Program-made: the position numbers and the translations under genes
Shown here: positions 1 to 64,000 of the stretch, in pieces
How positions within the stretch are numbered: the first letter of the stretch is position 1
Layout: each line of letters begins with the position of its first letter
The notes under the pieces: model-generated
Seen by the model: only the letters and a program-made list of their open reading frames with translations
Database searches by the model: none
Told to the model about the DNA's origin: nothing
IMG/VR virus record: IMGVR_UViG_3300020045_003852
Coordinates: 16,015-80,014 of that record
DNA from: a virus
DNA length: 64,000 nucleotides
Reading direction: 5' to 3' (one strand)

Positions 1-107
1 AGCTTGGCCCTTATTGCAGTTTCTGTCCTTCCAAGACTATTCGTGCAACATTTAAGTCAAGAGGATTCAGTAGTGTCAAGTATTGTTGCGATGAACACAG
101 AAAGTTG

Positions 108-137
108 TTGACAGAATATGAGCAAAAGATGTATGGT
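108..137 (+). promoter_or_regulatory. sigma70-like promoter
   Basis: TTGACA-18-TATGGT upstream of the SD/ATG at 199. Confidence 0.5.
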
Positions 138-198
138 GTTGAGGATTACTATACAGAAGCAGATTACCAAACATGGTTTAAACTTTAAGGAGAACAAC

Positions 199-495
199 AT
201 GGACAATTGCCCTGAATGTGGAAGGATGACTTCCGATGGACTTGCTAAATCTGCTGAAAAATACAAGTCTCGCCCTATCTTCGGAACTGATTTGAGCAAG
301 AAAAAGAGTGAAGTTGTTACAGAAGCTCGAAACAGGATTGAATCCGCTCGTGGTGTTCTTGATGACTTTCAATTCGCGTATCCACAATGGAAAGAACGTG
401 TGCGCCATGTTGAAGGGCTACTCACTTGCGGGCTTGTTGCATTGTACAATGCCATTGAAGAACTTGAGAAGTATGAGAAAGGAGAATTCAAGTGA
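199..495 (+). CDS. hypothetical protein (N-terminal CxxC)
   Basis: ORF; AAGGAG SD favours ATG 199 over 118. Confidence 0.7.
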   Translation: MDNCPECGRMTSDGLAKSAEKYKSRPIFGTDLSKKKSEVVTEARNRIESARGVLDDFQFAYPQWKERVRHVEGLLTCGLVALYNAIEELEKYEKGEFK

Positions 496-746
496 ATGTT
501 TCAGAAGATGTATATAGTAGACTCCTCCAAACAAGCATCAACATGCAACGTAAAATTGCCACAATGAAACAACACATGAAAGTGCTTGCTGTATTCTCAG
601 TAGACATGTTGTTGCAAAGCAGTAGCCAACTCTATGCAGATTATCCAGAAGTTGTAGAATGGGCTAGTGAAAACTCTGATATAATCCAAGAGGGAAATGA
701 AGTGCAGAAGGCTCTTAATTATGTTGTATCTTTGGAGAACAAGTGA
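492..746 (+). CDS. hypothetical protein
   Basis: ORF with SD, translationally coupled (GTGA overlap). Confidence 0.7.
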   Translation: MNVSEDVYSRLLQTSINMQRKIATMKQHMKVLAVFSVDMLLQSSSQLYADYPEVVEWASENSDIIQEGNEVQKALNYVVSLENK

Positions 747-1345
747 TGAAATGGCTTATTATTCTCCCTCTACATATTATTGTTAATGTGATAGCCTATC
801 TGTTTGCTTGGCTATTTGCATTCTACACAAAGTATGGGCATGGCCCAATTGACAATGGTAATTCAGAAGGCTATGGCCCAAGGCTACCTAATTGGCTATC
901 TTGGTTTCAAACTGTAGATAATTCCCTATATGGGGATAGAGCATGGCAAGACATGCAGGAAGGCCATTGGTCTTGGCGAACTAAGTTGTATGGCTACCCT
1001 ACTATCCAATCTTACTTCGGAAGGCTTGGGTGGCTTCTACGTAACCCTGGGCAGGGCTTTGAGAGGACATCCTATGTTGTTGCCAACATTCAGACAGATG
1101 CTGTTGTTAGAACCTATGGCAATCCCTTTATTAAGGATAAGCCAAATGGTGTACATGGTTATTGTGTAACAATCATTGACAACTACTGGGGCTTCTATGC
1201 TATAATTCCATTGTGGAAAGGACGATGCATGAAAGTGAAACTTGGCTGGAATCTTAAGACATATTCAGAGAACACATACAAAGTATTAACTAATCCAACA
1301 GCACCATTTGTTTTAACTGTATCATTTCCATCTTTTGTTGCATAA
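743..1345 (+). CDS. phage membrane-anchored hypothetical protein
   Basis: N-terminal hydrophobic helix; WLSWFQTxDNSLxGD and WLLRNP motifs. Confidence 0.7.
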   Translation: MMKWLIILPLHIIVNVIAYLFAWLFAFYTKYGHGPIDNGNSEGYGPRLPNWLSWFQTVDNSLYGDRAWQDMQEGHWSWRTKLYGYPTIQSYFGRLGWLLRNPGQGFERTSYVVANIQTDAVVRTYGNPFIKDKPNGVHGYCVTIIDNYWGFYAIIPLWKGRCMKVKLGWNLKTYSENTYKVLTNPTAPFVLTVSFPSFVA

Positions 1346-1366
1346 ATTCTATAAAGGGAATAACAC

Positions 1367-1591
1367 ATGAATAATATTAGCAAGAAGGTTTTTATTGAGA
1401 ATGCTACAGGTAAGCGTTTCTTTGTTATTAATAAGGCTGAAGACAAGTCATGGGGCGAGGTGTACTCTCCCTATGTTATTATTTATACAAGCCTCGGAGT
1501 AGACACTGAACAGTGGTATTCAATGAATGCCTACTACTTCTACCAAGACTTCGTAGAAGTAGTAGGCGACGACTTCACTGAGGCTGAATAA
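1367..1591 (+). CDS. hypothetical protein
   Basis: ORF with SD. Confidence 0.65.
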   Translation: MNNISKKVFIENATGKRFFVINKAEDKSWGEVYSPYVIIYTSLGVDTEQWYSMNAYYFYQDFVEVVGDDFTEAE

Positions 1592-1592
1592 T

Positions 1593-1802
1593 ATGGAAAC
1601 TAATAAGCCTACTGTCCGGTATAACCCCAGTGGTGTTGTCTATATTAAAGTGGGAGAGGTGGCAACAGTTAACGCTATAGATCACCCAAGCTTTAGTTAT
1701 GGACAATTACTTTGGACATCTTATGTTATTAACTATGACGAGGATTCTGGGGTATTTGAAACATGGAATATAGTTTATGTACCTGCTAAAGTGGAGAATT
1801 GA
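1593..1802 (+). CDS. hypothetical protein
   Basis: ORF in tightly packed operon. Confidence 0.65.
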   Translation: METNKPTVRYNPSGVVYIKVGEVATVNAIDHPSFSYGQLLWTSYVINYDEDSGVFETWNIVYVPAKVEN

Positions 1803-1805
1803 AAT

Positions 1806-2075
1806 ATGAAAGTTATTGGAATTCAAGACCGAGATAATTACTTGGCTATTATCAGCCATACAGAACTTGAAAAGTCCGCCAACCTCTATTATGGCAATAT
1901 GAAGAGACTTGAGGTTGGGGATACTGTTGACCTTGGGCAAGGATATAACTTCTCTAGTAAAATTGAGGGTGTCTGTAAAGATATGCTTGATGCGATGAAA
2001 TCTTTCGAGGCAGCGAAAGCAACACTTATGGCATTTGCTGTAATGGTAGCAGAAAGCAAAGTGGAACAACAATGA
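1806..2075 (+). CDS. hypothetical protein
   Basis: ORF with GGAG SD. Confidence 0.7.
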   Translation: MKVIGIQDRDNYLAIISHTELEKSANLYYGNMKRLEVGDTVDLGQGYNFSSKIEGVCKDMLDAMKSFEAAKATLMAFAVMVAESKVEQQ

Positions 2076-2230
2076 GTGTATGTAAATATTGCGAAAGGCC
2101 ACTTAATGTCGATTTTGAAGATATTGGTATCTGCTCAAAGTGTTTAGATGCTGGAGATAATGATCTTAATGCAGAAGATGATATTCATTATAATAACATG
2201 TGGGATTTTAAAGTAGAGGATGATTATTAA
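2072..2230 (+). CDS. small zinc-finger protein (52 aa, not in ORF track)
   Basis: Hand translation MSVCKYCERP...ICSKC...; fills the gap and overlaps both neighbours. Confidence 0.65.
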   Translation: MSVCKYCERPLNVDFEDIGICSKCLDAGDNDLNAEDDIHYNNMWDFKVEDDY

Positions 2231-2997
2231 TGGAAGATTATAAAGACGAACAGTTGTGGCTTATGTATGGTGATTGCTTGGAGAGAATGAAGAAGATTCC
2301 AGATAATAAAGTAGATATGATTTTGTGTGATCTTCCTTATGGGACTACTTCTTGTAAATGGGACAGTGTTATTCCTTTTGAACCATTGTGGGAACAGTAT
2401 AATCGTATCTCTAAGCCCAACACAATTATTGCTTTATTTGGTCAAGAACCATTCTCATCTTTTATGAGAATGTCTAATATTGACAACTATAAGTATGATT
2501 GGGTTTGGGACAAGGTAAAGCCCGGTGCCTTCGCTATTGCAAAATATAGACCACTAGGACAGCACGAATTAATTAGTATTTTCTGCCGTGGAAAAGCAAA
2601 CTATAAGCCAATCATGGTCAAGCGGGGGATAGTGAAGAAGTCAAAAATATATGCAAGCAGTGATTCTGCTTCTGTTAAATATAATGATGGAGTAGAACGA
2701 CAATACAGTGAACTCTACCCAAAAACTATACTTACTTACTCTAACGCATCACAAAAAGACAAAGTACATCCGACCCAGAAGCCAATACCCCTTGCGGAGT
2801 ACCTTATTAAGACATACACTGACGAAGGAGAAATTGTGCTAGATAATACATTTGGTTCCTGTACAACAGGTGTGGCCTGTATTAACACGGGACGTAAATT
2901 TATTGGTATCGAAATGGACGAGAACTATTACAATATTGGTAAAGAACGTGTTCTAGCACAGAAGGCGAATCATGGTGTAATTATTGACGTTGCTTAA
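2230..2997 (+). CDS. DNA methyltransferase (N6-adenine/N4-cytosine, beta class)
   Basis: DLPY catalytic motif, HPTQKP, C-terminal DNTFGSCTTG SAM-binding motif. Confidence 0.92.
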   Translation: MEDYKDEQLWLMYGDCLERMKKIPDNKVDMILCDLPYGTTSCKWDSVIPFEPLWEQYNRISKPNTIIALFGQEPFSSFMRMSNIDNYKYDWVWDKVKPGAFAIAKYRPLGQHELISIFCRGKANYKPIMVKRGIVKKSKIYASSDSASVKYNDGVERQYSELYPKTILTYSNASQKDKVHPTQKPIPLAEYLIKTYTDEGEIVLDNTFGSCTTGVACINTGRKFIGIEMDENYYNIGKERVLAQKANHGVIIDVA

Positions 2998-3448
2998 AGT
3001 AATTGCCTTTGTGTGCCTATTGTTATTTCCTTCTAAGATTTCACATAAGCATATGAAGGCATCCTTAAAACAAGCGTATTGCCTCGCTACAGCGATTTAT
3101 AGGGAAAGCCTAAGCGAGGGTATCAATGGAAGGCTTGGAGTCGCTTCCGTAGCGTTAAAACGTGCTTCTTTAGACATTGCTGGGCATTCTGTAGACGTAT
3201 GTAGCGTAATATCTAAGCGAGGACAATTTCCTTGGTGGAATAAAAATCCTTACGTCTTGACAAAAGACGAATTAGGTGATATTCTATATGATGCCCATAT
3301 TATTTTAGAGCAGTATAAAGATGGGACATTTGTCGATGTGACAAATAATTCCACCCACTTTGTTACAAAGGGAACACACAATTATTGGACGCAGAAATTC
3401 AGACACACTGTTACAATTGGGAATTTAGAATTCTATAGGGAGAGATAA
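2984..3448 (+). CDS. SleB/CwlJ-like cell wall hydrolase (Hydrolase_2)
   Basis: CLATAIYRES, VCSVI, GQFPW, DVTNNSTHF, IGNLEFY motifs; hydrophobic N-terminus. Confidence 0.8.
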   Translation: MTLLKVIAFVCLLLFPSKISHKHMKASLKQAYCLATAIYRESLSEGINGRLGVASVALKRASLDIAGHSVDVCSVISKRGQFPWWNKNPYVLTKDELGDILYDAHIILEQYKDGTFVDVTNNSTHFVTKGTHNYWTQKFRHTVTIGNLEFYRER

Positions 3449-3450
3449 TA

Positions 3451-5190
3451 TTGAAAATTGGGAAGAATCCCTGTCCTAAGTGCAGGGAAAAGGGGCATGA
3501 TGAAAAAGGAGATAACTTCTATTACTACGGGGATGGTTTAGGAGGGTATTGCTTCGCATGTTCTCATACGATTTTATCTGACGAGCAGAAGGAGGCCAGA
3601 AATATTGATACAATTGAAGAGGAGGAAGAAGTGTCGACACGAGAACGTATTACAGACGAAGAGAATGCTAAAATTAAATCCTACACTGGAACTGATGGAA
3701 AAGGATTTCGAGGAATTCGTAAAGATATTAATCAATTCTTTGGTGTTCGTTATCAGTATGATGAAGAAACCGGAGAGCCAATTAAAGAGTACGTCCCAAC
3801 AACAATTGATTCAGAGCTTGTAGGCTATAAGACGCGCCTATTCCCGAAGGACTTCTCACAGCCAGTTGGCGTTGTCGGAAAGGACTGTGACCTTGTTGGT
3901 CAATTTCGATTTAAGAATAACAATCATACTTGCTTAATCGTTGGTGGAGAAATTAAGCAACGCGCAGCATACCAAATGCTCGTTGATGACCAAAAGCGTA
4001 GGGGCAAGGAGGACTATGAGTCTATTGCTGTTGTTTCCCCAACTATTGGCGAGTCTGGTGCCTGGAAACAAATTCAGAAGCAATATTCTTGGTTGTCACA
4101 ATTTAAAAAAATTGTAGTTGCGATGGACTCGGATGATGCAGGACAACTTGCAAACGAAGCAATCTGCAAGATTCTTCCTAAAGGTAAGTCATTTATCATG
4201 AAGATGTCCTTCAACGATGCGGACGAGTATATCAAGCATGGAAAAGAACAATCTTTTATCAATGACTTCTGGAAAGCAAAGCAATGGACTCCTTCTGGTA
4301 TTGTGGACAGCGACCAAATCTATAGTGAAATCAAGGAACGTGCAAAAGTTGATAAACTCCCATTCCCACCAATGATGGAAGGTGTTAATAAAGCCCTAGC
4401 AGGGGGCGTGAACTACGGATATATTTGTAACATTCTTGCCGGAAGTGGATCAGGCAAGACCTCTGCAATCAATCAGTGTATTGCATATTGGATGATTGAC
4501 CTTGATCTTAATATTGCTGTGCTGTCTCTTGAGGCTGAAGCAGCGGAGTTTGGTGAAAATCTTCTATCGCACTACATGGGTAAGAAGATTGCACTAATTA
4601 AAGACAAAGAAGAAAGAATTGCTTTTGTAGGAAGTAAGGAAGCAGAAGATGCAGCCAACACATTGTTCAAGCGGGAAGATGGTACAAGCCGCCTATATCT
4701 ACTTGATGATCGTGGGGACTACTCTCAGCTTCAAGAAAAAGTCGAAGAGATGATTATTGCTTGCAACTGTAAAGTAATCTGTATTGATGTTTTATCCGAT
4801 GTGTTTGCAGGGAAGACCATTGAGGAAGTAGATAAGTGGATGGCGTGGGAAAAGAAGATTGTGAAGCAATACGGTGTAATTATTATTAACATCTCTCATG
4901 TTAGAAAGTCTGGTAGTGGAGAGAAGGCTGCTTCGCAAGGTGCATTTCTTACGGAAGAAAGTATTATCGGATCAGGGACACAGTATCGTAGTGCAGGCGT
5001 TAATATTGCTCTACAACGTGATAAAAATAATCCAGACGAGATGATTAAGAATACTACGAGTGTTCATGTGCTAAAGTCGCGCTCGACTGGATGGACAGGG
5101 CTTGCTTGCGAAATGTACTATGATTCTGCTACTCATACATTGTGGGATAAAGTAGAGTATATGTCGACACATGGACCAAGAGACTTCTAG
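3451..5190 (+). CDS. DNA primase-helicase (T7 gp4-like)
   Basis: Zn ribbon CPKC/CFAC, TOPRIM DSDDAG, Walker A AGSGSGKT, SHVRK, KSR. Confidence 0.92.
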   Translation: MKIGKNPCPKCREKGHDEKGDNFYYYGDGLGGYCFACSHTILSDEQKEARNIDTIEEEEEVSTRERITDEENAKIKSYTGTDGKGFRGIRKDINQFFGVRYQYDEETGEPIKEYVPTTIDSELVGYKTRLFPKDFSQPVGVVGKDCDLVGQFRFKNNNHTCLIVGGEIKQRAAYQMLVDDQKRRGKEDYESIAVVSPTIGESGAWKQIQKQYSWLSQFKKIVVAMDSDDAGQLANEAICKILPKGKSFIMKMSFNDADEYIKHGKEQSFINDFWKAKQWTPSGIVDSDQIYSEIKERAKVDKLPFPPMMEGVNKALAGGVNYGYICNILAGSGSGKTSAINQCIAYWMIDLDLNIAVLSLEAEAAEFGENLLSHYMGKKIALIKDKEERIAFVGSKEAEDAANTLFKREDGTSRLYLLDDRGDYSQLQEKVEEMIIACNCKVICIDVLSDVFAGKTIEEVDKWMAWEKKIVKQYGVIIINISHVRKSGSGEKAASQGAFLTEESIIGSGTQYRSAGVNIALQRDKNNPDEMIKNTTSVHVLKSRSTGWTGLACEMYYDSATHTLWDKVEYMSTHGPRDF

Positions 5191-5482
5191 CATGCCTACA
5201 AAGGAATTGCTTCAGCAAATTTACAACAAGCTCCACAATGTCTATTGTGTTCCTACCTCAATATCATACATGAAGGAGTTAAAATTAATGATTGATAATA
5301 CACAACGAGAAAGATGTCACACATTTGATAACGGGATGAATATTCCTGATTGTTATAAATTTAAACTTACCGATGATGAGAGGGCAGAAATTTATAGGCA
5401 GTACAAAGAGGTAGTTGACAACGCTAATCAGGGTACAGAGCATAAGATTGGATGTATCGTAATGCCAGAACAAATTAGTTGA
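5171..5482 (+). CDS. hypothetical protein
   Basis: ORF following the primase gene. Confidence 0.6.
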   Translation: MDQETSSMPTKELLQQIYNKLHNVYCVPTSISYMKELKLMIDNTQRERCHTFDNGMNIPDCYKFKLTDDERAEIYRQYKEVVDNANQGTEHKIGCIVMPEQIS

Positions 5483-5507
5483 CAACACTCCAACTTCTTG
5501 ATAGAAT
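5479..5507 (+). promoter_or_regulatory. sigma70-like promoter
   Basis: TTGACA-17-TAGAAT. Confidence 0.75.
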
Positions 5508-5539
5508 GCATCCACACTAACGAACACAAGGAGAAGATC

Positions 5540-5743
5540 ATGCTTGAGAAAATGTTTAATGTGTGGGATCAACATTTCCACTACGAAATTGGCTCAGATT
5601 GTGATGGGCTTGATATGCTTGAAATTCGCTATTACGATGGACAAGACACAAAGTCCTCTTTAAGAGTCTCATTCACAAAGGAACATGCCAAATTGATTGC
5701 TAAAGCACTTCTTGAACTTGCTGAGGAGAATACAAATGACTAA
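5540..5743 (+). CDS. hypothetical protein
   Basis: AAGGAG SD before ATG 5540. Confidence 0.7.
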   Translation: MLEKMFNVWDQHFHYEIGSDCDGLDMLEIRYYDGQDTKSSLRVSFTKEHAKLIAKALLELAEENTND

Positions 5744-6212
5744 GCATAAATATGCAAAAGGCACGCAAGCAATGCTCGATACAGCAAAGGATGATGCAAC
5801 TAAGTTGCCATTTGACACTGTCTTTATTTACTTTGATGAAGAAGTTGTTCGTGAGGAATATCCTGCATGGGACGACAACTTCAGTGTAAATTTCGTTCTT
5901 GCAGAGGGTGGCTTAGATATTCCAATGCTTTCCTCAGAAGACTTGCTTCCAGCAAAGAAGCCAAAGCAAAAGAAGGACAAGCCTTTGGCTTGGCAGAATG
6001 GGACACAAGCACAGTTAGATAATGCCAAAGATGATGCACGTAAGATTCCTAAGAAGACATATTTTATGTCTAAATACGGAGACACCGACGGAACAAAAGT
6101 CTATCGTGTTGACAATGAATACAACTCAGCAGATGAAGTAATGATGTCAAATGCAAACTTTGAATGTGATTTTCATGCAGCCTTTGATCTGGAGCCTATC
6201 AATGAAAACTAA
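5736..6212 (+). CDS. hypothetical protein with internal duplication
   Basis: GAGGAG SD; GTQAMLDTAKDDATKLP / GTQAQLDNAKDDARKIP repeat. Confidence 0.75.
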   Translation: MTKHKYAKGTQAMLDTAKDDATKLPFDTVFIYFDEEVVREEYPAWDDNFSVNFVLAEGGLDIPMLSSEDLLPAKKPKQKKDKPLAWQNGTQAQLDNAKDDARKIPKKTYFMSKYGDTDGTKVYRVDNEYNSADEVMMSNANFECDFHAAFDLEPINEN

Positions 6213-6351
6213 TCAACCTATCGGAACATACCACATCATTCCACAACGTAGCCCTGTTCCTACTTGGGTAACTACCATGGTGTATGGGTTCTGTGCAGGA
6301 TTTATTGCAGGATACCTCATGAAGATACTCGCTTCCGTGGGATGCTCGTAA
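6202..6351 (+). CDS. small membrane protein
   Basis: GGAG SD; one hydrophobic helix. Confidence 0.55.
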   Translation: MKTNQPIGTYHIIPQRSPVPTWVTTMVYGFCAGFIAGYLMKILASVGCS

Positions 6352-6352
6352 T

Positions 6353-6520
6353 ATGGAAGATACAACAATGTACCTATTCTGCGCAATGTGTGGTAGCCTT
6401 GATAATAACGGCTATGAAATTTGTGAGCATTGTGAAGAAATGCTTGTTGCGGAGCAAACATATGTTGATCCACAATATCTGAATGCTGTAGATTATTGTG
6501 ACTGTTGTGGGAATTCATAA
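6353..6520 (+). CDS. small Cys-rich protein (55 aa, not in ORF track)
   Basis: Hand translation with CAMC, CEHC, CDCC; fills the gap. Confidence 0.55.
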   Translation: MEDTTMYLFCAMCGSLDNNGYEICEHCEEMLVAEQTYVDPQYLNAVDYCDCCGNS

Positions 6521-6532
6521 TAGGAGAATAAT

Positions 6533-6733
6533 ATGCTTACGAGTGAAATGATTAAGGCAACAGGTGTTTCTACATTGGCGTATTCTCTTATTGAGAATGT
6601 ATCAGTGGCAGCATATAAGAACGCAGTAAAGTTATGCCCACTTGGGAAATTTCAAACAGACAGTGTTGCAATTGCTCAATACATTGCCCAATTGGAGAAA
6701 GAAAATGCAACGTACAAAAACTCCACGACATAA
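6533..6733 (+). CDS. hypothetical protein
   Basis: AGGAG SD. Confidence 0.65.
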   Translation: MLTSEMIKATGVSTLAYSLIENVSVAAYKNAVKLCPLGKFQTDSVAIAQYIAQLEKENATYKNSTT

Positions 6734-6863
6734 ATTGTTGAATGACATGCTAAAGCAATGTAAGAATGAGAAGCATGGAGATAAACATGGCAAGCATGTT
6801 TGTAGGGCTAAGGCTGATGTTCAATGTAAGAAGTATTTGAAGGAGGAATTGTATGAACAATAA
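6705..6863 (+). CDS. small basic hypothetical protein
   Basis: GGAG SD before ATG 6705. Confidence 0.55.
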   Translation: MQRTKTPRHKLLNDMLKQCKNEKHGDKHGKHVCRAKADVQCKKYLKEELYEQ

Positions 6864-7065
6864 GATGAAGGAGATTGATGCTGAGTTCAGGCAAATGGAC
6901 TTCTACGCTGAAGCAAATTTGAATGCTCACGATAGACTTCATTATTTGACGTATAAACAAGAACTGCTCAATAGTGATGAATCTTTGGACGATATTCTAT
7001 TGATACTTCATGGATACATTTGGAATACAATTGAGTGCTATTGGGAGGAAGAGGATGAACAATAA
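6853..7065 (+). CDS. hypothetical protein
   Basis: AGGAGG SD. Confidence 0.65.
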   Translation: MNNKMKEIDAEFRQMDFYAEANLNAHDRLHYLTYKQELLNSDESLDDILLILHGYIWNTIECYWEEEDEQ

Positions 7066-7110
7066 CATTCGTATTGAATATCGTGCATCTCTTAATTAAA
7101 GGGAAATTAA

Positions 7111-7398
7111 ATGAAAACTTTTGAGTTTGAAGTTTCTGATGAAGATAGACTAAGTATTAATTTCAGTAGAGATTATGAACATTTTGCATACGGCGTATTC
7201 GATACAAGTTACGAGCAGTATGTTACAAAGAATTATTGTGAAACAGTTGATAGGATTGCAAGGGAGAATCACAACCTTAAACAGGAGGTTATTGGTCTAT
7301 CAATAAGTGTGAATCAATACAGTGAAATTGTTGATATGAAGAATAAGGAAATTGAGTGGTATAGGGCGAATGCTCCTATTAAGTATCATGAACTTTAA
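7111..7398 (+). CDS. hypothetical protein
   Basis: ORF with SD. Confidence 0.65.
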   Translation: MKTFEFEVSDEDRLSINFSRDYEHFAYGVFDTSYEQYVTKNYCETVDRIARENHNLKQEVIGLSISVNQYSEIVDMKNKEIEWYRANAPIKYHEL

Positions 7399-7410
7399 TA
7401 AGGAATAGCC

Positions 7411-7758
7411 ATGTCAAACCAAACGTTGTATTCAGATTACATGAAGCAACATAATGTACCGACTGAGGATGTTGAGTATAGTTGTCGCATTCATCGGGAA
7501 GCAAAGTTGTACGCCAAGGAATATTGTGTTAGTTGGTGGAATGACATGGCAAAGGAAACAGGTTGGATATTGCTTCCACCTGATCTTGCAAAGATTGTGA
7601 TTGAGGATGTTATTGAAGGGTGTAATACTCCTGATGAATGGTTTGAGGAGTATTACGATAAAATGAAGTACATCAACTTTGTAACAGCAAGACTCATAGG
7701 AAAAGGTTTGCTATCTGTAACAGATGCGTACCAAAAGATGTATAATATGAAGGATTGA
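7411..7758 (+). CDS. hypothetical protein
   Basis: AAGGA SD. Confidence 0.65.
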   Translation: MSNQTLYSDYMKQHNVPTEDVEYSCRIHREAKLYAKEYCVSWWNDMAKETGWILLPPDLAKIVIEDVIEGCNTPDEWFEEYYDKMKYINFVTARLIGKGLLSVTDAYQKMYNMKD

Positions 7759-7773
7759 ATTCATACTGAGGAG

Positions 7774-8385
7774 GTGTTGTGGAAGATAAGAAATATATCG
7801 AGGGGCATTGGGTATATGGAAGCTAAAGATTATAACAATATTGTTTGGTCTGATTATTTTGAATATTCTGAGGATAGTCCTAGTGGAGTTGTTTGGAAAA
7901 TTCCCAGGCAATACTTTGGCTATCTAAAATATGATAGAATAGGAACTCCTGTTGGAAGCATTTCAGTTTCAAGAAACACCTCATACTATGCTGTAGGGAT
8001 TTCTTTTGGATCATTTCAAGTACATCGAATTATTTGGTGTTTACTACATGGATCAGTAGACAAAAATTACGATATTGACCACATTGACGGTAACGGATTA
8101 AATAACAAAATAGAAAATCTAAGATGTGTTCCAAAGAGTATCAATAGCAGAAATGTTCCTCTCCGAATTGATAATCAGAGCGGACATTGTGGTGTAACAT
8201 ATCAAACTGCTGAAAACGGAATTGGTGGGTATCGCGCTTGTGTTGTAGATTTGAATGGAAAGAAACATAGGAAATACTTTTCAGACGGAAAATATCCAAA
8301 CTCATTAGAATCCGCTGTATCATGGAGAATATCTAAACTGGAGGAATTGAACAATGCAGGATACACTGAAAGACACGGAACGTAA
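7774..8385 (+). CDS. HNH homing endonuclease (HNH_3 plus AP2-like C-terminus)
   Basis: VHRIIW...DIDHIDGNGLNNKIENLR...NSRN; DNQSGHCGV. Confidence 0.9.
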   Translation: MLWKIRNISRGIGYMEAKDYNNIVWSDYFEYSEDSPSGVVWKIPRQYFGYLKYDRIGTPVGSISVSRNTSYYAVGISFGSFQVHRIIWCLLHGSVDKNYDIDHIDGNGLNNKIENLRCVPKSINSRNVPLRIDNQSGHCGVTYQTAENGIGGYRACVVDLNGKKHRKYFSDGKYPNSLESAVSWRISKLEELNNAGYTERHGT

Positions 8386-10474
8386 TTGGATGGAAGGCGA
8401 TTGGATTATGGATATTGAAACTTATCCAAATATTTTTACATTCTGTGTTGTTTATTCCAGTGGTAAAGGCATGCGAGTTTTTGAAATAAGTGATAGAAAA
8501 AATGAAATTGAACAATTTATTGACTTCTTGCGTAAAGTAAAGAAGGCAAATCATCGTCTTGTTGGATTTAATAACATTGGATTTGACTACCCCGTTATTC
8601 ACCATATCATAGAGTGTTATAAGATCGGAAAACTTCTTACCGCAGAAGAAATTTATAACCACGCAATGAAAATCATTGAATCCAATCGTGGAGAACGCTT
8701 TGGTATTACAATTAAATCAAATGAAGTGATTATCCCGCAGATTGATCTTTACAAGATTCACCATTTCGATAATAAAGCTCGCTCTACTTCTTTGAAAATG
8801 CTTGAGTTCAACATGCGCTCAAATAACATTGAAGACTTGCCATTTCCAGTAGGAAAGATTCTCACAGAAGATGAGATGGATGTTCTTATCACATACAACA
8901 AGCACGACGTTTCACAGACTAGGAAGTTTTATCAAGCGTCAATTGGGGCTATTGAATTCCGCAATGAACTTACGAAGAAATATGGATTTGACTGTACTAA
9001 TTATAACGATACCAAGATCGGTAAAGAATACTTTATCAATAGTCTTGAGAAGGCAAATCCAGGATGTTGCTACACCAAAACAAAGTATGGACGGAAGGTA
9101 AAGCAGACAAAGCGTGCTGAAGTTGTTATTGGAAACATTATTTTTCCATATGTGTCGTTTGATCGTCCTGAGTTTCAGGCAGTGCTTGATTGGTTTAAGT
9201 CCCAAATTATTACAGAAACTAAAGGTGTGTTCTCTGACATTCGTGAATGTGATCTTGGAGATGTTGCGAAATATTCAGAGATGGTTGTAAAGCGTAAAAA
9301 GTTTCAAGGCATTCCATCTGTTGTCGATGTAAGCAAACTGAAGGCAGAAAATCCCCTCATGTGGATTGAGGAAAAGCAATTGGTTAGCCCGAAGGGTGCT
9401 AAAAGTTATTGGATGCACTATAATCTTGCTGAGAATCTGAACGTTGTCATTGATGGATTTCGCTTTGATTTTGGTACTGGTGGCATTCATGGTAGTATTG
9501 CAAGTCAAACAGTGAAGTCTGATAATGAATTTGTAATTATTGATGCTGATGTCACATCAATGTATCCAAACATTGCTATTGCAAATGAAGTGTATCCAGA
9601 ACATCTTGGAAAGACGTTTTGTAAAATTTATTCATTCGTGTTTGAGGAACGCAAACGATACCCCAAGGGCAGCGCAGAAAACGCCGTGATGAAGCTTGCA
9701 CTCAATGGGGTGTATGGTGACTCCAATAATGAGTTTAGTCCTCTCTACGACCCACAATACACGATGGCAGTCACTATCAATGGGCAGTTGTCGCTATGTA
9801 TGTTGGCAGAGAAACTTATCACAATTGAAGGGTGTTCGATTATTCAGTGCAATACAGATGGTGTAACTGTTAAGATTCCTCGTAATCAAAAACCGCTGTA
9901 TGATGAAATTTGTAATGAATGGCAGGAGATTGTTGGCCTTGATCTGGAGTATGCTGAATATGACGCGATGTATATCCGCGACGTAAATTCGTACATAGCC
10001 GTGTATACAGATGGAGATACAAAGAACAAAGGCGCTTACGAATATAAAGAACTTGGTTGGCACAAAAACCACTCATCTCTTGTAATCCCAATGGCAGCAG
10101 AACACGAAATTCTTGGTCGAGGAACGGCTGAAGAGTTTATTCTTGCTCACGATAATATGTGGGATTTTATGCTCCGCACAAAAGTAGATCGCAAAAGTCG
10201 TCTTGTGTTGGTCATGGAAGACGGTTCAGAGATTCAACAGCAAAATATTTGTCGTTACTATCCCTCTACGAAAGGGGGAAAACTGGTAAAGATCATGCCA
10301 CCACTACCTGATAAAGAAGATCAATCAGAACGTAGACTTAGCATTGAAGCAGAGTGGAATGTAGTTCCGTGTAATGACATTAATGAATTCAATTGGGATA
10401 TTAATTACGACTATTATTATGCGGAAGCAAGAAAGTTAATTGACCCGTTGAAAGGAGGAATTGTTGAACAATGA
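8354..10474 (+). CDS. DNA polymerase, family B-type
   Basis: Exo motifs DIE, GFNNIGFD, YNKHD; polymerase motifs DVTSMYP, KLALNGVYG, NTDG; the true start may be ATG 8390. Confidence 0.93.
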   Translation: MQDTLKDTERNWMEGDWIMDIETYPNIFTFCVVYSSGKGMRVFEISDRKNEIEQFIDFLRKVKKANHRLVGFNNIGFDYPVIHHIIECYKIGKLLTAEEIYNHAMKIIESNRGERFGITIKSNEVIIPQIDLYKIHHFDNKARSTSLKMLEFNMRSNNIEDLPFPVGKILTEDEMDVLITYNKHDVSQTRKFYQASIGAIEFRNELTKKYGFDCTNYNDTKIGKEYFINSLEKANPGCCYTKTKYGRKVKQTKRAEVVIGNIIFPYVSFDRPEFQAVLDWFKSQIITETKGVFSDIRECDLGDVAKYSEMVVKRKKFQGIPSVVDVSKLKAENPLMWIEEKQLVSPKGAKSYWMHYNLAENLNVVIDGFRFDFGTGGIHGSIASQTVKSDNEFVIIDADVTSMYPNIAIANEVYPEHLGKTFCKIYSFVFEERKRYPKGSAENAVMKLALNGVYGDSNNEFSPLYDPQYTMAVTINGQLSLCMLAEKLITIEGCSIIQCNTDGVTVKIPRNQKPLYDEICNEWQEIVGLDLEYAEYDAMYIRDVNSYIAVYTDGDTKNKGAYEYKELGWHKNHSSLVIPMAAEHEILGRGTAEEFILAHDNMWDFMLRTKVDRKSRLVLVMEDGSEIQQQNICRYYPSTKGGKLVKIMPPLPDKEDQSERRLSIEAEWNVVPCNDINEFNWDINYDYYYAEARKLIDPLKGGIVEQ

Positions 10475-11154
10475 AACACTCCGAAATTAAAACTCCAACT
10501 CCAGATAATTTCCCATATCAACTCCCAGATGGAAATTGGATTCAACAAATTGTAAATGCAACACTCGTCGATAAAGGGCCATATTTTTTACACCCGGAAG
10601 GTTCACCATATCTGGGATTATCACTAAGTGACCAGTGTGAACTAGCCAAAATTAGGCGACCAGTTGGCAAGATGCCTAAATGGAAAACTAGTCAAATGAG
10701 AGTTGCAACGAAACAAGATTACGAGAAATTATTGCTCGCATGTACAGAGGCATTGGTCAATGCGTGGTATGATACATCTCAACGTCTCGACTATGTTAAC
10801 ATATACGTTAAGTTGCCATTTAACTTTAGGTCATATTGGGATAAGAGTTTGCCTAGGGCATTTATTCTAGGTTACGATGACTGGAATATTGTTGCCTCGT
10901 GGAGAGTGAATAAAATTTTAGACTGGTTACACTCTAAAGGACACTCTCAATATTCATCTTCTGAGTTGAGGAAAAGCATATGGGCAATCCTGCTTGAACA
11001 AGACAAGATGGAGCTTTACTATTCTGTTGCATCTCAACAGAGTATTATTGAGTTGTACTCTGACATCATTGAAAGCAATAGTGACAAGAAGATGAATAGA
11101 AGTTTGCATGGAAGAAATAAGCAGAAAGTTGTTGACAATTCTGTTGAAGTATGA
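10471..11154 (+). CDS. hypothetical protein
   Basis: AGGAGG SD; ATGA overlap with pol. Confidence 0.75.
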   Translation: MKHSEIKTPTPDNFPYQLPDGNWIQQIVNATLVDKGPYFLHPEGSPYLGLSLSDQCELAKIRRPVGKMPKWKTSQMRVATKQDYEKLLLACTEALVNAWYDTSQRLDYVNIYVKLPFNFRSYWDKSLPRAFILGYDDWNIVASWRVNKILDWLHSKGHSQYSSSELRKSIWAILLEQDKMELYYSVASQQSIIELYSDIIESNSDKKMNRSLHGRNKQKVVDNSVEV

Positions 11155-11160
11155 AATAAT
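11132..11160 (+). promoter_or_regulatory. sigma70-like promoter
   Basis: TTGACA-17-AATAAT upstream of the SSB gene. Confidence 0.65.
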
Positions 11161-11211
11161 GATGCTTTCGTGTAGTACATAATTTATTAACAACAGTAAG
11201 GAGAAAGAACT

Positions 11212-12141
11212 ATGAGTTTTAAGCCAATCCAACAGAACCATAGCAGCAACGGTGCTGCTCAATTTGAACAACGTAATTATCCTACACCGAAGGCAGGTAG
11301 CCGACCTGCGAGGATTTCGCTAATCGTAGACTTGGGCATCCAAGAGCGTGAGGACTTTGAAGATAAGGCTACTGGTGAAGTTAAACCTCAGAAACCTGTT
11401 CAACAAGTAGTTGTCTTTGCTGATCTTGTCAATGATGTAGTTGATTATGGCGATGCAATTGGCAAGATGCCCTATCGTCTATGTCTTAACAAGACTTTCC
11501 AAGGCGAAACTCAAGGCGTAAACTTTACGGCTGTTCCCCCTCGTGATGCTGATGGTAATCAGATTCAAGGTAAGGCATGGGGCTTTCATCCACAAAACTT
11601 GCTTACTAAGATTGCCAAGGCTATTCAGAAGCCTGAAGTAATTGAGAGCATGGATATTGAGGAATTCTTGAATGAGGCTCTTATGGCGCAAGTTGAAGTC
11701 AAGAAGACCGAGAGCAAGGATAAGAAGGATGATGACGGTAATCCTGTAGTCTACACCAATGTCAATTATCGTGGAGCCTCTGAAGTTCCGATGGTAGAGG
11801 ATGATGAGGGCAATGAGGCTCCAATGAAGATTAAACAATTGGCTACTCCTGCAATGATTATTAGCTTTGACGATGCTAAGCCTGAGCAGATTAAATTCTT
11901 GCGTAAGAATCTTATTGCTAAGATTAAGTTGGCTAAGAACTATGCTGGATCAAAGATGGAGGCAGCAATTCAGGCATTTGAGAAGCAACAGAGTGCCTCA
12001 CAAGGGGCTTCTGAGGGGCAAGGAGAGGCTAAGAAGGATGAGGGTAAGCCTTCGGCTAAGGAAGCCCCGAAGAAGGCTGCTAAGAAGCCCGTAACGCCAC
12101 CCGTTGAGGATGATATTGACGACTCAGAATGTCCATTTTGA
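11212..12141 (+). CDS. single-stranded DNA-binding / recombination protein
   Basis: Acidic tail EDDIDDSECPF; position between pol and exonuclease. Confidence 0.7.
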   Translation: MSFKPIQQNHSSNGAAQFEQRNYPTPKAGSRPARISLIVDLGIQEREDFEDKATGEVKPQKPVQQVVVFADLVNDVVDYGDAIGKMPYRLCLNKTFQGETQGVNFTAVPPRDADGNQIQGKAWGFHPQNLLTKIAKAIQKPEVIESMDIEEFLNEALMAQVEVKKTESKDKKDDDGNPVVYTNVNYRGASEVPMVEDDEGNEAPMKIKQLATPAMIISFDDAKPEQIKFLRKNLIAKIKLAKNYAGSKMEAAIQAFEKQQSASQGASEGQGEAKKDEGKPSAKEAPKKAAKKPVTPPVEDDIDDSECPF

Positions 12142-12154
12142 TGTAAACTAATAA

Positions 12155-12180
12155 AGCCCTACTCTGTTTGGAGTAGGGCT
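12155..12180. terminator. 10-bp hairpin after SSB (terminator or processing site)
   Basis: AGCCCTACTC/GAGTAGGGCT; no U-tract on the + strand. Confidence 0.5.
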
Positions 12181-12192
12181 AAAGGAGACTCT

Positions 12193-13161
12193 ATGGAGAC
12201 AGACCTTTGTGTGATTGATGGAGATGTCTTGGCCTTTAGGGCATCAGCAGCGAATGAGAAACGAACGGTCATTGCAACACACATCAAGAGTGGTAAAGAA
12301 TGCACATTTAATAACCGGACAGAGTTGAAAGAATTTGTAATTGAGAAGAAAGGAAAATACAATCCGCTGGATTACTCTGTAAAAGATGTTCAAACTCCTA
12401 CGAGTATTGCATTTGTTAACCACTCAATGAAGACAACCATTAAATCTATTTGCGATTTTTGCGGAACAGGAAATTATCATATTGTTGTCGGAGGAGAGGG
12501 TAATTTCCGAGATGAACTAGAATTGCCCACTAAGTATAAAAATAACAGAATTGGAACAATCAGGCCAATGCTGCTTGCAGATGCTAAAGAATATCTGGTT
12601 GATAAATGTGGTGCAGAAGTTGCTAATGGGGCCGAATCGGACGATGTTCTAACATACTATCAATATGAAGGTTATCAAAAGAAAAAGAAAGTTGTATTAT
12701 GTACAAATGATAAAGATGCCCGTTCGCACCCTGGCTATCTTTACAACTGGACAGAGGAAGGTGCTGAGATTGTTAAGGTATCCGGGCTAGGTTATTTGTA
12801 CGAAAGGAAGACTGACATTAAGGGTTATGGCCGTAAATTCAGTTATTTGCAAATGCTAACTGGAGATGCTGTTGACGGATTCAAGCCAACTCAGTTGTGC
12901 GGAATTAAGTTCGGGGATAAGGGTGCTTTCAAATTACTTAACGAGTTAAAGACTGATCTTGAATGTTGGAAAGTTCTTGTTGAGCAATACAAAACATGGT
13001 ATCCTACTGATACGACGTATGTTGCTTGGAATGGTAATACTTACACTAAGAGTTGGCTTGAGATTATGCAAATGTATGTTGATTGTGTGCATATGCAACG
13101 TTGGCCCAATGACAGGCTTGTTGTATCAACAGTATTAGACAAACTTGGCATTAATTACTAA
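12193..13161 (+). CDS. 5'-3' exonuclease / RNase H (T7 gp6-like)
   Basis: IDGD, NFR, YKNNR, ESDD, DKD, GDAVDG motifs. Confidence 0.88.
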   Translation: METDLCVIDGDVLAFRASAANEKRTVIATHIKSGKECTFNNRTELKEFVIEKKGKYNPLDYSVKDVQTPTSIAFVNHSMKTTIKSICDFCGTGNYHIVVGGEGNFRDELELPTKYKNNRIGTIRPMLLADAKEYLVDKCGAEVANGAESDDVLTYYQYEGYQKKKKVVLCTNDKDARSHPGYLYNWTEEGAEIVKVSGLGYLYERKTDIKGYGRKFSYLQMLTGDAVDGFKPTQLCGIKFGDKGAFKLLNELKTDLECWKVLVEQYKTWYPTDTTYVAWNGNTYTKSWLEIMQMYVDCVHMQRWPNDRLVVSTVLDKLGINY

Positions 13162-13172
13162 AGGAGATTATA

Positions 13173-13967
13173 ATGTGCAATATACTTCCAAATAATAACA
13201 GGATTGTTGCGTCGTTTTCATGTGGCGCAGCAAGCGCCGTGGCTACAAAAATGGCAGTAGAAAAATATGGTGACAGAGTTATTGTGATTTACTGCGATAC
13301 ACTAAAGTATGAACATCCTGATAATCTTCGTTTCATGAAAGATGTTGAGAAATGGATAGGAAAGGACATTACTTTGTTGTCTAGTGAGAAATATACTGAC
13401 ATATTCGATGTGTTTAATAAAACTGGCTGGTTAGTCGGCCGCGCAGGTGCACGCTGCACAACAGAGTTAAAGAAAAACGTTGCAAAAAAATTTAGGAATC
13501 CCGGCGATATTAATATCATGGGGCTTACCGCAGATGAAGGACATCGAATTGATAGGTTTGAGGATCAAAACCCCGAGATAGGTGTGGAGTGGATTCTACG
13601 TGACAGCGCTATTACCAAATCGGATTGCTATAAGATACTCACTCAGGCAGGGATACGTCTTCCAAAAATGTACGAGTTAGGTTACAACAATAACAACTGC
13701 ATTGGGTGTGTAAAGGGGTCTATGGGGTACTGGAATAAAATTAGAATTGACTTTCCTTTAGCATTTAAGAGAATGGCGCAGCAGGAAAGAAAGATGGGTG
13801 TTGCTATTAACAAGTCCTTTGTCGGGGGGACACGGAGAAGTATATTTCTTGATGAACTAGACCCCAACGCTGGCAGGGATGTCCCTCTGCCAGATATTGA
13901 GTGCGGGGTAATGTGTATTAAAAATGAAGTAGAATACGACACTATTTCAATATACGATAATGTCTGA
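13173..13967 (+). CDS. PAPS reductase-like (PP-loop) protein
   Basis: SFSCGAAS PP-loop, EHPD, CTTELK, NNNCIGC. Confidence 0.8.
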   Translation: MCNILPNNNRIVASFSCGAASAVATKMAVEKYGDRVIVIYCDTLKYEHPDNLRFMKDVEKWIGKDITLLSSEKYTDIFDVFNKTGWLVGRAGARCTTELKKNVAKKFRNPGDINIMGLTADEGHRIDRFEDQNPEIGVEWILRDSAITKSDCYKILTQAGIRLPKMYELGYNNNNCIGCVKGSMGYWNKIRIDFPLAFKRMAQQERKMGVAINKSFVGGTRRSIFLDELDPNAGRDVPLPDIECGVMCIKNEVEYDTISIYDNV

Positions 13968-13981
13968 TTAAAGGAGAACCG

Positions 13982-14179
13982 ATGACTACAAAATGTAGTT
14001 CTTATCAACGAGGAGAGTACCACTGCAAGGACGGCCACGTTCAAACTGCTGCATGTGCAGGGGTTACTTTAGAGAGTATTGTTCCCACCTGTTGTAATGA
14101 AATACTTTGTGGGAGGCTCTATGAGCATAACGGAGGAAAACCCTCTGAAAAATTCGTAGATAATAAGGAAGTTAAATGA
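13982..14179 (+). CDS. small Cys-rich hypothetical protein
   Basis: AAGGAG SD. Confidence 0.6.
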   Translation: MTTKCSSYQRGEYHCKDGHVQTAACAGVTLESIVPTCCNEILCGRLYEHNGGKPSEKFVDNKEVK

Positions 14180-14580
14180 CTACAAACCCTAAAGATATTT
14201 GCGGAGGAAAGAAAGTAGGCGTTCATGTTGTCCCTCCAAATGTTATTACATCAATGGCATTAGCCCTTACCGAAGGTAAGCTTAAATATGGGCTTTCAAA
14301 TTGGAGACGACATTCAATTCATTATTCAGCCTATTACGATGCTGTAATGCGCCATATGTTTTCTTTCTGGAATGGAGAAGATATCGACGTAGATAGTGGG
14401 CTTCATCATGTTGTCAAAGCAATGGCAACATTGGCTGTTCTTGTTGATGCTATGCACAATAGTAAGGTAATTGATGACCGTCCTGTTGCAATCAATGACC
14501 CTGATTGGATGAATAAAATGAACATTGCACATAATGAGCTTGTTGAACGTGTTAATGCTAAGATGAAGGAGAATAAATAA
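14176..14580 (+). CDS. dATP/dGTP diphosphohydrolase domain protein (DUF5664)
   Basis: NPKD..G.KK, EGKLKYGLSNWR, AVMRH, GEDID.DSGLHH, DDRP. Confidence 0.82.
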   Translation: MTTNPKDICGGKKVGVHVVPPNVITSMALALTEGKLKYGLSNWRRHSIHYSAYYDAVMRHMFSFWNGEDIDVDSGLHHVVKAMATLAVLVDAMHNSKVIDDRPVAINDPDWMNKMNIAHNELVERVNAKMKENK

Positions 14581-14689
14581 TGATTGATCTACTCCTAACA
14601 GTTGTTCTTTGCTTGCTCGTTCCAGTAACTATGGCTGTATTTATATTTGTCGTCTACACATGCTACAATAGAGACAATAAAGGAAAGCC

Positions 14690-15022
14690 ATGACGTTTGC
14701 TGTTCCAGCGTGGATACTATGGCTAGGAATGAGCAATCTTGCTATTGCCTTTATCGAGTATACTTATCGAGCGGGTAACTACCAAACGTTCATCTCTGCC
14801 CTGCCGTATATCATTATCCCCATTCTAATCGGTCAATTAGGTCTTTTTAATGGGTTTGCTAAGGCAGACAACCTAATGCTTGCTGGGGCACTATTTAGCC
14901 TTATCAACATTGTTTTCAGAATTGGTGTGACATACTACCTAGGAGAAGAACTTAATTTAGTGAACTGGCTTGGGGTAGTGTTACTTATCGGAAGCGTTAT
15001 TTTGTTAAAGGTGAAAATATGA
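14690..15022 (+). CDS. small 4-TM membrane protein (SMR/DMT-like)
   Basis: Four hydrophobic segments; GEELNLVNWLGVVLLIGSV resembles the EamA/SMR C-terminus. Confidence 0.6.
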   Translation: MTFAVPAWILWLGMSNLAIAFIEYTYRAGNYQTFISALPYIIIPILIGQLGLFNGFAKADNLMLAGALFSLINIVFRIGVTYYLGEELNLVNWLGVVLLIGSVILLKVKI

Positions 15023-15297
15023 ATGAAAAGTTGAAGATTGTGGAAGATGTTTACGCTGACAGTTGTTTCTCTGGCTGTTACATCCTAAGTGATTTCATCA
15101 CTGTTGCAAATCGTCTAATCGAAATGTATGGAGATGTTAATGTTCGCCTTGATGCTGGATATAACAGTGTCGAAACAATTCTTGAGATTGAACGAGAAGA
15201 AACAAATGAAGAATTTGCACGAAGAACTACTAGAGAAGAAATGAATAAAATTACTCGTAGGAAGACATATGAGAAATTAAAGAAGGAGTTTGAATAA
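15019..15297 (+). CDS. hypothetical protein
   Basis: Coupled ORF. Confidence 0.7.
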   Translation: MNEKLKIVEDVYADSCFSGCYILSDFITVANRLIEMYGDVNVRLDAGYNSVETILEIEREETNEEFARRTTREEMNKITRRKTYEKLKKEFE

Positions 15298-15578
15298 TGA
15301 GTGACTACAAACGTGCCCCAACAACTTACGAAGTATGGAAGGCTATTAAAGCAGCACACACAGAACTAACAGTGTTTGGTAGTTATAGTGCTCCTGATGG
15401 CGACTATTTTGGTGATCCAAGTAAAGGTAAGATGTTTACAAGTTATGGGTTTCCACAAGGAGATTACCCTATAATGGAAGCAGAGACAACTTGGGATATT
15501 TCTTGTGATGAGCCATATAAGCGTAATAATGAACAACACGAGTATTGGTTGTGTCTACCTATTAAGGAGGAAGAATGA
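15297..15578 (+). CDS. hypothetical protein
   Basis: AAGGAG SD, TAATG overlap. Confidence 0.7.
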   Translation: MSDYKRAPTTYEVWKAIKAAHTELTVFGSYSAPDGDYFGDPSKGKMFTSYGFPQGDYPIMEAETTWDISCDEPYKRNNEQHEYWLCLPIKEEE

Positions 15579-15748
15579 TGAGCTGGAAGCTTTACTTCGA
15601 TACAATTAAGTGTCAAGAGGATTATGATAAGTTGAAGGCTACAGGGATGGCTTATGAACTGTTTCCTGATTTTCCTTCCGAATGGTTTGTATCTAAGACC
15701 CTCTCGGCGTTCTATGAGACACTTGTTGGTCGTGGGTATGATATTTGA
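15575..15748 (+). CDS. small hypothetical protein (not in ORF track)
   Basis: AGGAGG SD; MMSWKLYFDTIKCQEDYDKLKATGMAYELFP... Confidence 0.6.
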   Translation: MMSWKLYFDTIKCQEDYDKLKATGMAYELFPDFPSEWFVSKTLSAFYETLVGRGYDI

Positions 15749-16308
15749 TGGATAAAGTTGACAGGATTATTTCGGAAAACAAAGAAATCTGGAAGTCTAA
15801 AGCCATGTTTTTTAGCTTCCTCAAGGGATTATTTAGAAGGGGTTGGTCTAGGCACCCTGTAAAGATTAAACTTCTAAAGAAACATCGTGTCCAGATACCT
15901 AATCCGAATCCGAAGGGGAAGAAACCAACGGTTTGGGGGGCAAAATGTAGCGTATGCAACAGGTTGTTCCCGATGAATATGCTGGAGGTGGATCACGTTT
16001 TAGAAGACACAGCATCACTTACTAAGTTGTCTGACGTACAAACTTGTGTAGAGAAACTTCTTGTTATTGTAGAAGATGATTTACGTATTATTTGCAAAAA
16101 CGACCATGCCACAGCGACGTTAAGTCAACGTCTTGGTATCACTCTTGTAGAAGCAAAGATTGAGCAGCAAGTTATTGCATTTCGTAAACTCAACGCTGAA
16201 CAACAGAAAAAAGAATTGACAGACTTAGCAATTCCAAGTATAATGCTATCCACAGCAGCAAAGAGAGTTTCAGCCTATAGAGGTTATCTTAAAGGAGAAC
16301 AAACATGA
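15745..16308 (+). CDS. HNH-type endonuclease (replication-module nuclease)
   Basis: CSVC...EVDH...LRIICKNDH. Confidence 0.75.
   Translation: MMDKVDRIISENKEIWKSKAMFFSFLKGLFRRGWSRHPVKIKLLKKHRVQIPNPNPKGKKPTVWGAKCSVCNRLFPMNMLEVDHVLEDTASLTKLSDVQTCVEKLLVIVEDDLRIICKNDHATATLSQRLGITLVEAKIEQQVIAFRKLNAEQQKKELTDLAIPSIMLSTAAKRVSAYRGYLKGEQT
16216..16244 (+). promoter_or_regulatory. sigma70 consensus promoter (intragenic)
   Basis: TTGACA-17-TATAAT. Confidence 0.8.
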
Positions 16309-16631
16309 ATGAACAGTTTAGTAAAGAGCAACTTGCCGAAATCGTCCTTTGGTTTGCTAAAGATGACGGAGAGGATTGTCCATATGAAGCCGAAGATTGG
16401 GCTTGCAGTAATATCGAGACTGTTGAAGATGGTGACGATGTTGCTGAACACAAGACTGTTTACAACTCAAATATTTATCTTGTTGAAGGTATCTACTTTG
16501 AAGTAACCTTCACTCGTGATAATTGTGGCTATTGGGGCGATGGCGAGAGGTATGATCCAACTATTCGAGAAGTTGTCCCTGTTGATGTAGTTAAAACTGT
16601 TTGGCTTTCCAAGGAGAATGCTAATGTCTGA
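16305..16631 (+). CDS. hypothetical protein
   Basis: AAGGAG SD. Confidence 0.7.
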   Translation: MNEQFSKEQLAEIVLWFAKDDGEDCPYEAEDWACSNIETVEDGDDVAEHKTVYNSNIYLVEGIYFEVTFTRDNCGYWGDGERYDPTIREVVPVDVVKTVWLSKENANV

Positions 16632-16887
16632 GAATATCCTCGTCACAGAACAAGAGCGTAATATCATTCTCATTGGAATTGCTACAGCAGGGTATCTGTA
16701 CATTCTTGAGGATATTAATGCTTTGACATTTGCTGTTAATGCAACAGGTTATCATTTTGATGAGTATGGGGATATGCTTGACAAAGCATCTGTCAATATT
16801 ACAAATGATAAAGTCGAACATGTTCTGAAGCAAATGATTGCTGATGCTACGCCTAGCGTTGTTGCTTTGTCTGGCAATTTGAATTAA
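16618..16887 (+). CDS. hypothetical protein
   Basis: AAGGAG SD. Confidence 0.65.
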   Translation: MLMSENILVTEQERNIILIGIATAGYLYILEDINALTFAVNATGYHFDEYGDMLDKASVNITNDKVEHVLKQMIADATPSVVALSGNLN

Positions 16888-16904
16888 TAGGGAGATAATA
16901 ATTA

Positions 16905-17852
16905 ATGAATAGCTATATTGAGTGCTACGCAACACAAATTGAATCAATGATTAATAGTGGAGCATCAAAGAGGCAAGTTGCAAAGGAACTTGGTCTGCCT
17001 AAATCCAGCGTTAGCGATTGGCTTCGTACTAAGGAATTTAGTAAAGTTGTTGTAAAGCCAGTTAACAAAATGAAGATTCTTGTCATCGACATTGAAACTG
17101 CCCCCCTCGTGGCAGACCTCTGGAGTATCTGGCAGAACGGCGTAGGTTTGAATCAAGTAAAGAAAGATTGGCATCTTCTCTCTTTTGCTGCTAAGTGGTA
17201 TGGCGAAGAGGAAGTATTCTACTACGACCAATCTGATGAACGAGATATTGAAGATGACTTTAATATTTGTCATGTTCTGCATGATCTTCTCAATCAATGC
17301 GATGCCACACTTACACAAAATGGACGTAAGTTTGACTTGAAGAAGATTAATGCCCGTTTTGTTATTAATGGTCTTCCTCCTGTTCGTCCATCACGAGTAA
17401 TTGATACGCTGGAAATAGCGAAACGCGAGTTTGGCTTTACATCAAATAAGCTTGAGTATATGACTGATACGTTGTGCAAGAAATATAAAAAGCTTCAGCA
17501 TCAGAAGTTCCCAGGACATACTTTGTGGACAGAAGTAATTAAGGGAAATCCTGAAGCATGGGCTGAGATGAAGGAATACAATATTAACGACATTCTTTCT
17601 CTGGAGGAGTTGTATGATATTATCAAACCCTTCTCAAGTAAGCATACTAATGTTGCTCTTGCACAAGATAATGGCGTTCCAACGTGTCGTATTTGTGGTG
17701 GAACACATTTGAGTAATTCTGGTGATTGGCACACTTCGTTGTCTGTGTATGACTTGTATCGTTGCGATGACTGCGGGGCGTATAGCAGAGGTCGTAAGAC
17801 GAATACGACAAAGGAACAACGTAACAACGTCACAATGGCTACGATTTCTTAA
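16905..17852 (+). CDS. RNase H-like 3'-5' exonuclease with N-terminal HTH and C-terminal Zn ribbon
   Basis: DIET, NGRKFD, IDTL, YNIND; CRIC/CDDC; HTH KRQVAKELGLPKSSVSDWL. Confidence 0.82.
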   Translation: MNSYIECYATQIESMINSGASKRQVAKELGLPKSSVSDWLRTKEFSKVVVKPVNKMKILVIDIETAPLVADLWSIWQNGVGLNQVKKDWHLLSFAAKWYGEEEVFYYDQSDERDIEDDFNICHVLHDLLNQCDATLTQNGRKFDLKKINARFVINGLPPVRPSRVIDTLEIAKREFGFTSNKLEYMTDTLCKKYKKLQHQKFPGHTLWTEVIKGNPEAWAEMKEYNINDILSLEELYDIIKPFSSKHTNVALAQDNGVPTCRICGGTHLSNSGDWHTSLSVYDLYRCDDCGAYSRGRKTNTTKEQRNNVTMATIS

Positions 17853-17869
17853 CTCAAAGGAGAACACAA

Positions 17870-18136
17870 ATGCGAGCACTCCAAGTTAACCTTCAATCAA
17901 TTCCTGCAACAGCGTTTTTGAATAGGGAAGAAAAAGCTGTGATGTTTGTAAAGCATGGCAACGGGAACTTCATTGATTTTCAAGATGGAAGCGATATGGT
18001 TGCTTGGACTCGTGAGGCTCTATGTATCGGAGATACTTCGTATCCCTATAACAAATGGAATATTATTGAAGAGGAGTCTCCATTGAAGCAATATTTTCGT
18101 AGCGTGTTGAAAGAGCCTCTGGCTAATTTGGGATAA
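17870..18136 (+). CDS. hypothetical protein
   Basis: AAGGAG SD. Confidence 0.7.
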   Translation: MRALQVNLQSIPATAFLNREEKAVMFVKHGNGNFIDFQDGSDMVAWTREALCIGDTSYPYNKWNIIEEESPLKQYFRSVLKEPLANLG

Positions 18137-18147
18137 AGGAGAGTAAC

Positions 18148-18312
18148 ATGAATTTTAATATTGATGACAACACCATTGCTGCGTGGGTACAAGAAGTACA
18201 AAATGATATTTACGCTGATGAAGACTCAGATGAGGCTTGGTCAATGGGCTTTGATGAAGGTAGGCAAGGAACTCTAGTAGAAGTTCTTGAGGCGCTAGGA
18301 ATCGAACACTAA
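18148..18312 (+). CDS. small acidic hypothetical protein (not in ORF track)
   Basis: AAGGAG SD; MNFNIDDNTIAAWV...LGIEH. Confidence 0.6.
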   Translation: MNFNIDDNTIAAWVQEVQNDIYADEDSDEAWSMGFDEGRQGTLVEVLEALGIEH

Positions 18313-18323
18313 GGAGAACGAAG

Positions 18324-18806
18324 ATGGGACTTAAAGAATGTATTGACGGTGTAACACTATTCAACGAGATTGCTGGTAACTTCTCAAATATTACCAATGA
18401 TAAACTTATTGCACAAAGTAAAGTTGTACGTGAAGAAGGAATTGAACTCCTTGAAGCTGTTGAAAGTGGGGTAGAGAATGAAATCCTAAAGGAGTGTGTA
18501 GATGTTCTTGTAACAATTCATGGCTTTGTTAAGATGCTTGAGGAACAGGGTTATGATGTTATGGGGGCGTGGTCAGAAGTTAATAGTAATAACCTTAGTA
18601 AATTTCCATCTACTGACGAAGCAGTAGAGGCATCACTTGAATATTATTATGAACAGGAAATTGCAGTCAGCGCAACAACTGTTCCTGATTATAATTGTTT
18701 TGTAATTAAGAACGATGCAGGGAAGGTTGTCAAGCCTCTTGGGTACAAAAAGTGTAACGTAGCTAGCTACACCCCAAAAGGGATTTTGCCGAAAGTGAAG
18801 GAATAA
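18324..18806 (+). CDS. MazG/PRA-PH-like nucleotide pyrophosphohydrolase
   Basis: EEGIELLE...ECVD; NNLSK; GKVVKP. Confidence 0.75.
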   Translation: MGLKECIDGVTLFNEIAGNFSNITNDKLIAQSKVVREEGIELLEAVESGVENEILKECVDVLVTIHGFVKMLEEQGYDVMGAWSEVNSNNLSKFPSTDEAVEASLEYYYEQEIAVSATTVPDYNCFVIKNDAGKVVKPLGYKKCNVASYTPKGILPKVKE

Positions 18807-18808
18807 TT

Positions 18809-19387
18809 ATGCTAGTTTATTTTAGCTTCTATGATGTGTTGAAAATTCCAGAAATTGCTGCAATAGCTGATAATCCTTTTGACTTGCTTCCACGAGAAAT
18901 GGATGAACTCGTTGCTCCAATGTTGTGGAGACTTGGAGCAGATATTGATCGAGGCGGACTTAAGATTCAAGCGTGTGTTCATCGTACAATCGATTTGAAA
19001 GTTGTCACGGGCTACAGGTATGTATGCACAGAACGTTATGATAAGGAGTGGAGGAATAATAAGAACTTCTCCATGAGCGCGAGGATTAATTTCCAGACTG
19101 ATACAGAGCTTGCTAGTGATATGGTAAGGGCAAGTGCTGAAGGAATGGGGGAAAGTGGCTTCAGAGCCATGGCAATGGCCTCTATGGGCAAAGAAGGAAC
19201 TACACGCAACACTAGAAAAGATGAAAGTGAAACTTGGGAAGAAGACCGTGGTACAATTGCAGCATTGCAAGAGATTCAAAAAGGTGTGAGGGGCTACCTC
19301 CATCCAGATGAGGATGTCTGGCACACTAATGATCTAATTGAATCAATCAAAGAATCAAACGCAGTAGAATCACTTCAAGTTTATTAA
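18809..19387 (+). CDS. hypothetical protein
   Basis: ORF with SD. Confidence 0.7.
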   Translation: MLVYFSFYDVLKIPEIAAIADNPFDLLPREMDELVAPMLWRLGADIDRGGLKIQACVHRTIDLKVVTGYRYVCTERYDKEWRNNKNFSMSARINFQTDTELASDMVRASAEGMGESGFRAMAMASMGKEGTTRNTRKDESETWEEDRGTIAALQEIQKGVRGYLHPDEDVWHTNDLIESIKESNAVESLQVY

Positions 19388-19409
19388 TCAATACAAAGGA
19401 GATTTATAA

Positions 19410-19649
19410 ATGGATATTCAAATTAGCCCTGAACAGAAAACCCTGATCCAAGGATACAAAACTGAAGCATTCGAATTTCTTAGCGAAGTAGAATCAGCAT
19501 CGACTTCATTTAAGGATATCGTCGCAGCAGCTTCAGAAACTACTAAGTTGCCAAAGGGGATTATTAGTAAATATTTTAAGACTACGTTTAAGGATGATGT
19601 AAAGAAACTTACTGAGGAAGTAGATATTATTAATTTCCTGAATGATTAA
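19410..19649 (+). CDS. small DNA-binding protein (T4 DsbA/GapR-like, tentative)
   Basis: AAGGAG SD; all-helical pattern FKDIV..ASETTKLPKGIISK. Confidence 0.5.
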   Translation: MDIQISPEQKTLIQGYKTEAFEFLSEVESASTSFKDIVAAASETTKLPKGIISKYFKTTFKDDVKKLTEEVDIINFLND

Positions 19650-19663
19650 TCTGTAGATGTAAC

Positions 19664-19697
19664 AAAAGCCCTACACCAATGTTGGTGTAGGGCTTTT
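19664..19697. terminator. bidirectional intrinsic terminator at the convergent junction
   Basis: AAAAGCCCTACACCAA-TG-TTGGTGTAGGGCTTTT. Confidence 0.9.
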
Positions 19698-19698
19698 G

Positions 19699-20475
19699 TT
19701 ACATCGGGCTAATTAGGAATCCTGAGAAATCTGAATACTTCGGGTCACCATTACCAACATTCCATGCGCTGCTGTTTGTTGCGTATATTTCAACATAATC
19801 CCCCGCTGCTAGCGGAATCATGCAACTCGCCGAGAAAATTGCAGGACCTGCTGAGAACTGTTGCAGTGTTCTAAATAGTGTGCCATTCTTATAGAAACTA
19901 ATGGCGATGTTCGTCGGCGTGCCTGCCGAGATAAGTGTTGTATTATGGAACTGATAATATCCTGGAATGGTTGCAGTAAATTTTGACGACGAAAAATTAG
20001 CAGCGGTATCATAGTTTTCAGTATCGAAGTTCAACTTAGTTGCAACGCCAGCCGCCAACGTTTGTGCAGTAGAATTATAGGCACTAAACACGGGCATCGC
20101 TGGATTATGCAGAATGCCATTGACGTCAATTGATGCCACAGACGTACCGTCCCCTCTTGTGATGGTTAGTGTCCCGTCAGGAACACTTGGAACAGAGATA
20201 ACAAAGTTTTGGCTAGGCGTTACACTGTTCCCGAGTTTAATACTTGTGGCTAAAACAGATTGCTCAATTGAATCAAATCGGCGAAGCCATGTGGTATTGT
20301 CGGCAGAACGCTGATATACCACACCATCAGAATTAACGTGCCACATTCCGCCAAAAGTTGTAGTAGGAAAAGTTGCACCACTGTTGTTGGTTGCAATAGC
20401 TGCTAAAGCATTGTTAATATCTGCGCGGAATGAAGCCCCGCTTTGATTCTCTAGTACGTAATCATGTTGTGACAT
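19699..20475 (-). CDS. tail fiber / receptor-binding protein with C1q-like C-terminal domain
   Basis: MSQHDYVLENQSGASFRADIN fiber N-terminus; FSAY...LNFD...FTATIPGYYQF...GDYVEIY...FSGFLI. Confidence 0.75.
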   Translation of the reverse strand: MSQHDYVLENQSGASFRADINNALAAIATNNSGATFPTTTFGGMWHVNSDGVVYQRSADNTTWLRRFDSIEQSVLATSIKLGNSVTPSQNFVISVPSVPDGTLTITRGDGTSVASIDVNGILHNPAMPVFSAYNSTAQTLAAGVATKLNFDTENYDTAANFSSSKFTATIPGYYQFHNTTLISAGTPTNIAISFYKNGTLFRTLQQFSAGPAIFSASCMIPLAAGDYVEIYATNSSAWNVGNGDPKYSDFSGFLISPM

Positions 20476-20493
20476 TATTTATCCTCATGTGTG

Positions 20494-23400
20494 TTAAATC
20501 TTGTACCCATAGCCTTTTGCTATGTAGTCGATAACTCTTGTGACCGGTGTTCCTGCATTCTTTACAATTATTGTAAAGCCCTCAGCACTCTTTGATGTTA
20601 TCTCGTAATAATCCCCAGATTGCATATTGTTTATTGCAACAGAAATTGCAGGGGTTTCCATAAAGTGTGGGGAGAATGCTACAACTAGTCCGGATGTTGT
20701 GCATGTAGCATCGTTTACCCCAAATGCTCTATCCTCAACATCAACAGTGACAGAAAGCTCGTCGACAAGAGTGTTGAATGCTGCTGACTCCGATGCCAAC
20801 ATAAGTTTAAATTTCATCCCCCATGCCGCATAATCTGCCACCCTGAACTCTGTCCAATCTGACCATGTTGGCGTTCCAGTTGGGTCATCTTTTGTTGTTG
20901 AAATATAGACTTTTGCTGTCCCTGTGTTTGGAACAAGATTATCAACCTCTGACCATTCATCTATATTGGGCCTAATGTCAACAAGGGAGAAAATCTCAGT
21001 CGTTGTTGAAGATAACAAACAAGAAACTCCAACTGTGTAGACAGCAGTTAAATCAACAATTTCATTGAAGTAGTATTCCCCACTTGTTGATACACCACTC
21101 CCAAGGTAGTCAAACAGAACATATGTATCTACGTATCCTGCATCATCAATCATGCCGAGAGATGCTAATGATAAAACCCCACCTGATGACATGGTATTAA
21201 CTTTTGTACCAAGAAAGTCAGGGGACTCCTGTTTTACCTCAACAATATTTTTATTCTGGAGTAATGCATAATCAGAGAATGCAAACGCAGCATTCTTGCT
21301 GTAGTAATCGGATGAGTCAATTGCCTTCAGCATGTATGTCCCACCTAACAGCGGAACGATGGCGCTAGAAGAACTACCAGACACAATATCAATCTGTACG
21401 CCTTCTATCCACTTAGGACTAACAGTTTTAGAGGTGTGCAGAATCTGTATAAAACCCCCGACCAATACATCTAGATCAGGATGTGTATCCCACCTCAGTA
21501 ATGCACTACCATTTGACGCCACTACTTCAAATCCTGTAATATCCAGCGGTTGCTTTGTTTTTCCTGCCAATGTAATTTGCTGAGAAAATGTGGTTGCTTG
21601 TTGCCCTAGTACGTTAATTGCTGTTACAGAAAAACTATATGTTCCCGGAGCAGTATCTTTTAAGGAGTATTCAGACGCTATAATTGTTTCCTTGAAAGAT
21701 GACCCATCGGGCTTCTTATAGTTCACAATGTATCTGTTTGCAAACTTTGGAATCCTCCAAGAAATATCACAACGACTCTTTACACTAACGCCATCAACAT
21801 AGAGGTATTCTATGAAGTCAATACCCGCCACAGGATAAACTAACTGACTTGGAATAGAAGTGTCTACCAGTGGGATAGAAGATTCTACATAGGCATACTT
21901 AGACGGATTGTGTGATAATGCACTAATTTCATATGTCTTGTTCCCCTTGTCCGAGATAGAAACAATTTTAAACAGTTCTGGCTCGACATCATTATCAGCA
22001 ATAATAAATATGGAGTTTGTTGCCAACTCTTTTGTTAACGCAGAATCAAATGTTATGTTATCTGTACTTCCTGTTGCTGTGAATAACCTGTCAACAAGAG
22101 TCCCATCTATGTCGATAGCAGAAAATGTGTATGAAACACCTGCTGTAAACTCTAGTGCAGTATCCAATGTGGCTGTAAGCAACGTAGAGGCCACTACACG
22201 ACCACCTCGTCTATCTTGTGACCTCAGTGTATCGCTTATCTTAACAATCTCACCAGGGAGCGGTACAGACCCCTCCATACCGGTTGTAAAGGTAACAATG
22301 TCAGTTTGATAGTTGTTCGTGTAAATTAACCACCTTCCAACTCGCCTTGCCATTGCCCTTGATGTACACCCGAAGGCAACAATATCTGTCTGGTTGATAT
22401 AACCAAGGCTGTTAATTAAATCTACGTCTTCAACATACTCAATTTCTCTTTCATATGAATTTGCTGGATTGTTCCAAGTTACACCCACTGCATTATATCT
22501 TGTGGACATTGCAGATGATTGATAGGAAAATAGTCCATCAACAACACTTGTATTATTAAAAGCGTAAGAGGGGTCGGTTGGTCTATCTTGGATTGGAACA
22601 ATACTTCCGCCTGCCCAATAACTTAACCCCCTGAAGATAGAAGCAAAATCACTGATTACTTTATAAGCCTCTTCTTTTGTTTGAATAACAACGTTACACG
22701 AAAACCTTGGCTCATAGATACCATTCTCTCCCGGAACTAACTGATCGCAGTATTGCCCAATTGTGTAAAGTTCAGATTTGTCTACGGCTGATTCTGGAAT
22801 TCTATCCCCAAGACCATAGCGCGTGTTTGTAATAATGTCATAAAAACACCAAGCAGGATTATCTGTCCATGCAACCTTAAATCCTCCGTTCCAAATACCA
22901 GAGTATATCCTTGTTATGGGGTCATAATTATTTGGAACCTTGACCCTCAGACACTTGCATAAGTAAGCGCGAGTAGGTATTGAACTGAATTGTTCAGCAT
23001 CTACCTGCATACCGACTAGCACACTACCAGGGTATCTTAATTTCTCTTCAACAACACTTGTAATAGACGAGAAATATGTTTTATTATTTAGGAATGTAGA
23101 CGTACTATCTGGACATGTCCGAATCGCCCTAATAGTCCAAGGGCCGTTTCCTGTAACGCGGAAAGACACTTGTTTTTCATATTCACTGCTTGATTTTCCG
23201 CTAACTGTTTCATCTGGGAGCACTGTCCAAAAAGGAGCGGATACTTCTTTCCAGTCTATACGGAATGTTATAGTTGTTCCACTGATATCCCCTGTAGATG
23301 TATCTGTAACAGTGAGCGATGGAATTTTTATATTTACTCTTACTATATCAACGGACGTTCCTGTAATTGTTTTTTCAACAGGCGTCCACGAGAGCATTTC

Positions 23401-23715
23401 AATTCCAACACTCTCAGTCTTTTCGGTGGTTGCACCAATAGACATTCTTGACTGTGATAGACTCCCAGGACGAGATTCAACAGATAGTCCTGTAAAATTG
23501 TAGTCACCTTGGTAGTTTTGTACAGGAGTTCCGTCAAGAAATAGCCCAGCCATGCCCCCTACCATTACCTCCTCAAACTCACCCTCTCCGAGAAGGTCAA
23601 TAACCTTAACATAACTTTTTGATCTAAGGGTGTCCGGGTATTCAACGGCTGTGCGGGAACTATCACCGCTGTCACTACTTCCTCCCCCGCCTGATCCATA
23701 AATTAATTTTTCCAT
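20494..23715 (-). CDS. central tail tip / host specificity protein (lambda J-like)
   Basis: DLLGEGE, AWTDNPAWCFYD, EPRFSCN, FN3-like region. Confidence 0.92.
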   Translation of the reverse strand: MEKLIYGSGGGGSSDSGDSSRTAVEYPDTLRSKSYVKVIDLLGEGEFEEVMVGGMAGLFLDGTPVQNYQGDYNFTGLSVESRPGSLSQSRMSIGATTEKTESVGIEMLSWTPVEKTITGTSVDIVRVNIKIPSLTVTDTSTGDISGTTITFRIDWKEVSAPFWTVLPDETVSGKSSSEYEKQVSFRVTGNGPWTIRAIRTCPDSTSTFLNNKTYFSSITSVVEEKLRYPGSVLVGMQVDAEQFSSIPTRAYLCKCLRVKVPNNYDPITRIYSGIWNGGFKVAWTDNPAWCFYDIITNTRYGLGDRIPESAVDKSELYTIGQYCDQLVPGENGIYEPRFSCNVVIQTKEEAYKVISDFASIFRGLSYWAGGSIVPIQDRPTDPSYAFNNTSVVDGLFSYQSSAMSTRYNAVGVTWNNPANSYEREIEYVEDVDLINSLGYINQTDIVAFGCTSRAMARRVGRWLIYTNNYQTDIVTFTTGMEGSVPLPGEIVKISDTLRSQDRRGGRVVASTLLTATLDTALEFTAGVSYTFSAIDIDGTLVDRLFTATGSTDNITFDSALTKELATNSIFIIADNDVEPELFKIVSISDKGNKTYEISALSHNPSKYAYVESSIPLVDTSIPSQLVYPVAGIDFIEYLYVDGVSVKSRCDISWRIPKFANRYIVNYKKPDGSSFKETIIASEYSLKDTAPGTYSFSVTAINVLGQQATTFSQQITLAGKTKQPLDITGFEVVASNGSALLRWDTHPDLDVLVGGFIQILHTSKTVSPKWIEGVQIDIVSGSSSSAIVPLLGGTYMLKAIDSSDYYSKNAAFAFSDYALLQNKNIVEVKQESPDFLGTKVNTMSSGGVLSLASLGMIDDAGYVDTYVLFDYLGSGVSTSGEYYFNEIVDLTAVYTVGVSCLLSSTTTEIFSLVDIRPNIDEWSEVDNLVPNTGTAKVYISTTKDDPTGTPTWSDWTEFRVADYAAWGMKFKLMLASESAAFNTLVDELSVTVDVEDRAFGVNDATCTTSGLVVAFSPHFMETPAISVAINNMQSGDYYEITSKSAEGFTIIVKNAGTPVTRVIDYIAKGYGYKI

Positions 23716-23723
23716 GCTAGTCC

Positions 23724-24332
23724 TTAAATGGCTATGTCGGAAGTAGTGAGTGATACACTAATTGTTTGGCTCCCTAGTAGGTGTTTTCCATAGGCAACAA
23801 AAACTGGATTGCCTTGCTTTGTCGTATTTTGAATCCCGCTGAAGATATAAGACTGTGTATTATTTGACTCACTATCAATGGTTGTTCCTGCTGCTGTCTT
23901 AGTCATTAGACCAGTGACCCCAGACAGCACAAGGGAAGCCCCCATGTAAAATGCTGCTGTTGCCATACCATACCCGGCGGCACCAAGGTACGCCCAGCCC
24001 GCCGCCCCCCCGGCATACCAACTCGCAGCGATCAGCACAACACCAACAATAATCTTAGCCGCATTGCCAGCACCAATAATTCTAGGGATTATCTTAATAG
24101 ACATGTCACCAGACTTAGAAAAATCCTCTTTGACTTCACCGTCAACATTGTGCTTCCCATCCCACACCTCGTATCCCGCAATACTCCTTGTACTATCAAT
24201 AAGGTGTTGTTTCATAGCGGGGAAGTTAGCACACAGAAGCCTAATTGCCTCTCCAACACTACTTACATATAAGCGATGCACTCTCCCGTATCTTTTTCCT
24301 AACTCCCCATATAACCTAATTGTTCTCAACAT
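23724..24332 (-). CDS. tail assembly protein (lambda I-like)
   Basis: IRLYGELGKRYGR; QGNPVFVAYG. Confidence 0.9.
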   Translation of the reverse strand: MLRTIRLYGELGKRYGRVHRLYVSSVGEAIRLLCANFPAMKQHLIDSTRSIAGYEVWDGKHNVDGEVKEDFSKSGDMSIKIIPRIIGAGNAAKIIVGVVLIAASWYAGGAAGWAYLGAAGYGMATAAFYMGASLVLSGVTGLMTKTAAGTTIDSESNNTQSYIFSGIQNTTKQGNPVFVAYGKHLLGSQTISVSLTTSDIAI

Positions 24333-25050
24333 TTTCCATATCCTTGTGTCGTAAATATCTTGTTGCCCTGTCTAAGTAGTATTTACCAAGAACATCTTTG
24401 CAACTCAGTCTTCCATTACAATGATGAGCAATCTTATTGTCTCCAATATAAACTGCTCCATGAGTTGTTATTGATGATCCAATGGCAAACAAGATAACAT
24501 CGCCATATTTTAAATCTTGAAATTCAATGCTACGAAATCCAGCAGATTCATAACAGTTTAAATATACCTCAAGTCCCTTTTCCCAAAACCGTGCTGGCCT
24601 ATGAAAATCCCGAAGTTCAATTCCAAACTCTTGATTGTAGAAATCTCTGATGAATGATCCACAATCATTAACATGCCATGTGTACGGCCTACCATAAAGG
24701 GGAAGAACTACGCGCTCTCCTCGCAACCATGTGAAGTCTACAGATTCACCTCTACTGAGGCCGACAATTAACCAATCTGTTCCGTTTTTACTATGTGACG
24801 CTTTATCCGTAAGACTTGGGGATGAATCCCTTTTTGGGTGTGAGTGCACAATTGTGATAATCTCGCCAGCATCTTCTATGGCAGCATACTCAGATGGAGA
24901 GATACAAAAATCATCTTGTGGAGTGTCAGAGATATTTGTGCAAAGGTTGTATCGGTACTTTCCTTTTACAACAGAAACAATGCCGCAAGCCTCTTTCGGG
25001 TATTCTTCTTTGCAATGCAAAGTAATTTGTTCATACGGAAAGTCTTTCAT
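24316..25050 (-). CDS. tail tip assembly protein (lambda K-like, JAB + NlpC/P60)
   Basis: EACG, VHSHP...PS..D, DCGS, HGAVYIG. Confidence 0.9.
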   Translation of the reverse strand: MKDFPYEQITLHCKEEYPKEACGIVSVVKGKYRYNLCTNISDTPQDDFCISPSEYAAIEDAGEIITIVHSHPKRDSSPSLTDKASHSKNGTDWLIVGLSRGESVDFTWLRGERVVLPLYGRPYTWHVNDCGSFIRDFYNQEFGIELRDFHRPARFWEKGLEVYLNCYESAGFRSIEFQDLKYGDVILFAIGSSITTHGAVYIGDNKIAHHCNGRLSCKDVLGKYYLDRATRYLRHKDMENVENN

Positions 25051-25058
25051 ACTATTCC

Positions 25059-25754
25059 TTAAGAAAGTGACACTAGAGAACTACCTGGAAATCCACCAAA
25101 AGGTAATTCCCCATACTCCCCGAATCGCAATTTGCAACCTGTGAGTGTCTTTGGACAACGATCCTGTGCTAATGTTGTAACCGGTATACCATTAATATTC
25201 CAGTAGGAACTTCCCGTATAACTACATTCTTCTCCTCGATATCTCCACGGACAGAAGTTGGCATTAACCATGCGGCGGGGCAGGAATACACCTGCCACAT
25301 CTAGGGAACTGCCTAGCTCAAACTCAACATATAATTTATTCTCCGTGGTTTTCTGCACGACGTAAAATATCTCATCGTCAAGATGCTCGCCGGGATTTGC
25401 AGAGGGATTTCCACCTGAGAAATTAACAGCATCTAGATAACGCACAGCAGTTTGTTTTCTTGTCACCTTCATCCCAATAAGGTCATTATGAGTACGGATT
25501 AGCGTGCTGAAAGCCCCTTGAATATTTGCTAGTTTAATCTTTGGGCGAGGGAATGCGCCACTGTCTACCGTGAAGCCAGACGCTTCCACAGGGAGCGCTG
25601 TGTATTCCTGCCCTTGCCAAACAATGTTTCCACCAAGGACATTCTCGCCTGCTGTAAAATAAAAATACCCAGCATCTAGGTTTGTTGCATCAAGCACAAA
25701 CAACTCTACCCATCTGTCTTGGTCAAACGCTTGTACTGTCCCATAGATGCTCAT
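25059..25754 (-). CDS. minor tail protein (lambda L-like)
   Basis: CPWRYRGEECSY...DRCPK...GCKLRF, PFGGFPG. Confidence 0.92.
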   Translation of the reverse strand: MSIYGTVQAFDQDRWVELFVLDATNLDAGYFYFTAGENVLGGNIVWQGQEYTALPVEASGFTVDSGAFPRPKIKLANIQGAFSTLIRTHNDLIGMKVTRKQTAVRYLDAVNFSGGNPSANPGEHLDDEIFYVVQKTTENKLYVEFELGSSLDVAGVFLPRRMVNANFCPWRYRGEECSYTGSSYWNINGIPVTTLAQDRCPKTLTGCKLRFGEYGELPFGGFPGSSLVSLS

Positions 25755-25766
25755 TAATAATTTTCC

Positions 25767-26117
25767 TTATAATTTGTCTGCTACTTGCTTAAATGTGGCT
25801 GATAGCGTAGAATACCCACCTGTTTCATAAGTAGTTTCCCATTCTTCACATACGAATGACCTTGCTGTCTCTGTTCCGTCTACTCCATTGAAAGGATTCC
25901 ATAAGAAAGCCTCCGTAGAGTTTAATGACTCAAGAGTTGTATCAAGTGTTTCAATAGCAGAGGGGATATCTTTAAATGAGACAGAGTATTCTTTTAAAGA
26001 CGTATTGATACCATCTTTGAACAGTTGAGTATATTCAGTTGAGAATTGATATTTGTTCTTGCGAGGCTTACTCTTCTCAGAGAGAGACTCAGGCTTGTTA
26101 GTAATCGTTATAGTCAT
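25767..26117 (-). CDS. distal tail protein (lambda M-like), divergent copy
   Basis: DGINT, AFLWNP, FVCEEW, LSATFKQV. Confidence 0.7.
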   Translation of the reverse strand: MTITITNKPESLSEKSKPRKNKYQFSTEYTQLFKDGINTSLKEYSVSFKDIPSAIETLDTTLESLNSTEAFLWNPFNGVDGTETARSFVCEEWETTYETGGYSTLSATFKQVADKL

Positions 26118-26125
26118 TGTCTTTC

Positions 26126-26449
26126 CTATCGTTGAATGAACGTGGCAGACAGTGTTGCATTGGCGAAAGTGGAAAAGTCAGCATCCCACTCTTCACAATA
26201 AAATTCTTTAGTAGCCCCACTAGGAGTTGTCCATTCAAATTCTTCATTGCCATCTCTAGCATCAAGAAATTCATCAATGGCTTTTATTTTGGTGTAGTCA
26301 CCACTAAACGATAGGCTATGTTCTTCTCGGAGAACGTTAGCGCCTATGGCGGTTCTTTGGGCGTAACCGTCTCCGAAGGAGATTGTGGAGACTTCTGGCT
26401 TCTTTTTTTTCTTAGCTTGCCAATCAGGTGTCCAAATAAACGTTTCCAT
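26126..26449 (-). CDS. distal tail protein (lambda M-like)
   Basis: METFIWTP, FGDGYAQR, FEWTTP, LSATFIQ; start at ATG 26449. Confidence 0.85.
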   Translation of the reverse strand: METFIWTPDWQAKKKKKPEVSTISFGDGYAQRTAIGANVLREEHSLSFSGDYTKIKAIDEFLDARDGNEEFEWTTPSGATKEFYCEEWDADFSTFANATLSATFIQR

Positions 26450-26467
26450 ATAAATCCTTTTATTAAC

Positions 26468-26496
26468 ATTATAACACAACATACACAATAAAGCAA
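26468..26496 (-). promoter_or_regulatory. sigma70-like promoter for tail-tip genes
   Basis: TTGCTT-17-TATAAT. Confidence 0.65.
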
Positions 26497-26562
26497 GCAA
26501 TTGTTAATATTTATTCGTAAGAAGAAGGAACAGAGGCATAGCCCCCATTCCTTTTCTATTTG

Positions 26563-29500
26563 TTATGCCCTTGCCAATAGTCCGCCCGGCCGCTGCTCGT
26601 TTGCTATGACTTCTTTGGCCTTGTGCGCGATTAGTAGACCGAGAGCTTTAGCACTTGTGCTGTCACTAGACTCCGTAGTTGAGGCTGAACTTCCATCGCC
26701 GTTCATGGTTATATTGACGGACACATTATTTTGTGTTCCACCTGTACCTGACGTTTCAACACCAAGATTACCATTTGCTGTGCGGGTAAGTGGCATTACT
26801 GCTTCAGGGCCTGCCTCGCCAATAACCCCGTTATTAAATGCTCCCCCGGAAGCAAATTTAATAGGTGTTGCACCACTGACCACGGAATTAGTAAAAGCAC
26901 TTCCTTTAGCAAACTTTGCAACGCTAGACCCTGTGAATGCATTACCTTTGGCAGACGCAAGGGGGGCACCAAACAAACTGCCTGCTTCAGCAGTTCCTGC
27001 CCCAGTCCCACTTGCTGTTCCGAATGAACCTAGTAGTCCTACAGCAGCCATAGCAACCTTCATCAAAGCAATCTTAGCCAACATTACAGCAATTTGCTTC
27101 AGCACAGAAACAGCCAAGTCTTTAAAACTTGATTTAGTTCCAGAGACAAAGTTTTCTAATGCAGATTCAACTGTGCTAAATACTGTCATAAAGCCGTTTT
27201 GAACTTGAGAGTTATATGTGCCGAGATTATCGCTATATTGCTTCGCTGAGACAGATAAATTCTCTGTCCAAGACAACTCTTTTTGTTGAAGCACAAGATT
27301 AGCGTTGATTAACTCTGCTTTAGTAGCATAGGCGTTTCGCGTGTATTCAATGCTGGCATTAAGATATGCTTCTTCTGCGGACCCGACCTTGATATTGTTA
27401 CGCTTCTTCTCAAGTTCAAGCAACTCCTTATTCATTGCAACTTCGTTGGAGTATAATGCTTGAGCAGCATTCTTCTCTTTAGTGGTCATTGAGATATATT
27501 TGGCCTCTTGGTCATACTGCTCATTGAGGTCTGCTATATCCTGTGCATTCTTTCTGGACACATCGCCATAAGATTCTGCTGCTTTAAGATTAGCTACAGT
27601 TTGCTTATTAATAATTTCAAGTGCTGCTGCCTGATCTTCCAATGCAGCATTCTCAGTTGCCTTATCTTTTGCTCCCCCGCTTACTTTGGGATCAGCAGCT
27701 TGAAGTCTCCACTTAGCAGCATTCTTAGCATGTTGACTTACTTTGTCATAGGCTAGACCAGATTCTTCAAGTGCCTTGGCTTCTTCTTTTAAGGCTTCAA
27801 TTGAACTGACAATTGAATTCTTTTCTAGCTCTCTCGCGTCAGTCTTATGCTGTGCCCTTTCTGATGAACGATCCGGGGATACTTTATATTTCTTCTCAAT
27901 AGCATTAAGTTTTTCCTTTTTTGCTATTTCATCCTCAGCTGTTGCTATGCCTGTCCGCACAAGAGATTGATATTCCGCCTCTACTTTTGCTATCTCTTTT
28001 TTCTTATTAATTTGCAATTTAGAGGAAGAGTCTATTGTTTTATCCCAGACTTCTCTAGCATTGTTCTTCGCTTTTTCGGCTGCGACTTCTTCGCCCCTCT
28101 TCTTAGCGGCATCACTTTCAGCAGCAGATTTATCTTCGATAGCTTTCTTCTGTGCCTTAAGACTATCAATACTTGTCTGAAGTCCTGACTTATCAGAAAT
28201 GCTAGAGTCAGATTGGCTAGCCTCCAACTTCTTAATTGCATCTGACAGAGACGCAATCTTTTGTGTGTCAGTATTAGTAGCAAGACCTCTAATAGATTCA
28301 ATAGCCCAATCAGCAGCATTCTTAATCTTTTTGAATAGCCACTCTACACCTTCTAAATTATCTTTGGCTTCTTTAGACATGGTATCAATGGCCTTTTTTA
28401 GAGTATCCGTAGCCAAGGCTGTAGCGCCTGCGGTATCCCCCTGTTCAGCCAATGCTTTTATGGCCTGCCTAGTGTTATATTCAAGAAAGTTATACGACTT
28501 GTTAAGTTTATCAAGAGTCTCAAGAGGCTTATCACGTAGGTCTGCAAAGTATCCAACAGCCTCAGATATTGATATGCCTGCTGCCTGACTCATTTTTGTT
28601 GTAGCAATACCAACTTCTTTAACTCTGTCCGCAGTGATTTCGCCATTCTTGGCAATCTCTGTCAATGCCGCGCTGGCTTTACTCTTAGATGCTCCAGTGG
28701 CAGCAATAGCATCACGCATATCATAAAAGCCTTGTGTTGACAGACCAAGAATACCGTTTGAAACTACATTGGCTTTGTTAAAGTCACCAAGTTCTTTAGT
28801 AACGGAATAAATTGTATACCCCATTGCAGCAATAGCGGCTGCTGCTAAAACAAGTGGGTTTTTAGCTAGACTGAGCAGGTATGAGCCAGCGGCTTTAATA
28901 GCCATGCCAACACCACCAAACATATCCTTCAACTGCCCACCTTGTTGCATTAGGATAAGCATTGGGTTTTGTCCACCTGCCAACTGCGTTGCAATATCTG
29001 TAAACTGTGCTGGAACCATTCTAAGGGCCGCATTATATGCCTTGGTAGACATAGTTGCGCCATTGGTGTTTGTTTCATATTGCTTAATTCTAGCAAGATG
29101 TGGAACCATACTATCAGATAGCCCCTGCTGCGCAGCGCGCAGAGTAAGGTATTCTGACTTAGTACGACCAGCCATCATTGCTGTACGCTCAATCTGCTGT
29201 GCAAGCCTCTGTTGGGCTTTAATCTCTGGCTCAACACTCGCGCTACGACTGCTACCAGAACCCCCTCCTGAGCCTCCTGTGGAGTTCCTAGCCATATTCC
29301 CGCTAAGACCCTTCATGCCTTCTAGTTCAGTACGCATTGCTCTTAGCTGTACAACATACGCAGCAACATCGGCTGTCTTAGCAGACAGCCTTTCCGTAGC
29401 ATTGGCAATATTAGTTAGATTAACAGACAATCCACCAATATTCTTAGCCATATCTGCCAAGCCACTCGTGCTGGCTTTAACATCTTTAATAGCTTGAGTT

Positions 29501-29682
29501 GTATCTTGCAAGTTTCCGCTTAACTTATCAAGATTAACATTCTTGAATGACCCTAGTGTAGAAGAAAGCCGCTCAAGGGGCTTTTGGGCACCCTCGGCGG
29601 CTTTTGCAAGACTGTCTAGATTTTTAGCTGTTGGGGCAATACCCTTCTGCTCCACAACAACGCTTAATTTCTTAACGTCCAT
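26563..29682 (-). CDS. tail tape measure protein
   Basis: AQFTDIATQLAGGQNP..LMQQGGQLKD; GEAGPEAVMPL; C-terminal RPGGLL. Confidence 0.95.
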   Translation of the reverse strand: MDVKKLSVVVEQKGIAPTAKNLDSLAKAAEGAQKPLERLSSTLGSFKNVNLDKLSGNLQDTTQAIKDVKASTSGLADMAKNIGGLSVNLTNIANATERLSAKTADVAAYVVQLRAMRTELEGMKGLSGNMARNSTGGSGGGSGSSRSASVEPEIKAQQRLAQQIERTAMMAGRTKSEYLTLRAAQQGLSDSMVPHLARIKQYETNTNGATMSTKAYNAALRMVPAQFTDIATQLAGGQNPMLILMQQGGQLKDMFGGVGMAIKAAGSYLLSLAKNPLVLAAAAIAAMGYTIYSVTKELGDFNKANVVSNGILGLSTQGFYDMRDAIAATGASKSKASAALTEIAKNGEITADRVKEVGIATTKMSQAAGISISEAVGYFADLRDKPLETLDKLNKSYNFLEYNTRQAIKALAEQGDTAGATALATDTLKKAIDTMSKEAKDNLEGVEWLFKKIKNAADWAIESIRGLATNTDTQKIASLSDAIKKLEASQSDSSISDKSGLQTSIDSLKAQKKAIEDKSAAESDAAKKRGEEVAAEKAKNNAREVWDKTIDSSSKLQINKKKEIAKVEAEYQSLVRTGIATAEDEIAKKEKLNAIEKKYKVSPDRSSERAQHKTDARELEKNSIVSSIEALKEEAKALEESGLAYDKVSQHAKNAAKWRLQAADPKVSGGAKDKATENAALEDQAAALEIINKQTVANLKAAESYGDVSRKNAQDIADLNEQYDQEAKYISMTTKEKNAAQALYSNEVAMNKELLELEKKRNNIKVGSAEEAYLNASIEYTRNAYATKAELINANLVLQQKELSWTENLSVSAKQYSDNLGTYNSQVQNGFMTVFSTVESALENFVSGTKSSFKDLAVSVLKQIAVMLAKIALMKVAMAAVGLLGSFGTASGTGAGTAEAGSLFGAPLASAKGNAFTGSSVAKFAKGSAFTNSVVSGATPIKFASGGAFNNGVIGEAGPEAVMPLTRTANGNLGVETSGTGGTQNNVSVNITMNGDGSSASTTESSDSTSAKALGLLIAHKAKEVIANEQRPGGLLARA

Positions 29683-29694
29683 TGTGATTCCTTA

Positions 29695-30057
29695 TTATTG
29701 TTGTTTCTTTGCTTGCACCTTCAACCAAACATTGTCTAGCATATCAATAATATCTAACCAAAGTTGTGTTGGCTTGGTGTCGGTGAGCCTTGCCCAAGCA
29801 TCAATCTCTAGGAACGTTATAGGATTATCTCCTGCTTCTCCTCTCGTTCTCTTCTTATTTATCTCTAGGAAATCATCCCAATAACTTGACAACTCGTATG
29901 GAAATGCTAAGTCATAATATTGTTGTAGTTCAGGGGGAATATTACCAGTTGCTTCTTGTACCTTCTTTAAATGTGGGAGAAGGGCTACGCCTTTTTTATT
30001 CGGCAAGAGGAAATTAAATGTCTCCTCTGCATAAAGACGTAGCTCAATTAGTTTCCC
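29695..30057 (-). CDS. tail assembly chaperone, -1 frameshift extension (gpT-like)
   Basis: The -1 frame from the slippery site reads open into the 29695..30006 ORF; NPITFLEIDAWARLT. Confidence 0.8.
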   Translation of the reverse strand, partial: GKLIELRLYAEETFNFLLPNKKGVALLPHLKKVQEATGNIPPELQQYYDLAFPYELSSYWDDFLEINKKRTRGEAGDNPITFLEIDAWARLTDTKPTQLWLDIIDMLDNVWLKVQAKKQQ

Positions 30058-30434
30058 TCAAGCATTCCTTTAAGATCATGCATCGCCGAGAGTACCTGGT
30101 TGCGAAGAAATGGGTAATCTGTATACATACGAACAGCATTATCATAAGAGAATTCTACCGGCTTACCATCTTCTTCAATGTTCTTCCAGCCCTTTGTACA
30201 CTTAGCAAGCATTTCAATATAGAGTTCGTTACTGTGATCCTCATCCATCTTCTTGCCACGCTTCTCAAAGATTGCCATTTGGTTATCAATCTTTTGTTGT
30301 GCTTGCTTATGTACTCGTGAGCCAACACCCAGCACATCCACAGATGCATCTTGTTCCACATCATCGAAATCTTTCAGAATATACGTGAAGCCTTTTTCCG
30401 CTGCGGCGATCGTGTCATATTTCTTGAAGTCCAT
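30048..30434 (-). CDS. tail assembly chaperone (gpG-like)
   Basis: Between tube and TMP; GWKNIEEDGKPVEFS. Confidence 0.85.
   Translation of the reverse strand: MDFKKYDTIAAAEKGFTYILKDFDDVEQDASVDVLGVGSRVHKQAQQKIDNQMAIFEKRGKKMDEDHSNELYIEMLAKCTKGWKNIEEDGKPVEFSYDNAVRMYTDYPFLRNQVLSAMHDLKGMLEGN
30051..30057 (-). other. programmed -1 frameshift heptamer G GGA AAC
   Basis: XXXYYYZ motif immediately before the chaperone stop codon. Confidence 0.8.
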
Positions 30435-30482
30435 ATTATCTCCTTATAACAGGGAAGGAATAATTCCTTCCCTTCTTAAACA

Positions 30483-31679
30483 TTAAGCTGCCATTGAATC
30501 CATAATGACAACAGTTGATTGTTCCATCGCAAGATTAGTGCCATCACTAAGCAGGGCAGTGAATGGAACAGTCTGAATTAGACCTCCCACTTCTTTGTCA
30601 TCCGGCGCTGCCCCGCCAATCTTAATCTTAGGGAACTTAATTACCATTGTCTGACCACTATCCCCAACAAACTTATAAACTAGTGAAATAGCTGTTTCAT
30701 TGTAGAACTTGTTGAATACTGTATCATCTTGGAAATAGACAGTGAATTCACCAGTACACTTAATACGACCAAGGAAGATAGCAGCAGGATTACGCTGACC
30801 AATAACAGTACCTGCTTCGTTATCACCTGTAATCTCAAAATTCAGGCCAGTAACAACGGCTTGTGGAACTCCATCGATAAGCAGCATTCCAGCATTACCT
30901 GAGAAGATGCTAGTTGTGCTCGCAGCCGTAGGAGTAGTGAAATAAGCAGTTCCTGTTGAGGCAATGTTCTTGCCCATCAAACCAAACTCAACAGTCGTCA
31001 TTGCATTAGGAGCAATAGTTACTGAAGCACTACCAATCTTAACGCCAGTAGCAAGGCGGCTAACAGCGATATTATCGTAGAACTGTTCAATCGTGTATGA
31101 CTCATCTGTACGCGAAGCAGGAAGCAGGGGGACAATCAATTTCTTGCCTGCTTGGGCCACTGTGACACTATCCCCAGCAGCCTTAGTGACCAATGTGACA
31201 CTAGTAGGATCAAGGGTCATTACTGTGGCTGTAAGAGCAGTGATAATAGCTGAAGTGTTGTTCGCTGTAGCAGGAGCAGTGAAGCCGCTAATATTAACCA
31301 AATCACCAATCTTAAACCCAAGAGTGATCCAGCTAAGGGTGCTACGAGTAAGAGTGTTACCACTAGCAGCAGAGGCAACAGTTGTAGCCGTATCAGTAAC
31401 AGCGGTAGTCCAAGCGCCACGGAGCAGGCTGGCGAAGAAAGGACTGTAGCTGCCAGGGGACAATTCACCACTAAGAGTACCTTCTACTTTGTCACTACCA
31501 AGACGCATATCTGAAGTCTGAGCAGTAGAACTAATTTCAGCACTCTCAAAACTGTCTCGGGAAAGGTCAAGGTCAAGGGTTACTCGACGCAGATATTTAC
31601 CAGAGTTTGTGGCAGGAGCAGTTCCCCACGAACTTTCGCGGGAAAAAATTACTTGTTTGTTGACTCCGCTTGTTAGCAT
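30483..31679 (-). CDS. major tail tube protein
   Basis: ESSWG..P, LRRVT, SAEI, GTLSGELS; synteny. Confidence 0.88.
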   Translation of the reverse strand: MLTSGVNKQVIFSRESSWGTAPATNSGKYLRRVTLDLDLSRDSFESAEISSTAQTSDMRLGSDKVEGTLSGELSPGSYSPFFASLLRGAWTTAVTDTATTVASAASGNTLTRSTLSWITLGFKIGDLVNISGFTAPATANNTSAIITALTATVMTLDPTSVTLVTKAAGDSVTVAQAGKKLIVPLLPASRTDESYTIEQFYDNIAVSRLATGVKIGSASVTIAPNAMTTVEFGLMGKNIASTGTAYFTTPTAASTTSIFSGNAGMLLIDGVPQAVVTGLNFEITGDNEAGTVIGQRNPAAIFLGRIKCTGEFTVYFQDDTVFNKFYNETAISLVYKFVGDSGQTMVIKFPKIKIGGAAPDDKEVGGLIQTVPFTALLSDGTNLAMEQSTVVIMDSMAA

Positions 31680-31713
31680 GTTCTATTTCCTTATTATTTA
31701 TTGTTATACAGCA

Positions 31714-31742
31714 ATTATACCACAACATTTAACAATTGTCAA
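31714..31742 (-). promoter_or_regulatory. sigma70 consensus promoter for the tail tube gene
   Basis: TTGACA-17-TATAAT with TG extension. Confidence 0.85.
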
Positions 31743-31769
31743 TGTTGCAAGAGGATTTATTAAGATAAA

Positions 31770-32186
31770 CTAGGCAGAGATAGAATCTGCCATGTAAGGG
31801 ATATCAATTGCTACATATAAGAAGTTCCCCTCGTATCCCGGAGCAGATACACTTGCTGTATTCAGAATCCTAGTTGTAAGTGTTCCATTAACAATTTGCA
31901 GTGTTCTTGGGAAATATTTAACTAGGTCATCTACAAATAATTCAACAGCATTCATTCCGACATTTAATGCCGTGGTATAATACGTTACACGAAACAATCC
32001 AGCGTAACGATCATGTTTATTCCCGAATGAAGGATTCTGTGTTGGGGCAGGAAATAGGAATGCTTTAAGATAATCTACTGTTGGAATATTCTTAACATTT
32101 TCCCAAACAATGGGGATATTACCTTTTGTTGCAGCGAATGCTGCAAGTCTTGTAGATAATGCGCTACGTACATTTAGTTGTGACAT
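31770..32186 (-). CDS. tail terminator / completion protein
   Basis: IVWENV, GLFRV, FP; synteny. Confidence 0.75.
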   Translation of the reverse strand: MSQLNVRSALSTRLAAFAATKGNIPIVWENVKNIPTVDYLKAFLFPAPTQNPSFGNKHDRYAGLFRVTYYTTALNVGMNAVELFVDDLVKYFPRTLQIVNGTLTTRILNTASVSAPGYEGNFLYVAIDIPYMADSISA

Positions 32187-32614
32187 TAAACAATTCCTCC
32201 AGCAATCATTCCTAGTGTTTGTCCGACAGGAGCAAAACCATTTCCAATTTTAGTGAGTGTCTTAGCAACAGGAGCATATGCAATAGTTTTAGCCCAACCA
32301 GTGTATTCAACATTAGAGGTGTAGGATAGATTATTGACTAGATACACACGGTCATACTTTAGGAAATAATCTGCGGTGATTGTGGCGTTAATCTCCGCAA
32401 TTTTTGCGTCCCAATTCATTGTCGACATTGTGGAGTAATTTACGTCAGTTGGTCCAACGTGCCAGTTGGCGATGAATTTTCCGCTGCTATAAGGTGATCT
32501 ATCGACCACCATAGTGAAGATTGTTCTAGCCACTTGGGCTGTTTCTACTGCAACCTCTTGCTTAGTTTCATTACACCAATCAGATATACCTAATGCAAAG
32601 TTATATCTCGCCAT
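32186..32614 (-). CDS. neck / tail completion protein (HK97 gp10-like)
   Basis: RSPYSSGKFIANW, NNLSY..VEY.GW. Confidence 0.75.
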   Translation of the reverse strand: MARYNFALGISDWCNETKQEVAVETAQVARTIFTMVVDRSPYSSGKFIANWHVGPTDVNYSTMSTMNWDAKIAEINATITADYFLKYDRVYLVNNLSYTSNVEYTGWAKTIAYAPVAKTLTKIGNGFAPVGQTLGMIAGGIV

Positions 32615-32616
32615 GG

Positions 32617-33009
32617 CTATTTACGCAGAAGAAGGTCATACATAATTGTATAACTGGAACTCGGATTGTATTCCTTAACATTTAAAATACGGTATGTTTG
32701 CCCTGCTACAGTAATTGTATCCCCTGCTGGCGATGGCTTAGTGGCAAGGTCAACTCCGTTAGTTTTGGCATCCATGTAACATTGTTTATCTCCTTGCTGG
32801 ATCAGTGTATTCTCATTAACGGATAATCCATTCTGCGAAGCAGAGTAATCTAGGAGGACTACTTTAACGGGTGTTGTGACCGACACCGTAGGCGTGTAGG
32901 ACGATGTAGAGGGATCATAGACACCCGATGTAGCCAATTGAGTTAACGTGGCTGTGGTGCCCTCGCGTACGAGGATTCCGTAAACCATTCTATAGAGACT
33001 GGAAAGCAT
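32617..33009 (-). CDS. head closure / head-tail joining protein
   Basis: GVYDP, LIQQGDK; synteny. Confidence 0.7.
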   Translation of the reverse strand: MLSSLYRMVYGILVREGTTATLTQLATSGVYDPSTSSYTPTVSVTTPVKVVLLDYSASQNGLSVNENTLIQQGDKQCYMDAKTNGVDLATKPSPAGDTITVAGQTYRILNVKEYNPSSSYTIMYDLLLRK

Positions 33010-33018
33010 TATGTCTCC

Positions 33019-33483
33019 TTAGTAATTACTAAAGTAATCGTAGCCATCTTTCTCTACGTCGGGGACACGGTAAAGGTTTAGGTCGGAATCGTCGTATGAC
33101 CCGGCAGGGTAGTTAATGATGCGTTTTTGTACAAGGGTAGAATCTTGTAGGTTGGCTTGTACGTCTGCTAAGTTCATTCCTCCGACATAGACGCCTGCTG
33201 AGGCATTTAGTGTTGCATTGTTTATTACCTCTTTCAAAAACTTTAGGTAGTTATTGTAAACTTCTGACCCATAAAATTCCAATTTGTCAAGGCGCTCCCT
33301 ACCAGAAAATGCCATTCGTGCAAGAATATACATTGCACTTTGCTTTGTTGCTGCAACAACATTTCCTGCGTTAGCATCCAAGGCAAATTGAATTTCTGTA
33401 TCAGAAAGCCACTCTATATCTGACGTATCCCCTATGTTTAAACGTACAACGTCCGCAGGGTCATTCAAGTCTAATGTAGCCAT
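33019..33483 (-). CDS. head-tail adaptor
   Basis: VRLNIGDT...LSDTEI. Confidence 0.75.
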   Translation of the reverse strand: MATLDLNDPADVVRLNIGDTSDIEWLSDTEIQFALDANAGNVVAATKQSAMYILARMAFSGRERLDKLEFYGSEVYNNYLKFLKEVINNATLNASAGVYVGGMNLADVQANLQDSTLVQKRIINYPAGSYDDSDLNLYRVPDVEKDGYDYFSNY

Positions 33484-35057
33484 GTGGCTCCTTTGTTATT
33501 TTCTATGTATTGTTGTACGAATTCTACGACTTCGTGATATGGGGCAATTGTGGATTCTGTTTTGAAGCCAACAATATGTGATGTATTAGCATCAAGAGGA
33601 AATGTTTCTTTCAGAACCTTTTCAAGTTGTTGAATAAACTTTCCGTCTAGTTTTTCTGTTGTGAAGGAATCAACAATGCTATATCCTTCACGATTTAAGT
33701 TCTTTGTGTGACTTCTTAACCGTTGGTCAGAGTTTCTAGTTATCCCGTATCCTGTGAAAGTGTGGTAGATACCATCAATTTTGTGAAGATACAATACAGC
33801 AGGTTTTCCGTGATTAAACCCATAGTCGGCGCAACTTGGACAAGAATGGCCTTGAAGCAACGATCCTGGATTTGTGTGAAACCTGTTATTACAAACTTTG
33901 CAGAGCAAGAGTACAGGAGTCTTACTTCCTTTGTACTCTGTCTCAGAAAAATCAAAGATATTACCGTGAACACTTATGACCTCTTCGATAAAGGACTCTG
34001 TAGTCTTATATCTACCAACACAACATCCTCCACGAACCCCTGATAAATGGGAGTGAATATCTTGCTCAAAAATACCGTGGCAGGGGCAGATGATCTTTGC
34101 TTTTGTGTTTTCTCTACTTCCCGACAAATCCACTAAAGAATAGTCGTAATACCCATTAAAAATTTCATTTGATCGTGAAATAAATTCTTCGGTAGTAATT
34201 TTAAGCGGGTGATTATTTATTTTGTGTTCGGTAAGGCATTTCGGGCAACCGACAGAGTTGTAGTGTAAGCTCGGCGTCTGCTCAAACCAAATTCTGTGCT
34301 TATTACAAAATAGTGTGACTTTTTCGTTTGCACCCTTATATTCTACTTTAGAATAATCAAAGGCTCCTGCTCCATGTATTTCTTGCGACTTGTTTATGAA
34401 GTATTCTGTGTCCTTCAGTGTTTTTGACACAAATTCACTCTGGCACTTTTCGCAACCAACCCTTCCAGATAAATGAAGATTTGGAGTTTGGTAGAAAAAC
34501 TTATTGTGTTCTTTACAACGAATTCTTACCTTTACTCCGCTACCTCTGTAGTCCACCTCAGAGTACTCAAACCTGTTCCCAAAGACACCAGTAGCTTTCT
34601 CTTCAAAAGATTCTTTCGTATCCCTAAACCTCTCTGAAACTTTGTCCTTCCCGCACTGCTTACACCCCTTTCCAGCCAAGTGGTTTGCCGGGGATTGTAG
34701 AAAGTCTACCTCATGCGTGAGGCAGTGTATCAACACCTTCTCATGGTATGATTTATACACCACCAAAGAGTAGTCAAAATTTCCTTCCCCTTGCACAGAG
34801 ATAGCTTCAGAGATGAATTCCTCCCTCGTTTTCCGTTGTGAATTATTCCTCTTGACAACTCCACACCTTGGGCAACCTTGGCCGTTGTTTGCATGTTCAA
34901 AGGCTATTTGATAAAAGGTCTTTTGGCACGTATTGCAAAATATTTCGACCTTTCCTTTAGCAGTTTTATAGACTGTGTTTGAGTAGTCGTATTTATCTGT
35001 TCCGTGCGTTGCGATACAGCGAACAATATATTCTTCTGTTGTAATCTTTTTGGACAT
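33471..35057 (-). CDS. free-standing homing endonuclease-like protein with ~6 zinc-ribbon (DUF723-like) repeats and a C-terminal GIY-YIG-like domain
   Basis: Repeated HG.YDYS.V.Y...V.I.C..H..F.Q.P..H..G.GCxxC; C-terminal LYLH...GYGIT..SDQRL. Confidence 0.8.
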   Translation of the reverse strand: MSKKITTEEYIVRCIATHGTDKYDYSNTVYKTAKGKVEIFCNTCQKTFYQIAFEHANNGQGCPRCGVVKRNNSQRKTREEFISEAISVQGEGNFDYSLVVYKSYHEKVLIHCLTHEVDFLQSPANHLAGKGCKQCGKDKVSERFRDTKESFEEKATGVFGNRFEYSEVDYRGSGVKVRIRCKEHNKFFYQTPNLHLSGRVGCEKCQSEFVSKTLKDTEYFINKSQEIHGAGAFDYSKVEYKGANEKVTLFCNKHRIWFEQTPSLHYNSVGCPKCLTEHKINNHPLKITTEEFISRSNEIFNGYYDYSLVDLSGSRENTKAKIICPCHGIFEQDIHSHLSGVRGGCCVGRYKTTESFIEEVISVHGNIFDFSETEYKGSKTPVLLLCKVCNNRFHTNPGSLLQGHSCPSCADYGFNHGKPAVLYLHKIDGIYHTFTGYGITRNSDQRLRSHTKNLNREGYSIVDSFTTEKLDGKFIQQLEKVLKETFPLDANTSHIVGFKTESTIAPYHEVVEFVQQYIENNKGATWLH

Positions 35058-35127
35058 AGTACCTCTGTAAAGGTGGTGGGCTAGATGGTGTTACAGCACC
35101 ATCAACGGAGCTACCGCTTTCACCCAA
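35058..35127 (-). promoter_or_regulatory. structured 5' leader RNA (kissing loop over the SD), copy A
   Basis: Same architecture, with compensatory changes, as 51528..51599. Confidence 0.7.
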
Positions 35128-35154
35128 AGTTTGAATTCTTTAATAAGATCACTC

Positions 35155-35183
35155 ATTATATCACAAACAAATGATCTTGTAAA
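35155..35183 (-). promoter_or_regulatory. sigma70-like promoter
   Basis: TTTACA-17-TATAAT. Confidence 0.7.
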
Positions 35184-35205
35184 GAAGGCTAGATTTCTCT
35201 AGCCT
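35183..35205 (-). terminator. terminator after the major capsid gene
   Basis: AGGCTAGA-GAAA-TCTAGCCT followed by TCTTT. Confidence 0.75.
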
Positions 35206-35216
35206 GTGCCACTAGA

Positions 35217-36227
35217 TTACGGCGTATAGCCACGGATAACCATGGCAGGTTTTACAACACTGTTCAAGAAGTTGGCTTCTGATTCAAGAATTACCTTATC
35301 ACCACGCTCACTTTGATATTCGAAAACATAAGTTCTCTCGCCTACGCTACCAAGCAAGTCAAATTTATTGGCCGGAGCGAAATAGGTTTTAAAGATTTCA
35401 GTGCCAACGGGGACAAAAACAGCATCCTTAGCGGGGATGAAAAGATTACCAGCGTAGTTGCCACGGACTTCAACAAAATGGATACCAGCATAATCAAATG
35501 TGCGGTACATAGTGCTGTTGCCACCAAGACGATTCCGAAGCGGCTCAGAGGTTGAGGCATAGTACGTATAAGCAGCCTTAACATTAGGATGCGAAATTAG
35601 GGCAGAGAAGAAGCCCGGCGAGCAATAGCCAATCACACTTTGAACATTCTCACCATTAGCGTTATCCTGGATTGATGCAATAACGGATTCAACCTTGGCA
35701 ACAACATCGGTGGTGCTAGTAGAAAAATCAAAATTGACGACGCTCTGTGTCACATTCAGTTCAGTAAAATAATTCATACTGACAGTTCCCGAAGGTGCGT
35801 ATACGTTTCCGGTTGTCAGGAGATTAAAACGAGCATACTCAAGAGTCCATGCGTGGTTCTGTGCAATACGGGCCAACTTACGGGCGCGCACAGCGGCGAG
35901 AGTTTCTTCTTGATCGGCACTACCGTAAGCTCGTTTTCCTTTTACATCAGAAGGACTAATATAATCGTCATAGGGGAAATGTGGGACAGCCCAGCTAAAC
36001 AACTTGCTAGTCGAGTCCTTACCAGCGCTGGCGCGTTCGCCACGAACCTTATCAACGATCAAAGCACCGTCACGAGTAGTCTGTTCGAATTGGACAGAAT
36101 ACTCAGAAACACCTTCGTCCATGAAAAGACCAGATTGGTTAAGCAGGCCCCACTGGTTCGGAATCATGAGGACTTCGCCCGTGTAGTCGGCTACTTCGAA
36201 GTTACTGCCAAATTTACGAATAATCAT
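35217..36227 (-). CDS. major capsid protein (lambda E-like)
   Basis: IPNQWG, VPHFPYDD.I, TLEYARF; synteny. Confidence 0.9.
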   Translation of the reverse strand: MIIRKFGSNFEVADYTGEVLMIPNQWGLLNQSGLFMDEGVSEYSVQFEQTTRDGALIVDKVRGERASAGKDSTSKLFSWAVPHFPYDDYISPSDVKGKRAYGSADQEETLAAVRARKLARIAQNHAWTLEYARFNLLTTGNVYAPSGTVSMNYFTELNVTQSVVNFDFSTSTTDVVAKVESVIASIQDNANGENVQSVIGYCSPGFFSALISHPNVKAAYTYYASTSEPLRNRLGGNSTMYRTFDYAGIHFVEVRGNYAGNLFIPAKDAVFVPVGTEIFKTYFAPANKFDLLGSVGERTYVFEYQSERGDKVILESEANFLNSVVKPAMVIRGYTP

Positions 36228-36257
36228 TTGTTATATTCCTTATCTTATTATTTTATA

Positions 36258-36677
36258 TTAAAGCGCAGTAACGGTAACAATACCCTTGAGTGCAAGAGCG
36301 TCGTAGACAGCTTGCTTCTCTGCATCAGTATCAGTTGCAGCAGCCATGACCAACTTACCAACAACGACCTTAGCAGGACCGCGTGCAAGCATCAATACCT
36401 TAGTATCTGTCGTAGTGGCACAAACAACGCTAGGGGTAAGTTCATCAGCGCCGATCAGAACACCAGCGGCTTCAAGGCCAGCACCTGAAGCGAGAGCAGC
36501 AGATTGAACTAGATACTTACCAGTCGCTGTGACCTTTGCAAGAACAGTGCCTTGAACAAGAGTAGCGCCTGCGGCGAGATTAACAGTAACAACCTCACGA
36601 GTGATACCACTTGAAGGCTCATATTCGTCTTGGAATACTTGCGAGAAGATTTCTGGACGAGTAGCAATAACAGTCAT
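36258..36677 (-). CDS. head decoration protein
   Basis: GTVLAKVTATGKY, ARGP, LALKGI. Confidence 0.8.
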   Translation of the reverse strand: MTVIATRPEIFSQVFQDEYEPSSGITREVVTVNLAAGATLVQGTVLAKVTATGKYLVQSAALASGAGLEAAGVLIGADELTPSVVCATTTDTKVLMLARGPAKVVVGKLVMAAATDTDAEKQAVYDALALKGIVTVTAL

Positions 36678-36691
36678 TTGTATTTCCTTTA

Positions 36692-37210
36692 TTATTTATT
36701 GTAAGTTTGTTTGATGATACGTGCAGTTTCAGATTCTTCTTCTGCCTTAACTTCGGCTTCGCCGCTTACTCCAACTTCGTTAAACAGAGCACTCTCAGCC
36801 TCAGCCTTAAACGAAGCCTTAAAGCCATTAAGCACAACCCCAAATGCTTCAGCATTAAGTTCTTGCAGAGCAGCAAATGTCGTATCGAAGCCAGGATTAT
36901 CTTGCCCAATGACATCTGCCAATTGAGCCTTCTTGTCAGCCAATTCCTTAGCCTTCAATTCTTCAGCAGCAGCAACAGCTTCAGCCTTTGCTTTATCTGC
37001 ATATTCTTGAAGGCTTGCCAATTGTTCCTTGTAGCCGTCAATTTCCTTTGCCATATTGGCAAGATTAGCATTGCTTGCAGTTAGTTCGCCAAGAGCAACA
37101 TTAAGTTGTTCAGCTAGATTAAGATTAGTCAAATCTTGACTCGCTTCAATAGGAGTAACAACCCCCTTGTTTTCTTGCATACCTACAGCCTTCTTCAACG
37201 CATCAAGCAT
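36692..37210 (-). CDS. capsid scaffolding protein
   Basis: Ala/Glu-rich coiled coil between protease and capsid genes. Confidence 0.7.
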   Translation of the reverse strand: MLDALKKAVGMQENKGVVTPIEASQDLTNLNLAEQLNVALGELTASNANLANMAKEIDGYKEQLASLQEYADKAKAEAVAAAEELKAKELADKKAQLADVIGQDNPGFDTTFAALQELNAEAFGVVLNGFKASFKAEAESALFNEVGVSGEAEVKAEEESETARIIKQTYNK

Positions 37211-37212
37211 TG

Positions 37213-38052
37213 TTACTCCTTCACTTTAGTTTTAATATAATTGGTGAATTCTTTGTGAGTCATTACTTTATTCACAAGACCGTTTTCCAATGCTTCATCA
37301 GCATTAAACAATTGAGCATCAAACGATGCAATCAATTCAGAATCAAGACCTGTGTATTTGCTCACATGAGAGATAAACTCAGTACCAAGTTTTGATACAT
37401 TGTTTTGCAGTCTTGAGATAAACCCTTCGGAGAATTCCCCTTCAGGCGTAAATGGAACCTTGCCGTTTGTAGATGTGATGAACTTCAGTTCACCCTTTTG
37501 GATGGCTTCCTTGTTACGATTTTCGAGAGCCAGAACACATCCAATACTTCCTGCGTCAGCAGAAGGATTAGCAATAACTTCATCCATAACACATGCTAAA
37601 GCAAATCCGGCCGAAGCCGCCATTTCGTCAATGTATGCTACCGATTCAACTTCTGCTTCGTCCAACATGTCTCGAATTGTATTAGCAGTCTCAAAACAAT
37701 GACTTGCCATTCCACCCGGAGTGTTGAAGTCATAGATAATCAACTTCGCACCAGAATCAATCATGTCTTGTGTTTGTGCAATCAATCCTAGATAGGATGC
37801 TCCGACTGCGCCACACATTGTCATTATCGGTTTGTATGACAGACTACCGGAGACAGGAATAACTCCAATCTCCCCAATTAGTTCTTGTTTGTTTCGCTCT
37901 TCATCTTCTTGCTCGTCTGGCTCATACACAGCGAAGTCTGCTTCTGTAACACGCTTAGTAAGATACTGAGCAATTACATTGTAGGCATCTGCTGTGATGA
38001 GTTGTGGTTCAGACAAAATAGAAGAGGCTAGGCGACTGATTTTATGTGCCAT
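37213..38052 (-). CDS. prohead protease (S49)
   Basis: NTPGG, AASAGFALA, AGSIG. Confidence 0.9.
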   Translation of the reverse strand: MAHKISRLASSILSEPQLITADAYNVIAQYLTKRVTEADFAVYEPDEQEDEERNKQELIGEIGVIPVSGSLSYKPIMTMCGAVGASYLGLIAQTQDMIDSGAKLIIYDFNTPGGMASHCFETANTIRDMLDEAEVESVAYIDEMAASAGFALACVMDEVIANPSADAGSIGCVLALENRNKEAIQKGELKFITSTNGKVPFTPEGEFSEGFISRLQNNVSKLGTEFISHVSKYTGLDSELIASFDAQLFNADEALENGLVNKVMTHKEFTNYIKTKVKE

Positions 38053-38734
38053 CGGCTTCCTTTAATTGTTGCTCTTTCCAAGAAAGAAAATTTACATCCT
38101 CTGTAGGATTCCAACCATTCTTAAACAAGTTTTTTATTGTCTTCTTATTCCAAATTGAACCACTTGGAAGGTATTTTGGAACACAGCCCCTTGTTTTAAA
38201 GGATGAGTACATGGTTTCAGCGCATAGCCATATCTCTGGATTGGAGGTGCTTCTTAACCACGGCTCCTTTGGCAGAGAGTCATTGTATTGCTTCATCCAT
38301 GTTGAAGATGATCGATATTGTAGTGGGCCAATGAAATCGTGCGTCTTTCCATTTCTCTTCCACCAATCAAAGCCAGAATTAGAAAGTTTGATTTTTGTCT
38401 CATCAGAGTGCGGTTTTCTGGTATAAATCCTACCTGTATTATGACAAGTATCACCACCCATCGCCATATTCCAACCCGTCTCTGCAAGAGGCCTCAACTT
38501 GCCCTCAAGCCAAAGCCCATACTCGTTTGAGCACTTACAGAGCGTATCTACAACAATGTTTTCCTCGCCATATTTTCTTATTGCATTGCAAATAACAATA
38601 TTGTCCTTGTTTGCTCTGCACTTATAAAGATGAAAAGCGTAACGTTCTTTCGTAGTCTTGCTCGTGAATCCAACATAACCCTGAGAAAACATGTCTGTAT
38701 GTTCTGGTAAATGAATCCAATAAACTTCAGCCAT
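38042..38734 (-). CDS. GIY-YIG homing endonuclease with NUMOD3 motif
   Basis: VYWI...GYVGFT...R, E, GWN; HSDETKIKLS. Confidence 0.82.
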   Translation of the reverse strand: MAEVYWIHLPEHTDMFSQGYVGFTSKTTKERYAFHLYKCRANKDNIVICNAIRKYGEENIVVDTLCKCSNEYGLWLEGKLRPLAETGWNMAMGGDTCHNTGRIYTRKPHSDETKIKLSNSGFDWWKRNGKTHDFIGPLQYRSSSTWMKQYNDSLPKEPWLRSTSNPEIWLCAETMYSSFKTRGCVPKYLPSGSIWNKKTIKNLFKNGWNPTEDVNFLSWKEQQLKEADGT

Positions 38735-38742
38735 GTTCCTCC

Positions 38743-40239
38743 TTATTTGTTTTCAGTATTACTCGTCGAGGCATTTCCTGAACTCCCGGTTGCATCGCCA
38801 GTTCCGCTTGGCATTCCGGATTGCATCCCTTCGGAAGCTCTAGATGTAGCATCCTTCATATACTCTTCATGAGGTTCATCAGACTCGGGGAAAGGATCAG
38901 CACCCATTGCTGTACGAACAATATTAAGTACGTCACGATTCGACTCAATCATACCTACAGCACCAACTCGTTGAACATACTTCCCAAGTTCATCAAGTGA
39001 AATGGCATCCAAAGGCTCATAAACAAATTCAGGCAACACAGAAGTGTCCCACTGATTCATTTCAAATGTCTGCTTGATTAAGTCATTATCAAGCACATTC
39101 TTAATTTCCCTTAGCCTATAATCCAGTGCATAAGTAACAATGTTTTCCTTGCTTCCTGCTAGAGCGAAAGAACCCGTAGAGTTATTACCAAGCTGTAGCA
39201 AATCAGCAAATAGACACACAAGAATATTACTAGTGTAACGCTGAATAATGTCAGAAGTGTTATAACTTTTACCACCATCGGATGTGAGGAGTTTAACGCT
39301 GAACAATTCTTTCTTACTTGTCTCATCACAATCTGAAGGAATGATAATGCCTGATTGCTCACCAACAGCAACATTGCGTACAGCCTTCTTATAATCTTCA
39401 TATACAGCCTTGTGAGCAGGACTTGCGTCGGGAGACATGTATGCAGCAGGAATGCCAATTGTGAGCAAACCTCCTAGATCACGACCAATACCCAACATTT
39501 CTTGCGTCTCAATTTCCTTCTTATATCGCCATGCAACCCATGCACTCTTCAGTGCAGGCGTACCCTCAATGTTTCCATTCTCAGGACTTGTGCGGAATAG
39601 AAGAAACTTCTCACGAGGAATATTAATTACTGATCCATCTTTAGCAAGATTGTTATACTGTCCACTCTGATTAAGAGCATTCAAGTCTTGTACAAAGTGT
39701 GTTAGATAACGTCCATCGTCTGTAAATTTCCACTTGTACCAAGAGGATTGTGCACGTACAGGAAGGGACTTCCAACCAACTAGGTTATCATTATACTTAG
39801 ATGTTTTCTTTGTGCGACGTTTATATACTTTCTCATTGACACACCAGCCATAGTCAATAACAGACATTAGGCTAGAGATGAAATCAAACCATGAATGTTC
39901 CATGTCATTCATGCATGTACGAATAAATGCTGTACGTTCAATGAGTGTATCATCGGCTCCGACAGGAGCCTTAACATTCCATTTAACTCGTCCAAGCATT
40001 GTCTTGTAGAAGGATAATGCTGCCGCTACGGCGGAGTCTTTCTTCATCTCGTTAATTTCTCTTACGAGATAAGGCATCCTGAGTTTACGATTTGATTCTT
40101 CAACAATGCTACCTAGCGCTACGCGCAATCCCGGATAACCTTGTTCCCCTAAAGCGATACGGGGAGAGGCAGGGGCTTCTGCGTCTTGCGTTAGCAGAGA
40201 CGTATTTAGCGTAGCATCTTGTTTAGTTGTCTTTGCCAA
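38743..40239 (-). CDS. portal protein (DUF935-like)
   Basis: YGWCVNEKVY, GNIEGTPAL, DIIQRY, GSFALA; synteny. Confidence 0.88.
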   Translation of the reverse strand: MAKTTKQDATLNTSLLTQDAEAPASPRIALGEQGYPGLRVALGSIVEESNRKLRMPYLVREINEMKKDSAVAAALSFYKTMLGRVKWNVKAPVGADDTLIERTAFIRTCMNDMEHSWFDFISSLMSVIDYGWCVNEKVYKRRTKKTSKYNDNLVGWKSLPVRAQSSWYKWKFTDDGRYLTHFVQDLNALNQSGQYNNLAKDGSVINIPREKFLLFRTSPENGNIEGTPALKSAWVAWRYKKEIETQEMLGIGRDLGGLLTIGIPAAYMSPDASPAHKAVYEDYKKAVRNVAVGEQSGIIIPSDCDETSKKELFSVKLLTSDGGKSYNTSDIIQRYTSNILVCLFADLLQLGNNSTGSFALAGSKENIVTYALDYRLREIKNVLDNDLIKQTFEMNQWDTSVLPEFVYEPLDAISLDELGKYVQRVGAVGMIESNRDVLNIVRTAMGADPFPESDEPHEEYMKDATSRASEGMQSGMPSGTGDATGSSGNASTSNTENK

Positions 40240-40290
40240 GAAGCCTCCTATTTATTATTAAGTGTTTGCATTTCAATTCTTATACATAAT

Positions 40291-40319
40291 ATTATACCAC
40301 ATAAAACAGTTATAGTCAA
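40291..40319 (-). promoter_or_regulatory. sigma70 promoter for the portal/head operon
   Basis: TTGACT-17-TATAAT. Confidence 0.8.
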
Positions 40320-40366
40320 TAGGTAAGTGAAAATATAATTGAATTCTACTGTAATATGTGGTATTG

Positions 40367-42000
40367 TTAGTTTAGGAAGGGGGATTCTTTTGTCATTGTG
40401 GGTAAAATAAACATCGGGAGTACAGATGTTTTAGCTAGTGTTGTAAATGCATCTGCTACGGCATCGACACAATCATCGTGACCTTTTCTCCCACCGTCAA
40501 AGGACTCTAGCTCCTGGAAAAAAAATTCATTCCAGTCACCTCTAACTACTTTAACATTACCTGCTTCGGACATACTAGAGAATGGAAGGAATCTTGAAAT
40601 CTTCCCCTTGTGTCCAGACACTTGCACAAGCCTTGCTGGAATACCGTTCTCAGACAATACGCGGATAACATGCTGTGACCATGAACGTCCTGCACCAATT
40701 TCACCAGGAATCATTACCTGCACTTCATCAACACCATCATCTCTTGCTGTCTTAACAATTTCGTCAAGAACATCACCAGATAACTTCCTGAAGCGATAAA
40801 CATCCTCGACGGTATAGATACCAAACTTCGAGCGTGAAACTTTCACCCCTGCCGTATAGTCCGGGTCTTTATTACTTTCACTCGGAAGTGTTGCTGCCAA
40901 GTCCCATGCCCTTACGCGCCGCACAGCGTCATCAGGAGGAAAGTCTACCATCTCAACCCATTCACGCTGCCAATACTTGCTTGCTGTTTCTCTAGCAAAC
41001 CAACTCCCCATCAACAAACGGTCACGTTCCGCACGTTTGAGATTCTCAAGACGGCGAACATATTCAGGGTCACGATTCATCAATATAGGGTTGCTGTAAA
41101 TATTAGCAGCAATGAACGTGTAAGTCATTGGTGTTGTATTTGGATACTTTTCAAGCATCTCTTCCGCAGAGTCAGCAAAGACCAAATCCCCACGATACTG
41201 TGAGAAATATCTTGTAGTCCCTGATTTTTCTGGAATAGGAATCCCTGTTTCCTGATCCAAATACCAATTTGTGAATTTCAAAAGGAAGGAGTCGGGGTGC
41301 GGATTGCATGTGGCGACTAATTTGTGTGGGCCTTTGGCCTTAGAACGAATACGAGAGAGCAAATACATAACCTGTTCTTGAGAATGCCATTGGCACTCAT
41401 CGAATACCACTAGGCTGTATTGTCCACCGTCAAAGTTAGTAATTTCTCTATCGGCACCAAGAGTTTTACACTGTACGAATGCACCATTTGGAAATGTGGC
41501 AGACATCCTATCTTGACGGAATGCTGGGCCAAATGGCTTATACATGGATTGCATCTCCATCCACAATCCTCCGGCCTGAGATAACTGCACGCTTGACTGC
41601 CTGATGTAGACAGCGCGAAACTCAGGGTCGTCTTTGAATGCCAAGGAGTACATTAGTGCTAGGTGGGATTTCCCACTACCTGCTATTTGTGTTCAAGATA
41701 GTTCGTTAACCTATCCCCGCAATAAAGCTGCTGCATGTCGCCATGCAGATCAGATCATATCTTCTATGTTTCCCGTTTCGAGCCACTTGGCTCTACGTCT
41801 TTCGACTGATCGTTACACGTTCCCGTTAGGGCTTCGTTCGGTATTGTCTGCTAGAGAGTTTCACCGAGTTAGAGAAATGTTTTTAACGTGGAGGCGCAGA
41901 GTTCACCACCACCGTAAATTACAAATTGTGCTTCGTGCGTCAGGAATTGCCTCTGTGTTTCAGAGGCAGGGCCATATACTGGCAATTTCTTTTTAGCCAT
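40367..42000 (-). CDS. terL: terminase large subunit, spliced (exon 1 42000-41905, exon 2 41683-40367; 470 aa)
   Basis: Joining the exons restores Walker A IYGGG|AGSGKS; Walker B VVFDE, ATCNP, nuclease AWDLA and HDDCVDA. Confidence 0.92.
41684..41904 (-). mobile_element. group I self-splicing intron (IA2-like, 221 nt, no ORF)
   Basis: P/Q/R/S-like motifs AACUCGGUGAAA, AAUACCGAACGAAGC, GUAACGAUCA, GAAGAUAUGAUCU; P7.1, P7.2, P9; P1 U-G wobble; in-frame stop if unspliced. Confidence 0.92.
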
Positions 42001-42730
42001 TGGAGCCTTTCCTTACCCCGTGCGTAGGAGCAAAAGTATAGCCTGTCGCTGAGGCGATCTTCAGGATGTTTTCTCTCCAAGCAATTCCATTAGCAAGCGC
42101 AACATCATACCCAAGTTTATCAATGTTAAAGTATTTGCTTACTTGCTTACCCTTTGATTTGTTTGCAACAGCAACGATATAGTTGTATGTTTTACCGTGC
42201 TTTGAGACTGTTGAATATTGTGTCACACCATTATGTCCTGTATTGTTAAGACAAGACAGACCCCGGTTCCTTGTTTGCTGATCTACAGTTTCCCACCTGA
42301 TGTTACCTGGAACGTAGCCTAGGGTGTTATCAATTCTTCCAACCGTATATTTTATATCATCAGGCGGCTTCTCTCCTACGTATGCAGCAAAGGCCAACAA
42401 GTCATGCCTCCACTCATCAGCAATTGTAACGCCAATAGCGCCATATCGTTTGTAGTCTTTACAGTTTGGATTAGTACAACGCTGAATTATCCCACTCCAA
42501 GAGTTATAGACTTCTGTGCCAAGAAGCCCATGTGTAGAGATGGCGTCCTTATGCAAACATCCACACGACCGAGTAGTACCATACCTTAAACTACTCCCTG
42601 CAATAACCTTCTCTTTACCACAATCACACTTGCACAACCAATGATAGTGGTTTTTAATTTTATCTGATCGGGCAATGACAAGAAGCCTACCAAAGCGTTG
42701 CCCAACAAGTTCTAGTTTGCTTCCCATCAA
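41993..42730 (-). CDS. HNH-like/AP2 homing endonuclease
   Basis: GQRFGRL, WLCKCDCG, SCGC, RC, RIDN..GY.PGN.RW; AP2-like tail. Confidence 0.85.
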   Translation of the reverse strand: MMGSKLELVGQRFGRLLVIARSDKIKNHYHWLCKCDCGKEKVIAGSSLRYGTTRSCGCLHKDAISTHGLLGTEVYNSWSGIIQRCTNPNCKDYKRYGAIGVTIADEWRHDLLAFAAYVGEKPPDDIKYTVGRIDNTLGYVPGNIRWETVDQQTRNRGLSCLNNTGHNGVTQYSTVSKHGKTYNYIVAVANKSKGKQVSKYFNIDKLGYDVALANGIAWRENILKIASATGYTFAPTHGVRKGSNG

Positions 42731-42743
42731 CCCTCCCTAATCA

Positions 42744-42962
42744 TTAATCAGCCCTAATAAGTAACGCCCTATTACAAGCATTTACCTGAGTAATGGGAAA
42801 TTTCGTAGCCTCTCCCATAGCCTTAATAATATCAGCAATTTCCTTATGACAATTGCTACGCAATTCCACTTCTTCTAGCACTCTTTCCACCTGCTGAAAT
42901 TCATCCACCTCAACATAGCAAAGTGTAAACTTACCTTTAATTGACACAATACGAATATTCAT
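42744..42962 (-). CDS. hypothetical protein
   Basis: AGGA SD. Confidence 0.6.
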   Translation of the reverse strand: MNIRIVSIKGKFTLCYVEVDEFQQVERVLEEVELRSNCHKEIADIIKAMGEATKFPITQVNACNRALLIRAD

Positions 42963-42980
42963 TATATGTTCCTACAAAAT

Positions 42981-43012
42981 AAAAGGACTCCTACCGTTAG
43001 GTAGAAGCCCTT
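42981..43012 (-). terminator. terminator downstream of the ncRNA/tRNA unit
   Basis: AAGGGCTTCTACC-TAAC-GGTAGGAGTCCTTTTATTTT on the - strand. Confidence 0.7.
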
Positions 43013-43108
43013 AGTGAAATGTCTCCTAACGGAGCTTCTTTGATTTATGAGTTTATATTATTACAAATTAACGTACTCACACTACGTTTAATGCTAAATA
43101 TCTAAACG

Positions 43109-43184
43109 TGGAGCATCCCATCGGCAACGATCCGATAACCTCTAGATTACAGGTCTAGTGCTCTGCCAATTGAGCTAGAGATGC
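43109..43184 (-). tRNA. tRNA-Thr(UGU), non-canonical
   Basis: 76-nt cloverleaf GCATCTC...GGGATGC-T-CCA; anticodon loop CC-TGT-AA; T-loop ATCGTTG. Confidence 0.85.
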
Positions 43185-43195
43185 GTAATTAATAT

Positions 43196-43768
43196 GTGGC
43201 AGGAGATGATCCCTGCTTACTGGACGGCATACCAGTCTCATACCCGCAGTGTACCTTTCGGCCGACCGAGTGTGTATCATCACTACACAGTGCACATAAC
43301 GGGTGGTGACTAATGTATCTGGTCGAATGCCTACACATATTCGGAGGCCGTAGAAGTCAACATTCGTTATGTTCCTACACCAAGGGTAATGTGTAAGAAT
43401 GCTTATTTTCAAACCCACTTAGTTATTCCGTCATGTACACGAGGGCGATAGCCAAGTAATAAGTCTTTACGAGAATGACTCGTCGATATTGGCGGAGGTG
43501 CCAATAAACCTCTTGCGAGGAAAGTGTTGATTACTCTTAACTTTTACTACTGACTCCTCCATTGTATTCCGCTTACAAAATGCGGAAACACCTTTTCGTA
43601 GTGTTTGCTCAAGATCACGCCGTATTCTTTATTTCATGACGCAACGGATTCGTCAAATTCTTCCATTAACGCAGGAAGTGATTACGACCAAAGGGAAGGA
43701 GTTGCCCTTCAATATTAGCTGACTGCCAATTCTCTTTGCTACATCATCTACAAAGTGTTCTTCATTTA
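43196..43768 (-). ncRNA. large structured non-coding RNA (~570 nt; ROOL/GOLLD-like context, family not assigned)
   Basis: Own consensus promoter; about a dozen hairpins with complementary loops; no credible ORF; followed by a tRNA. Confidence 0.72.
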
Positions 43769-43774
43769 GATTAC

Positions 43775-43803
43775 ATTATAGCATTACATTTCGCTATTGT
43801 CAA
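43775..43803 (-). promoter_or_regulatory. sigma70 consensus promoter for ncRNA + tRNA
   Basis: TTGACA-17-TATAAT with TG extension. Confidence 0.88.
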
Positions 43804-43822
43804 CATATTTCTACAATTATTT

Positions 43823-44245
43823 TCACATACTACGAATTGATGAAGAATCAAGGATAATCTCAGGGCAATATTTTGGCTGAGAATAGTCATCCCCTTCCTC
43901 TGTAACGTCTCTGATTTGCTTCTGTTGCGTTGCACGTTCTGCCAAAAGTAAACGAGATTGAGCAATTGCTCTACTTAAATTATCGCGGGAAATTTCAGAA
44001 CTAACAGAAATACGACGATCAATCAAGAATTTAGCAGCATCAATCTTTAACTTTTGATCTGCTTTATCATCCTTAATAATGTCTTCAAGTAGTTTAAATG
44101 CTGCGTCTAAACTCTTGTCGGCTCTGCGTAGAACTTTCTGAAGATCATTCTTTCTTGCGAATGAAATTTGAGCGTTGGCCGGGATAAGGGCTGGCTCGGT
44201 TGAGTCTGAATCATTATCAAGTTCTTCGTTATTATTTGCTGTCAT
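43823..44245 (-). CDS. hypothetical protein, possible terminase small subunit
   Basis: AAGGA SD before MTANNN; helical KLKIDAAKFLIDR motif; upstream of terL. Confidence 0.5.
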   Translation of the reverse strand: MTANNNEELDNDSDSTEPALIPANAQISFARKNDLQKVLRRADKSLDAAFKLLEDIIKDDKADQKLKIDAAKFLIDRRISVSSEISRDNLSRAIAQSRLLLAERATQQKQIRDVTEEGDDYSQPKYCPEIILDSSSIRSM

Positions 44246-44774
44246 TGTTATCCTTACCATCAATAGAAGGCGCTTGCGCAAGTAATTTACTCTTGTCACT
44301 CGACCCCCTTGTTGTCCCAAACCAGAATGCTAACGCGCTTGAGAATCCCCCACTCAATTGTCCAATCATATATACAACAATATCCCTGTTTGTTGCAGGA
44401 ACATCAAAATTGAGTAGTAGAACAAGTGTTGCTGTGAATGCTCCTACAACGAAACATGTTAGCAATGCTGGAATAATTGAATTAGTTGATGCTTGAAGTT
44501 TCCTAGCGTCTTGTGTATCTTGAGTGTATAACTGTTGTTCAGTAATGTCAAGTTCACGCATCTTAATTGCCAATGCATCTTCTGCTTGCTTAAGTTGTGT
44601 AATCTGTTCTGCTGTCAGAGAACCCTCAGAGAAGGCTTCCTTGACCTTATCTACAGTGGGTTGATCCATTCCCATCACCTTGCCGATTGACTCGACTGCG
44701 AGGCCGGCTAATGGCCCCCCAAGGGCTGTTGCTAACGTAGGAGCAACTACTCCTATAATTGATTTCCAATCCAT
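44232..44774 (-). CDS. holin-like membrane protein
   Basis: APTLATALGGPLAG, two C-terminal TMs, FWFG; next to the endolysin. Confidence 0.7.
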   Translation of the reverse strand: MDWKSIIGVVAPTLATALGGPLAGLAVESIGKVMGMDQPTVDKVKEAFSEGSLTAEQITQLKQAEDALAIKMRELDITEQQLYTQDTQDARKLQASTNSIIPALLTCFVVGAFTATLVLLLNFDVPATNRDIVVYMIGQLSGGFSSALAFWFGTTRGSSDKSKLLAQAPSIDGKDNNDSK

Positions 44775-44795
44775 TCGTGATTGCTCCTAAAATTA

Positions 44796-45323
44796 TTATG
44801 CAACGCCTAAGACACTCTTAGCTTTCTTATACAATGCTCTGCGTTCTTCTTGACCGTTAATTCCACCATTGACTACTCTCGTAATCTTATCAAATAATTG
44901 TTGGTCTGCCAATTCATTCAACTTATGTTCTTTCCACCACCAAGCAGCAGAACGTGTAGCATTTGGAATTGTCTCAAGAAGTTCAGGATTAGCAATGAAA
45001 TCAATTCCCAATGCTTTGCTTACAGCAGAATAATTACTTCTGCCTGTAATTTGAATTAATCCTCTTCCTTTAAACTTAATACCATCGCCATGTTGTGTAT
45101 TCCCTAAGTCTTTACGTCCTTCATATGCTGCTCCGCTTGCGATTTCACAAACGTAGCGTAGGCTTCCTGATTCATGTCCAATTTGGGCTAAGAAGGCTGC
45201 TTGTCTGAGTGGAGTATTAATTTCAAACTCTTCCATTGCCAAGTTTAATGCGGAAATGAAAGCATTGGCACGACTCTTTGAATATGGAAGAATTTGTTTT
45301 AGTTGTTCAAGTGTTATGTCCAT
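44796..45323 (-). CDS. endolysin, glycoside hydrolase family 19
   Basis: AAFLAQIGHES, FKGRGLIQITGRSNY, ITRVVNGG. Confidence 0.93.
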   Translation of the reverse strand: MDITLEQLKQILPYSKSRANAFISALNLAMEEFEINTPLRQAAFLAQIGHESGSLRYVCEIASGAAYEGRKDLGNTQHGDGIKFKGRGLIQITGRSNYSAVSKALGIDFIANPELLETIPNATRSAAWWWKEHKLNELADQQLFDKITRVVNGGINGQEERRALYKKAKSVLGVA

Positions 45324-45405
45324 TTTAATCTCCAGCAATAATAGAGGAGGCAGTGATAAACGGTAATACTACTTTTTTAATATCCATTGTTGCCTCCTGT
45401 TATTT

Positions 45406-47499
45406 TTAAAAAGATGGTGGTACTAGGTTTTCTGGCTTTCTGGCTGCTACAGAAACAACTCCGTCAAAAATAGTAACAGAACTGAAAACACAAGACATAT
45501 AACCCCCTGCACCTGTTCCTTGTCCATCACTGCCCATTTCAACAGTGTTACTAAGCATTGCAATTTGGGCTAATGTAGGAGTTGAACCTGTTGTTGAAAT
45601 TCCTTCAACACCGTTCACATTACAGAATGACCCATCTCCATTTGGTTGTTGTGGAGTACTAGATATACCAAAGAAAACAGTAGAAGGCTTTTCATACTCC
45701 ATTCCGGCAGGGAGCGTCGTAGTTCCTGTAACGGCCACGCCACCAAATTCAGTTCCTGCACCAAAGTAATAATCTTGCGCTATGTCGTCTGCCCTGTCAT
45801 CTGCACCACCGCCTATGCTCCCCGGTCTATGTGTTATACCAAACCTGTTTAGCCCATTATATTTGCAAGAAGATATGTAATAAAAATCCCTCTTAGACGT
45901 TGAACTTGGGTTAAAAAGTGGGTAGTATTTAAATCCAATTGTTAAATCATTTCTTGAAGATGGAAAAATGGTTGTTGGGATAGAAACAACATCCGCGTTT
46001 CTAATGATTACACTTCCTGCCGTATTTCCTATATAACTGGTTACATGATCATTCGCTTCTAACTGCGTTCCGCCAATAAGCAAAGTCAAACCGCTGTCTG
46101 TTGTGCTTCCATCTCCAGAAACAGCCGCAATGGAGAACAGCGGGGCAGTTGAACCACTAGCCCCACCTAGTGTTGAAAACCCGATTCTGTAGATATTGTT
46201 TATTCCTGTGGCCTTTATAACAACATCTGAAGATAGGACATTCTGCAAAGTTCCAACAGCGCCTGTTTCGATATTGAACCAAACCCTAGCAATGGTACTC
46301 CCATCTAAACGGGTTATGGATAAGTTGGCCCATTTTGCTGTTCCAATTTTTACGTAGGCACTAGCAGCAAGCATTAAATTGTTGGCTGCCGTAGGAACCG
46401 TTCCAGACCATGATTGTGAAATTTTATCTGTTACCGTATAAAACCTCCCATAGCCAATAGGATTATCTGTAGTTGTGCTTTGTAGTGGAGTCGTCGTTGA
46501 ATACGACCATGCAGCGTTATTTAATGTAGAATTGTATAGTAATCTTTGTGTTGCTGAATATTCTCTTAGTAGCCCACTCACCTCTGACTCAATTGGAGTT
46601 GGAGAGATTGTTTTTGTAGCAATCCCATTGAGGTCAACGCTCCAAGTATTTGTGAACGGTGAGTACATTACACCCTCCACACCAGCCCCAAGGTAGGGAG
46701 GGGCCGCACCAGATATGCCTCTTGCTAAGTAGTCCCCAGGGCTTCCGTCGGTTCCATCTGTGTTTTCAAGCTGTGAGCAAGCCGCATTAAAAGAAAATGC
46801 TCCGCTAGTAACATTACTTATCGTTATTCTATGATTTGTTCCGTCGACAATAACACCTTGAATAGAGAAACGTTTTCTAGCTCCAGAGGTTGCGTCCACA
46901 ATTTTTTCTGCCACAGTATAACTGTCGCTTGATCTTTCTATCCGCATCTTTAGGCTAGAACTAGACGCCCCCCATAGGTATATAGAAAATGTATGACGAC
47001 CTTGTTCATATGGGGATGAGTTTAGTGTAATAAGGTTTATGCTGGACGATCCTGAGTAGGACAACAGCCCACCTCCTGTTGAGTTAGGTGTGAGTGTAGT
47101 AGATGCCCCAAGTGTCCACCCTGTTGTAAAGCCCTCTGAATCAGCAATCAAGTTTGATGTTCGTCTCGCCCCAATAAATCTTGCTTCCCCTGCCCTAACG
47201 TACCTGACCATCCCAACATAGTCTGTGGTAGTTGCCACTGTTGCCCTTGCAAGAGAAACCATCGTTCCTTGTACAGCAGAGTAGGCCGGTGAAAGAGAAG
47301 TTTTTAATGGAGCGTTAAATGTTGCCTTAGGAGTTTCAGGTGTAATATTAACAACAGCACTGCCATCTGCGTCAACAGGAACAAACCCTGGAGGAAGACA
47401 TCCAACCTTTGTGTTAGACGCAGATGAAGTAGCTTTAATAACAAGCCTACCGCTTGTATCAACAGGCCAACCAACTTGTTCTAGAACGTGATCTATCAT
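45406..47499 (-). CDS. virion spike/fiber-like protein
   Basis: Ser/Thr/Gly-rich beta content; RATVAT, QLE...TSYI, RNAD; paralog of 47516..50065. Confidence 0.65.
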   Translation of the reverse strand: MIDHVLEQVGWPVDTSGRLVIKATSSASNTKVGCLPPGFVPVDADGSAVVNITPETPKATFNAPLKTSLSPAYSAVQGTMVSLARATVATTTDYVGMVRYVRAGEARFIGARRTSNLIADSEGFTTGWTLGASTTLTPNSTGGGLLSYSGSSSINLITLNSSPYEQGRHTFSIYLWGASSSSLKMRIERSSDSYTVAEKIVDATSGARKRFSIQGVIVDGTNHRITISNVTSGAFSFNAACSQLENTDGTDGSPGDYLARGISGAAPPYLGAGVEGVMYSPFTNTWSVDLNGIATKTISPTPIESEVSGLLREYSATQRLLYNSTLNNAAWSYSTTTPLQSTTTDNPIGYGRFYTVTDKISQSWSGTVPTAANNLMLAASAYVKIGTAKWANLSITRLDGSTIARVWFNIETGAVGTLQNVLSSDVVIKATGINNIYRIGFSTLGGASGSTAPLFSIAAVSGDGSTTDSGLTLLIGGTQLEANDHVTSYIGNTAGSVIIRNADVVSIPTTIFPSSRNDLTIGFKYYPLFNPSSTSKRDFYYISSCKYNGLNRFGITHRPGSIGGGADDRADDIAQDYYFGAGTEFGGVAVTGTTTLPAGMEYEKPSTVFFGISSTPQQPNGDGSFCNVNGVEGISTTGSTPTLAQIAMLSNTVEMGSDGQGTGAGGYMSCVFSSVTIFDGVVSVAARKPENLVPPSF

Positions 47500-47515
47500 A
47501 CATTACTCCTGAAAA

Positions 47516-50065
47516 TTAGGTTACTATACCGAATTGTGTTATCGTTTTAATTGTATTCTCACTTAGTGATTGCTTAAATGCGGCAATGTTCTTGTGAAAA
47601 GACATGTTCTGAGGCATTGCTTGAACAATGTCTACTGTTGCCTCTGGATATAGACCAGCAGTTCTTGCTGCGATCTTTCCAATAAACAGGGTTTCTGGCG
47701 GATAGTCCATTGTGTATTTCTTACTAGGAAACAACGGAATTGGGACGCTTTGCTTATGCATTTCTGTTCCATTTATGTATGCATAGTATTCTTCAGCTTT
47801 AACCATCCAAGCTGCCTTGTACTCGGCCATAAATCCCGCAGACGGCAGCAGTTCTGCACCAGAATAACACTCGTAGAATCCGCTAATGCCATTATCTATG
47901 TTACATTGCCAACGGACTGTTCCATCCGCAGTTAGATTACTTGTTGTATCTGGTGGTGTTGTGTATGTTGTAACAAAGGTTGGGGCTGAACTTCCGCTTG
48001 TTCCAGCAACAACACAAGTATACATGTTTTTACTTGTCGTGTTATTTGGCTTAGTATCAGGAGGGATACAATAGTCACCTAATTCATAAACGGTATTTGC
48101 TTTCCAAAAGTAAATTGGATTAGGGTCACCGTTATAAAAGTCATAGGCAAACTTAGCGTTTGCAGCACCACCAGACATAGGAGGACGAATAGTTATTCCT
48201 GTTCTGTTCATATCATGTGCCACATTATAAGGGGAGGCGGTATTTATCCCTGTTGTTTGTGAGTAGAATTGTTTATCTGTTTGCTCCACTTTGTAGTAGG
48301 GGGTAAAATCAGAGTAAGCTCCAAAATTAGTTCTACCCATCACACCGGACACAGGAATCTCAATTGACTGCCCAAGTGTGTTACCAACTGATGCTCCGGT
48401 AAACACTGGTGGAACTGCTATTGGCCTATGATTCAGGTTTGCTGTTCCAGACAAGTCTCTACGTGTTGTAAAATTAGGACACCACACGTAGTTATACTTG
48501 CTAACTCCGTCATAAGTTGGTAGATTATCCCCGTTGGCAAGACCAATAGAGACTTGCGGACTTAGTGTGCCAGCGCCCATTGGAACTGTCCAGAGAACAC
48601 GATACCATGAATTTCCCCAAGGCTCGACATTCAGCGTACCAATTTGCGTTACACCAATGACCCCTGTCTTTGCATTAAAATATGCAGAGTTTGTTGTTCC
48701 TGCAATGTTTGTAAACGAGAGACGCATCCATTCCCTGCCTGTAGAATCTCCAGAGTGTTTGACAAACACATTGAAATTATTCCATGTATCGTCGTAGGTT
48801 GCCATTGTAGCTGATAACGTAAACACAACCCGGTGTGCGGACGATGCGGTAGTGTCCTCTGCTAGTTTATAGGTAGAATATGTTCCGTCTGGTGCTTTAA
48901 TAGTAGCATCTAGTGCCAGTGTTGAAGCGGATACTGACCATCCTGTCCAAACATCATTGTTTGTTATTTGTTGTTGTGTTGTAGGGAAGGTAGCGATCCC
49001 TTTACATGTTGTTAGTAAGGCACCGGTTATTTCTGTAACAACGTGAGTGCCAATATTTCCTGTGTTTCCAAGTGCTGTATCAAAATATTTTACACCGTCA
49101 ACAGCGGCGCCGTGCCAAAACTTAGAGAGCGGCGGGTCGTTCTTTGAAATGTATTCAGATGGTACTGTTGCAACTGCATAATCTTCTTCAAACTGGAAGC
49201 GTCTGACGAGAACCGTACCTGCTGTTCCTAGTGAACGAATTCCGTAGACATAAGCTGCTGCTCCAGTCGGGGAGCAAGGCAGATAGTACCTAGCCCACTC
49301 TTGTCCGACTATTACAGTTGCTACCTCAAGGTCTGCCCCACCACTGACCCACACAGCCAATTGAACATTTGTAAGAGTTCCTGCGCGGAGTTCTACAGAC
49401 ATAACATGTGGCATGGCTCTATATGTAGAGCCGGAGGTTCTGCGGATTGTGCTAGAAGTAGATGATGTGAGACTTAGTTCCCATGTCGTCCCATCATCGG
49501 CCCCGATTGTGCTGTCGTTAACATATTGGATAGTTGCAGAACTATCCAACGTCCAAACAGCATTTGTTAATGTATTAGAGTGGCTAGTTAGATTTTCAAC
49601 CCTCCTAGCACCCCAAAATAGGGATTCACCAAGTGTGGATCGAACTGCCATGCCTAGATGATTCTTTACATGGCCCAGACCACCCCCACTGCTAGTGTCC
49701 CTTGTAAAATTTGGGTAGGGGCCAAGTTCAGGAATTAGACTACACTTGTGCTGACCAAAGTATCCCATAAAAGGTGCTGCCGGGAGCGAAATGCCATCAA
49801 CGACCCGGCCCGTAGTGGCATCGCTAAAATTTACTGTTACGCCGGAAACAGAAGCGGAAAGTGCCCCTTCTTCAAGAGTAGATGTAACAACACTCCCGCC
49901 TTCGGCGCTTTGCAAATTAACTACCATATTACCGTTCGCATCAACCGGAATATTATCACTTGGCAGCGCCCCAACAACACTCCTTCCACCCGTACCAACT
50001 ACAGCTACAATTTCTCCCTCAGAATTAACTGGAAATCCATACTGCTCTTTAATCAAATCAACCAT
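47516..50065 (-). CDS. virion spike/fiber-like protein
   Basis: Shared N-terminus with the 697-aa protein; GARRVENL; WKANTVYELGD module. Confidence 0.65.
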   Translation of the reverse strand: MVDLIKEQYGFPVNSEGEIVAVVGTGGRSVVGALPSDNIPVDANGNMVVNLQSAEGGSVVTSTLEEGALSASVSGVTVNFSDATTGRVVDGISLPAAPFMGYFGQHKCSLIPELGPYPNFTRDTSSGGGLGHVKNHLGMAVRSTLGESLFWGARRVENLTSHSNTLTNAVWTLDSSATIQYVNDSTIGADDGTTWELSLTSSTSSTIRRTSGSTYRAMPHVMSVELRAGTLTNVQLAVWVSGGADLEVATVIVGQEWARYYLPCSPTGAAAYVYGIRSLGTAGTVLVRRFQFEEDYAVATVPSEYISKNDPPLSKFWHGAAVDGVKYFDTALGNTGNIGTHVVTEITGALLTTCKGIATFPTTQQQITNNDVWTGWSVSASTLALDATIKAPDGTYSTYKLAEDTTASSAHRVVFTLSATMATYDDTWNNFNVFVKHSGDSTGREWMRLSFTNIAGTTNSAYFNAKTGVIGVTQIGTLNVEPWGNSWYRVLWTVPMGAGTLSPQVSIGLANGDNLPTYDGVSKYNYVWCPNFTTRRDLSGTANLNHRPIAVPPVFTGASVGNTLGQSIEIPVSGVMGRTNFGAYSDFTPYYKVEQTDKQFYSQTTGINTASPYNVAHDMNRTGITIRPPMSGGAANAKFAYDFYNGDPNPIYFWKANTVYELGDYCIPPDTKPNNTTSKNMYTCVVAGTSGSSAPTFVTTYTTPPDTTSNLTADGTVRWQCNIDNGISGFYECYSGAELLPSAGFMAEYKAAWMVKAEEYYAYINGTEMHKQSVPIPLFPSKKYTMDYPPETLFIGKIAARTAGLYPEATVDIVQAMPQNMSFHKNIAAFKQSLSENTIKTITQFGIVT

Positions 50066-50096
50066 AATGATTTATCCTTAATTGTAATTATTACTA

Positions 50097-50570
50097 TTAT
50101 TCGTTATCTTCTTTACCGACATTAGCCATTTCGTTAGCAATGCTGACAATTGTCTTAGACTTAATTTCTTGCAGCAACGCTTGCTTATATTCCATGTCAG
50201 CTTTATGTTGGCGTTCTTTACAGAACATATTGTATAGAAAAGATAACACAGCTATGGCCACTCCCGAGAAGATTGCTATATCGTTCATTGACCATACGCC
50301 TCCCCATATTGTTATAACTGAACCGGTATATGTGGTAACCGTTGTAACTTTATCATTCACATCTTGCCCCTTGTTATTTTTGTTAATAATATTGCCTATT
50401 GGCAATAATGAAATGAAGTCCCCATAATAGGCGTCTTCTAAAGATATACCAATATTAGCCGCCTTTGTATTACCTAGCAATGTTACAAGAGGGAACTCCT
50501 TAGAGCTTCCTCCAATGCAGCATAACGAATTAATTGGTATATCTTCTCCAGCAATGCCTAATGTGGGCAT
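50097..50570 (-). CDS. two-part protein; C-terminal half holin-like (possible internal GTG start at 50360)
   Basis: TYTGSVITIWGG..SMNDIAIFSGVAIAVLSFLYN TM pattern followed by a charged tail. Confidence 0.55.
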   Translation of the reverse strand: MPTLGIAGEDIPINSLCCIGGSSKEFPLVTLLGNTKAANIGISLEDAYYGDFISLLPIGNIINKNNKGQDVNDKVTTVTTYTGSVITIWGGVWSMNDIAIFSGVAIAVLSFLYNMFCKERQHKADMEYKQALLQEIKSKTIVSIANEMANVGKEDNE

Positions 50571-50590
50571 TATATTATTCTCTTTAAAGG

Positions 50591-50608
50591 AAGCCCCCGA
50601 AGGGGCTT
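50591..50608. terminator. intrinsic terminator
   Basis: AAGCCCC-CGAA-GGGGCTT (UUCG loop on the - strand). Confidence 0.7.
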
Positions 50609-50627
50609 GTTCCTACAATATTATTGC

Positions 50628-51527
50628 TTATGAATAAATTCTATCAATCTCTTCTTGAATCTTGTCTACAACCTCAATAACAGATGTCCCGACAAAACAT
50701 TCTGTGTAACCATCAAATTCTTTATTTGGATTTTTATAATTAGCCCGAAACCAATTAAGAACTTCTCTTTCTATGGTTTGACAATCTATCCCGGAGAGTG
50801 TTACTTCATAAACAACATTAAAGACCTCTCCAGACGACCTCGATACGAAGTATGATCGGTAATTTCCTGATTTATTCGAGATGCCAACCTTTATACAAGA
50901 ATCTGACTCTAGAACATAAACAACACCGTCTTTATATGGAGAGAACCCGGACTTTGCACAGGATGGGCAACCACAGGGCATTAAGTGCACACTCGGTTTC
51001 TGAAAGAAGCTCCCGTGTATTTTGCACACTATCTCGACTGGAGTTGTTGCATCAACATAGTTAACCTTAGAATAATCGTACCTATCCCCATGCTTTCTAA
51101 CTGCGTCAATTACGAAAATTCCGGTGTTCTTTGGTGCTCCGCTGTTACAATAAGGGCAACCTTGTTTTCTATGAATGTGGTGGGCTGCATCTTGATAGAA
51201 TGTGCCGTGTATGGAACAAGTCATTGGTATCTTAGAATAAATATCCATGTATTCAGACATGTCATACTTGTACCTGTCTTTATGTATGCTATAGAATATA
51301 TCAAGCACTTCTTCTTTTGTCTTTAGCGCCACTCCAGCACACCTTGGGCATCCACTTCTCCTTGATGTATGATTTCTTGGTAATACTGTGAACTCGCCAT
51401 GTTCTTTACAAATCACAACAACTTTATTGTCACTGCGGGTATAATTTGTTTTTGAATAGTCATATCTGGTTCCGTGTACAGCAACAGCTTCAGAGATATA
51501 TTGCTCTGTTGTTATTTTCTTACTCAC
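50628..51527 (-). CDS. homing endonuclease-like protein with 3 zinc-ribbon (DUF723-like) repeats and a GIY-YIG-like C-terminus
   Basis: GTG start with GAGGAG SD gives MSKKITTEQYI, matching the paralog; VYVL...IKVGIS..R; GYTECF. Confidence 0.8.
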   Translation of the reverse strand: MSKKITTEQYISEAVAVHGTRYDYSKTNYTRSDNKVVVICKEHGEFTVLPRNHTSRRSGCPRCAGVALKTKEEVLDIFYSIHKDRYKYDMSEYMDIYSKIPMTCSIHGTFYQDAAHHIHRKQGCPYCNSGAPKNTGIFVIDAVRKHGDRYDYSKVNYVDATTPVEIVCKIHGSFFQKPSVHLMPCGCPSCAKSGFSPYKDGVVYVLESDSCIKVGISNKSGNYRSYFVSRSSGEVFNVVYEVTLSGIDCQTIEREVLNWFRANYKNPNKEFDGYTECFVGTSVIEVVDKIQEEIDRIYS

Positions 51528-51599
51528 ATTACTCCTCTGCAAAGGGAAACGGCTAGACTGCGTTGCAGCGCAGTCAGGAGGATCAGTCTTTTCGCCGTA
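51528..51599 (-). promoter_or_regulatory. structured 5' leader RNA (kissing loop over the SD), copy B
   Basis: Covaries with 35058..35127. Confidence 0.7.
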
Positions 51600-51701
51600 T
51601 TAGATTTGTCATTCCTCATCAGCCGCTACGCGGCGAGTAGAACAACATTTAGATATTAAGAATTAAGTTTGTTATTCTGCATCTTAAATTCTTACATTAC
51701 T

Positions 51702-51730
51702 ATTATATCACATATTTCTCTCTAAAGCAA
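51702..51730 (-). promoter_or_regulatory. sigma70-like promoter
   Basis: TTGCTT-17-TATAAT. Confidence 0.7.
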
Positions 51731-51749
51731 GTAGATTGGCATATTTATT

Positions 51750-52225
51750 ATTCCCGCCCATACTGGGCTGCTCTTGCTTCGCTTTGCACACAACAATATA
51801 CTGACGCGCTTGCGCTTGTCTTGCACAGAAACATGTTGTGTAATGTATACTAGCCGCTTAGCGGCCAGCAATAAGCGCATATGCGCCATTCCCAACATGT
51901 GCTGTAAGCACCTTAGCCCTTCGGTGATTCCGACTGATACTACGTATCTACGGAGAACTACTAAATTACTAATGCTCCACAGACCGCTTCGCTCTTGACT
52001 TTAATTATAGCGAAGCTATGTGTTTGTGCATATAGCCGCTTAGCGGCCAGTTCGACATGCGTCCTAGACGCTAGTCTACTAGCGCCTTAGGCGCATGTTA
52101 AAGTCAAACCCGTTAGGTGGTTTGGTAATCAGGTATTTAGTAGTCGTCTTAACCAGCACTGTGCGAAGCTGAAGCGCCTTATGTTGGCCGCTAAGCGGCT
52201 ATTTCATAGCGCTGTAAGCGCGTTA
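51750..52225. repeat. non-coding array of short GC-rich inverted repeats (mini-hairpins), region 1
   Basis: About 10 palindromes with 5-bp arms and 3-nt loops; GCCGC-TTA-GCGGC occurs three times. Confidence 0.75.
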
Positions 52226-52317
52226 ACTACTAGGGGGACTTTGTGGTACCATGCGAATGTAAATAGTCCTTTTGAGGTACTATGTACAGATCGATCAACA
52301 TTTATCTTTCGTAGGCA

Positions 52318-52346
52318 TTGACTTTCGCTCAATATTGGTGTATAAT
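52318..52346 (+). promoter_or_regulatory. sigma70 promoter
   Basis: TTGACT-17-TATAAT. Confidence 0.8.
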
Positions 52347-52374
52347 GGTTGTATGACTTGAGAAAGGAGTAGTT

Positions 52375-52587
52375 ATGTTTGATTGGATAGGTTCTACTAT
52401 GGAACAGTGTGCGAGGCACATTGCGGAAACTCCAGCCGCTAATACATATTCACAAATAAAATACCACGAGGTATGGGGGGAGCAAAAAGTAGTAGATAAA
52501 ATTATTGAGGCCAGGAAACTGGCAAAGATGTACAGACTGCTAGCTAGGGCAGATAAAATTAGACAGGAAATGCAGGAGGATAATTAA
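52375..52587 (+). CDS. hypothetical protein
   Basis: AAGGAG SD. Confidence 0.65.
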   Translation: MFDWIGSTMEQCARHIAETPAANTYSQIKYHEVWGEQKVVDKIIEARKLAKMYRLLARADKIRQEMQEDN

Positions 52588-52588
52588 C

Positions 52589-52771
52589 ATGCAAGTTAAA
52601 TTTAAATCCCCAATGTTCCTTTGGCTAAAGGAGAACTGTGGAAATAGAAGTATTCCGTCGTTTATCGTAGAGATTATTCAAAAAGAAATGAATGGCCCAC
52701 AAAAGGGGGTGTGTTATGGAAGCAACGAGGAAGGTAGTGTCAAAAGAAACAAATCACATAATTGTTTGTGA
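52589..52771 (+). CDS. small DNA-binding-like protein (RHH-like, tentative)
   Basis: AGGAGG SD; RSIPSFIVEIIQKEM pattern. Confidence 0.45.
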   Translation: MQVKFKSPMFLWLKENCGNRSIPSFIVEIIQKEMNGPQKGVCYGSNEEGSVKRNKSHNCL

Positions 52772-53297
52772 GCCTTTGCTGTTAGCAGATACTGTATTGA
52801 ATGTTGAAACCAATGTTGAGTGTAAAATAACGATACACGATAAAATGGTGTATTCCCATGTGTGCAAACAAGCATCTTGGTTTAAGTCAAAAGGTAATCT
52901 GTTGTTTGAGTCACAGGATTCTATTGCAACAGCGATGTGCTTTGAAAGGAAAACCGTTAACAGGTCAATAAAGAAACTTGAAAGCATTGGCCTGCTAACA
53001 AAATCAAAGAAACGTGTTGGTGAGTCCTGGAAGAATACATATTCTGCTGTCTACATGTTCGGAGGAGGTTTTAGGTTGTTTGCAGAGATAGAATCTAGGA
53101 CATTTAACACAAAACCGGTTAGGGAAGTTGTTGAAATTGTGCAATCACTTGAAGAAAACAAGGTAGAGCCCGCTTTGATAAAATCGCCTGCCCCATGCGC
53201 TCCAAGCGCGTCGCCCTATCTGACTGGTGCAGACCTGTTGGGACAGGCTGTTAAATTATATGACTATTCAAACAACGATATTGTATTACCATTTTAA
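52716..53297 (+). CDS. winged-helix DNA-binding protein (replication-initiator-like)
   Basis: ESQDSIATAMCFERKTVNRSIKKLESIGLL; ends DIVLPF. Confidence 0.7.
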   Translation: MEATRKVVSKETNHIIVCEPLLLADTVLNVETNVECKITIHDKMVYSHVCKQASWFKSKGNLLFESQDSIATAMCFERKTVNRSIKKLESIGLLTKSKKRVGESWKNTYSAVYMFGGGFRLFAEIESRTFNTKPVREVVEIVQSLEENKVEPALIKSPAPCAPSASPYLTGADLLGQAVKLYDYSNNDIVLPF

Positions 53298-53308
53298 AAC
53301 CAAGGAGA

Positions 53309-53770
53309 ATGAACATGGAACAAGTTGATATTGACGGTTACATTGAAGTTGATAGAAGACTTCTCATGGCAAGGTCTATTATGAACACCAATACAGGTGT
53401 GCTTATGGATGTGAATATAGGAGACAAGTTCGTATACTCTTATTTGTCTAGTCATGCGAAGCAATCTAATTTTGTTGGTAGGTATATTGAGGATTCTATC
53501 GCGCATATTGGTGCATCCATAGGAATTAGTATGAGGCGTGTAGGCAACTCGTTAAAGAAACTTGAAAAGGTGGGTCTTGTCGTAAAGAGCAAGATGAATA
53601 GAAAGTGCGATCCTACTGCAATATATAACGTCTTCGCTCTTGACAACTTTAAAATGTATACACAGAAGTCTTCAAAGATACGTGATATTGATGGCGCTAT
53701 TCAAGGGGTTGAAATTGTGTTTGAAAGTAGTCAAACACACATAGGCAACGATACAATTATTCCATTTTAA
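53309..53770 (+). CDS. winged-helix DNA-binding protein, paralog of 52716..53297
   Basis: DKFVYSY; DSIAHIGASIGISMRRVGNSLKKLEKVGLV; ends DTIIPF. Confidence 0.7.
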   Translation: MNMEQVDIDGYIEVDRRLLMARSIMNTNTGVLMDVNIGDKFVYSYLSSHAKQSNFVGRYIEDSIAHIGASIGISMRRVGNSLKKLEKVGLVVKSKMNRKCDPTAIYNVFALDNFKMYTQKSSKIRDIDGAIQGVEIVFESSQTHIGNDTIIPF

Positions 53771-53785
53771 TACAAGGAGAACACA

Positions 53786-54004
53786 GTGCAAAAGAAAACG
53801 TATATCCGAGATGGTGAGGAGAAAGTTCTTATCGTGGAGTTGCATACGGATAAGAAAGGTAATCAACTCCTTGGAAAATGGCTTGATGTGCCATATATCC
53901 AGTGCATTGAAGAAGGAAATATTAACCTCGTGCACAATGGTATCAAAGTTGTTGTCCCTTGTGATGATATTATGTTTAGGGATGAAGACACGTTTGTAAT
54001 TTAG
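53786..54004 (+). CDS. hypothetical protein
   Basis: AAGGAG SD, GTG start. Confidence 0.6.
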   Translation: MQKKTYIRDGEEKVLIVELHTDKKGNQLLGKWLDVPYIQCIEEGNINLVHNGIKVVVPCDDIMFRDEDTFVI

Positions 54005-54006
54005 TC

Positions 54007-54035
54007 TTGACAACACAACATATTTCGTGTAGCAT
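54007..54035 (+). promoter_or_regulatory. sigma70-like promoter
   Basis: TTGACA-17-TAGCAT. Confidence 0.6.
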
Positions 54036-54059
54036 TAAATTTTAACAGGAAGGAATAAC

Positions 54060-54251
54060 ATGCAAACGCTAGAACAAATTGTACAAGCAACTTTGAATGC
54101 CTCTTGTATACTTGGAATGGATGTGTACATTGAAACACGCGATAACGGTTGCATGAGCAACGAAACACTTGACAAACTCCAACAATTACATCAAGATGTA
54201 ATCTTGCAGATTGAACAATTTATTAAGGAGAATAACAATGTGGCCATTTAA
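54060..54251 (+). CDS. hypothetical protein
   Basis: SD present. Confidence 0.6.
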   Translation: MQTLEQIVQATLNASCILGMDVYIETRDNGCMSNETLDKLQQLHQDVILQIEQFIKENNNVAI

Positions 54252-54447
54252 GAAGAGTATTGAACAGTTGTCAATTGATCTTGCAGGGAAGGTTGCTGCA
54301 AGAGATGTATTGCTTCAAATTGGAAAAGAGACGAAGGAATATTATGTACGGAATATTGTTGAACTAAGTTTAGACATTGGTGAAATTTCCACAAAGATTA
54401 AATTTATGCAACTCAACGAGAAACAAAAGGAGAAACAAAATGATTGA
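54238..54447 (+). CDS. hypothetical protein (MWPFKK...)
   Basis: AAGGAG SD before ATG 54238. Confidence 0.6.
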   Translation: MWPFKKSIEQLSIDLAGKVAARDVLLQIGKETKEYYVRNIVELSLDIGEISTKIKFMQLNEKQKEKQND

Positions 54448-54628
54448 AGCCATTGTTGTAATCGCCCTACTCGTAATCCTTCCCTATTTGTTTCAGAAAT
54501 GGATTACGTCAGCTTATTATAATCAAGATAAACTGTTCTTTGGGGATCAATATGAACAGGATACGTCTATTAATGTCGGTAGTGAAGAGGATGCTAAGGA
54601 ATATGTTGCTAATGGAGAACAGAAATGA
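54440..54628 (+). CDS. small membrane protein
   Basis: AAGGAG SD; N-terminal TM segment. Confidence 0.55.
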   Translation: MIEAIVVIALLVILPYLFQKWITSAYYNQDKLFFGDQYEQDTSINVGSEEDAKEYVANGEQK

Positions 54629-54782
54629 ACAAAGATAATTATTTGTGGGTTATTGAAGAATATTATGATGGAGAATGGCATCCAACAACGATGGTAGCAT
54701 GGGCTAGAAATTCTGCAAGAGAACTCAAGGGGCGTTGCGGGGATTATTGCTATCGTATTCGTAAATACATTCGAGAATCTTA

Positions 54783-55139
54783 ATGCTTTCCAAGCATAGA
54801 AGTATTTCACGTACATTGGAAGCCTTCTGCTATGATAAATCAGGCAGGCTACTATCTCATGCTGAGAATTCTTATTGCAAAACACATCCTATCCAGGCAC
54901 ATTTCGCAAAGTTAGTAGGACTGGATGCAAAGCAATATCTGCACGCTGAAATCCATGCTATGCTGAAGGCGAAGGATAAGAAGGTACATTCTGTGCATGT
55001 GTTTCGACGTAACAAAGCTGGAAGATTGTTGATGGCAAAGCCTTGCCCAATCTGCTTCGCAGCAATGAAAGCCTACGGAGTTGAAAAAGTTTTCTACTCT
55101 AACAATGTTGGTGAGATTGTTCAAATGAATATAGATTAG
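54783..55139 (+). CDS. zinc-dependent cytidine/dCMP deaminase-like protein
   Basis: HAE and PCPIC motifs. Confidence 0.82.
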   Translation: MLSKHRSISRTLEAFCYDKSGRLLSHAENSYCKTHPIQAHFAKLVGLDAKQYLHAEIHAMLKAKDKKVHSVHVFRRNKAGRLLMAKPCPICFAAMKAYGVEKVFYSNNVGEIVQMNID

Positions 55140-55274
55140 AATGCCTAGCAATGTCATTTAAACGCATGAGAAGTGGCCTTCCTTGAGTTATTAGGGTGTT
55201 GGGCATAGGATGGTAGCCCTGCGGGCAAACAAATCGCTCTGTGAGCGTTTATACACGTTTTAAAGGAGAAATAT

Positions 55275-55457
55275 ATGAAAGCTAAAATATACACAGCCTA
55301 CATCTTCTGGCTTATTGCAACTCCTGTTGTATTCCTATTCGATGTAATAGGCCAGCAGAAGCAAGTATTAACAATTGCATGGAAGAATATTAAGAGGGAT
55401 GTACAATCGAATAATCGTTATTTCAAGATTAATATGAAAATGCTTGACTTCAAGTGA
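55275..55457 (+). CDS. small membrane protein
   Basis: AAGGAG SD; TM segment. Confidence 0.55.
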   Translation: MKAKIYTAYIFWLIATPVVFLFDVIGQQKQVLTIAWKNIKRDVQSNNRYFKINMKMLDFK

Positions 55458-55472
55458 AATTGGTTGTATAAT
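55444..55472 (+). promoter_or_regulatory. sigma70 promoter
   Basis: TTGACT-17-TATAAT. Confidence 0.8.
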
Positions 55473-55509
55473 GTAGTTTTCACTGGTAAGAATAACAAAG
55501 GAGAAATAA

Positions 55510-56079
55510 ATGGGCTGTGATATTCATTTGTACAAAGAGAAGAAGGTAGGCGGGAAGTGGGTTGCTGCTGACAAATGGGAAAAGGATAGTGAGGGCTATG
55601 TGGAAGTTCCTTGGAAGGAACGTTTTACTACCCGTAATTACCAGTTATTTGGTATGCTGTCAAAGGGTGTACGCGAAGATAATGATTACGCATTTGAACC
55701 ACGTGGGCTTCCGTTTAATCTGTCAGAAGAAGTGCTAAAAGCAGCGCAATTATGGGATGGGGACGGGCATAACCATAGCTACTTATATCTGCACGAGTTG
55801 GAGGACATGCAGGTGCATCTTGAAAACACAACTGTCACTGTAAAGGGAATGAAAAGCAAGGATGAGTTGAAGTCTTTGTATACATCTATTGAGAGCGGCA
55901 ATACTGACTGGACTTTACTTTTCCCATACTGCCGCTACACTAACGATAAATCACAAGAGGAATTCGAGGTTGAAGTTCCAGCGGCTTTTTATGTTGGTGA
56001 AAGCCTTAAAGAAATTATCAACGGATTTAGTAATGTAGACGGTGAAAATCACCGAATTGTATTTTGGTTTGATAATTAA
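55510..56079 (+). CDS. phage hypothetical protein (MGCDIH...RIVFWFDN type)
   Basis: MGCDIH, RNYQLFG, PRGLP, HNHSY, FWFDN motifs. Confidence 0.8.
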   Translation: MGCDIHLYKEKKVGGKWVAADKWEKDSEGYVEVPWKERFTTRNYQLFGMLSKGVREDNDYAFEPRGLPFNLSEEVLKAAQLWDGDGHNHSYLYLHELEDMQVHLENTTVTVKGMKSKDELKSLYTSIESGNTDWTLLFPYCRYTNDKSQEEFEVEVPAAFYVGESLKEIINGFSNVDGENHRIVFWFDN

Positions 56080-56094
56080 AAGGAGAAATAATAA

Positions 56095-56409
56095 ATGTCT
56101 GAGCAACAAAATATTATTCAAATGAAGCAAGTTGTAGCAACAGGTTTTGTCCAATATACGCAGGAAATTGTAGAACTTGCAAAGCAAGGGTATGTCTTGG
56201 ATGTTTCCATCAAACATTGCCCACAATGGCAATTGGGATTGTTTATGGCTACGATGCTACTGCTAGAAGATGCTCCTTCGGAGCCTGTTGCAGATGAGAA
56301 TGTAGAACCAAAAATCAAACGTACTTACGCAAAATCTGAACAGAAGAAAGAAGGCTTGCGCAGCAAGCTCCCTGCTGAAGCATTACAAACGATTACGAAA
56401 GGAAACTAA
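56095..56409 (+). CDS. hypothetical protein
   Basis: AAGGAG SD. Confidence 0.7.
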   Translation: MSEQQNIIQMKQVVATGFVQYTQEIVELAKQGYVLDVSIKHCPQWQLGLFMATMLLLEDAPSEPVADENVEPKIKRTYAKSEQKKEGLRSKLPAEALQTITKGN

Positions 56410-56411
56410 AT

Positions 56412-56708
56412 ATGTTGGCACTAATTACTCTACTTCTACTTCTAATTTCACCAATTATTATCCTTGCAAACGGATTTGTATTCCAACACTTGTGGAATTG
56501 GTTTATTGTGCCCTTTGTAGGGCTCCCGAGTTTTACACTCCTTGCAGCAATTGGTGTATCAATGACTATTTCATTTGTTACTCACCAGTTTATTTCTAGC
56601 AATAATGGTAAGGAAGCATCTGAAGTTTTCTCAGAGGCAATTGCTTACATTATTACTAAGCCACTGATGGCACTACTCGTTGGCTGGATCATTACGTTGT
56701 TCATGTAA
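56412..56708 (+). CDS. membrane protein (3 TM)
   Basis: Hydrophobic; LWNWFIVP motif. Confidence 0.7.
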   Translation: MLALITLLLLLISPIIILANGFVFQHLWNWFIVPFVGLPSFTLLAAIGVSMTISFVTHQFISSNNGKEASEVFSEAIAYIITKPLMALLVGWIITLFM

Positions 56709-56856
56709 CTAAGGAGGCAGTATGAACTGGTTAAAGTGGTTATCTTGTTGGTTCAATAAGCGTCATGTGTTTAGCTACATGCAGTACCCTGACGGTACAA
56801 GCACACGTTGTTGTGTTCGTTGCGGATACAAATTGGAAGATTAATTCTGTGGAGGA

Positions 56857-57702
56857 TTGCTGATGGCTTATAATGAGGAATATGGTGAAGATGTTGTAAT
56901 TGGTGGCAAGCCACGGCGCAGCAAGCGCAAGACTAGGGCTGTTAAAGTTGCACAAGAGTTGCCTGTTGTTATTAAGGAGAAATTTATCGAAGATATTATC
57001 CCTAAGCCTTCAGTTGGGTTGAAGATTGAGCCTCGGGGAGCCAATCAGAATCGGATGTTATCTGCTCTACATGCCGGAAAGCAAATTGTATTCGGAATTG
57101 GAGTCGCCGGAAGCGGCAAGAGTCTTCTTGCAGCGTATTATGCAGCAGAACTCCTTCGTGCAAAGCGTATTAGCAAGATTTTTCTAGTAAGGCCAAATGT
57201 CCACGCAGGGAAGTCTGTGGGAATGCTTAAAGGTTCACTCTCAGAAAAGCTCATGCCCTTTTTTCTTCAAACTGTTGCACACCTTGAGAAATTTCTAGGC
57301 AAAGGTTACACAAATTACTGTCTTGAGAAAGAAGTAATTGAAATGTGCGCTGTAGAATACTGCCGGGGAACCTCCTTCGAGGATTGTTTCATTATTTGCG
57401 AAGAGGCTCAAGGCTTTACAGTTGATGACTTTGAAATGATGCTTACACGCATTGGACAGAATGCTCAAATGTGTTTCACAGGCGATGAACGTCAAGTTGA
57501 TCTAAAGGAAACTACAGGCTTGTCGAAGACAATTGAAATGTTTGAGCGTGTAAAGCAGGATCGTCCAGAATATCTTGATACAGATGATATGAATGAGTTT
57601 CTTGCCAACTTGTCTATTACACGATTCACATTTGAAGATGTCCAGCGTAGTCCTATGGTGAAGGCGTTGACAAAGTTGTATTACTATAAGGAACGTCAAT
57701 GA
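56857..57702 (+). CDS. phoH: PhoH-like ATPase
   Basis: GVAGSGKS, LVRP, G.LKG.L.EKL.PF, RGTSF, EEAQ, TRIG, GD..Q.DL, DVQRS. Confidence 0.92.
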   Translation: MLMAYNEEYGEDVVIGGKPRRSKRKTRAVKVAQELPVVIKEKFIEDIIPKPSVGLKIEPRGANQNRMLSALHAGKQIVFGIGVAGSGKSLLAAYYAAELLRAKRISKIFLVRPNVHAGKSVGMLKGSLSEKLMPFFLQTVAHLEKFLGKGYTNYCLEKEVIEMCAVEYCRGTSFEDCFIICEEAQGFTVDDFEMMLTRIGQNAQMCFTGDERQVDLKETTGLSKTIEMFERVKQDRPEYLDTDDMNEFLANLSITRFTFEDVQRSPMVKALTKLYYYKERQ

Positions 57703-57998
57703 AAACATACACTGTAATAAAACCAGATGATGAGCGCATTGGCAATAAACTCAGGATTGCAACGACTGACATTATTTATCTTCTCTCAGAAATCAGCACA
57801 GATGCAGATGCAATTATTCTGCCTTCAGACATTTACAAAGATTTGTTGTGGCATCCGAATTTTAAGACATACTACGCAATACAGTGCTACGTGTGCCCAT
57901 TTAGCAATTGCTTCTTCTTCCTTGGAAAGTGGTGGGCATGCGAGGATGCTGTAAGCCCTTTGTTGGTTGCAATGAATCTTCTAAAGGAGAAGCGATGA
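57699..57998 (+). CDS. hypothetical protein
   Basis: Coupled ORF. Confidence 0.6.
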   Translation: MKTYTVIKPDDERIGNKLRIATTDIIYLLSEISTDADAIILPSDIYKDLLWHPNFKTYYAIQCYVCPFSNCFFFLGKWWACEDAVSPLLVAMNLLKEKR

Positions 57999-58216
57999 AG
58001 CTACGAATTGAACGAAGCATAGGCGAAACCTTCATGTGTTACGACATTGAAGGAGATGTTAATGATGTGTTGCAAGTGGCAGAGTATGTTATTGCTGATA
58101 AAGAAGATAACGTAACTATTAACAATAGTTGTGAATGTAATATGGAGTCTGTAAAAGATCATTACAGAAAGTGGATCGCAGAAGAAATGCGTCCGGGCGG
58201 ACTACTTGCACAATAA
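57995..58216 (+). CDS. small protein ending in the tape-measure-like motif RPGGLLA
   Basis: AAGGAG SD before ATG 57995; ATGA overlap. Confidence 0.7.
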   Translation: MKLRIERSIGETFMCYDIEGDVNDVLQVAEYVIADKEDNVTINNSCECNMESVKDHYRKWIAEEMRPGGLLAQ

Positions 58217-58907
58217 GGAGAATACATTGATTAAACATAAGCGTAGCCCCCAGATGGGGAATCCTGTTGACTATAACACCTCCCCATTCACTTGTTATGT
58301 ACGGAGCAAGGAGTCCTATGAATTTGTAATCCCTGTTATTGGTGACATTGAATATAATCATGACTTCCTCGAAGCTGTTGGTCTAATTGAGCAAGCAGAA
58401 GAAAAGGATACTATTATTCTCAAGGTAAATAGTCGCGGAGGAAGTCTTTCTGCTGTCGATTATCTTCTTCAAGCACTCTCCTTTACGGAAGCACATGTTC
58501 ATGCAGATGTCTCTGGTGATCTAATGAGTGCAGCAACTCTCATTATGGAGATGACGGACAGTTTTAGCATTAGTGATAACACAAGCGTATTAATTCATAA
58601 TTCCGTCTATGGGGAATTTGGAAAGGCTAAAGATGTAGTTGACGCTGTTATGTTCCATGATAGGATGAACAAAGCACTCCTTGATCGTTATTACAAACAT
58701 ATGTTTTCCGATGAAGAAATGACACAACTATACGAGGGGCGACAATTCTTCATGGACAACACTCAATATCTTGAGCGTTTTGAGAAACGTAGGAAAATTC
58801 TTAACGAAGAACAAGGAGAGAACGATGAAGAGGGTAATCCTGAAACTCCTAGCTGTTCTTGTGGGATGGGTTGTAGCAAGACTAATCATCCTGTACCTGA
58901 GAACTAG
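58206..58907 (+). CDS. ClpP-like protease
   Basis: VNSRGGS, MSAAT (Ser), LIHNS (His); the true start is probably slightly downstream. Confidence 0.82.
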   Translation: MHNKENTLIKHKRSPQMGNPVDYNTSPFTCYVRSKESYEFVIPVIGDIEYNHDFLEAVGLIEQAEEKDTIILKVNSRGGSLSAVDYLLQALSFTEAHVHADVSGDLMSAATLIMEMTDSFSISDNTSVLIHNSVYGEFGKAKDVVDAVMFHDRMNKALLDRYYKHMFSDEEMTQLYEGRQFFMDNTQYLERFEKRRKILNEEQGENDEEGNPETPSCSCGMGCSKTNHPVPEN

Positions 58908-59022
58908 TCAACTCCGATACATGTGTGGATATTATATCCTTCGTATTCCTACATTTGGAGTATGGCAACTCACTAGAGTTAAACTGTGGATTGCTGACTT
59001 GATTGCTGACGATACGTAACGC

Positions 59023-59055
59023 ATAGCCCCTTCGTTAGAAGGGGCTATTTCTTTT
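59023..59055 (+). terminator. intrinsic terminator
   Basis: ATAGCCCCTTC-GTTA-GAAGGGGCTAT followed by TTCTTTT. Confidence 0.88.
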
Positions 59056-59132
59056 GTGGCTACATACTAATCTCCTACTAATTTGTATATGGATTAGTAG
59101 GAACTTAGTAGTTTCTACTTAACATATTTTTC

Positions 59133-59161
59133 TTGACAAGAGTGGCATTGTGTGAAATAAT
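59133..59161 (+). promoter_or_regulatory. sigma70-like promoter
   Basis: TTGACA-17-AATAAT. Confidence 0.65.
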
Positions 59162-59191
59162 GTGTTCTGTTTAATTCTGAAGGAGAACAGC

Positions 59192-59410
59192 ATGAAAGAA
59201 TTTATTGCAATCGCATCTCTTGCAGCGATTTGGCTGGTTATAATTATTTCAAATTGTATCAAGGCTGGCGAGTTGAATGAAATTCAACAATTTATTCCGA
59301 AACTATCGGCGTATTCTCTGCAACAAATGAAGCAAGATTGCGAAAATGATTTGCCTCGTAGCCAACAGTGTGTTATTGTTGTGTCTGCTCAAGTTGTTAA
59401 GGAGAAATAA
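59192..59410 (+). CDS. small membrane-anchored protein
   Basis: AAGGAG SD; N-terminal TM; CENDLPRSQQC. Confidence 0.7.
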   Translation: MKEFIAIASLAAIWLVIIISNCIKAGELNEIQQFIPKLSAYSLQQMKQDCENDLPRSQQCVIVVSAQVVKEK

Positions 59411-59411
59411 A

Positions 59412-61370
59412 TTGAAGCCAATGTTAGCTGAAGACGCTATTGAAGAAAAGATTAAGTTTCCTGTCATTGCCCAAGTAAAAGTTGATGGTTGCTTTAGTTA
59501 TGGAACTTTGATCCAAACTAGCGCAGGATTGAAAAAGATTGGCGATATTGTTAAGAACAAACTAAATGTGAAGGTACTCAGCTACAATGACGCTACGCAA
59601 CAACTAGAGTATAAGAAAGTTATCAACTGGTTTGATAATGGAAAGAAGACTGGACACGGTTTTTGCACAGTTGGTATGGTTACTAACGATCATAAATTCT
59701 TCTCAACAGAGAAGGGCTGGCAACCATTGAATGAACAAGAAACTATTAGCAAGATTGATAATGAGTATCTAAACTCTGTGCTCGTTGGCATGCTACTTGG
59801 CGACGAGTCTTTAACTATTGAAAAACGTGAGGGTGGGAAAGGTGCTACTAGGATTGTGTGGAGGGTTTCAAAGGCAGACGAAGCGTGGGGAGACTACAAG
59901 CAGAAAATGCTGAACAACATTGTTAGCTCAAGCAAGAAGGCCGTTAAGTCAGGGTACGGCAGTGACGTTTTTGCTTATTGCACCAAGATGCTACAAGGCA
60001 TTCCAACCATTGCACAAAACTTTTATGACATGGACGAGTCCTCCGATCGTTATGGAAAACGTAAGATGGATCTGCTACGCGAAGATTTTGCGCCCTACTT
60101 TACAGACTTATCGCTGGCAATATGGTATATGGACGACGGAACGCTCAGAGAAAACAACGGTAATCCTCTAACACCTAGGATTAGTTTCTCCGTTCCCCGT
60201 TATTCTGAGGACACACACGAAGTATTCAGAAAGATGTTTTTGAGTAAATACGGTTTTGCACCAACATTCCACAAATACGGAAAAGATGTGTCAATGATTT
60301 TTACTTCAGCCGAATCTACCTACCTATTATGGAGAATGTCACAGGTTGCTGGAGGTATCATTAGTCGAAAGATTCCAGTCAGTATGCGTAATAACATTCT
60401 TCCAAAAGTTGTTGACAAACTTCAGTTAATTGATGTGCAGAACACCTTTGGGGAAGGGAAGGTTTGTGAGTTTATTGGGTATGATATAGAGGTTGAAGAT
60501 AACCACAATTACTTTGCAAACGGATACCTTGTACATAACTGTCGTCTATTGCATATCACCGGCAAAGCCACAGGGCGTAGCCTTAAGCAATACAAGAATA
60601 AATATACGTCCAATCTATTCTCTGCTGAGAAGTATGCTTGGCTAGATGGCGAAGCCTATGCAGGAACAAACATGTATGCTCAAGATCTGTGTCGTAAGAC
60701 AACTTCAGCGTTGAATCGTATCCAGGGAGAGCCAACTGTTTCTTGGATGGTGTTTGATTATCTACACCCGTATGTTGAGAATGATATTTATCTCGTTAGA
60801 CTAAAGTTCCTAGAGGATAATATTCGCCTGTTGAAACTTAATAAAGAAATTGATGATCGAATTTCTGTTGTTCCGTGGGAGATTGTATACGACCTTGAAA
60901 GCCTACTTCGATTTGAAGAGAAACAACTTGCGCTAGGTGCAGAGGGAATCATCCTGCGTGATCCTAATGGAATGTATAAGAATGGCCGCTCTACAGTCAA
61001 AGAAGGTGGTCTACTGCGTATTAAACGATTCACTTCTGAAGAAGCCATCTGTATTGGCATCAAAGAGGGCAACAAAAATACAAATATTGCCAAGGTAAAT
61101 GAACTTGGGAAGACAGAGCGTAGCTCCCATAAAGAGAACATGGTTCCTAATGGAGAGGTTGGAACAATCATTGCAAAGAGTTTGAACAAAGATTTGACAT
61201 TCGATTGTTCTCCGGGTAATATGACTCAAGAAGAGTGTAAGTATTACTTTGAGAATCAAGATGAACTGATTGGTAAGGTGTTTACCTTCAAGCATTTTGC
61301 TCACGGAGCAAAGAATACATTTCGCTTTCCATCATTTGTTTCAATTAGATTGGAGGAAGATATTTCATGA
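59412..61370 (+). CDS. ATP-dependent DNA ligase, intein-containing
   Basis: KPMLA, KVDG|C, LDGE, FDY, EGIILR, RIKRF, RFP; TTG start after AAGGAG. Confidence 0.92.
   Translation: MKPMLAEDAIEEKIKFPVIAQVKVDGCFSYGTLIQTSAGLKKIGDIVKNKLNVKVLSYNDATQQLEYKKVINWFDNGKKTGHGFCTVGMVTNDHKFFSTEKGWQPLNEQETISKIDNEYLNSVLVGMLLGDESLTIEKREGGKGATRIVWRVSKADEAWGDYKQKMLNNIVSSSKKAVKSGYGSDVFAYCTKMLQGIPTIAQNFYDMDESSDRYGKRKMDLLREDFAPYFTDLSLAIWYMDDGTLRENNGNPLTPRISFSVPRYSEDTHEVFRKMFLSKYGFAPTFHKYGKDVSMIFTSAESTYLLWRMSQVAGGIISRKIPVSMRNNILPKVVDKLQLIDVQNTFGEGKVCEFIGYDIEVEDNHNYFANGYLVHNCRLLHITGKATGRSLKQYKNKYTSNLFSAEKYAWLDGEAYAGTNMYAQDLCRKTTSALNRIQGEPTVSWMVFDYLHPYVENDIYLVRLKFLEDNIRLLKLNKEIDDRISVVPWEIVYDLESLLRFEEKQLALGAEGIILRDPNGMYKNGRSTVKEGGLLRIKRFTSEEAICIGIKEGNKNTNIAKVNELGKTERSSHKENMVPNGEVGTIIAKSLNKDLTFDCSPGNMTQEECKYYFENQDELIGKVFTFKHFAHGAKNTFRFPSFVSIRLEEDIS
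59490..60539 (+). mobile_element. intein (350 aa) with LAGLIDADG homing endonuclease
   Basis: CFSYGT...T.DH...YDIEVEDNHNYFANGYLVHN|C; GMLLGDES and LAIWYMDDG. Confidence 0.93.
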
Positions 61371-61789
61371 ATGAACAACTAGTTGTAGGCCCAACACATT
61401 ATCGGCTTCGTGATGTACGTGAGCAAGAAGGAATTGTTGTACGTCTGGATAAGTATTATCCAATTAAGCGTACTCCTAAAGGGTATTGGCTACGTGGAGA
61501 TTATGTTCCAACGTGGATGACATTTGCAGAACTGCGTAAGCAGAAATATTTACGCTTTGTTGTTGACACATCTAGCAAGAAATATTGCTATCCAACAATT
61601 GAAGAAGCTGTAAAGAGTTTTATTCGACGCAAGGAAGTGCAGCAAAGTAAACTTGCTTACCAACTTGAGCAAGCAGATTGCTGTGTAAAGAATGTTGACA
61701 AGTTGAAGGATGTTAGTGTAGAATCATTTCAGCAAGGACTGTTGCTTGGAGAAACACCAAGTCATTATCAGTTTGACTTTGATTACTAG
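61367..61789 (+). CDS. hypothetical protein
   Basis: GGAGG SD; KRTPKGYW and A..SFIRRK motifs. Confidence 0.75.
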   Translation: MNEQLVVGPTHYRLRDVREQEGIVVRLDKYYPIKRTPKGYWLRGDYVPTWMTFAELRKQKYLRFVVDTSSKKYCYPTIEEAVKSFIRRKEVQQSKLAYQLEQADCCVKNVDKLKDVSVESFQQGLLLGETPSHYQFDFDY

Positions 61790-61797
61790 GAGAGAAC

Positions 61798-62151
61798 ATG
61801 GAACGAAAGATGGCAAGCATTCAGCAAATCATTGACATTAAGCCAATCGAAGGTGCTGATGCGATTGAGGCTGTAAAAGTGAATGGATGGTGGGTTGTTG
61901 CAAAGAAGGAGCAATTCAAGAATAATGAATTGGTGGTATTCTGTGAGATTGACTCGTGGATACCAACAAGTGTTGCACCATTCCTCACCAAGCCGGGAAA
62001 GTTCCCAAAGGAGTATAGCGGTGTGCAAGGAGAACGTCTTAAAACGATCAGGTTGAAAGGACAGATTTCTCAAGGATTAGTGTTAAAATTAGAGGATTTA
62101 TTTGAGGTGGAGGAGTTTGCCGGTGTTTTGTATATACGCGATAGAAAATAA
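61798..62151 (+). CDS. RNA ligase (DRB0094-type), N-terminal domain only
   Basis: RKMASI..I..I.PIEGADAIE...V.GW.VV, EIDS, RLKTIRLKGQISQGL; no KxDG domain follows. Confidence 0.8.
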   Translation: MERKMASIQQIIDIKPIEGADAIEAVKVNGWWVVAKKEQFKNNELVVFCEIDSWIPTSVAPFLTKPGKFPKEYSGVQGERLKTIRLKGQISQGLVLKLEDLFEVEEFAGVLYIRDRK

Positions 62152-62300
62152 AATTAATAACAAACTATACATAGGTCAAACTTCAAAGACAGCAATGGGA
62201 AGGTGGGAGACACACAAAAAGAATGCTAGAATGAAAATAAATAGGAAATTGTATGATGCTATAAACAAGTACGGAGAAAGTAATTTTATTCTGCACGAAG
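62123..62300 (+). pseudogene. GIY-YIG endonuclease, N-terminal fragment
   Basis: CIYAIENKINNKLYIGQT...RW..H...AINKYG..NF, then similarity breaks off. Confidence 0.75.
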
Positions 62301-62496
62301 TGATGCTAGTTGGAATTGTAATTACATTGAGAAGAATGGGCAGTATCGTAAACTGTCTTGTGTTGAATATGAACGTCTACAAACATTGCCGGATAACTAC
62401 ACAAGATCTATACTTCCTCGTGAGAGGTATAAGTCAATTGGTAATGGTTGGACAGTAGATGTAATTGCACATATCTTAAAAGGAATTATGGAGTAA
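62300..62496 (+). pseudogene. C5-cytosine DNA methyltransferase, C-terminal fragment
   Basis: Another frame reads YRKLSCVEYERLQTLPDNYT...RYKSIGNGWTVDVIAHILKG* (motifs IX-X); no start codon. Confidence 0.8.
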
Positions 62497-62501
62497 TAAA
62501 C

Positions 62502-62530
62502 ATAGCCCTCTTGCGAGGGCTATTTCTTTT
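62502..62530 (+). terminator. intrinsic terminator
   Basis: ATAGCCCTC-TTGC-GAGGGCTAT followed by TTCTTTT. Confidence 0.88.
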
Positions 62531-62544
62531 GTCCGTAATTTGTA

Positions 62545-63021
62545 TATGTCCTTCGGACAATTGTTATCCAAGCATTACATGCACGTTGACAGAATAGCGC
62601 TTCGCGCTGACGTATAGCTGCATAGCAGCCAGCCTAATGAGCGCTACGCGCCATGTAATCAGCTTCTCCACTAGACAGCCTTCGGCTATGAAGACAACTA
62701 AATATATAACCTAGCACCCACCTCTGTCTTTGACTTTCTTGTCGTAAGACATGTTTGTGCATAAGGCCGCTTGCGGCTATTAGACAGTGCTTTAGCACAA
62801 CTGGCCCCATAGGGGCTATATGCTGGCACTGTAAGCGCTTATACGTCTTTCCATATACAATCCATTATGTGTGATATTACAAGCCCGTATCGGGCCATAG
62901 TGTTTGTTGTAGCAATGTTCATATTTTATTAAAAAATATTTTTAGGGATGGCCGCGTTAGCGGCTTTAGGATACTGCCGTGGGCAGAATATCGGCAGAGC
63001 CGATCCTTCCCTCCGGGAAGG
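62545..63021. repeat. non-coding array of short GC-rich inverted repeats, region 2
   Basis: About 14 palindromes, mostly 5-bp arms with 3-nt loops. Confidence 0.75.
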
Positions 63022-63046
63022 TATCAAGTAACTTTACAATCTCTTG

Positions 63047-63075
63047 TTGACTTTAGTGGCTTTGTATTGTATAAT
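63047..63075 (+). promoter_or_regulatory. sigma70 promoter
   Basis: TTGACT-17-TATAAT. Confidence 0.8.
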
Positions 63076-63107
63076 TAAACGTTACTAATAAAAAGAGGCT
63101 TAATATA

Positions 63108-64000
63108 ATGGGCAAAAGAGGCGAGTGGGTTGGGAAAGAGTTTATATCAAAGACTGGTAAGAAGTGTGTTGTGATTGAGTATAACGGATGCAAAGATGTT
63201 GTTATACAGTTTGAGGATGGAACAGTTATTCATAGAGAAGCGAATACCCTTAAGGTGTGTCCTCCGTGCCATCCAGAAGATAACAAACTTGTAGTAAAGG
63301 TTCGGGTTGGAGATATTTATGATACAAACAGATTTGGAAAGGTTATTATCACAAAATACGAAGGAACAAGAAAGGTGACAGTCCAGTTTGCAGATTATCC
63401 TGAAGAGTTTGTAACAGCGCAACTAAATGCAATACAGAAAGGCTTTGTTACGCCACACTTCTATAATGTAAGAACGCTTGATAGATGGAAAGAAACAGCA
63501 ACAAAGAAGCACAACGGAAGGTATGACTATTCTCTTATTAAAGAGAAGCCTTATAATCATCAAGATATAATTGTTCATTGTAACCACTGCGGAAAAGATT
63601 ATGTTGTTAATGCAGAGTTGCATATGAATGGTGGAGGGCATTGTGGATGTAAAAAGTTAGAAGAATTGGACGAATTCTACAATAAGGCTTCTGCTAAGAC
63701 GGCGTATAAAATTAACAGAAGTTCTATACAGTCAAAAGAGATGTGGCAGTCTGTTGAAGCGGAGTGTAAACAACATGGTGTTTTCACATCATCAATCACC
63801 AAGTTAATTAAAGGCCGTCGGTGTCCTGAGTGCGAGATGATACAACTGAGATTGAATCTAATAGAGGAGAAGGAAGAGATACTAAGTGGTATTGAAGTGT
63901 TAGGATTCACAGAGGATTACAAGTACATTCTTTTAGACACAACGTCCGGCGAGATTAAGACATATAGCATCAGCGATTTAAAGAAAAAGAAAAACAGCCC
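63108..64000 (+). CDS. homing-endonuclease-like protein with zinc-ribbon repeats (runs off the window)
   Basis: Hand translation MGKRGEWVGKEF...V.VQF.D (twice)...HNGRYDYSL...CNHC...CKQHG...CPEC; open to the end of the window. Confidence 0.7.
   Translation, partial: MGKRGEWVGKEFISKTGKKCVVIEYNGCKDVVIQFEDGTVIHREANTLKVCPPCHPEDNKLVVKVRVGDIYDTNRFGKVIITKYEGTRKVTVQFADYPEEFVTAQLNAIQKGFVTPHFYNVRTLDRWKETATKKHNGRYDYSLIKEKPYNHQDIIVHCNHCGKDYVVNAELHMNGGGHCGCKKLEELDEFYNKASAKTAYKINRSSIQSKEMWQSVEAECKQHGVFTSSITKLIKGRRCPECEMIQLRLNLIEEKEEILSGIEVLGFTEDYKYILLDTTSGEIKTYSISDLKKKKNS

Follow-up and report, generated by a model that had tools for sequence, protein, structure and literature searches.

A kissing-loop leader RNA predicted over the ribosome-binding site of putative phage homing-endonuclease genes, a candidate cis-regulatory RNA family

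The window analyzed here is a stretch of 64,000 nucleotides from a virus (IMG/VR record IMGVR_UViG_3300020045_003852, positions 16,015 to 80,014). Two genes on its minus strand, A and B, encode paralogous proteins, which a sequence-only reading of the window had taken for zinc-ribbon endonucleases; they contain repeated treble-clef zinc-finger modules (DUF4379, DUF723). In PHROGs, they match PHROG 681 ‘endonuclease’ and PHROG 559 ‘HNH endonuclease’, with E-values down to 4e-84. NCBIfam gave nothing useful for the two proteins, and no profile assigns them a catalytic domain, since the Pfam matches are zinc-finger modules only and the best other match, GIY-YIG, is sub-threshold (E = 0.052). Gene A extends at its 3' end into the beginning of the next gene (33019-33483). 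Each gene is directly preceded by a copy of a structured leader, and when the window sequence was read again, both copies were found on the minus strand with the letters that the sequence-only reading had given. Copy A reads UGGGU GAAAG CGGUAGCUCCGUU GAUGGUG[CUGUAA]CACCAUC UA GCCCA CC ACCU[UUACAG]AGGU ACU AUG, and copy B reads ACGGC GAAAAG ACUGAUCCUCCU GACUGCG[CUGCAA]CGCAGUC UA GCCGU UU(C) CCU[UUGCAG]AGG AGUAAU GUG, with the loop and its target in single brackets. The features of both loci are listed in Table 1.

Table 1. Features of the two leader-nuclease loci, in coordinates of the window.
Feature	Position	Strand	Remarks
Nuclease gene A	33471..35057	-	528 aa; repeated treble-clef zinc-finger modules and C-terminal domain
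Start codon of nuclease A	35055-35057	-	AUG
Leader copy A	35058..35126	-	A-type; model score 87.3 bits
Copy A SD hairpin	35061-35074	-
Copy A target	35065..35070	-	UUACAG; loop of hairpin ACCU/AGGU
Copy A SD		-	GAGG; last G of target plus 3' stem strand
Copy A P1	35122-35126 with 35077-35081	-
Copy A J2/1	35082-35083	-	UA
Copy A P2	35097-35103 with 35084-35090	-
Copy A P2 loop	35091..35096	-	CUGUAA
Copy A P1a hairpin	35105-35117	-	GCGG-UAGCU-CCGU
Promoter of cassette A	35155..35183	-	TTTACA, 17 nt, TATAAT, upstream TG; 11/12 matches
Hairpin after major capsid gene, likely terminator	35181..35205	-	AGGCUAGA-GAAA-UCUAGCCU, then UCUUU; read by eye
Nuclease gene B	50628..51527	-	299 aa, GTG start; paralog of A
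Start codon of nuclease B	51525-51527	-	GUG
Leader copy B	51530..51598	-	B-type junction ACUGAUCCUCCU; model score 87.8 bits
Copy B SD hairpin	51534-51545	-
Copy B target	51537..51542	-	UUGCAG; loop of hairpin CCU/AGG; SD AGGAG next
Copy B P1	51594-51598 with 51549-51553	-
Copy B J2/1	51554-51555	-	UA
Copy B P2	51569-51575 with 51556-51562	-
Copy B P2 loop	51563..51568	-	CUGCAA
Extended -10 of cassette B	51702..51710	-	TGTGATATAAT; read by eye; ~100 nt upstream of P1
Weak -35 of cassette B	51725-51730	-	TTGCTT; 3/6 match

The two copies can be aligned without gaps over 69 columns. The pairing that was claimed to persist through sequence change does so: both sides differ in two of the five outer-stem pairs, three of the seven inner-stem pairs and one of the six loop-target pairs, and none is broken. 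In the unpaired 18-nt stretch, the copies agree at only 7 positions. Compared with shuffled sequences, the folding energy is not convincing by itself, with z-scores of -2.0 (A) and -0.7 (B), and therefore the case rests on the relatives. Hammerhead-like words by copy B (CUGAUGAG and CGAAA) were discarded, as they lack stem II, are missing in copy A and have no Rfam ribozyme match.

Relatives were indeed found. Of 30 records of capsid relatives, 3 were found to contain a third version (39.8 bits) by a model built on copies A and B alone; its inner stem is new, and so is its loop/target pair, CCACUA/UAGUGG. One sequence pattern alone matched more than 120 viral contigs, and with a pattern based on P1a, which leaves P1, P2, the loop and the target unconstrained, 54 of 55 distinct new matches show complete (6/6) loop-target pairing. 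The resulting set contains 147 instances, 97 of them distinct, on uncultured viral contigs; copies A and B are members of a real RNA family. The sequence-only reading had been staked on a covariance model finding further copies linked to nuclease genes, and such copies were recovered, with all 20 representative downstream proteins tested matching nuclease families. The first DNA pattern (A/B loop, UAGCC and target) returned 11 stretches with no real copy among them. Twenty pattern matches came from genome contigs, of which the model retained two weak ones, taken as chance; the one inspected (L154) is GC-rich coding DNA. The metagenome scan gave a single match, on a contig equal in length to a viral record already in the set, and among sequencing runs no RNA run with the stretch was found, small shares (0.05-0.06) being present in 12 runs. 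For cultured phages, megablast with the A region gave nothing and blastn with version C gave only two partial matches (E = 0.6, Xanthomonas phages); these were nucleotide similarity searches only, which do not imply absence there.

The core of the leader, about 50 nt long, is a three-way junction composed of P1 (4-5 bp), the short hairpin P1a and the 7-bp hairpin P2, all of which are predicted independently by RNAalifold. P1 occurs in 22 variants, and P2 in 20 among the first 29 distinct instances. In an alignment of 25 distinct rows, all seven P2 pairs vary on both sides, with 99.4% of the cells paired, and the observed covariation score was reached by none of 500 shuffles. GAA following P1 and UA preceding the 3' strand of P1 are conserved; the junction and P1a exist in two different versions, A-type and B-type. 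An all-against-all column scan with a loose filter revealed no covarying contact beyond the known helices and no mutually exclusive alternative pairing.

The 6-nt loop of P2 is fully complementary to a downstream hexamer in 93 of the 97 distinct instances, through 34 different loop/target pairs, an unusually clean covariation support; foreign loops match 6/6 in only 455 of 8786 cross-comparisons (5.2%). A further instance with a 7-nt loop (L240) also pairs 6/6. The target lies 4-14 nt downstream of the outer stem and forms the loop of a hairpin of 3-8 bp. The SD is contained in the end of the target and the 3' strand of this hairpin, 6-9 nt ahead of the start codon. In 50 of 56 instances, a spacing of 6-9 nt separates the 3' end of the target itself from the start codon. 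Across 52 anchored rows, the six loop-target pairs are always paired, five of them with 3-4 pair types, and the first three pairs of the small stem are paired in 52, 52 and 51 rows, with covariation. In that stem, 198 of 208 cells are paired, compared with 101 and 102 when the stem is slid. The predicted contact between the P2 loop and the SD-hairpin loop, which had been suggested from the two window copies, thus recurs across the family as two complementary hairpin loops, each with its own stem and both supported by covariation, as in a kissing loop. This supports the prediction that the leader forms an intramolecular kissing complex over the RBS.

Only nucleases are encoded downstream of the leader, and they belong to diverse families: zinc-ribbon repeat, AP2/HNH, HNH-like of about 180 aa, endonuclease VII, GIY-YIG, HNH-repeat and others. 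The converse does not hold. None of the 80 loci of the closest nuclease B homologs carries the leader according to three models, and in a model-free scan, 6 of 67 of these homologs had an SD-complementary hairpin loop, a rate lower than the 14% obtained with shuffled sequences. The model matched all but 17 of 62 HNH-family loci. Of these 17, 4 are truncated by the end of their contig and the other 13 are only distantly related; the model-free scan of the 17 gave one AT-rich match. At one locus (L103), a related nuclease gene occupies the same site without the leader.

Homing endonucleases need enough expression to spread, yet too little to harm their phage. To our knowledge, their translational control has so far been described only as gene-specific hairpins in T-even phages. 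We consider that the leader probably acts as a cis translational brake on the mRNAs of free-standing homing endonucleases. The three-way junction would form at the 5' leader of the mRNA, with the small hairpin downstream displaying the complement of the P2 loop. When the loops kiss, the SD would be fully base-paired, and consequently the 30S subunit would bind rarely and little nuclease would be made. What the sequences show directly is the fold with its covariation, where it lies relative to the SD, and that it is linked exclusively to nuclease genes; that it lowers translation, and does so constitutively, we infer. Precedent comes from I-TevI, I-TevII, I-TevIII, segB and mobE of Aeh1, for which translation is limited by RBS-sequestering structures (PMC2988022). 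Both there and in the leader, as predicted, the SD of a selfish nuclease is paired in a local cis RNA structure upstream of the homing-endonuclease ORF, which is thought to limit translation. However, the T-even structures are simple local hairpins, each specific to its gene and relieved by a late promoter inside the structure, whose transcripts are devoid of the inhibitory strand, whereas the leader has a conserved three-way junction and a kissing contact common to unrelated nucleases in many phages. Moreover, no internal late or middle promoter was found in it; sigma70-type promoters, the only type recognizable here, lie upstream of the whole fold.

Likenesses to other RNAs are partial. In TAR-TAR*, the HIV-1 dimerisation site and ColE1 RNA I/RNA II, hairpin loops pair via about six Watson-Crick pairs with all loop bases engaged. 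The loop-loop pairing predicted for the leader is of the same kind, but here it would occur within one mRNA and cover the RBS, and intermolecular pairing is hypothetical, concerning the P1a loop only. SAM-II and preQ1-II are translational OFF riboswitches in which the SD is buried in a pseudoknot. Like the leader, they have a folded 5' domain, and the SD takes part in its tertiary pairing; in contrast, no ligand is indicated for the leader, the genes are nucleases rather than metabolic genes, and the junction has two versions. The int-alpA RNA motif (RF02996) is likewise a small structured RNA of orphan status that emerged from motif discovery in metagenomes, a likeness that does not extend to a comparison of structures; it matches none of six records (the window's genome and five leader carriers) even at E <= 10, its gathering score being 35.8 bits. 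The Rfam gathering scan of the window found only tRNA, permissive scans of both copies gave chance-level matches, and 20 leader loci had nothing at the leader positions at E <= 1. The literature searches turned up no account of the leader; the main text of PMC5737381 contains none of the words ‘endonuclease’, ‘homing’ and ‘int-alpA’, although its supplements (list of 224 motifs) may bear on this. No family in Rfam 15 matches the leader, and as a candidate for a new family of cis-regulatory RNA it is well defined: a conserved, portable fold common to unrelated nuclease families across many uncultured phages, and a predicted case in nature of an intramolecular kissing complex that covers the SD. 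In practice, it could mark free-standing nuclease genes that go unnamed in profile searches.

Several observations count against a brake, namely the related nuclease genes without the leader (L103 and all 80 homolog loci) and the weak energy z-scores (-2.0 and -0.7). In addition, with P2 and the target sufficient for a lock, the conserved junction and the near-invariant P1a are left unexplained, and a near-consensus promoter directly upstream is odd for a gene meant to stay silent. The unexplained P1a gives some scope for a conditional switch, which we regard as possible but rather doubtful, in which a partner at the three-way junction or P1a would open or tighten the lock and so time or dose the nuclease. 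With the same reserve, the partner might be a small ligand, a protein of the phage or the host, or a second leader, in a loop-loop dimer via a self-complementary tetramer; no more firmly, the leader might sense concentration or a factor, with P1a pairing two leaders tip to tip or docking a phage or host factor, which would alter the grip of P2 on the RBS. P1a is far more conserved than P1 or P2, reading GGGUAGCUCCC in 46 of 52 anchored rows and in all 21 distinct cores reached via protein homology, although this is partly an ascertainment effect, because both retrieval patterns fixed the P1a sequence. The tetramers at core positions 15-18 differ by subtype, AGCU in A-type and GAUC in B-type, yet both are self-complementary; however, only these two states occur in the data set, and a 4-bp loop-loop contact is weak. 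Strong promoters directly upstream would suit a gene expressed under some condition. On the other hand, the column scan displayed no alternative, mutually exclusive covarying pairing, and the A-type and B-type junctions differ in sequence, which is unusual for a ligand pocket. Riboswitch-like control, which the sequence-only reading had raised, may be at work. If such a switch were true, one portable device for dosing and timing would be common to many unrelated selfish nuclease families. Pairing of the P1a CUCC with the SD was set aside: most copies would allow it, but so would any SD, and in copy A it amounts to 3 bp only.

The sequence-only reading had placed each copy behind its own sigma70 promoter. 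This is right for copy A, where the predicted transcript start is about 20 nt before P1, and only in part for copy B, which has an extended -10 that went uncalled by the scan because of its poor -35 box. In the family, a near-consensus sigma70-type promoter precedes the leader in 38 of 57 distinct upstream contexts, with many copies directly behind TTGACA, 16-18 nt and TATAAC, while other copies are preceded by tRNA genes or by a terminator, and no promoter can be seen there. Of the 38 promoter-bearing contexts, 25 have a -10 box that ends 5-7 nt short of the motif's first base, which would place the start of P1 at about +1. This arrangement, together with the copies directly behind tRNA genes (L185, L189 and L199), would suit an element that mainly stabilizes or processes the 5' end of the mRNA, with P1 closing that end and shielding it from 5'-end-dependent decay, or marking processing after a tRNA, and the SD pairing secondary. 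We think this unlikely, as it leaves unexplained the match of the loop to the SD region of each gene (93/97), and in the window copies, a 5' tail of about 20 nt (A) or about 100 nt (B) precedes P1.

The idea that promoter, RNA and nuclease travel as one cassette is likewise borne out in part: promoters are frequent, but some copies have none, and leader and nuclease ORF reassort independently, as modules. For example, one and the same leader stands before a zinc-ribbon nuclease in version D and an AP2/HNH nuclease in version F, with identity stopping right after the SD, and versions A and C have related nucleases at the same site with the other leader subtype. That the nuclease binds its own leader (autoregulation), or that the leader is its RNA partner, both raised by the sequence-only reading, or its guide, is very improbable. 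The leader always adjoins a nuclease gene, and I-TevI does autoregulate, though at the DNA level (PMC2988022). However, the same leader precedes unrelated nuclease families, as in D and F, which argues against both, as does its absence from all 80 closest nuclease B homologs; the variable parts of the RNA match their own SD and no external target. Least credible of all is a DNA-level repeat without RNA function, such as a handle for recombination or an inverted repeat that arose by chance: the abrupt end of D/F identity suggests that the leader may act as a homology patch for ORF swaps, but three helices and the loop-target pairing all show compensatory changes, on a single strand and in every case ahead of a start codon, as selection on an RNA fold would produce.

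It should also be noted that the hairpin behind the major capsid gene, which the terminator scan missed because its T run is too short, overlaps the -35 box of the cassette A promoter.

Direct reading at the two places confirmed, letter for letter on the minus strand, both leader sequences that the sequence-only reading had recorded. These leader RNAs upstream of the two nuclease genes, copies A and B, align without gaps over 69 columns, and a model search showed them to be the only leader copies in the whole 80-kb uncultured virus record. The proposed fold is a three-way junction of an outer stem (P1), a short hairpin (P1a) and a 7-bp hairpin with a 6-nt loop (P2); downstream of P1 lies the target, a hexamer complementary to the P2 loop and itself the loop of a small hairpin that holds the SD. 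The folding energies of the two copies are not outstanding against shuffles (z = -2.0 and -0.7), and whether the fold is real could not be settled from two copies alone.

Coordinates of the leaders, their genes and related features (positions without a record label are those of the window)
Feature	Position	Strand	Remark
Leader, copy A	35058-35126	-	3 nt 5' of the ATG
Nuclease gene A	33471-35057	-	528-aa ORF
Leader, copy B	51530-51598	-	2 nt 5' of the GTG
Nuclease gene B	50628-51527	-	299-aa paralog
P2 loop, copy A	35091-35096		CUGUAA
Target, copy B	51537-51542		UUGCAG
Mini-hairpin	51622-51634		GCCGC-GUA-GCGGC
Final codons of nuclease gene A	33471-33483
Next gene	33019-33483
tRNA gene	43112-43184	-	53.4 bits
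Leader, version D	L133:2064-2148
Leader, version F	L138:3806-3885
5' domain	L187:3145-3194		~41 bits
5' domain	L189:2086-2135		~41 bits
Leaderless nuclease site	L103:5020-5095
Group I intron match	L162:2756-2975		86.7 bits, E = 1e-20

The model built from copies A and B found no leader at 80 loci whose products are the closest homologs of nuclease B. Among 30 capsid-relative records, three gave a match, each with a third version of the leader (C) at the same site 3' of the capsid gene. (The window's virus shares ~50% capsid identity with Limnohabitans, Pseudomonas and Curvibacter phages.) In version C both the P2 stem and the loop/target pair (CCACUA/UAGUGG) are new, and all 12 nt of the junction agree with copy B. 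The outcome that would have counted against the sequence-only reading, a model finding no further nuclease-linked copies, was thus not observed. A pattern on this B-type junction gave seven viral stretches, all true copies, including versions D, E and F, and version G, with the junction of copy A, was found in one relative by another model restricted to the 5' domain; the pattern on that A-type junction gave 29 stretches, all confirmed by the model. Among new loci reached by homology to a ~180-aa HNH-like nuclease, 45 of 62 were matched by a third model (56-65 bits). The final pattern, with GAA, the P1a hairpin and UAG as its sole fixed elements, gave at least 120 stretches. Together, the matches listed from all these searches comprise 147 instances, 97 of them distinct.

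Since the models hold no information 3' of P1, the loop-target pairing constitutes an independent test. Among the matches listed, which show 34 different loop hexamers, 93 of the 97 distinct instances have a hexamer no more than 15 nt from P1 that is complementary to the loop in 6/6 positions, while 6/6 is reached in 5.2% of 8786 comparisons that use a foreign loop, from another instance. Among the four exceptions, one (L240) has a 7-nt loop and pairs 6/6 once offset, and one (L333) was rejected as a chance pattern match (P1 2/4, P2 3/7). The other two are 5' domains, in L187 and L189, with neither a complementary target nor a downstream ORF, apparently relics left by loss of the nuclease gene. 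The target is flanked by an inverted repeat, whose first three pairs show up to four pair types and are kept in 52, 52 and 51 of the 52 anchored rows, and the small-hairpin stem is paired in 198 of 208 cells, compared with 101 and 102 when slid. Because of these loop-target and flanking-stem counts, the kissing-loop picture of the sequence-only reading is right at the level of sequence comparison.

The helices of the junction show covariation too. Over 25 distinct rows, both partners change in all seven P2 pairs, with 99.4% of cells paired; the outermost P1 pair is open in nine rows, which leaves an effective P1 of 4 bp, and two P1a pairs are kept in every row, with GC, AU, GU and CG variants. 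None of 500 shuffles reached the observed covariation score, the paired share falls to 29-54% in slid controls, and RNAalifold predicted the same three helices from 17 full-length sequences.

In the best-supported reading, the leader brakes translation in cis. For 50 of 56 instances the 3' end of the target lies 6-9 nt 5' of the start codon, and the purine-rich SD (GGAG, GGGGA, GAGG) extends over the target end and the 3' side of the small hairpin; its burial by the small stem and the kissing contact would brake translation. The comparisons show the fold and where it lies, and the braking is an inference. Such a brake is the established function of the simpler hairpins of I-TevI, I-TevII, I-TevIII, segB and Aeh1 mobE (PMC2988022).

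Two features run against a plain brake. One is the strong promoters directly upstream: 38 of 57 distinct upstream contexts have a near-consensus promoter, and in 25 of these 38 the -10 box ends 5-7 nt 5' of the motif, so that P1 would start at about +1 of the mRNA. The other is the near-invariance of P1a, which is GGGUAGCUCCC in 46 of 52 rows, partly an effect of the retrieval route, and also in all 21 distinct cores reached via protein homology. Both would be compatible with a conditional switch worked by a dimer, a protein or a ligand, as would the self-complementary tetramer at core positions 15-18, AGCU in one junction subtype and GAUC in the other. However, that self-complementarity rests on these two states only and the P1a conservation comes partly from retrieval, and we regard the switch as a serious but clearly less probable alternative to the brake. 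That the nuclease regulates its own expression through the leader, or that the leader serves it as an RNA partner, both raised by the sequence-only reading, or as a guide, is unlikely, since nucleases of unrelated families have this leader in common.

The view that each copy has its own sigma70 promoter holds for copy A, where the major capsid gene is followed by a hairpin, a TTTACA-17-TATAAT promoter with TG and then the leader; upstream of copy B there is only an extended -10, ~100 nt away, which was read by eye and not called by the promoter scan. Other leaders come after tRNA genes or a terminator. Those in L185, L189 and L199 begin 5-40 nt past a tRNA gene's 3' end with no promoter visible, and they would therefore be transcribed together with tRNA clusters.

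Rfam 15 contains no family that matches the leader, and the sole Rfam match in the window is a tRNA gene. A relationship to int-alpA was rejected (no match in 6/6 records), and literature searches that took in the main text of PMC5737381, which describes 224 motifs, found no description of the leader. A leader hiding the RBS of a homing-endonuclease gene is already known as an element type; what is new is that a conserved three-way junction, with a kissing loop that covaries, is common to many nuclease families.

All 20 representative downstream proteins match nuclease families, four of them weakly, including zinc-ribbon repeat, AP2/HNH, ~180-aa HNH-like, endonuclease VII, GIY-YIG, HNH-repeat and others. 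In both window proteins treble-clef zinc-finger modules (DUF4379, DUF723) recur; the PHROG families that the proteins match are called endonuclease and HNH endonuclease, and Pfam and NCBIfam assign no catalytic domain to either. Versions D and F are almost identical in leader and upstream DNA, yet their nucleases are of zinc-ribbon and AP2/HNH type, respectively; because identity stops just 3' of the SD, the leader may serve as a homology patch for ORF swapping. Versions A and C share the site and similar nuclease C-termini, yet have opposite junction subtypes. Leader and nuclease ORF evidently reassort. In a more distant relative (L103, capsid 67% identical), a 461-aa nuclease gene occupies the same site without the leader, and the promoter -10 box there sits within the inverted repeat CTGGAG...CTCCAG.

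Several minor observations concern individual loci. The loop of copy A could pair 6/6 with the target of copy B, with one G-U; in the opposite combination there is a C-A mismatch. Cross-talk between the leaders in one direction may occur. The 5' tail of the leader B transcript contains a mini-hairpin of 5 bp and 3 nt. Nuclease gene A shares its final codons with the ATG and SD (AAAGGAG) of the gene that follows, and deletion of gene A would thus remove its neighbour's ribosome site. The record containing version D also has a group I intron match, which starts ~50 nt past the stop codon of its 376-aa nuclease gene, and tRNA genes lie upstream; the leader-nuclease unit may be attached to this intron.

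Follow-up and report, generated by a model that had tools for sequence, protein, structure and literature searches.

The phage DNA analyzed here, a 64-kb stretch that we refer to as the window, carries on its minus strand what appears to be an unusually long (∼584 nt) composite tRNA-operon leader RNA, made of exchanged modules and with a few structures under selection. We put the probability of this reading at about 0.55. We take this tRNA-operon leader RNA to be probably functional.

The minus strand presents, in order, a promoter, the 584-nt leader, tRNA-Thr(UGU), a trailer, and a terminator (Table 1). A sequence-only reading of the window had pointed to a perfect promoter with a tRNA-Thr and a terminator downstream, and all three were borne out, the promoter with every consensus position matched and a TG ahead of its −10 element. 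The tRNA is the only tRNA gene of the window, and its anticodon loop reads CCUGUAA when aligned to the Rfam tRNA model. Within positions 42500 to 44500, terminator-like sites were found only at 43012 to 42983 and at 44406 to 44378. The leader extends on one strand from the promoter to the first tRNA with neither a credible ORF nor a terminator in between, as would a 5′ external transcribed spacer. The general picture of a noncoding, structure-rich unit that has its own consensus promoter, forms one transcription unit with the tRNA by layout, and matches no Rfam family thus stood as well. As for the boundaries of the unit, the trailer has a fold z of −3.79 (MFE versus shuffles), is 87.3% identical to the related locus L008 across 43092 to 42943, and is spanned by contigs of run X2 (42950 to 43092). 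The promoter region is spanned by the public contig X6 (43759 to 43823; 7 differences, 1 gap), which is dissimilar past both ends.

Table 1. Features of the putative tRNA-Thr transcription unit, in order of transcription (window coordinates).
Feature	Position	Strand	Basis
Sigma-70 promoter TTGACA-17-TATAAT, extended −10 (TGn)	43775..43803	−	12/12 consensus matches
ORF-free leader (5′ external transcribed spacer), promoter to tRNA-Thr, ∼584 nt, hairpin-dense, putatively mosaic	43185..43768	−	
17-nt motif AGAAUUGGCAGUCAGCU	43717..43733	−	15/17 shared with leader motif of related phages
Hairpin with 9-nt CU-rich (anti-Shine-Dalgarno-like) loop CAACUCCUU	43688..43712	−	centroid fold
Two-hairpin module AAACAC/GUGUUU + UUCCGC/GCGGAA	43566..43620	−	fold z −1.0
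Three-way-junction domain, closing helix GGAGG/CCUCC	43494..43560	−	segment fold
Conserved core: hairpin ACGAG-UCAUU-CUCGU (43483-43469) and long irregular hairpin (43463-43402)	43400..43489	−	RNAalifold
3′ module: hairpins UGUGU..ACACA, ACUGG-UAUGCCGU-CCAGU, GCAGG..CCUGC	43196..43289	−	
tRNA-Thr, anticodon UGU	43109..43184	−	ARAGORN; Rfam tRNA model, 53.4 bits
3′ trailer: two hairpins and intrinsic terminator (43012-42983; 13 pairs and T-run)	42980..43108	−	

Minus-strand frames between 43768 and 43185 are limited to 31, 31, 49, and 87 aa, and the earlier description of the stretch as ORF-free holds: nothing credible was found, the longest frame overlapping the tRNA. While the presence of these frames would be compatible with a leader that encodes at least one small protein, the 87-aa frame (the only one scanned) lacks a Pfam or PHROG match and crosses into the tRNA, and the aligned frames are entirely different in the single related leader, that of locus L003. 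In addition, 1-nt indels that set L003 apart from the window sit in the best-conserved part of the leader, its core; since these break the frame, coding there is excluded. We regard a protein-coding leader as extremely unlikely.

Local structure is abundant in the leader. Counting as a local hairpin any stem of at least 5 Watson-Crick pairs with a loop of 3 to 12 nt, we obtained 17 hairpins against an expectation of 4.9±2.0, a number reached by 0 of 500 dinucleotide shuffles; the hairpins listed in the sequence-only reading were all found in the leader sequence. When a 584-nt frame was slid along the 64 kb in 635 steps (mean, 6.8±2.9 hairpins), the leader tied as the most hairpin-dense segment (top 0.8%). 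Watson-Crick hairpin density is equal on both strands, however, so a DNA-level feature could explain it equally well. The MFE of the whole leader gives a modest z of −2.4 (−2.38) for the sense strand and −1.3 for the antisense strand. Folding of individual segments gave an MFE of −22.0 kcal/mol for 43490 to 43565, around the three-way junction (z −3.80; 0 of 200 shuffles fold equally well), a domain that is not conserved in L003. The 3′ module and the core are thermodynamically ordinary (MFE z −0.14 and −0.34, respectively). The CU-loop hairpin, 8 bp in the window, belongs to the centroid fold, the MFE structure showing a GAAGG/CCUUC alternative instead. Internal direct repeats of the leader fall into families of 9 to 18 nt only, so that its modules are not paralogues.

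Large ornate phage RNAs offered an obvious comparison, and the sequence-only reading had indeed proposed a single, multiply pseudoknotted RNA of this kind. ROOL averages 581 nt, folds into six multistem junctions, and has three conserved pseudoknots (PMC5737381), ROOL and GOLLD often adjoin tRNAs in phages (PMC5737381; bioRxiv 10.1101/2024.12.08.627333), and GOLLD combines one variable with one conserved half (bioRxiv 10.1101/2024.12.08.627333). The leader resembles these RNAs in being several hundred nucleotides long (584 nt, close to the ROOL mean), noncoding, and phage encoded, with a tRNA directly downstream on the same strand of a virus record; its high hairpin density and its variable and conserved parts would also suit a very divergent ROOL/GOLLD-type RNA or a new class, perhaps multimeric. 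The L003 unit could be read in the same way, as the lack of a detectable tRNA would leave the RNA alone there.

Unlike a ROOL or GOLLD member, however, the leader has no covariance-model match, is known in only two versions, and looks like a modular mosaic whose pieces are found apart from one another, in different surroundings, in other phages. The ROOL model (RF03087; 574 positions; gathering threshold, 99.1 bits) gave 0 matches at an E value of ≤10 in the 80-kb genome with 3 candidates scored, control genomes being likewise unmatched, so that the sensitivity of this test is uncertain. GOLLD (RF02032; gathering threshold, 150 bits) gave 0 matches at an E value of ≤10 with 12 candidates scored. 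A separate Rfam scan of 42900 to 44000 at an E value of ≤10 matched neither family. Nor did the proposed loop-loop and long-range pairings stand out: perfectly complementary 5-, 6-, 7-, and 8-mers within the leader number 189, 39, 8, and 2, as against 172.5±15, 43.5±8, 11.1±4.5, and 2.8±2.2 in shuffles, which is chance level. One of these pairings, GGAGG with CCUCC, is an ordinary nested helix closing the three-way junction rather than a pseudoknot. In L003, the sole relative, the five proposed pairings retain 5/7, 5/7, 3/5, 3/5, and 2/6 positions, none being fully kept, and the MFE pairs of the window, when mapped on L003, show 39 changed pairs kept and 66 broken, equal to slid controls. With pseudoknots at chance level and neither these nor the global fold conserved, the junctions and pseudoknots that characterize ROOL are unsupported here, and a single ornate RNA seems to us very unlikely.

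The absence of known families extended to the related leaders. Rfam scans covered the window at the gathering threshold, 42900 to 44000 and L093 at an E value of ≤10, L047, L053, and L003 at ≤1, and L040, L024, L041, L043, and L050 at ≤0.5. They returned no family for any leader, only tRNAs, group I introns in the terL gene of L047, and chance-level matches. Intron_gpI (RF00028) had no match in 42900 to 44000 at an E value of ≤10; the same model does detect the terL intron of this phage (36.9 bits) and that of L047.

L003, which is identical to L088, represents the only other phage type with this leader. In it, the promoter, the CU-loop hairpin, and the 90-nt core are kept; TTGACA-17-TATAAT is intact though its flanks have diverged, the terminator is retained as well, and most of the leader is unalignable. 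The CU-loop hairpin has the same shape in L003, where its loop reads UUUCUCCUU and one G-C pair has become C-G. The core is 86.8% identical in L003 and L008, between flanks that cannot be aligned. Its 10 substitutions resolve into 3 compensated pairs, 4 changes in unpaired columns, and 0 broken pairs; the probability of no break is 0.0011 and that of at least 3 compensated pairs is 8e-5, both to be read for a structure picked with the two sequences in view and after one alignment gap was shifted by hand. As only two distinct leader versions are known (the window and L003), the covariation evidence amounts to these 10 substitutions. Two G-U pairs are retained in the core, consistent with the strand of the tRNA. 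Identity in the core and in the trailer (87.3%) exceeds that of the terL-portal DNA (80.7%). For L003, neither ARAGORN (default and 85% thresholds) nor the Rfam tRNA model (E value of ≤1) reported a tRNA.

Further copies were sought in several ways. When related phage DNA (81 sources totaling 817 kb) was searched with a covariance model of the core (R1), no further copy turned up, which again sits poorly with a single large RNA class. None of 50,697 phage records matched a 901-nt query in blastn. Searches with a core 23-mer and a trailer 18-mer led to the L003-type phage only, a core 18-mer hit 6 stretches in metagenomes, of which L088 is the one real case, and nhmmer of the leader against terL-related loci returned just tRNA matches and L008. 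Locus recovery with the 165-aa upstream protein yielded 1 weak locus, and recovery with a single terL sequence yielded 4 loci.

Short public contigs gave a view of the leader in pieces, fragments of it occurring in wastewater and aquatic habitats; none of the RNA runs on record contained the stretch. A contig of run X1 spans the core (43384 to 43488) with 3 differences. One 151-nt contig of run X2 spans exactly 43566 to 43620, with 7 differences, and is dissimilar on either side. Contigs of runs X2 and X9 span 43187/43196 to 43289 with 2 to 4 differences, all being dissimilar beyond 43289. The borders 43489/43488 and 43289/43290 recur across independent comparisons, which suggests that the leader may be a mosaic of 55- to 105-nt modules with sharp borders, albeit borders that rest on short Logan contigs of depth 2 to 5 that are possibly chimeric. 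In addition, a 37-nt part of the 3′ module (43247 to 43211) has a counterpart of 86% identity in L093. This phage contig is apparently unrelated, and the similar stretch comes after a tRNA-like gene in it. A 16-mer of the hairpin matched 4 stretches, 1 of them real (L093), and a degenerate hairpin pattern matched L093 only in viral contigs and nothing in genome contigs.

Three other leads were dropped. Matches of a 17-mer in 72 genome stretches are taken as chance, since similarity does not continue past 18 to 24 nt. A resemblance to RNase P RNA, noticed in L093 and in the window's 3′ module (a GAAAGUCC-like word), had no RNase P family behind it at an E value of ≤10. Finally, an origin of the window's modules from tRNA relics was considered, and none was found in the leader by ARAGORN (85% thresholds) or the Rfam tRNA model (E value of ≤10).

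For a broader view of leaders at this position, we kept 80 of 220 loci from a terL alignment search. These relatives are Felix-O1/Pakpunavirus-like phages, many with myovirus-style names (vB_..M), and many of them carry, 1 to 2 kb upstream of terL, tRNAs that are preceded by a promoter pattern of the TTGAC type, tRNA-Thr(UGU) usually being the first tRNA of the operon. The terL relatives P0002, P0004, P0005, and P0006, found in Logan assemblies, are at 70 to 86% identity. Leader lengths range from 0 to ∼725 nt, some operons being leaderless; in L053, the leader contains what looks by eye like a tRNA relic. Just upstream of tRNA-Thr, the relatives share a motif with 16 good members among 19 aligned rows, in which 91.7% of cells are paired, compared with 71.9% in shuffles and ≤52% in slid controls, and 23 of 26 pairs are compensated. 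Many of the exchanges in these leaders are from G-U to A-U or G-C, which makes sense on the transcribed strand only. The hairpin carries a near-invariant CCCCUCCUC loop, and Rfam scans of four loci yielded no match for it.

The window's leader shares features with this motif and departs from it in others. It is not a member of R2, a covariance model of the pre-tRNA leader motif built from 8 relatives: its best match (43760 to 43677, filters off) reached 5.5 bits with an E value of 0.33, and in an R2 search of the 81 sources it was unmatched at an E value of ≤10. That best alignment, at the same low score over its whole length, places AGAAUUGGCAGUCAGCU on the model's CAGAAUUGgCAaUCGguU. A hairpin with a CCUCCU-type loop after a AGAAUUGGCA motif, as R2 would require, is present, although the motif is short and the hairpin is found in the centroid rather than the MFE fold. 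The likeness comprises the operon position, a strong promoter (in several relatives), the 17-mer, and the CCUCCU-type loop hairpin. On the other hand, the window's hairpin is far shorter than the ∼25 to 30 bp of the relatives, and ∼500 nt of other modules intervene before the tRNA.

CCUCCU-type sequences also lie in hairpin loops of L047, L023, and L024. By the textbook motif, we take such CU-rich loops to be anti-Shine-Dalgarno-like. Anti-Shine-Dalgarno-like 5-mers number 75 in 20 leaders, against 31.4±6.6, and a stricter count in 11 leaders gave 22 sites versus 14.1±3.5 (P = 0.019), compared with 18 versus 17.8 on the antisense strand. For the window's leader alone the excess is marginal (4 sites versus 1.55; P = 0.065).

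The same data must be weighed against an account in which most of the leader is nonfunctional spacer, left behind by turnover of the tRNA array and by homing-endonuclease or recombination traffic, with the conserved islands representing recently exchanged DNA or DNA-level sites for packaging, replication, or protein binding. The variable or missing leaders of relatives, the relic in L053, and the apparently degenerate tRNA of L003 would all fit such turnover, as would the 9-mer AAUUGGCAG of the 17-nt motif, which recurs in the D-loop of tRNA-Thr (repeat D6). An HNH gene and the intron-bearing terL gene are adjacent, and homing by SegB in the tRNA region of T4 (PMC2330249) sets a precedent. A DNA-level role could likewise be seen in the core's TGTACA palindrome and in the strand-symmetric hairpin density, and the lack of a conserved global fold also counts for the spacer account. 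Yet mere spacer would not be expected to keep a perfect promoter and terminator in both phages, nor a core and a trailer better conserved than the terL-portal DNA. It also leaves the compensated, unbroken pairs of the core, the strong covariation of the relatives' leaders with G-U exchanges fitting the transcribed strand, and the strand-specific enrichment of the CU-rich motif to be accounted for. We consider the spacer account unlikely, albeit one to be taken seriously.

Returning to the composite leader RNA that we favor, host sigma-70 RNA polymerase would start at the consensus promoter and transcribe the leader, tRNA-Thr, and the trailer up to the intrinsic terminator. Going by established tRNA processing, RNase P would then cut at the 5′ end of the tRNA and free the leader as a separate RNA, presumably a chain of ∼17 short hairpins from 55- to 105-nt modules that pass from phage to phage. 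Selection for RNA structure appears to act on at least two pieces, namely, the 5′-proximal CU-loop hairpin and the 90-nt core with its compensatory changes; a CU-rich, anti-Shine-Dalgarno-like loop near the leader's 5′ end would be a feature common to the leaders of related phages. Our guess at function, weakly held, is that the freed leader or its modules may act as stable small RNAs, which would either pair through exposed loops with purine-rich Shine-Dalgarno-like targets or titrate an RNA-binding factor. Spacer RNAs from the tRNA operons of T4, PAK_P3, and E. coli serve as models for such action.

The 3′ETS of the E. coli leuZ transcript is a tRNA-operon spacer that serves as an RNA sponge by base-pairing. 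As a by-product of tRNA processing it might illustrate how a released leader or trailer acts, although the leuZ spacer is short and located 3′ of its tRNA. The band C and D RNAs of T4 (species 1 and 2) sit in the T4 tRNA cluster and have sizes within ∼100 to 140 nt. In PMC4933390, they are cited as the sole earlier small RNAs of a virulent phage, and sRNA2 of PAK_P3 is described as an ∼100-nt RNA between two phage tRNAs that is strongly expressed late in infection. By its terL, PAK_P3 is itself distantly related to this phage (∼44% identity). Like these RNAs, the leader is a non-tRNA RNA of a phage tRNA region; going by the descriptions, it differs from them in its length (584 nt, against ∼100 to 140 nt each) and in its place upstream of the tRNA.

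Phage tRNA regions have repeatedly yielded abundant RNAs of unknown role (T4 band C/D, PAK_P3 sRNAs, ROOL, and GOLLD). In the locus described here, the non-tRNA part exceeds the tRNA eightfold in length, has a consensus promoter and seemingly exchangeable structured modules, and persists in a relative whose tRNA has apparently been lost. One may go further and imagine a large, modular phage RNA of a new kind, its structured 55- to 105-nt cassettes being shuffled between phages like the tRNA genes of arrays. Its conserved CU-rich loops would imitate the anti-Shine-Dalgarno end of 16S rRNA, capturing the ribosome-binding sites of mRNAs or some host factor directed at the ribosome while infection is at an early stage, and in the L003 lineage the RNA would have outlived its tRNA. 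We think of this extension as a long shot; if true, the persistence of the L003 RNA beyond its tRNA would mean a function independent of tRNA supply. A possibly more useful by-product is the covarying tRNA-Thr leader hairpin across uncultured Felix-O1/Pakpunavirus-like phages, which offers a concrete and testable way into the role of tRNA-operon leaders in infection, for instance, binding to Shine-Dalgarno sequences or to ribosomal components.

As a side observation, the leader lies just upstream of the HNH gene and the intron-bearing terL. A 165-aa ORF had been a candidate for the N terminus of terL and was rejected, the true exon 1 being located at 42000 to 41905; the long ORF in L005 is an intein.

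The region between promoter and tRNA-Thr is best explained as the leader of a phage tRNA operon, a composite RNA that is probably functional, would be freed by RNase P and would carry a few selected structures, a reading to which we assign a probability of about 0.55. The gene layout proposed by the sequence-only reading proved correct, with promoter, ORF-poor leader, tRNA-Thr and terminator all located on the minus strand. Along the direction of transcription, this unit of an 80-kb IMG/VR virus record is preceded by genes for an endolysin and two proteins of unknown function and followed by a 72-aa ORF, an HNH endonuclease, terL and the portal gene. That the leader serves to encode small proteins is very unlikely. 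The longest of its frames, the one scanned, crosses the tRNA and has no match in Pfam or PHROG. The anticodon loop of tRNA-Thr, as aligned by the Rfam tRNA model, reads CCUGUAA and has C at position 33; U33 is nearly universal in tRNA anticodon loops.

Transcription unit of the leader, and pieces of it that recur in Logan contigs of public sequencing runs
Feature	Coordinates	Strand	Details
Sigma-70 promoter	43803-43775	-	TTGACA-17-TATAAT, TG ahead of TATAAT; 12/12 consensus matches
Leader	43768-43185	-	584 nt; only frames 31, 31, 49 and 87 aa
tRNA-Thr(UGU)	43184-43109	-	directly 3′ of leader
Trailer	3′ of tRNA-Thr	-	~125 nt
Intrinsic terminator	43012-42983	-	
Recurring piece	43384-43488		run X1, 3 differences
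Recurring piece	43187/43196-43289		three contigs, runs X2 and X9, 2-4 differences; all unlike past 43289
Recurring piece	43566-43620		7 differences
Recurring piece, promoter	43759-43823		
Recurring piece, trailer	42950-43092		

By terL, the relatives are Felix-O1/Pakpunavirus-like phages about 85-90 kb in size; no named phage among them reaches 60% identity. In many of the 80 terL-related IMG/VR loci that were kept, tRNAs behind a TTGAC-type promoter pattern sit 1-2 kb upstream of terL, in arrays of 1 to 21, of which tRNA-Thr(UGU) is most often the first. Promoter and first tRNA are about 10-50 nt apart in some relatives (L014, L048, L031, L016), 190-480 nt in others, and about 725 nt in L053. 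By this comparison of sequences, the stretch leads a conserved tRNA operon, and the lengths of such leaders form a continuous range in which it is among the longest. RNase P would free it from the operon transcript, and in the mechanism we favor its loops would either pair with purine-rich targets or sequester a factor. Visual inspection of the L053 leader also showed a tRNA-like unit (approximately L053:4980-5110) that escaped both ARAGORN and Rfam: a 7-bp stem resembles an acceptor stem, and the hairpin GUGGG-CCCGAAU-CCCAC resembles a T arm.

Phage noncoding RNAs tied to tRNA genes are a known kind. Bacterial tRNA-spacer RNAs that act as sponges are among the closest known counterparts of the leader, as are T4 band C/D and PAK_P3 sRNA2 (PMC4933390), stable RNAs other than tRNAs that come from the tRNA clusters of phages. 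No description of the leader itself was found in literature searches broader than the exact motif. ROOL and GOLLD have a similar setting, and a divergent relative of these had been suspected; dedicated searches of the whole genome for both gave no match, and Rfam returned no family except tRNA, either at gathering level across the whole window or at E ≤ 10 over 42900-44000. The leader's sequence family is absent from Rfam. Since the terL group I intron of the same phage was detected by Rfam at relaxed threshold (36.9 bits), divergent RNAs in this phage are not invisible to it.

Counting as local hairpins those with at least 5 Watson-Crick pairs and a loop of 3-12 nt, we found 17 in the leader; 500 dinucleotide shuffles gave 4.9±2.0, and none reached 17. 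This density ties for first among 635 sliding windows across the 64 kb. The only other stretch of equal density (51700-52480; 17 hairpins per 584 nt) sits at a divergent strand switch. The whole-leader MFE z-score is -2.4 in sense and -1.3 in antisense, with stability concentrated in a three-way-junction domain at 43560-43494 (z -3.8). Long-range complementarity, on which the multiple pseudoknots once proposed were founded, is at chance level: complementary 7-mers number 8 versus 11.1±4.5 by chance, 5-, 6- and 8-mers behave alike, and GGAGG:CCUCC, one of the listed pseudoknots, is the nested closing helix of the three-way junction. Leader structure is thus partly beyond chance. As judged from its sequence, the leader is a real feature with an unusual density of hairpins, but it falls far short of the ornate pseudoknotted RNA envisaged and is known in two sequence versions only; a single ornate, ROOL-like molecule is improbable.

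When Logan contigs of four public runs were compared with the stretch at ≥80% likeness, several pieces recurred with other flanks, single borders being uncertain as the contigs are short and of low depth. The border 43489/43488 coincides with the start of similarity to L003, a phage locus with the other version of this leader. The phage contig L093, apparently unrelated, has a 37-nt piece of the 3′ module (43289-43196) directly after a tRNA-like gene, without any change in the loop UAUGCCGU. Turnover of the tRNA array and homing traffic could alternatively have left the leader a mostly nonfunctional spacer, an explanation we consider possible but rather unlikely. In this part of L093 (1616-1850), the tRNA-like gene has a 14-nt anticodon loop and scores 28.2 bits with Rfam tRNA, just below cut-off; after it come a closed structured element of ~115 nt, containing the 37 nt common to the 3′ module, and an ORF.

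A single other phage type carries a window-type leader; it is represented by L003 and L008 (IMG/VR) and L088 (metagenome), whose cores are identical. Its terL is 93% (protein) and 80.7% (DNA) identical to that of the window, and the alignable leader parts are the promoter, a few short islands and a 90-nt core, 43489-43400 (86.8%). The core folds into a 5-bp hairpin and a long irregular hairpin, a structure derived with both sequences in view and one gap shifted by hand. Of its 10 substitutions, 4 fall in unpaired columns and the others make up 3 doubly compensated pairs (A-U to C-G, C-G to G-C, U-A to A-U), with 0 broken pairs; randomly placed substitutions leave no break in 0.11% of trials and yield at least 3 compensated pairs in 0.008%. 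Two 1-nt indels exclude the core as coding sequence. A hairpin near the leader 5′ end can form in both phages; its 9-nt loop ends in CUCCUU, and one G-C pair is swapped to C-G. One conserved global fold is unsupported: among changed MFE pairs projected onto L003, 39 are kept and 66 broken versus 35-43 kept in slid controls, and none of the five long-range pairings of the sequence-only reading is whole (5/7, 5/7, 3/5, 3/5 and 2/6 positions kept), although outside the islands the alignment is unreliable and such tests are weak.

At the tRNA position of L003 no tRNA is detectable, yet a perfect promoter and the terminator remain, which argues that the transcript would matter beyond tRNA supply. 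The site (L003:4326-4420) retains a stem-loop that resembles an anticodon arm, bears UGU and has one stem pair compensated; no acceptor stem was found and no program calls a tRNA there. It may be either a decayed or a noncanonical tRNA. Past this position, the trailer is 87.3% identical in the L003-type phage. The stretch 42943-43092 takes in the trailer hairpin, the terminator and the ribosome-binding region ahead of the 72-aa ORF; at 87% identity, it matches L008 better than terL DNA does. The trailer could by itself constitute a small RNA; its resemblance to SdsR/RyeB is weak and nonsignificant (19.5 bits, E 1.2).

In relatives at 50-55% terL identity, the ~140 nt ahead of tRNA-Thr fold into a small and a long hairpin, the loop of the latter being CCCCUCCUC in 8/8 aligned relatives. 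The covariance model built from them, R2, has 16 good members (L024:5224-5367 and 15 other loci, in uncultured Felix-O1/Pakpunavirus-like phages). In its model-fitted alignment (19 rows, 3 weak hits included), 91.7% of cells are paired; shuffles reach 71.9%, and slid controls do not exceed 52%. Compensatory change is seen in 23 of 26 pairs. Many exchanges are of G-U with A-U or G-C, a pattern consistent with folding of the tRNA strand. Four motif loci (L024, L040, L041, L043) had no Rfam match at E ≤ 0.5, and the CCCCUCCUC-loop motif probably deserves a separate report. The window leader was rejected as an R2 member (5.5 bits, E 0.33); the two share a 17-mer (15/17) and the theme of a CU-loop hairpin. 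Anti-Shine-Dalgarno-like 5-mers on the sense strand number 75 versus 31.4±6.6 across 20 leaders, many of them related. A stricter count in 11 leaders gave 22 versus 14.1±3.5 in sense (P 0.019) and 18 versus 17.8 in antisense; in the window alone, enrichment is marginal (P 0.065).

The terL gene itself is interrupted (41685-42000, minus strand). Exon 1 runs from 42000 to about 41905, ending in YGGG, and exon 2, beginning AGSGKS (Walker A), restarts at about 41685; the insert of ~220 nt gives the Intron_gpI match (41914-41731), whose 36.9 bits lie under the gathering score of 50. In the close relative L008, terL is uninterrupted (470 aa). Other terL alleles of the phage group are, by their matches, likewise invaded: in L005:1-2615 the same GGG|AGSGK site carries an insert, and an intein-like Hint domain directly follows GSGK, and L047:6721-7424 has two group I intron matches (81.9 and 38.6 bits).
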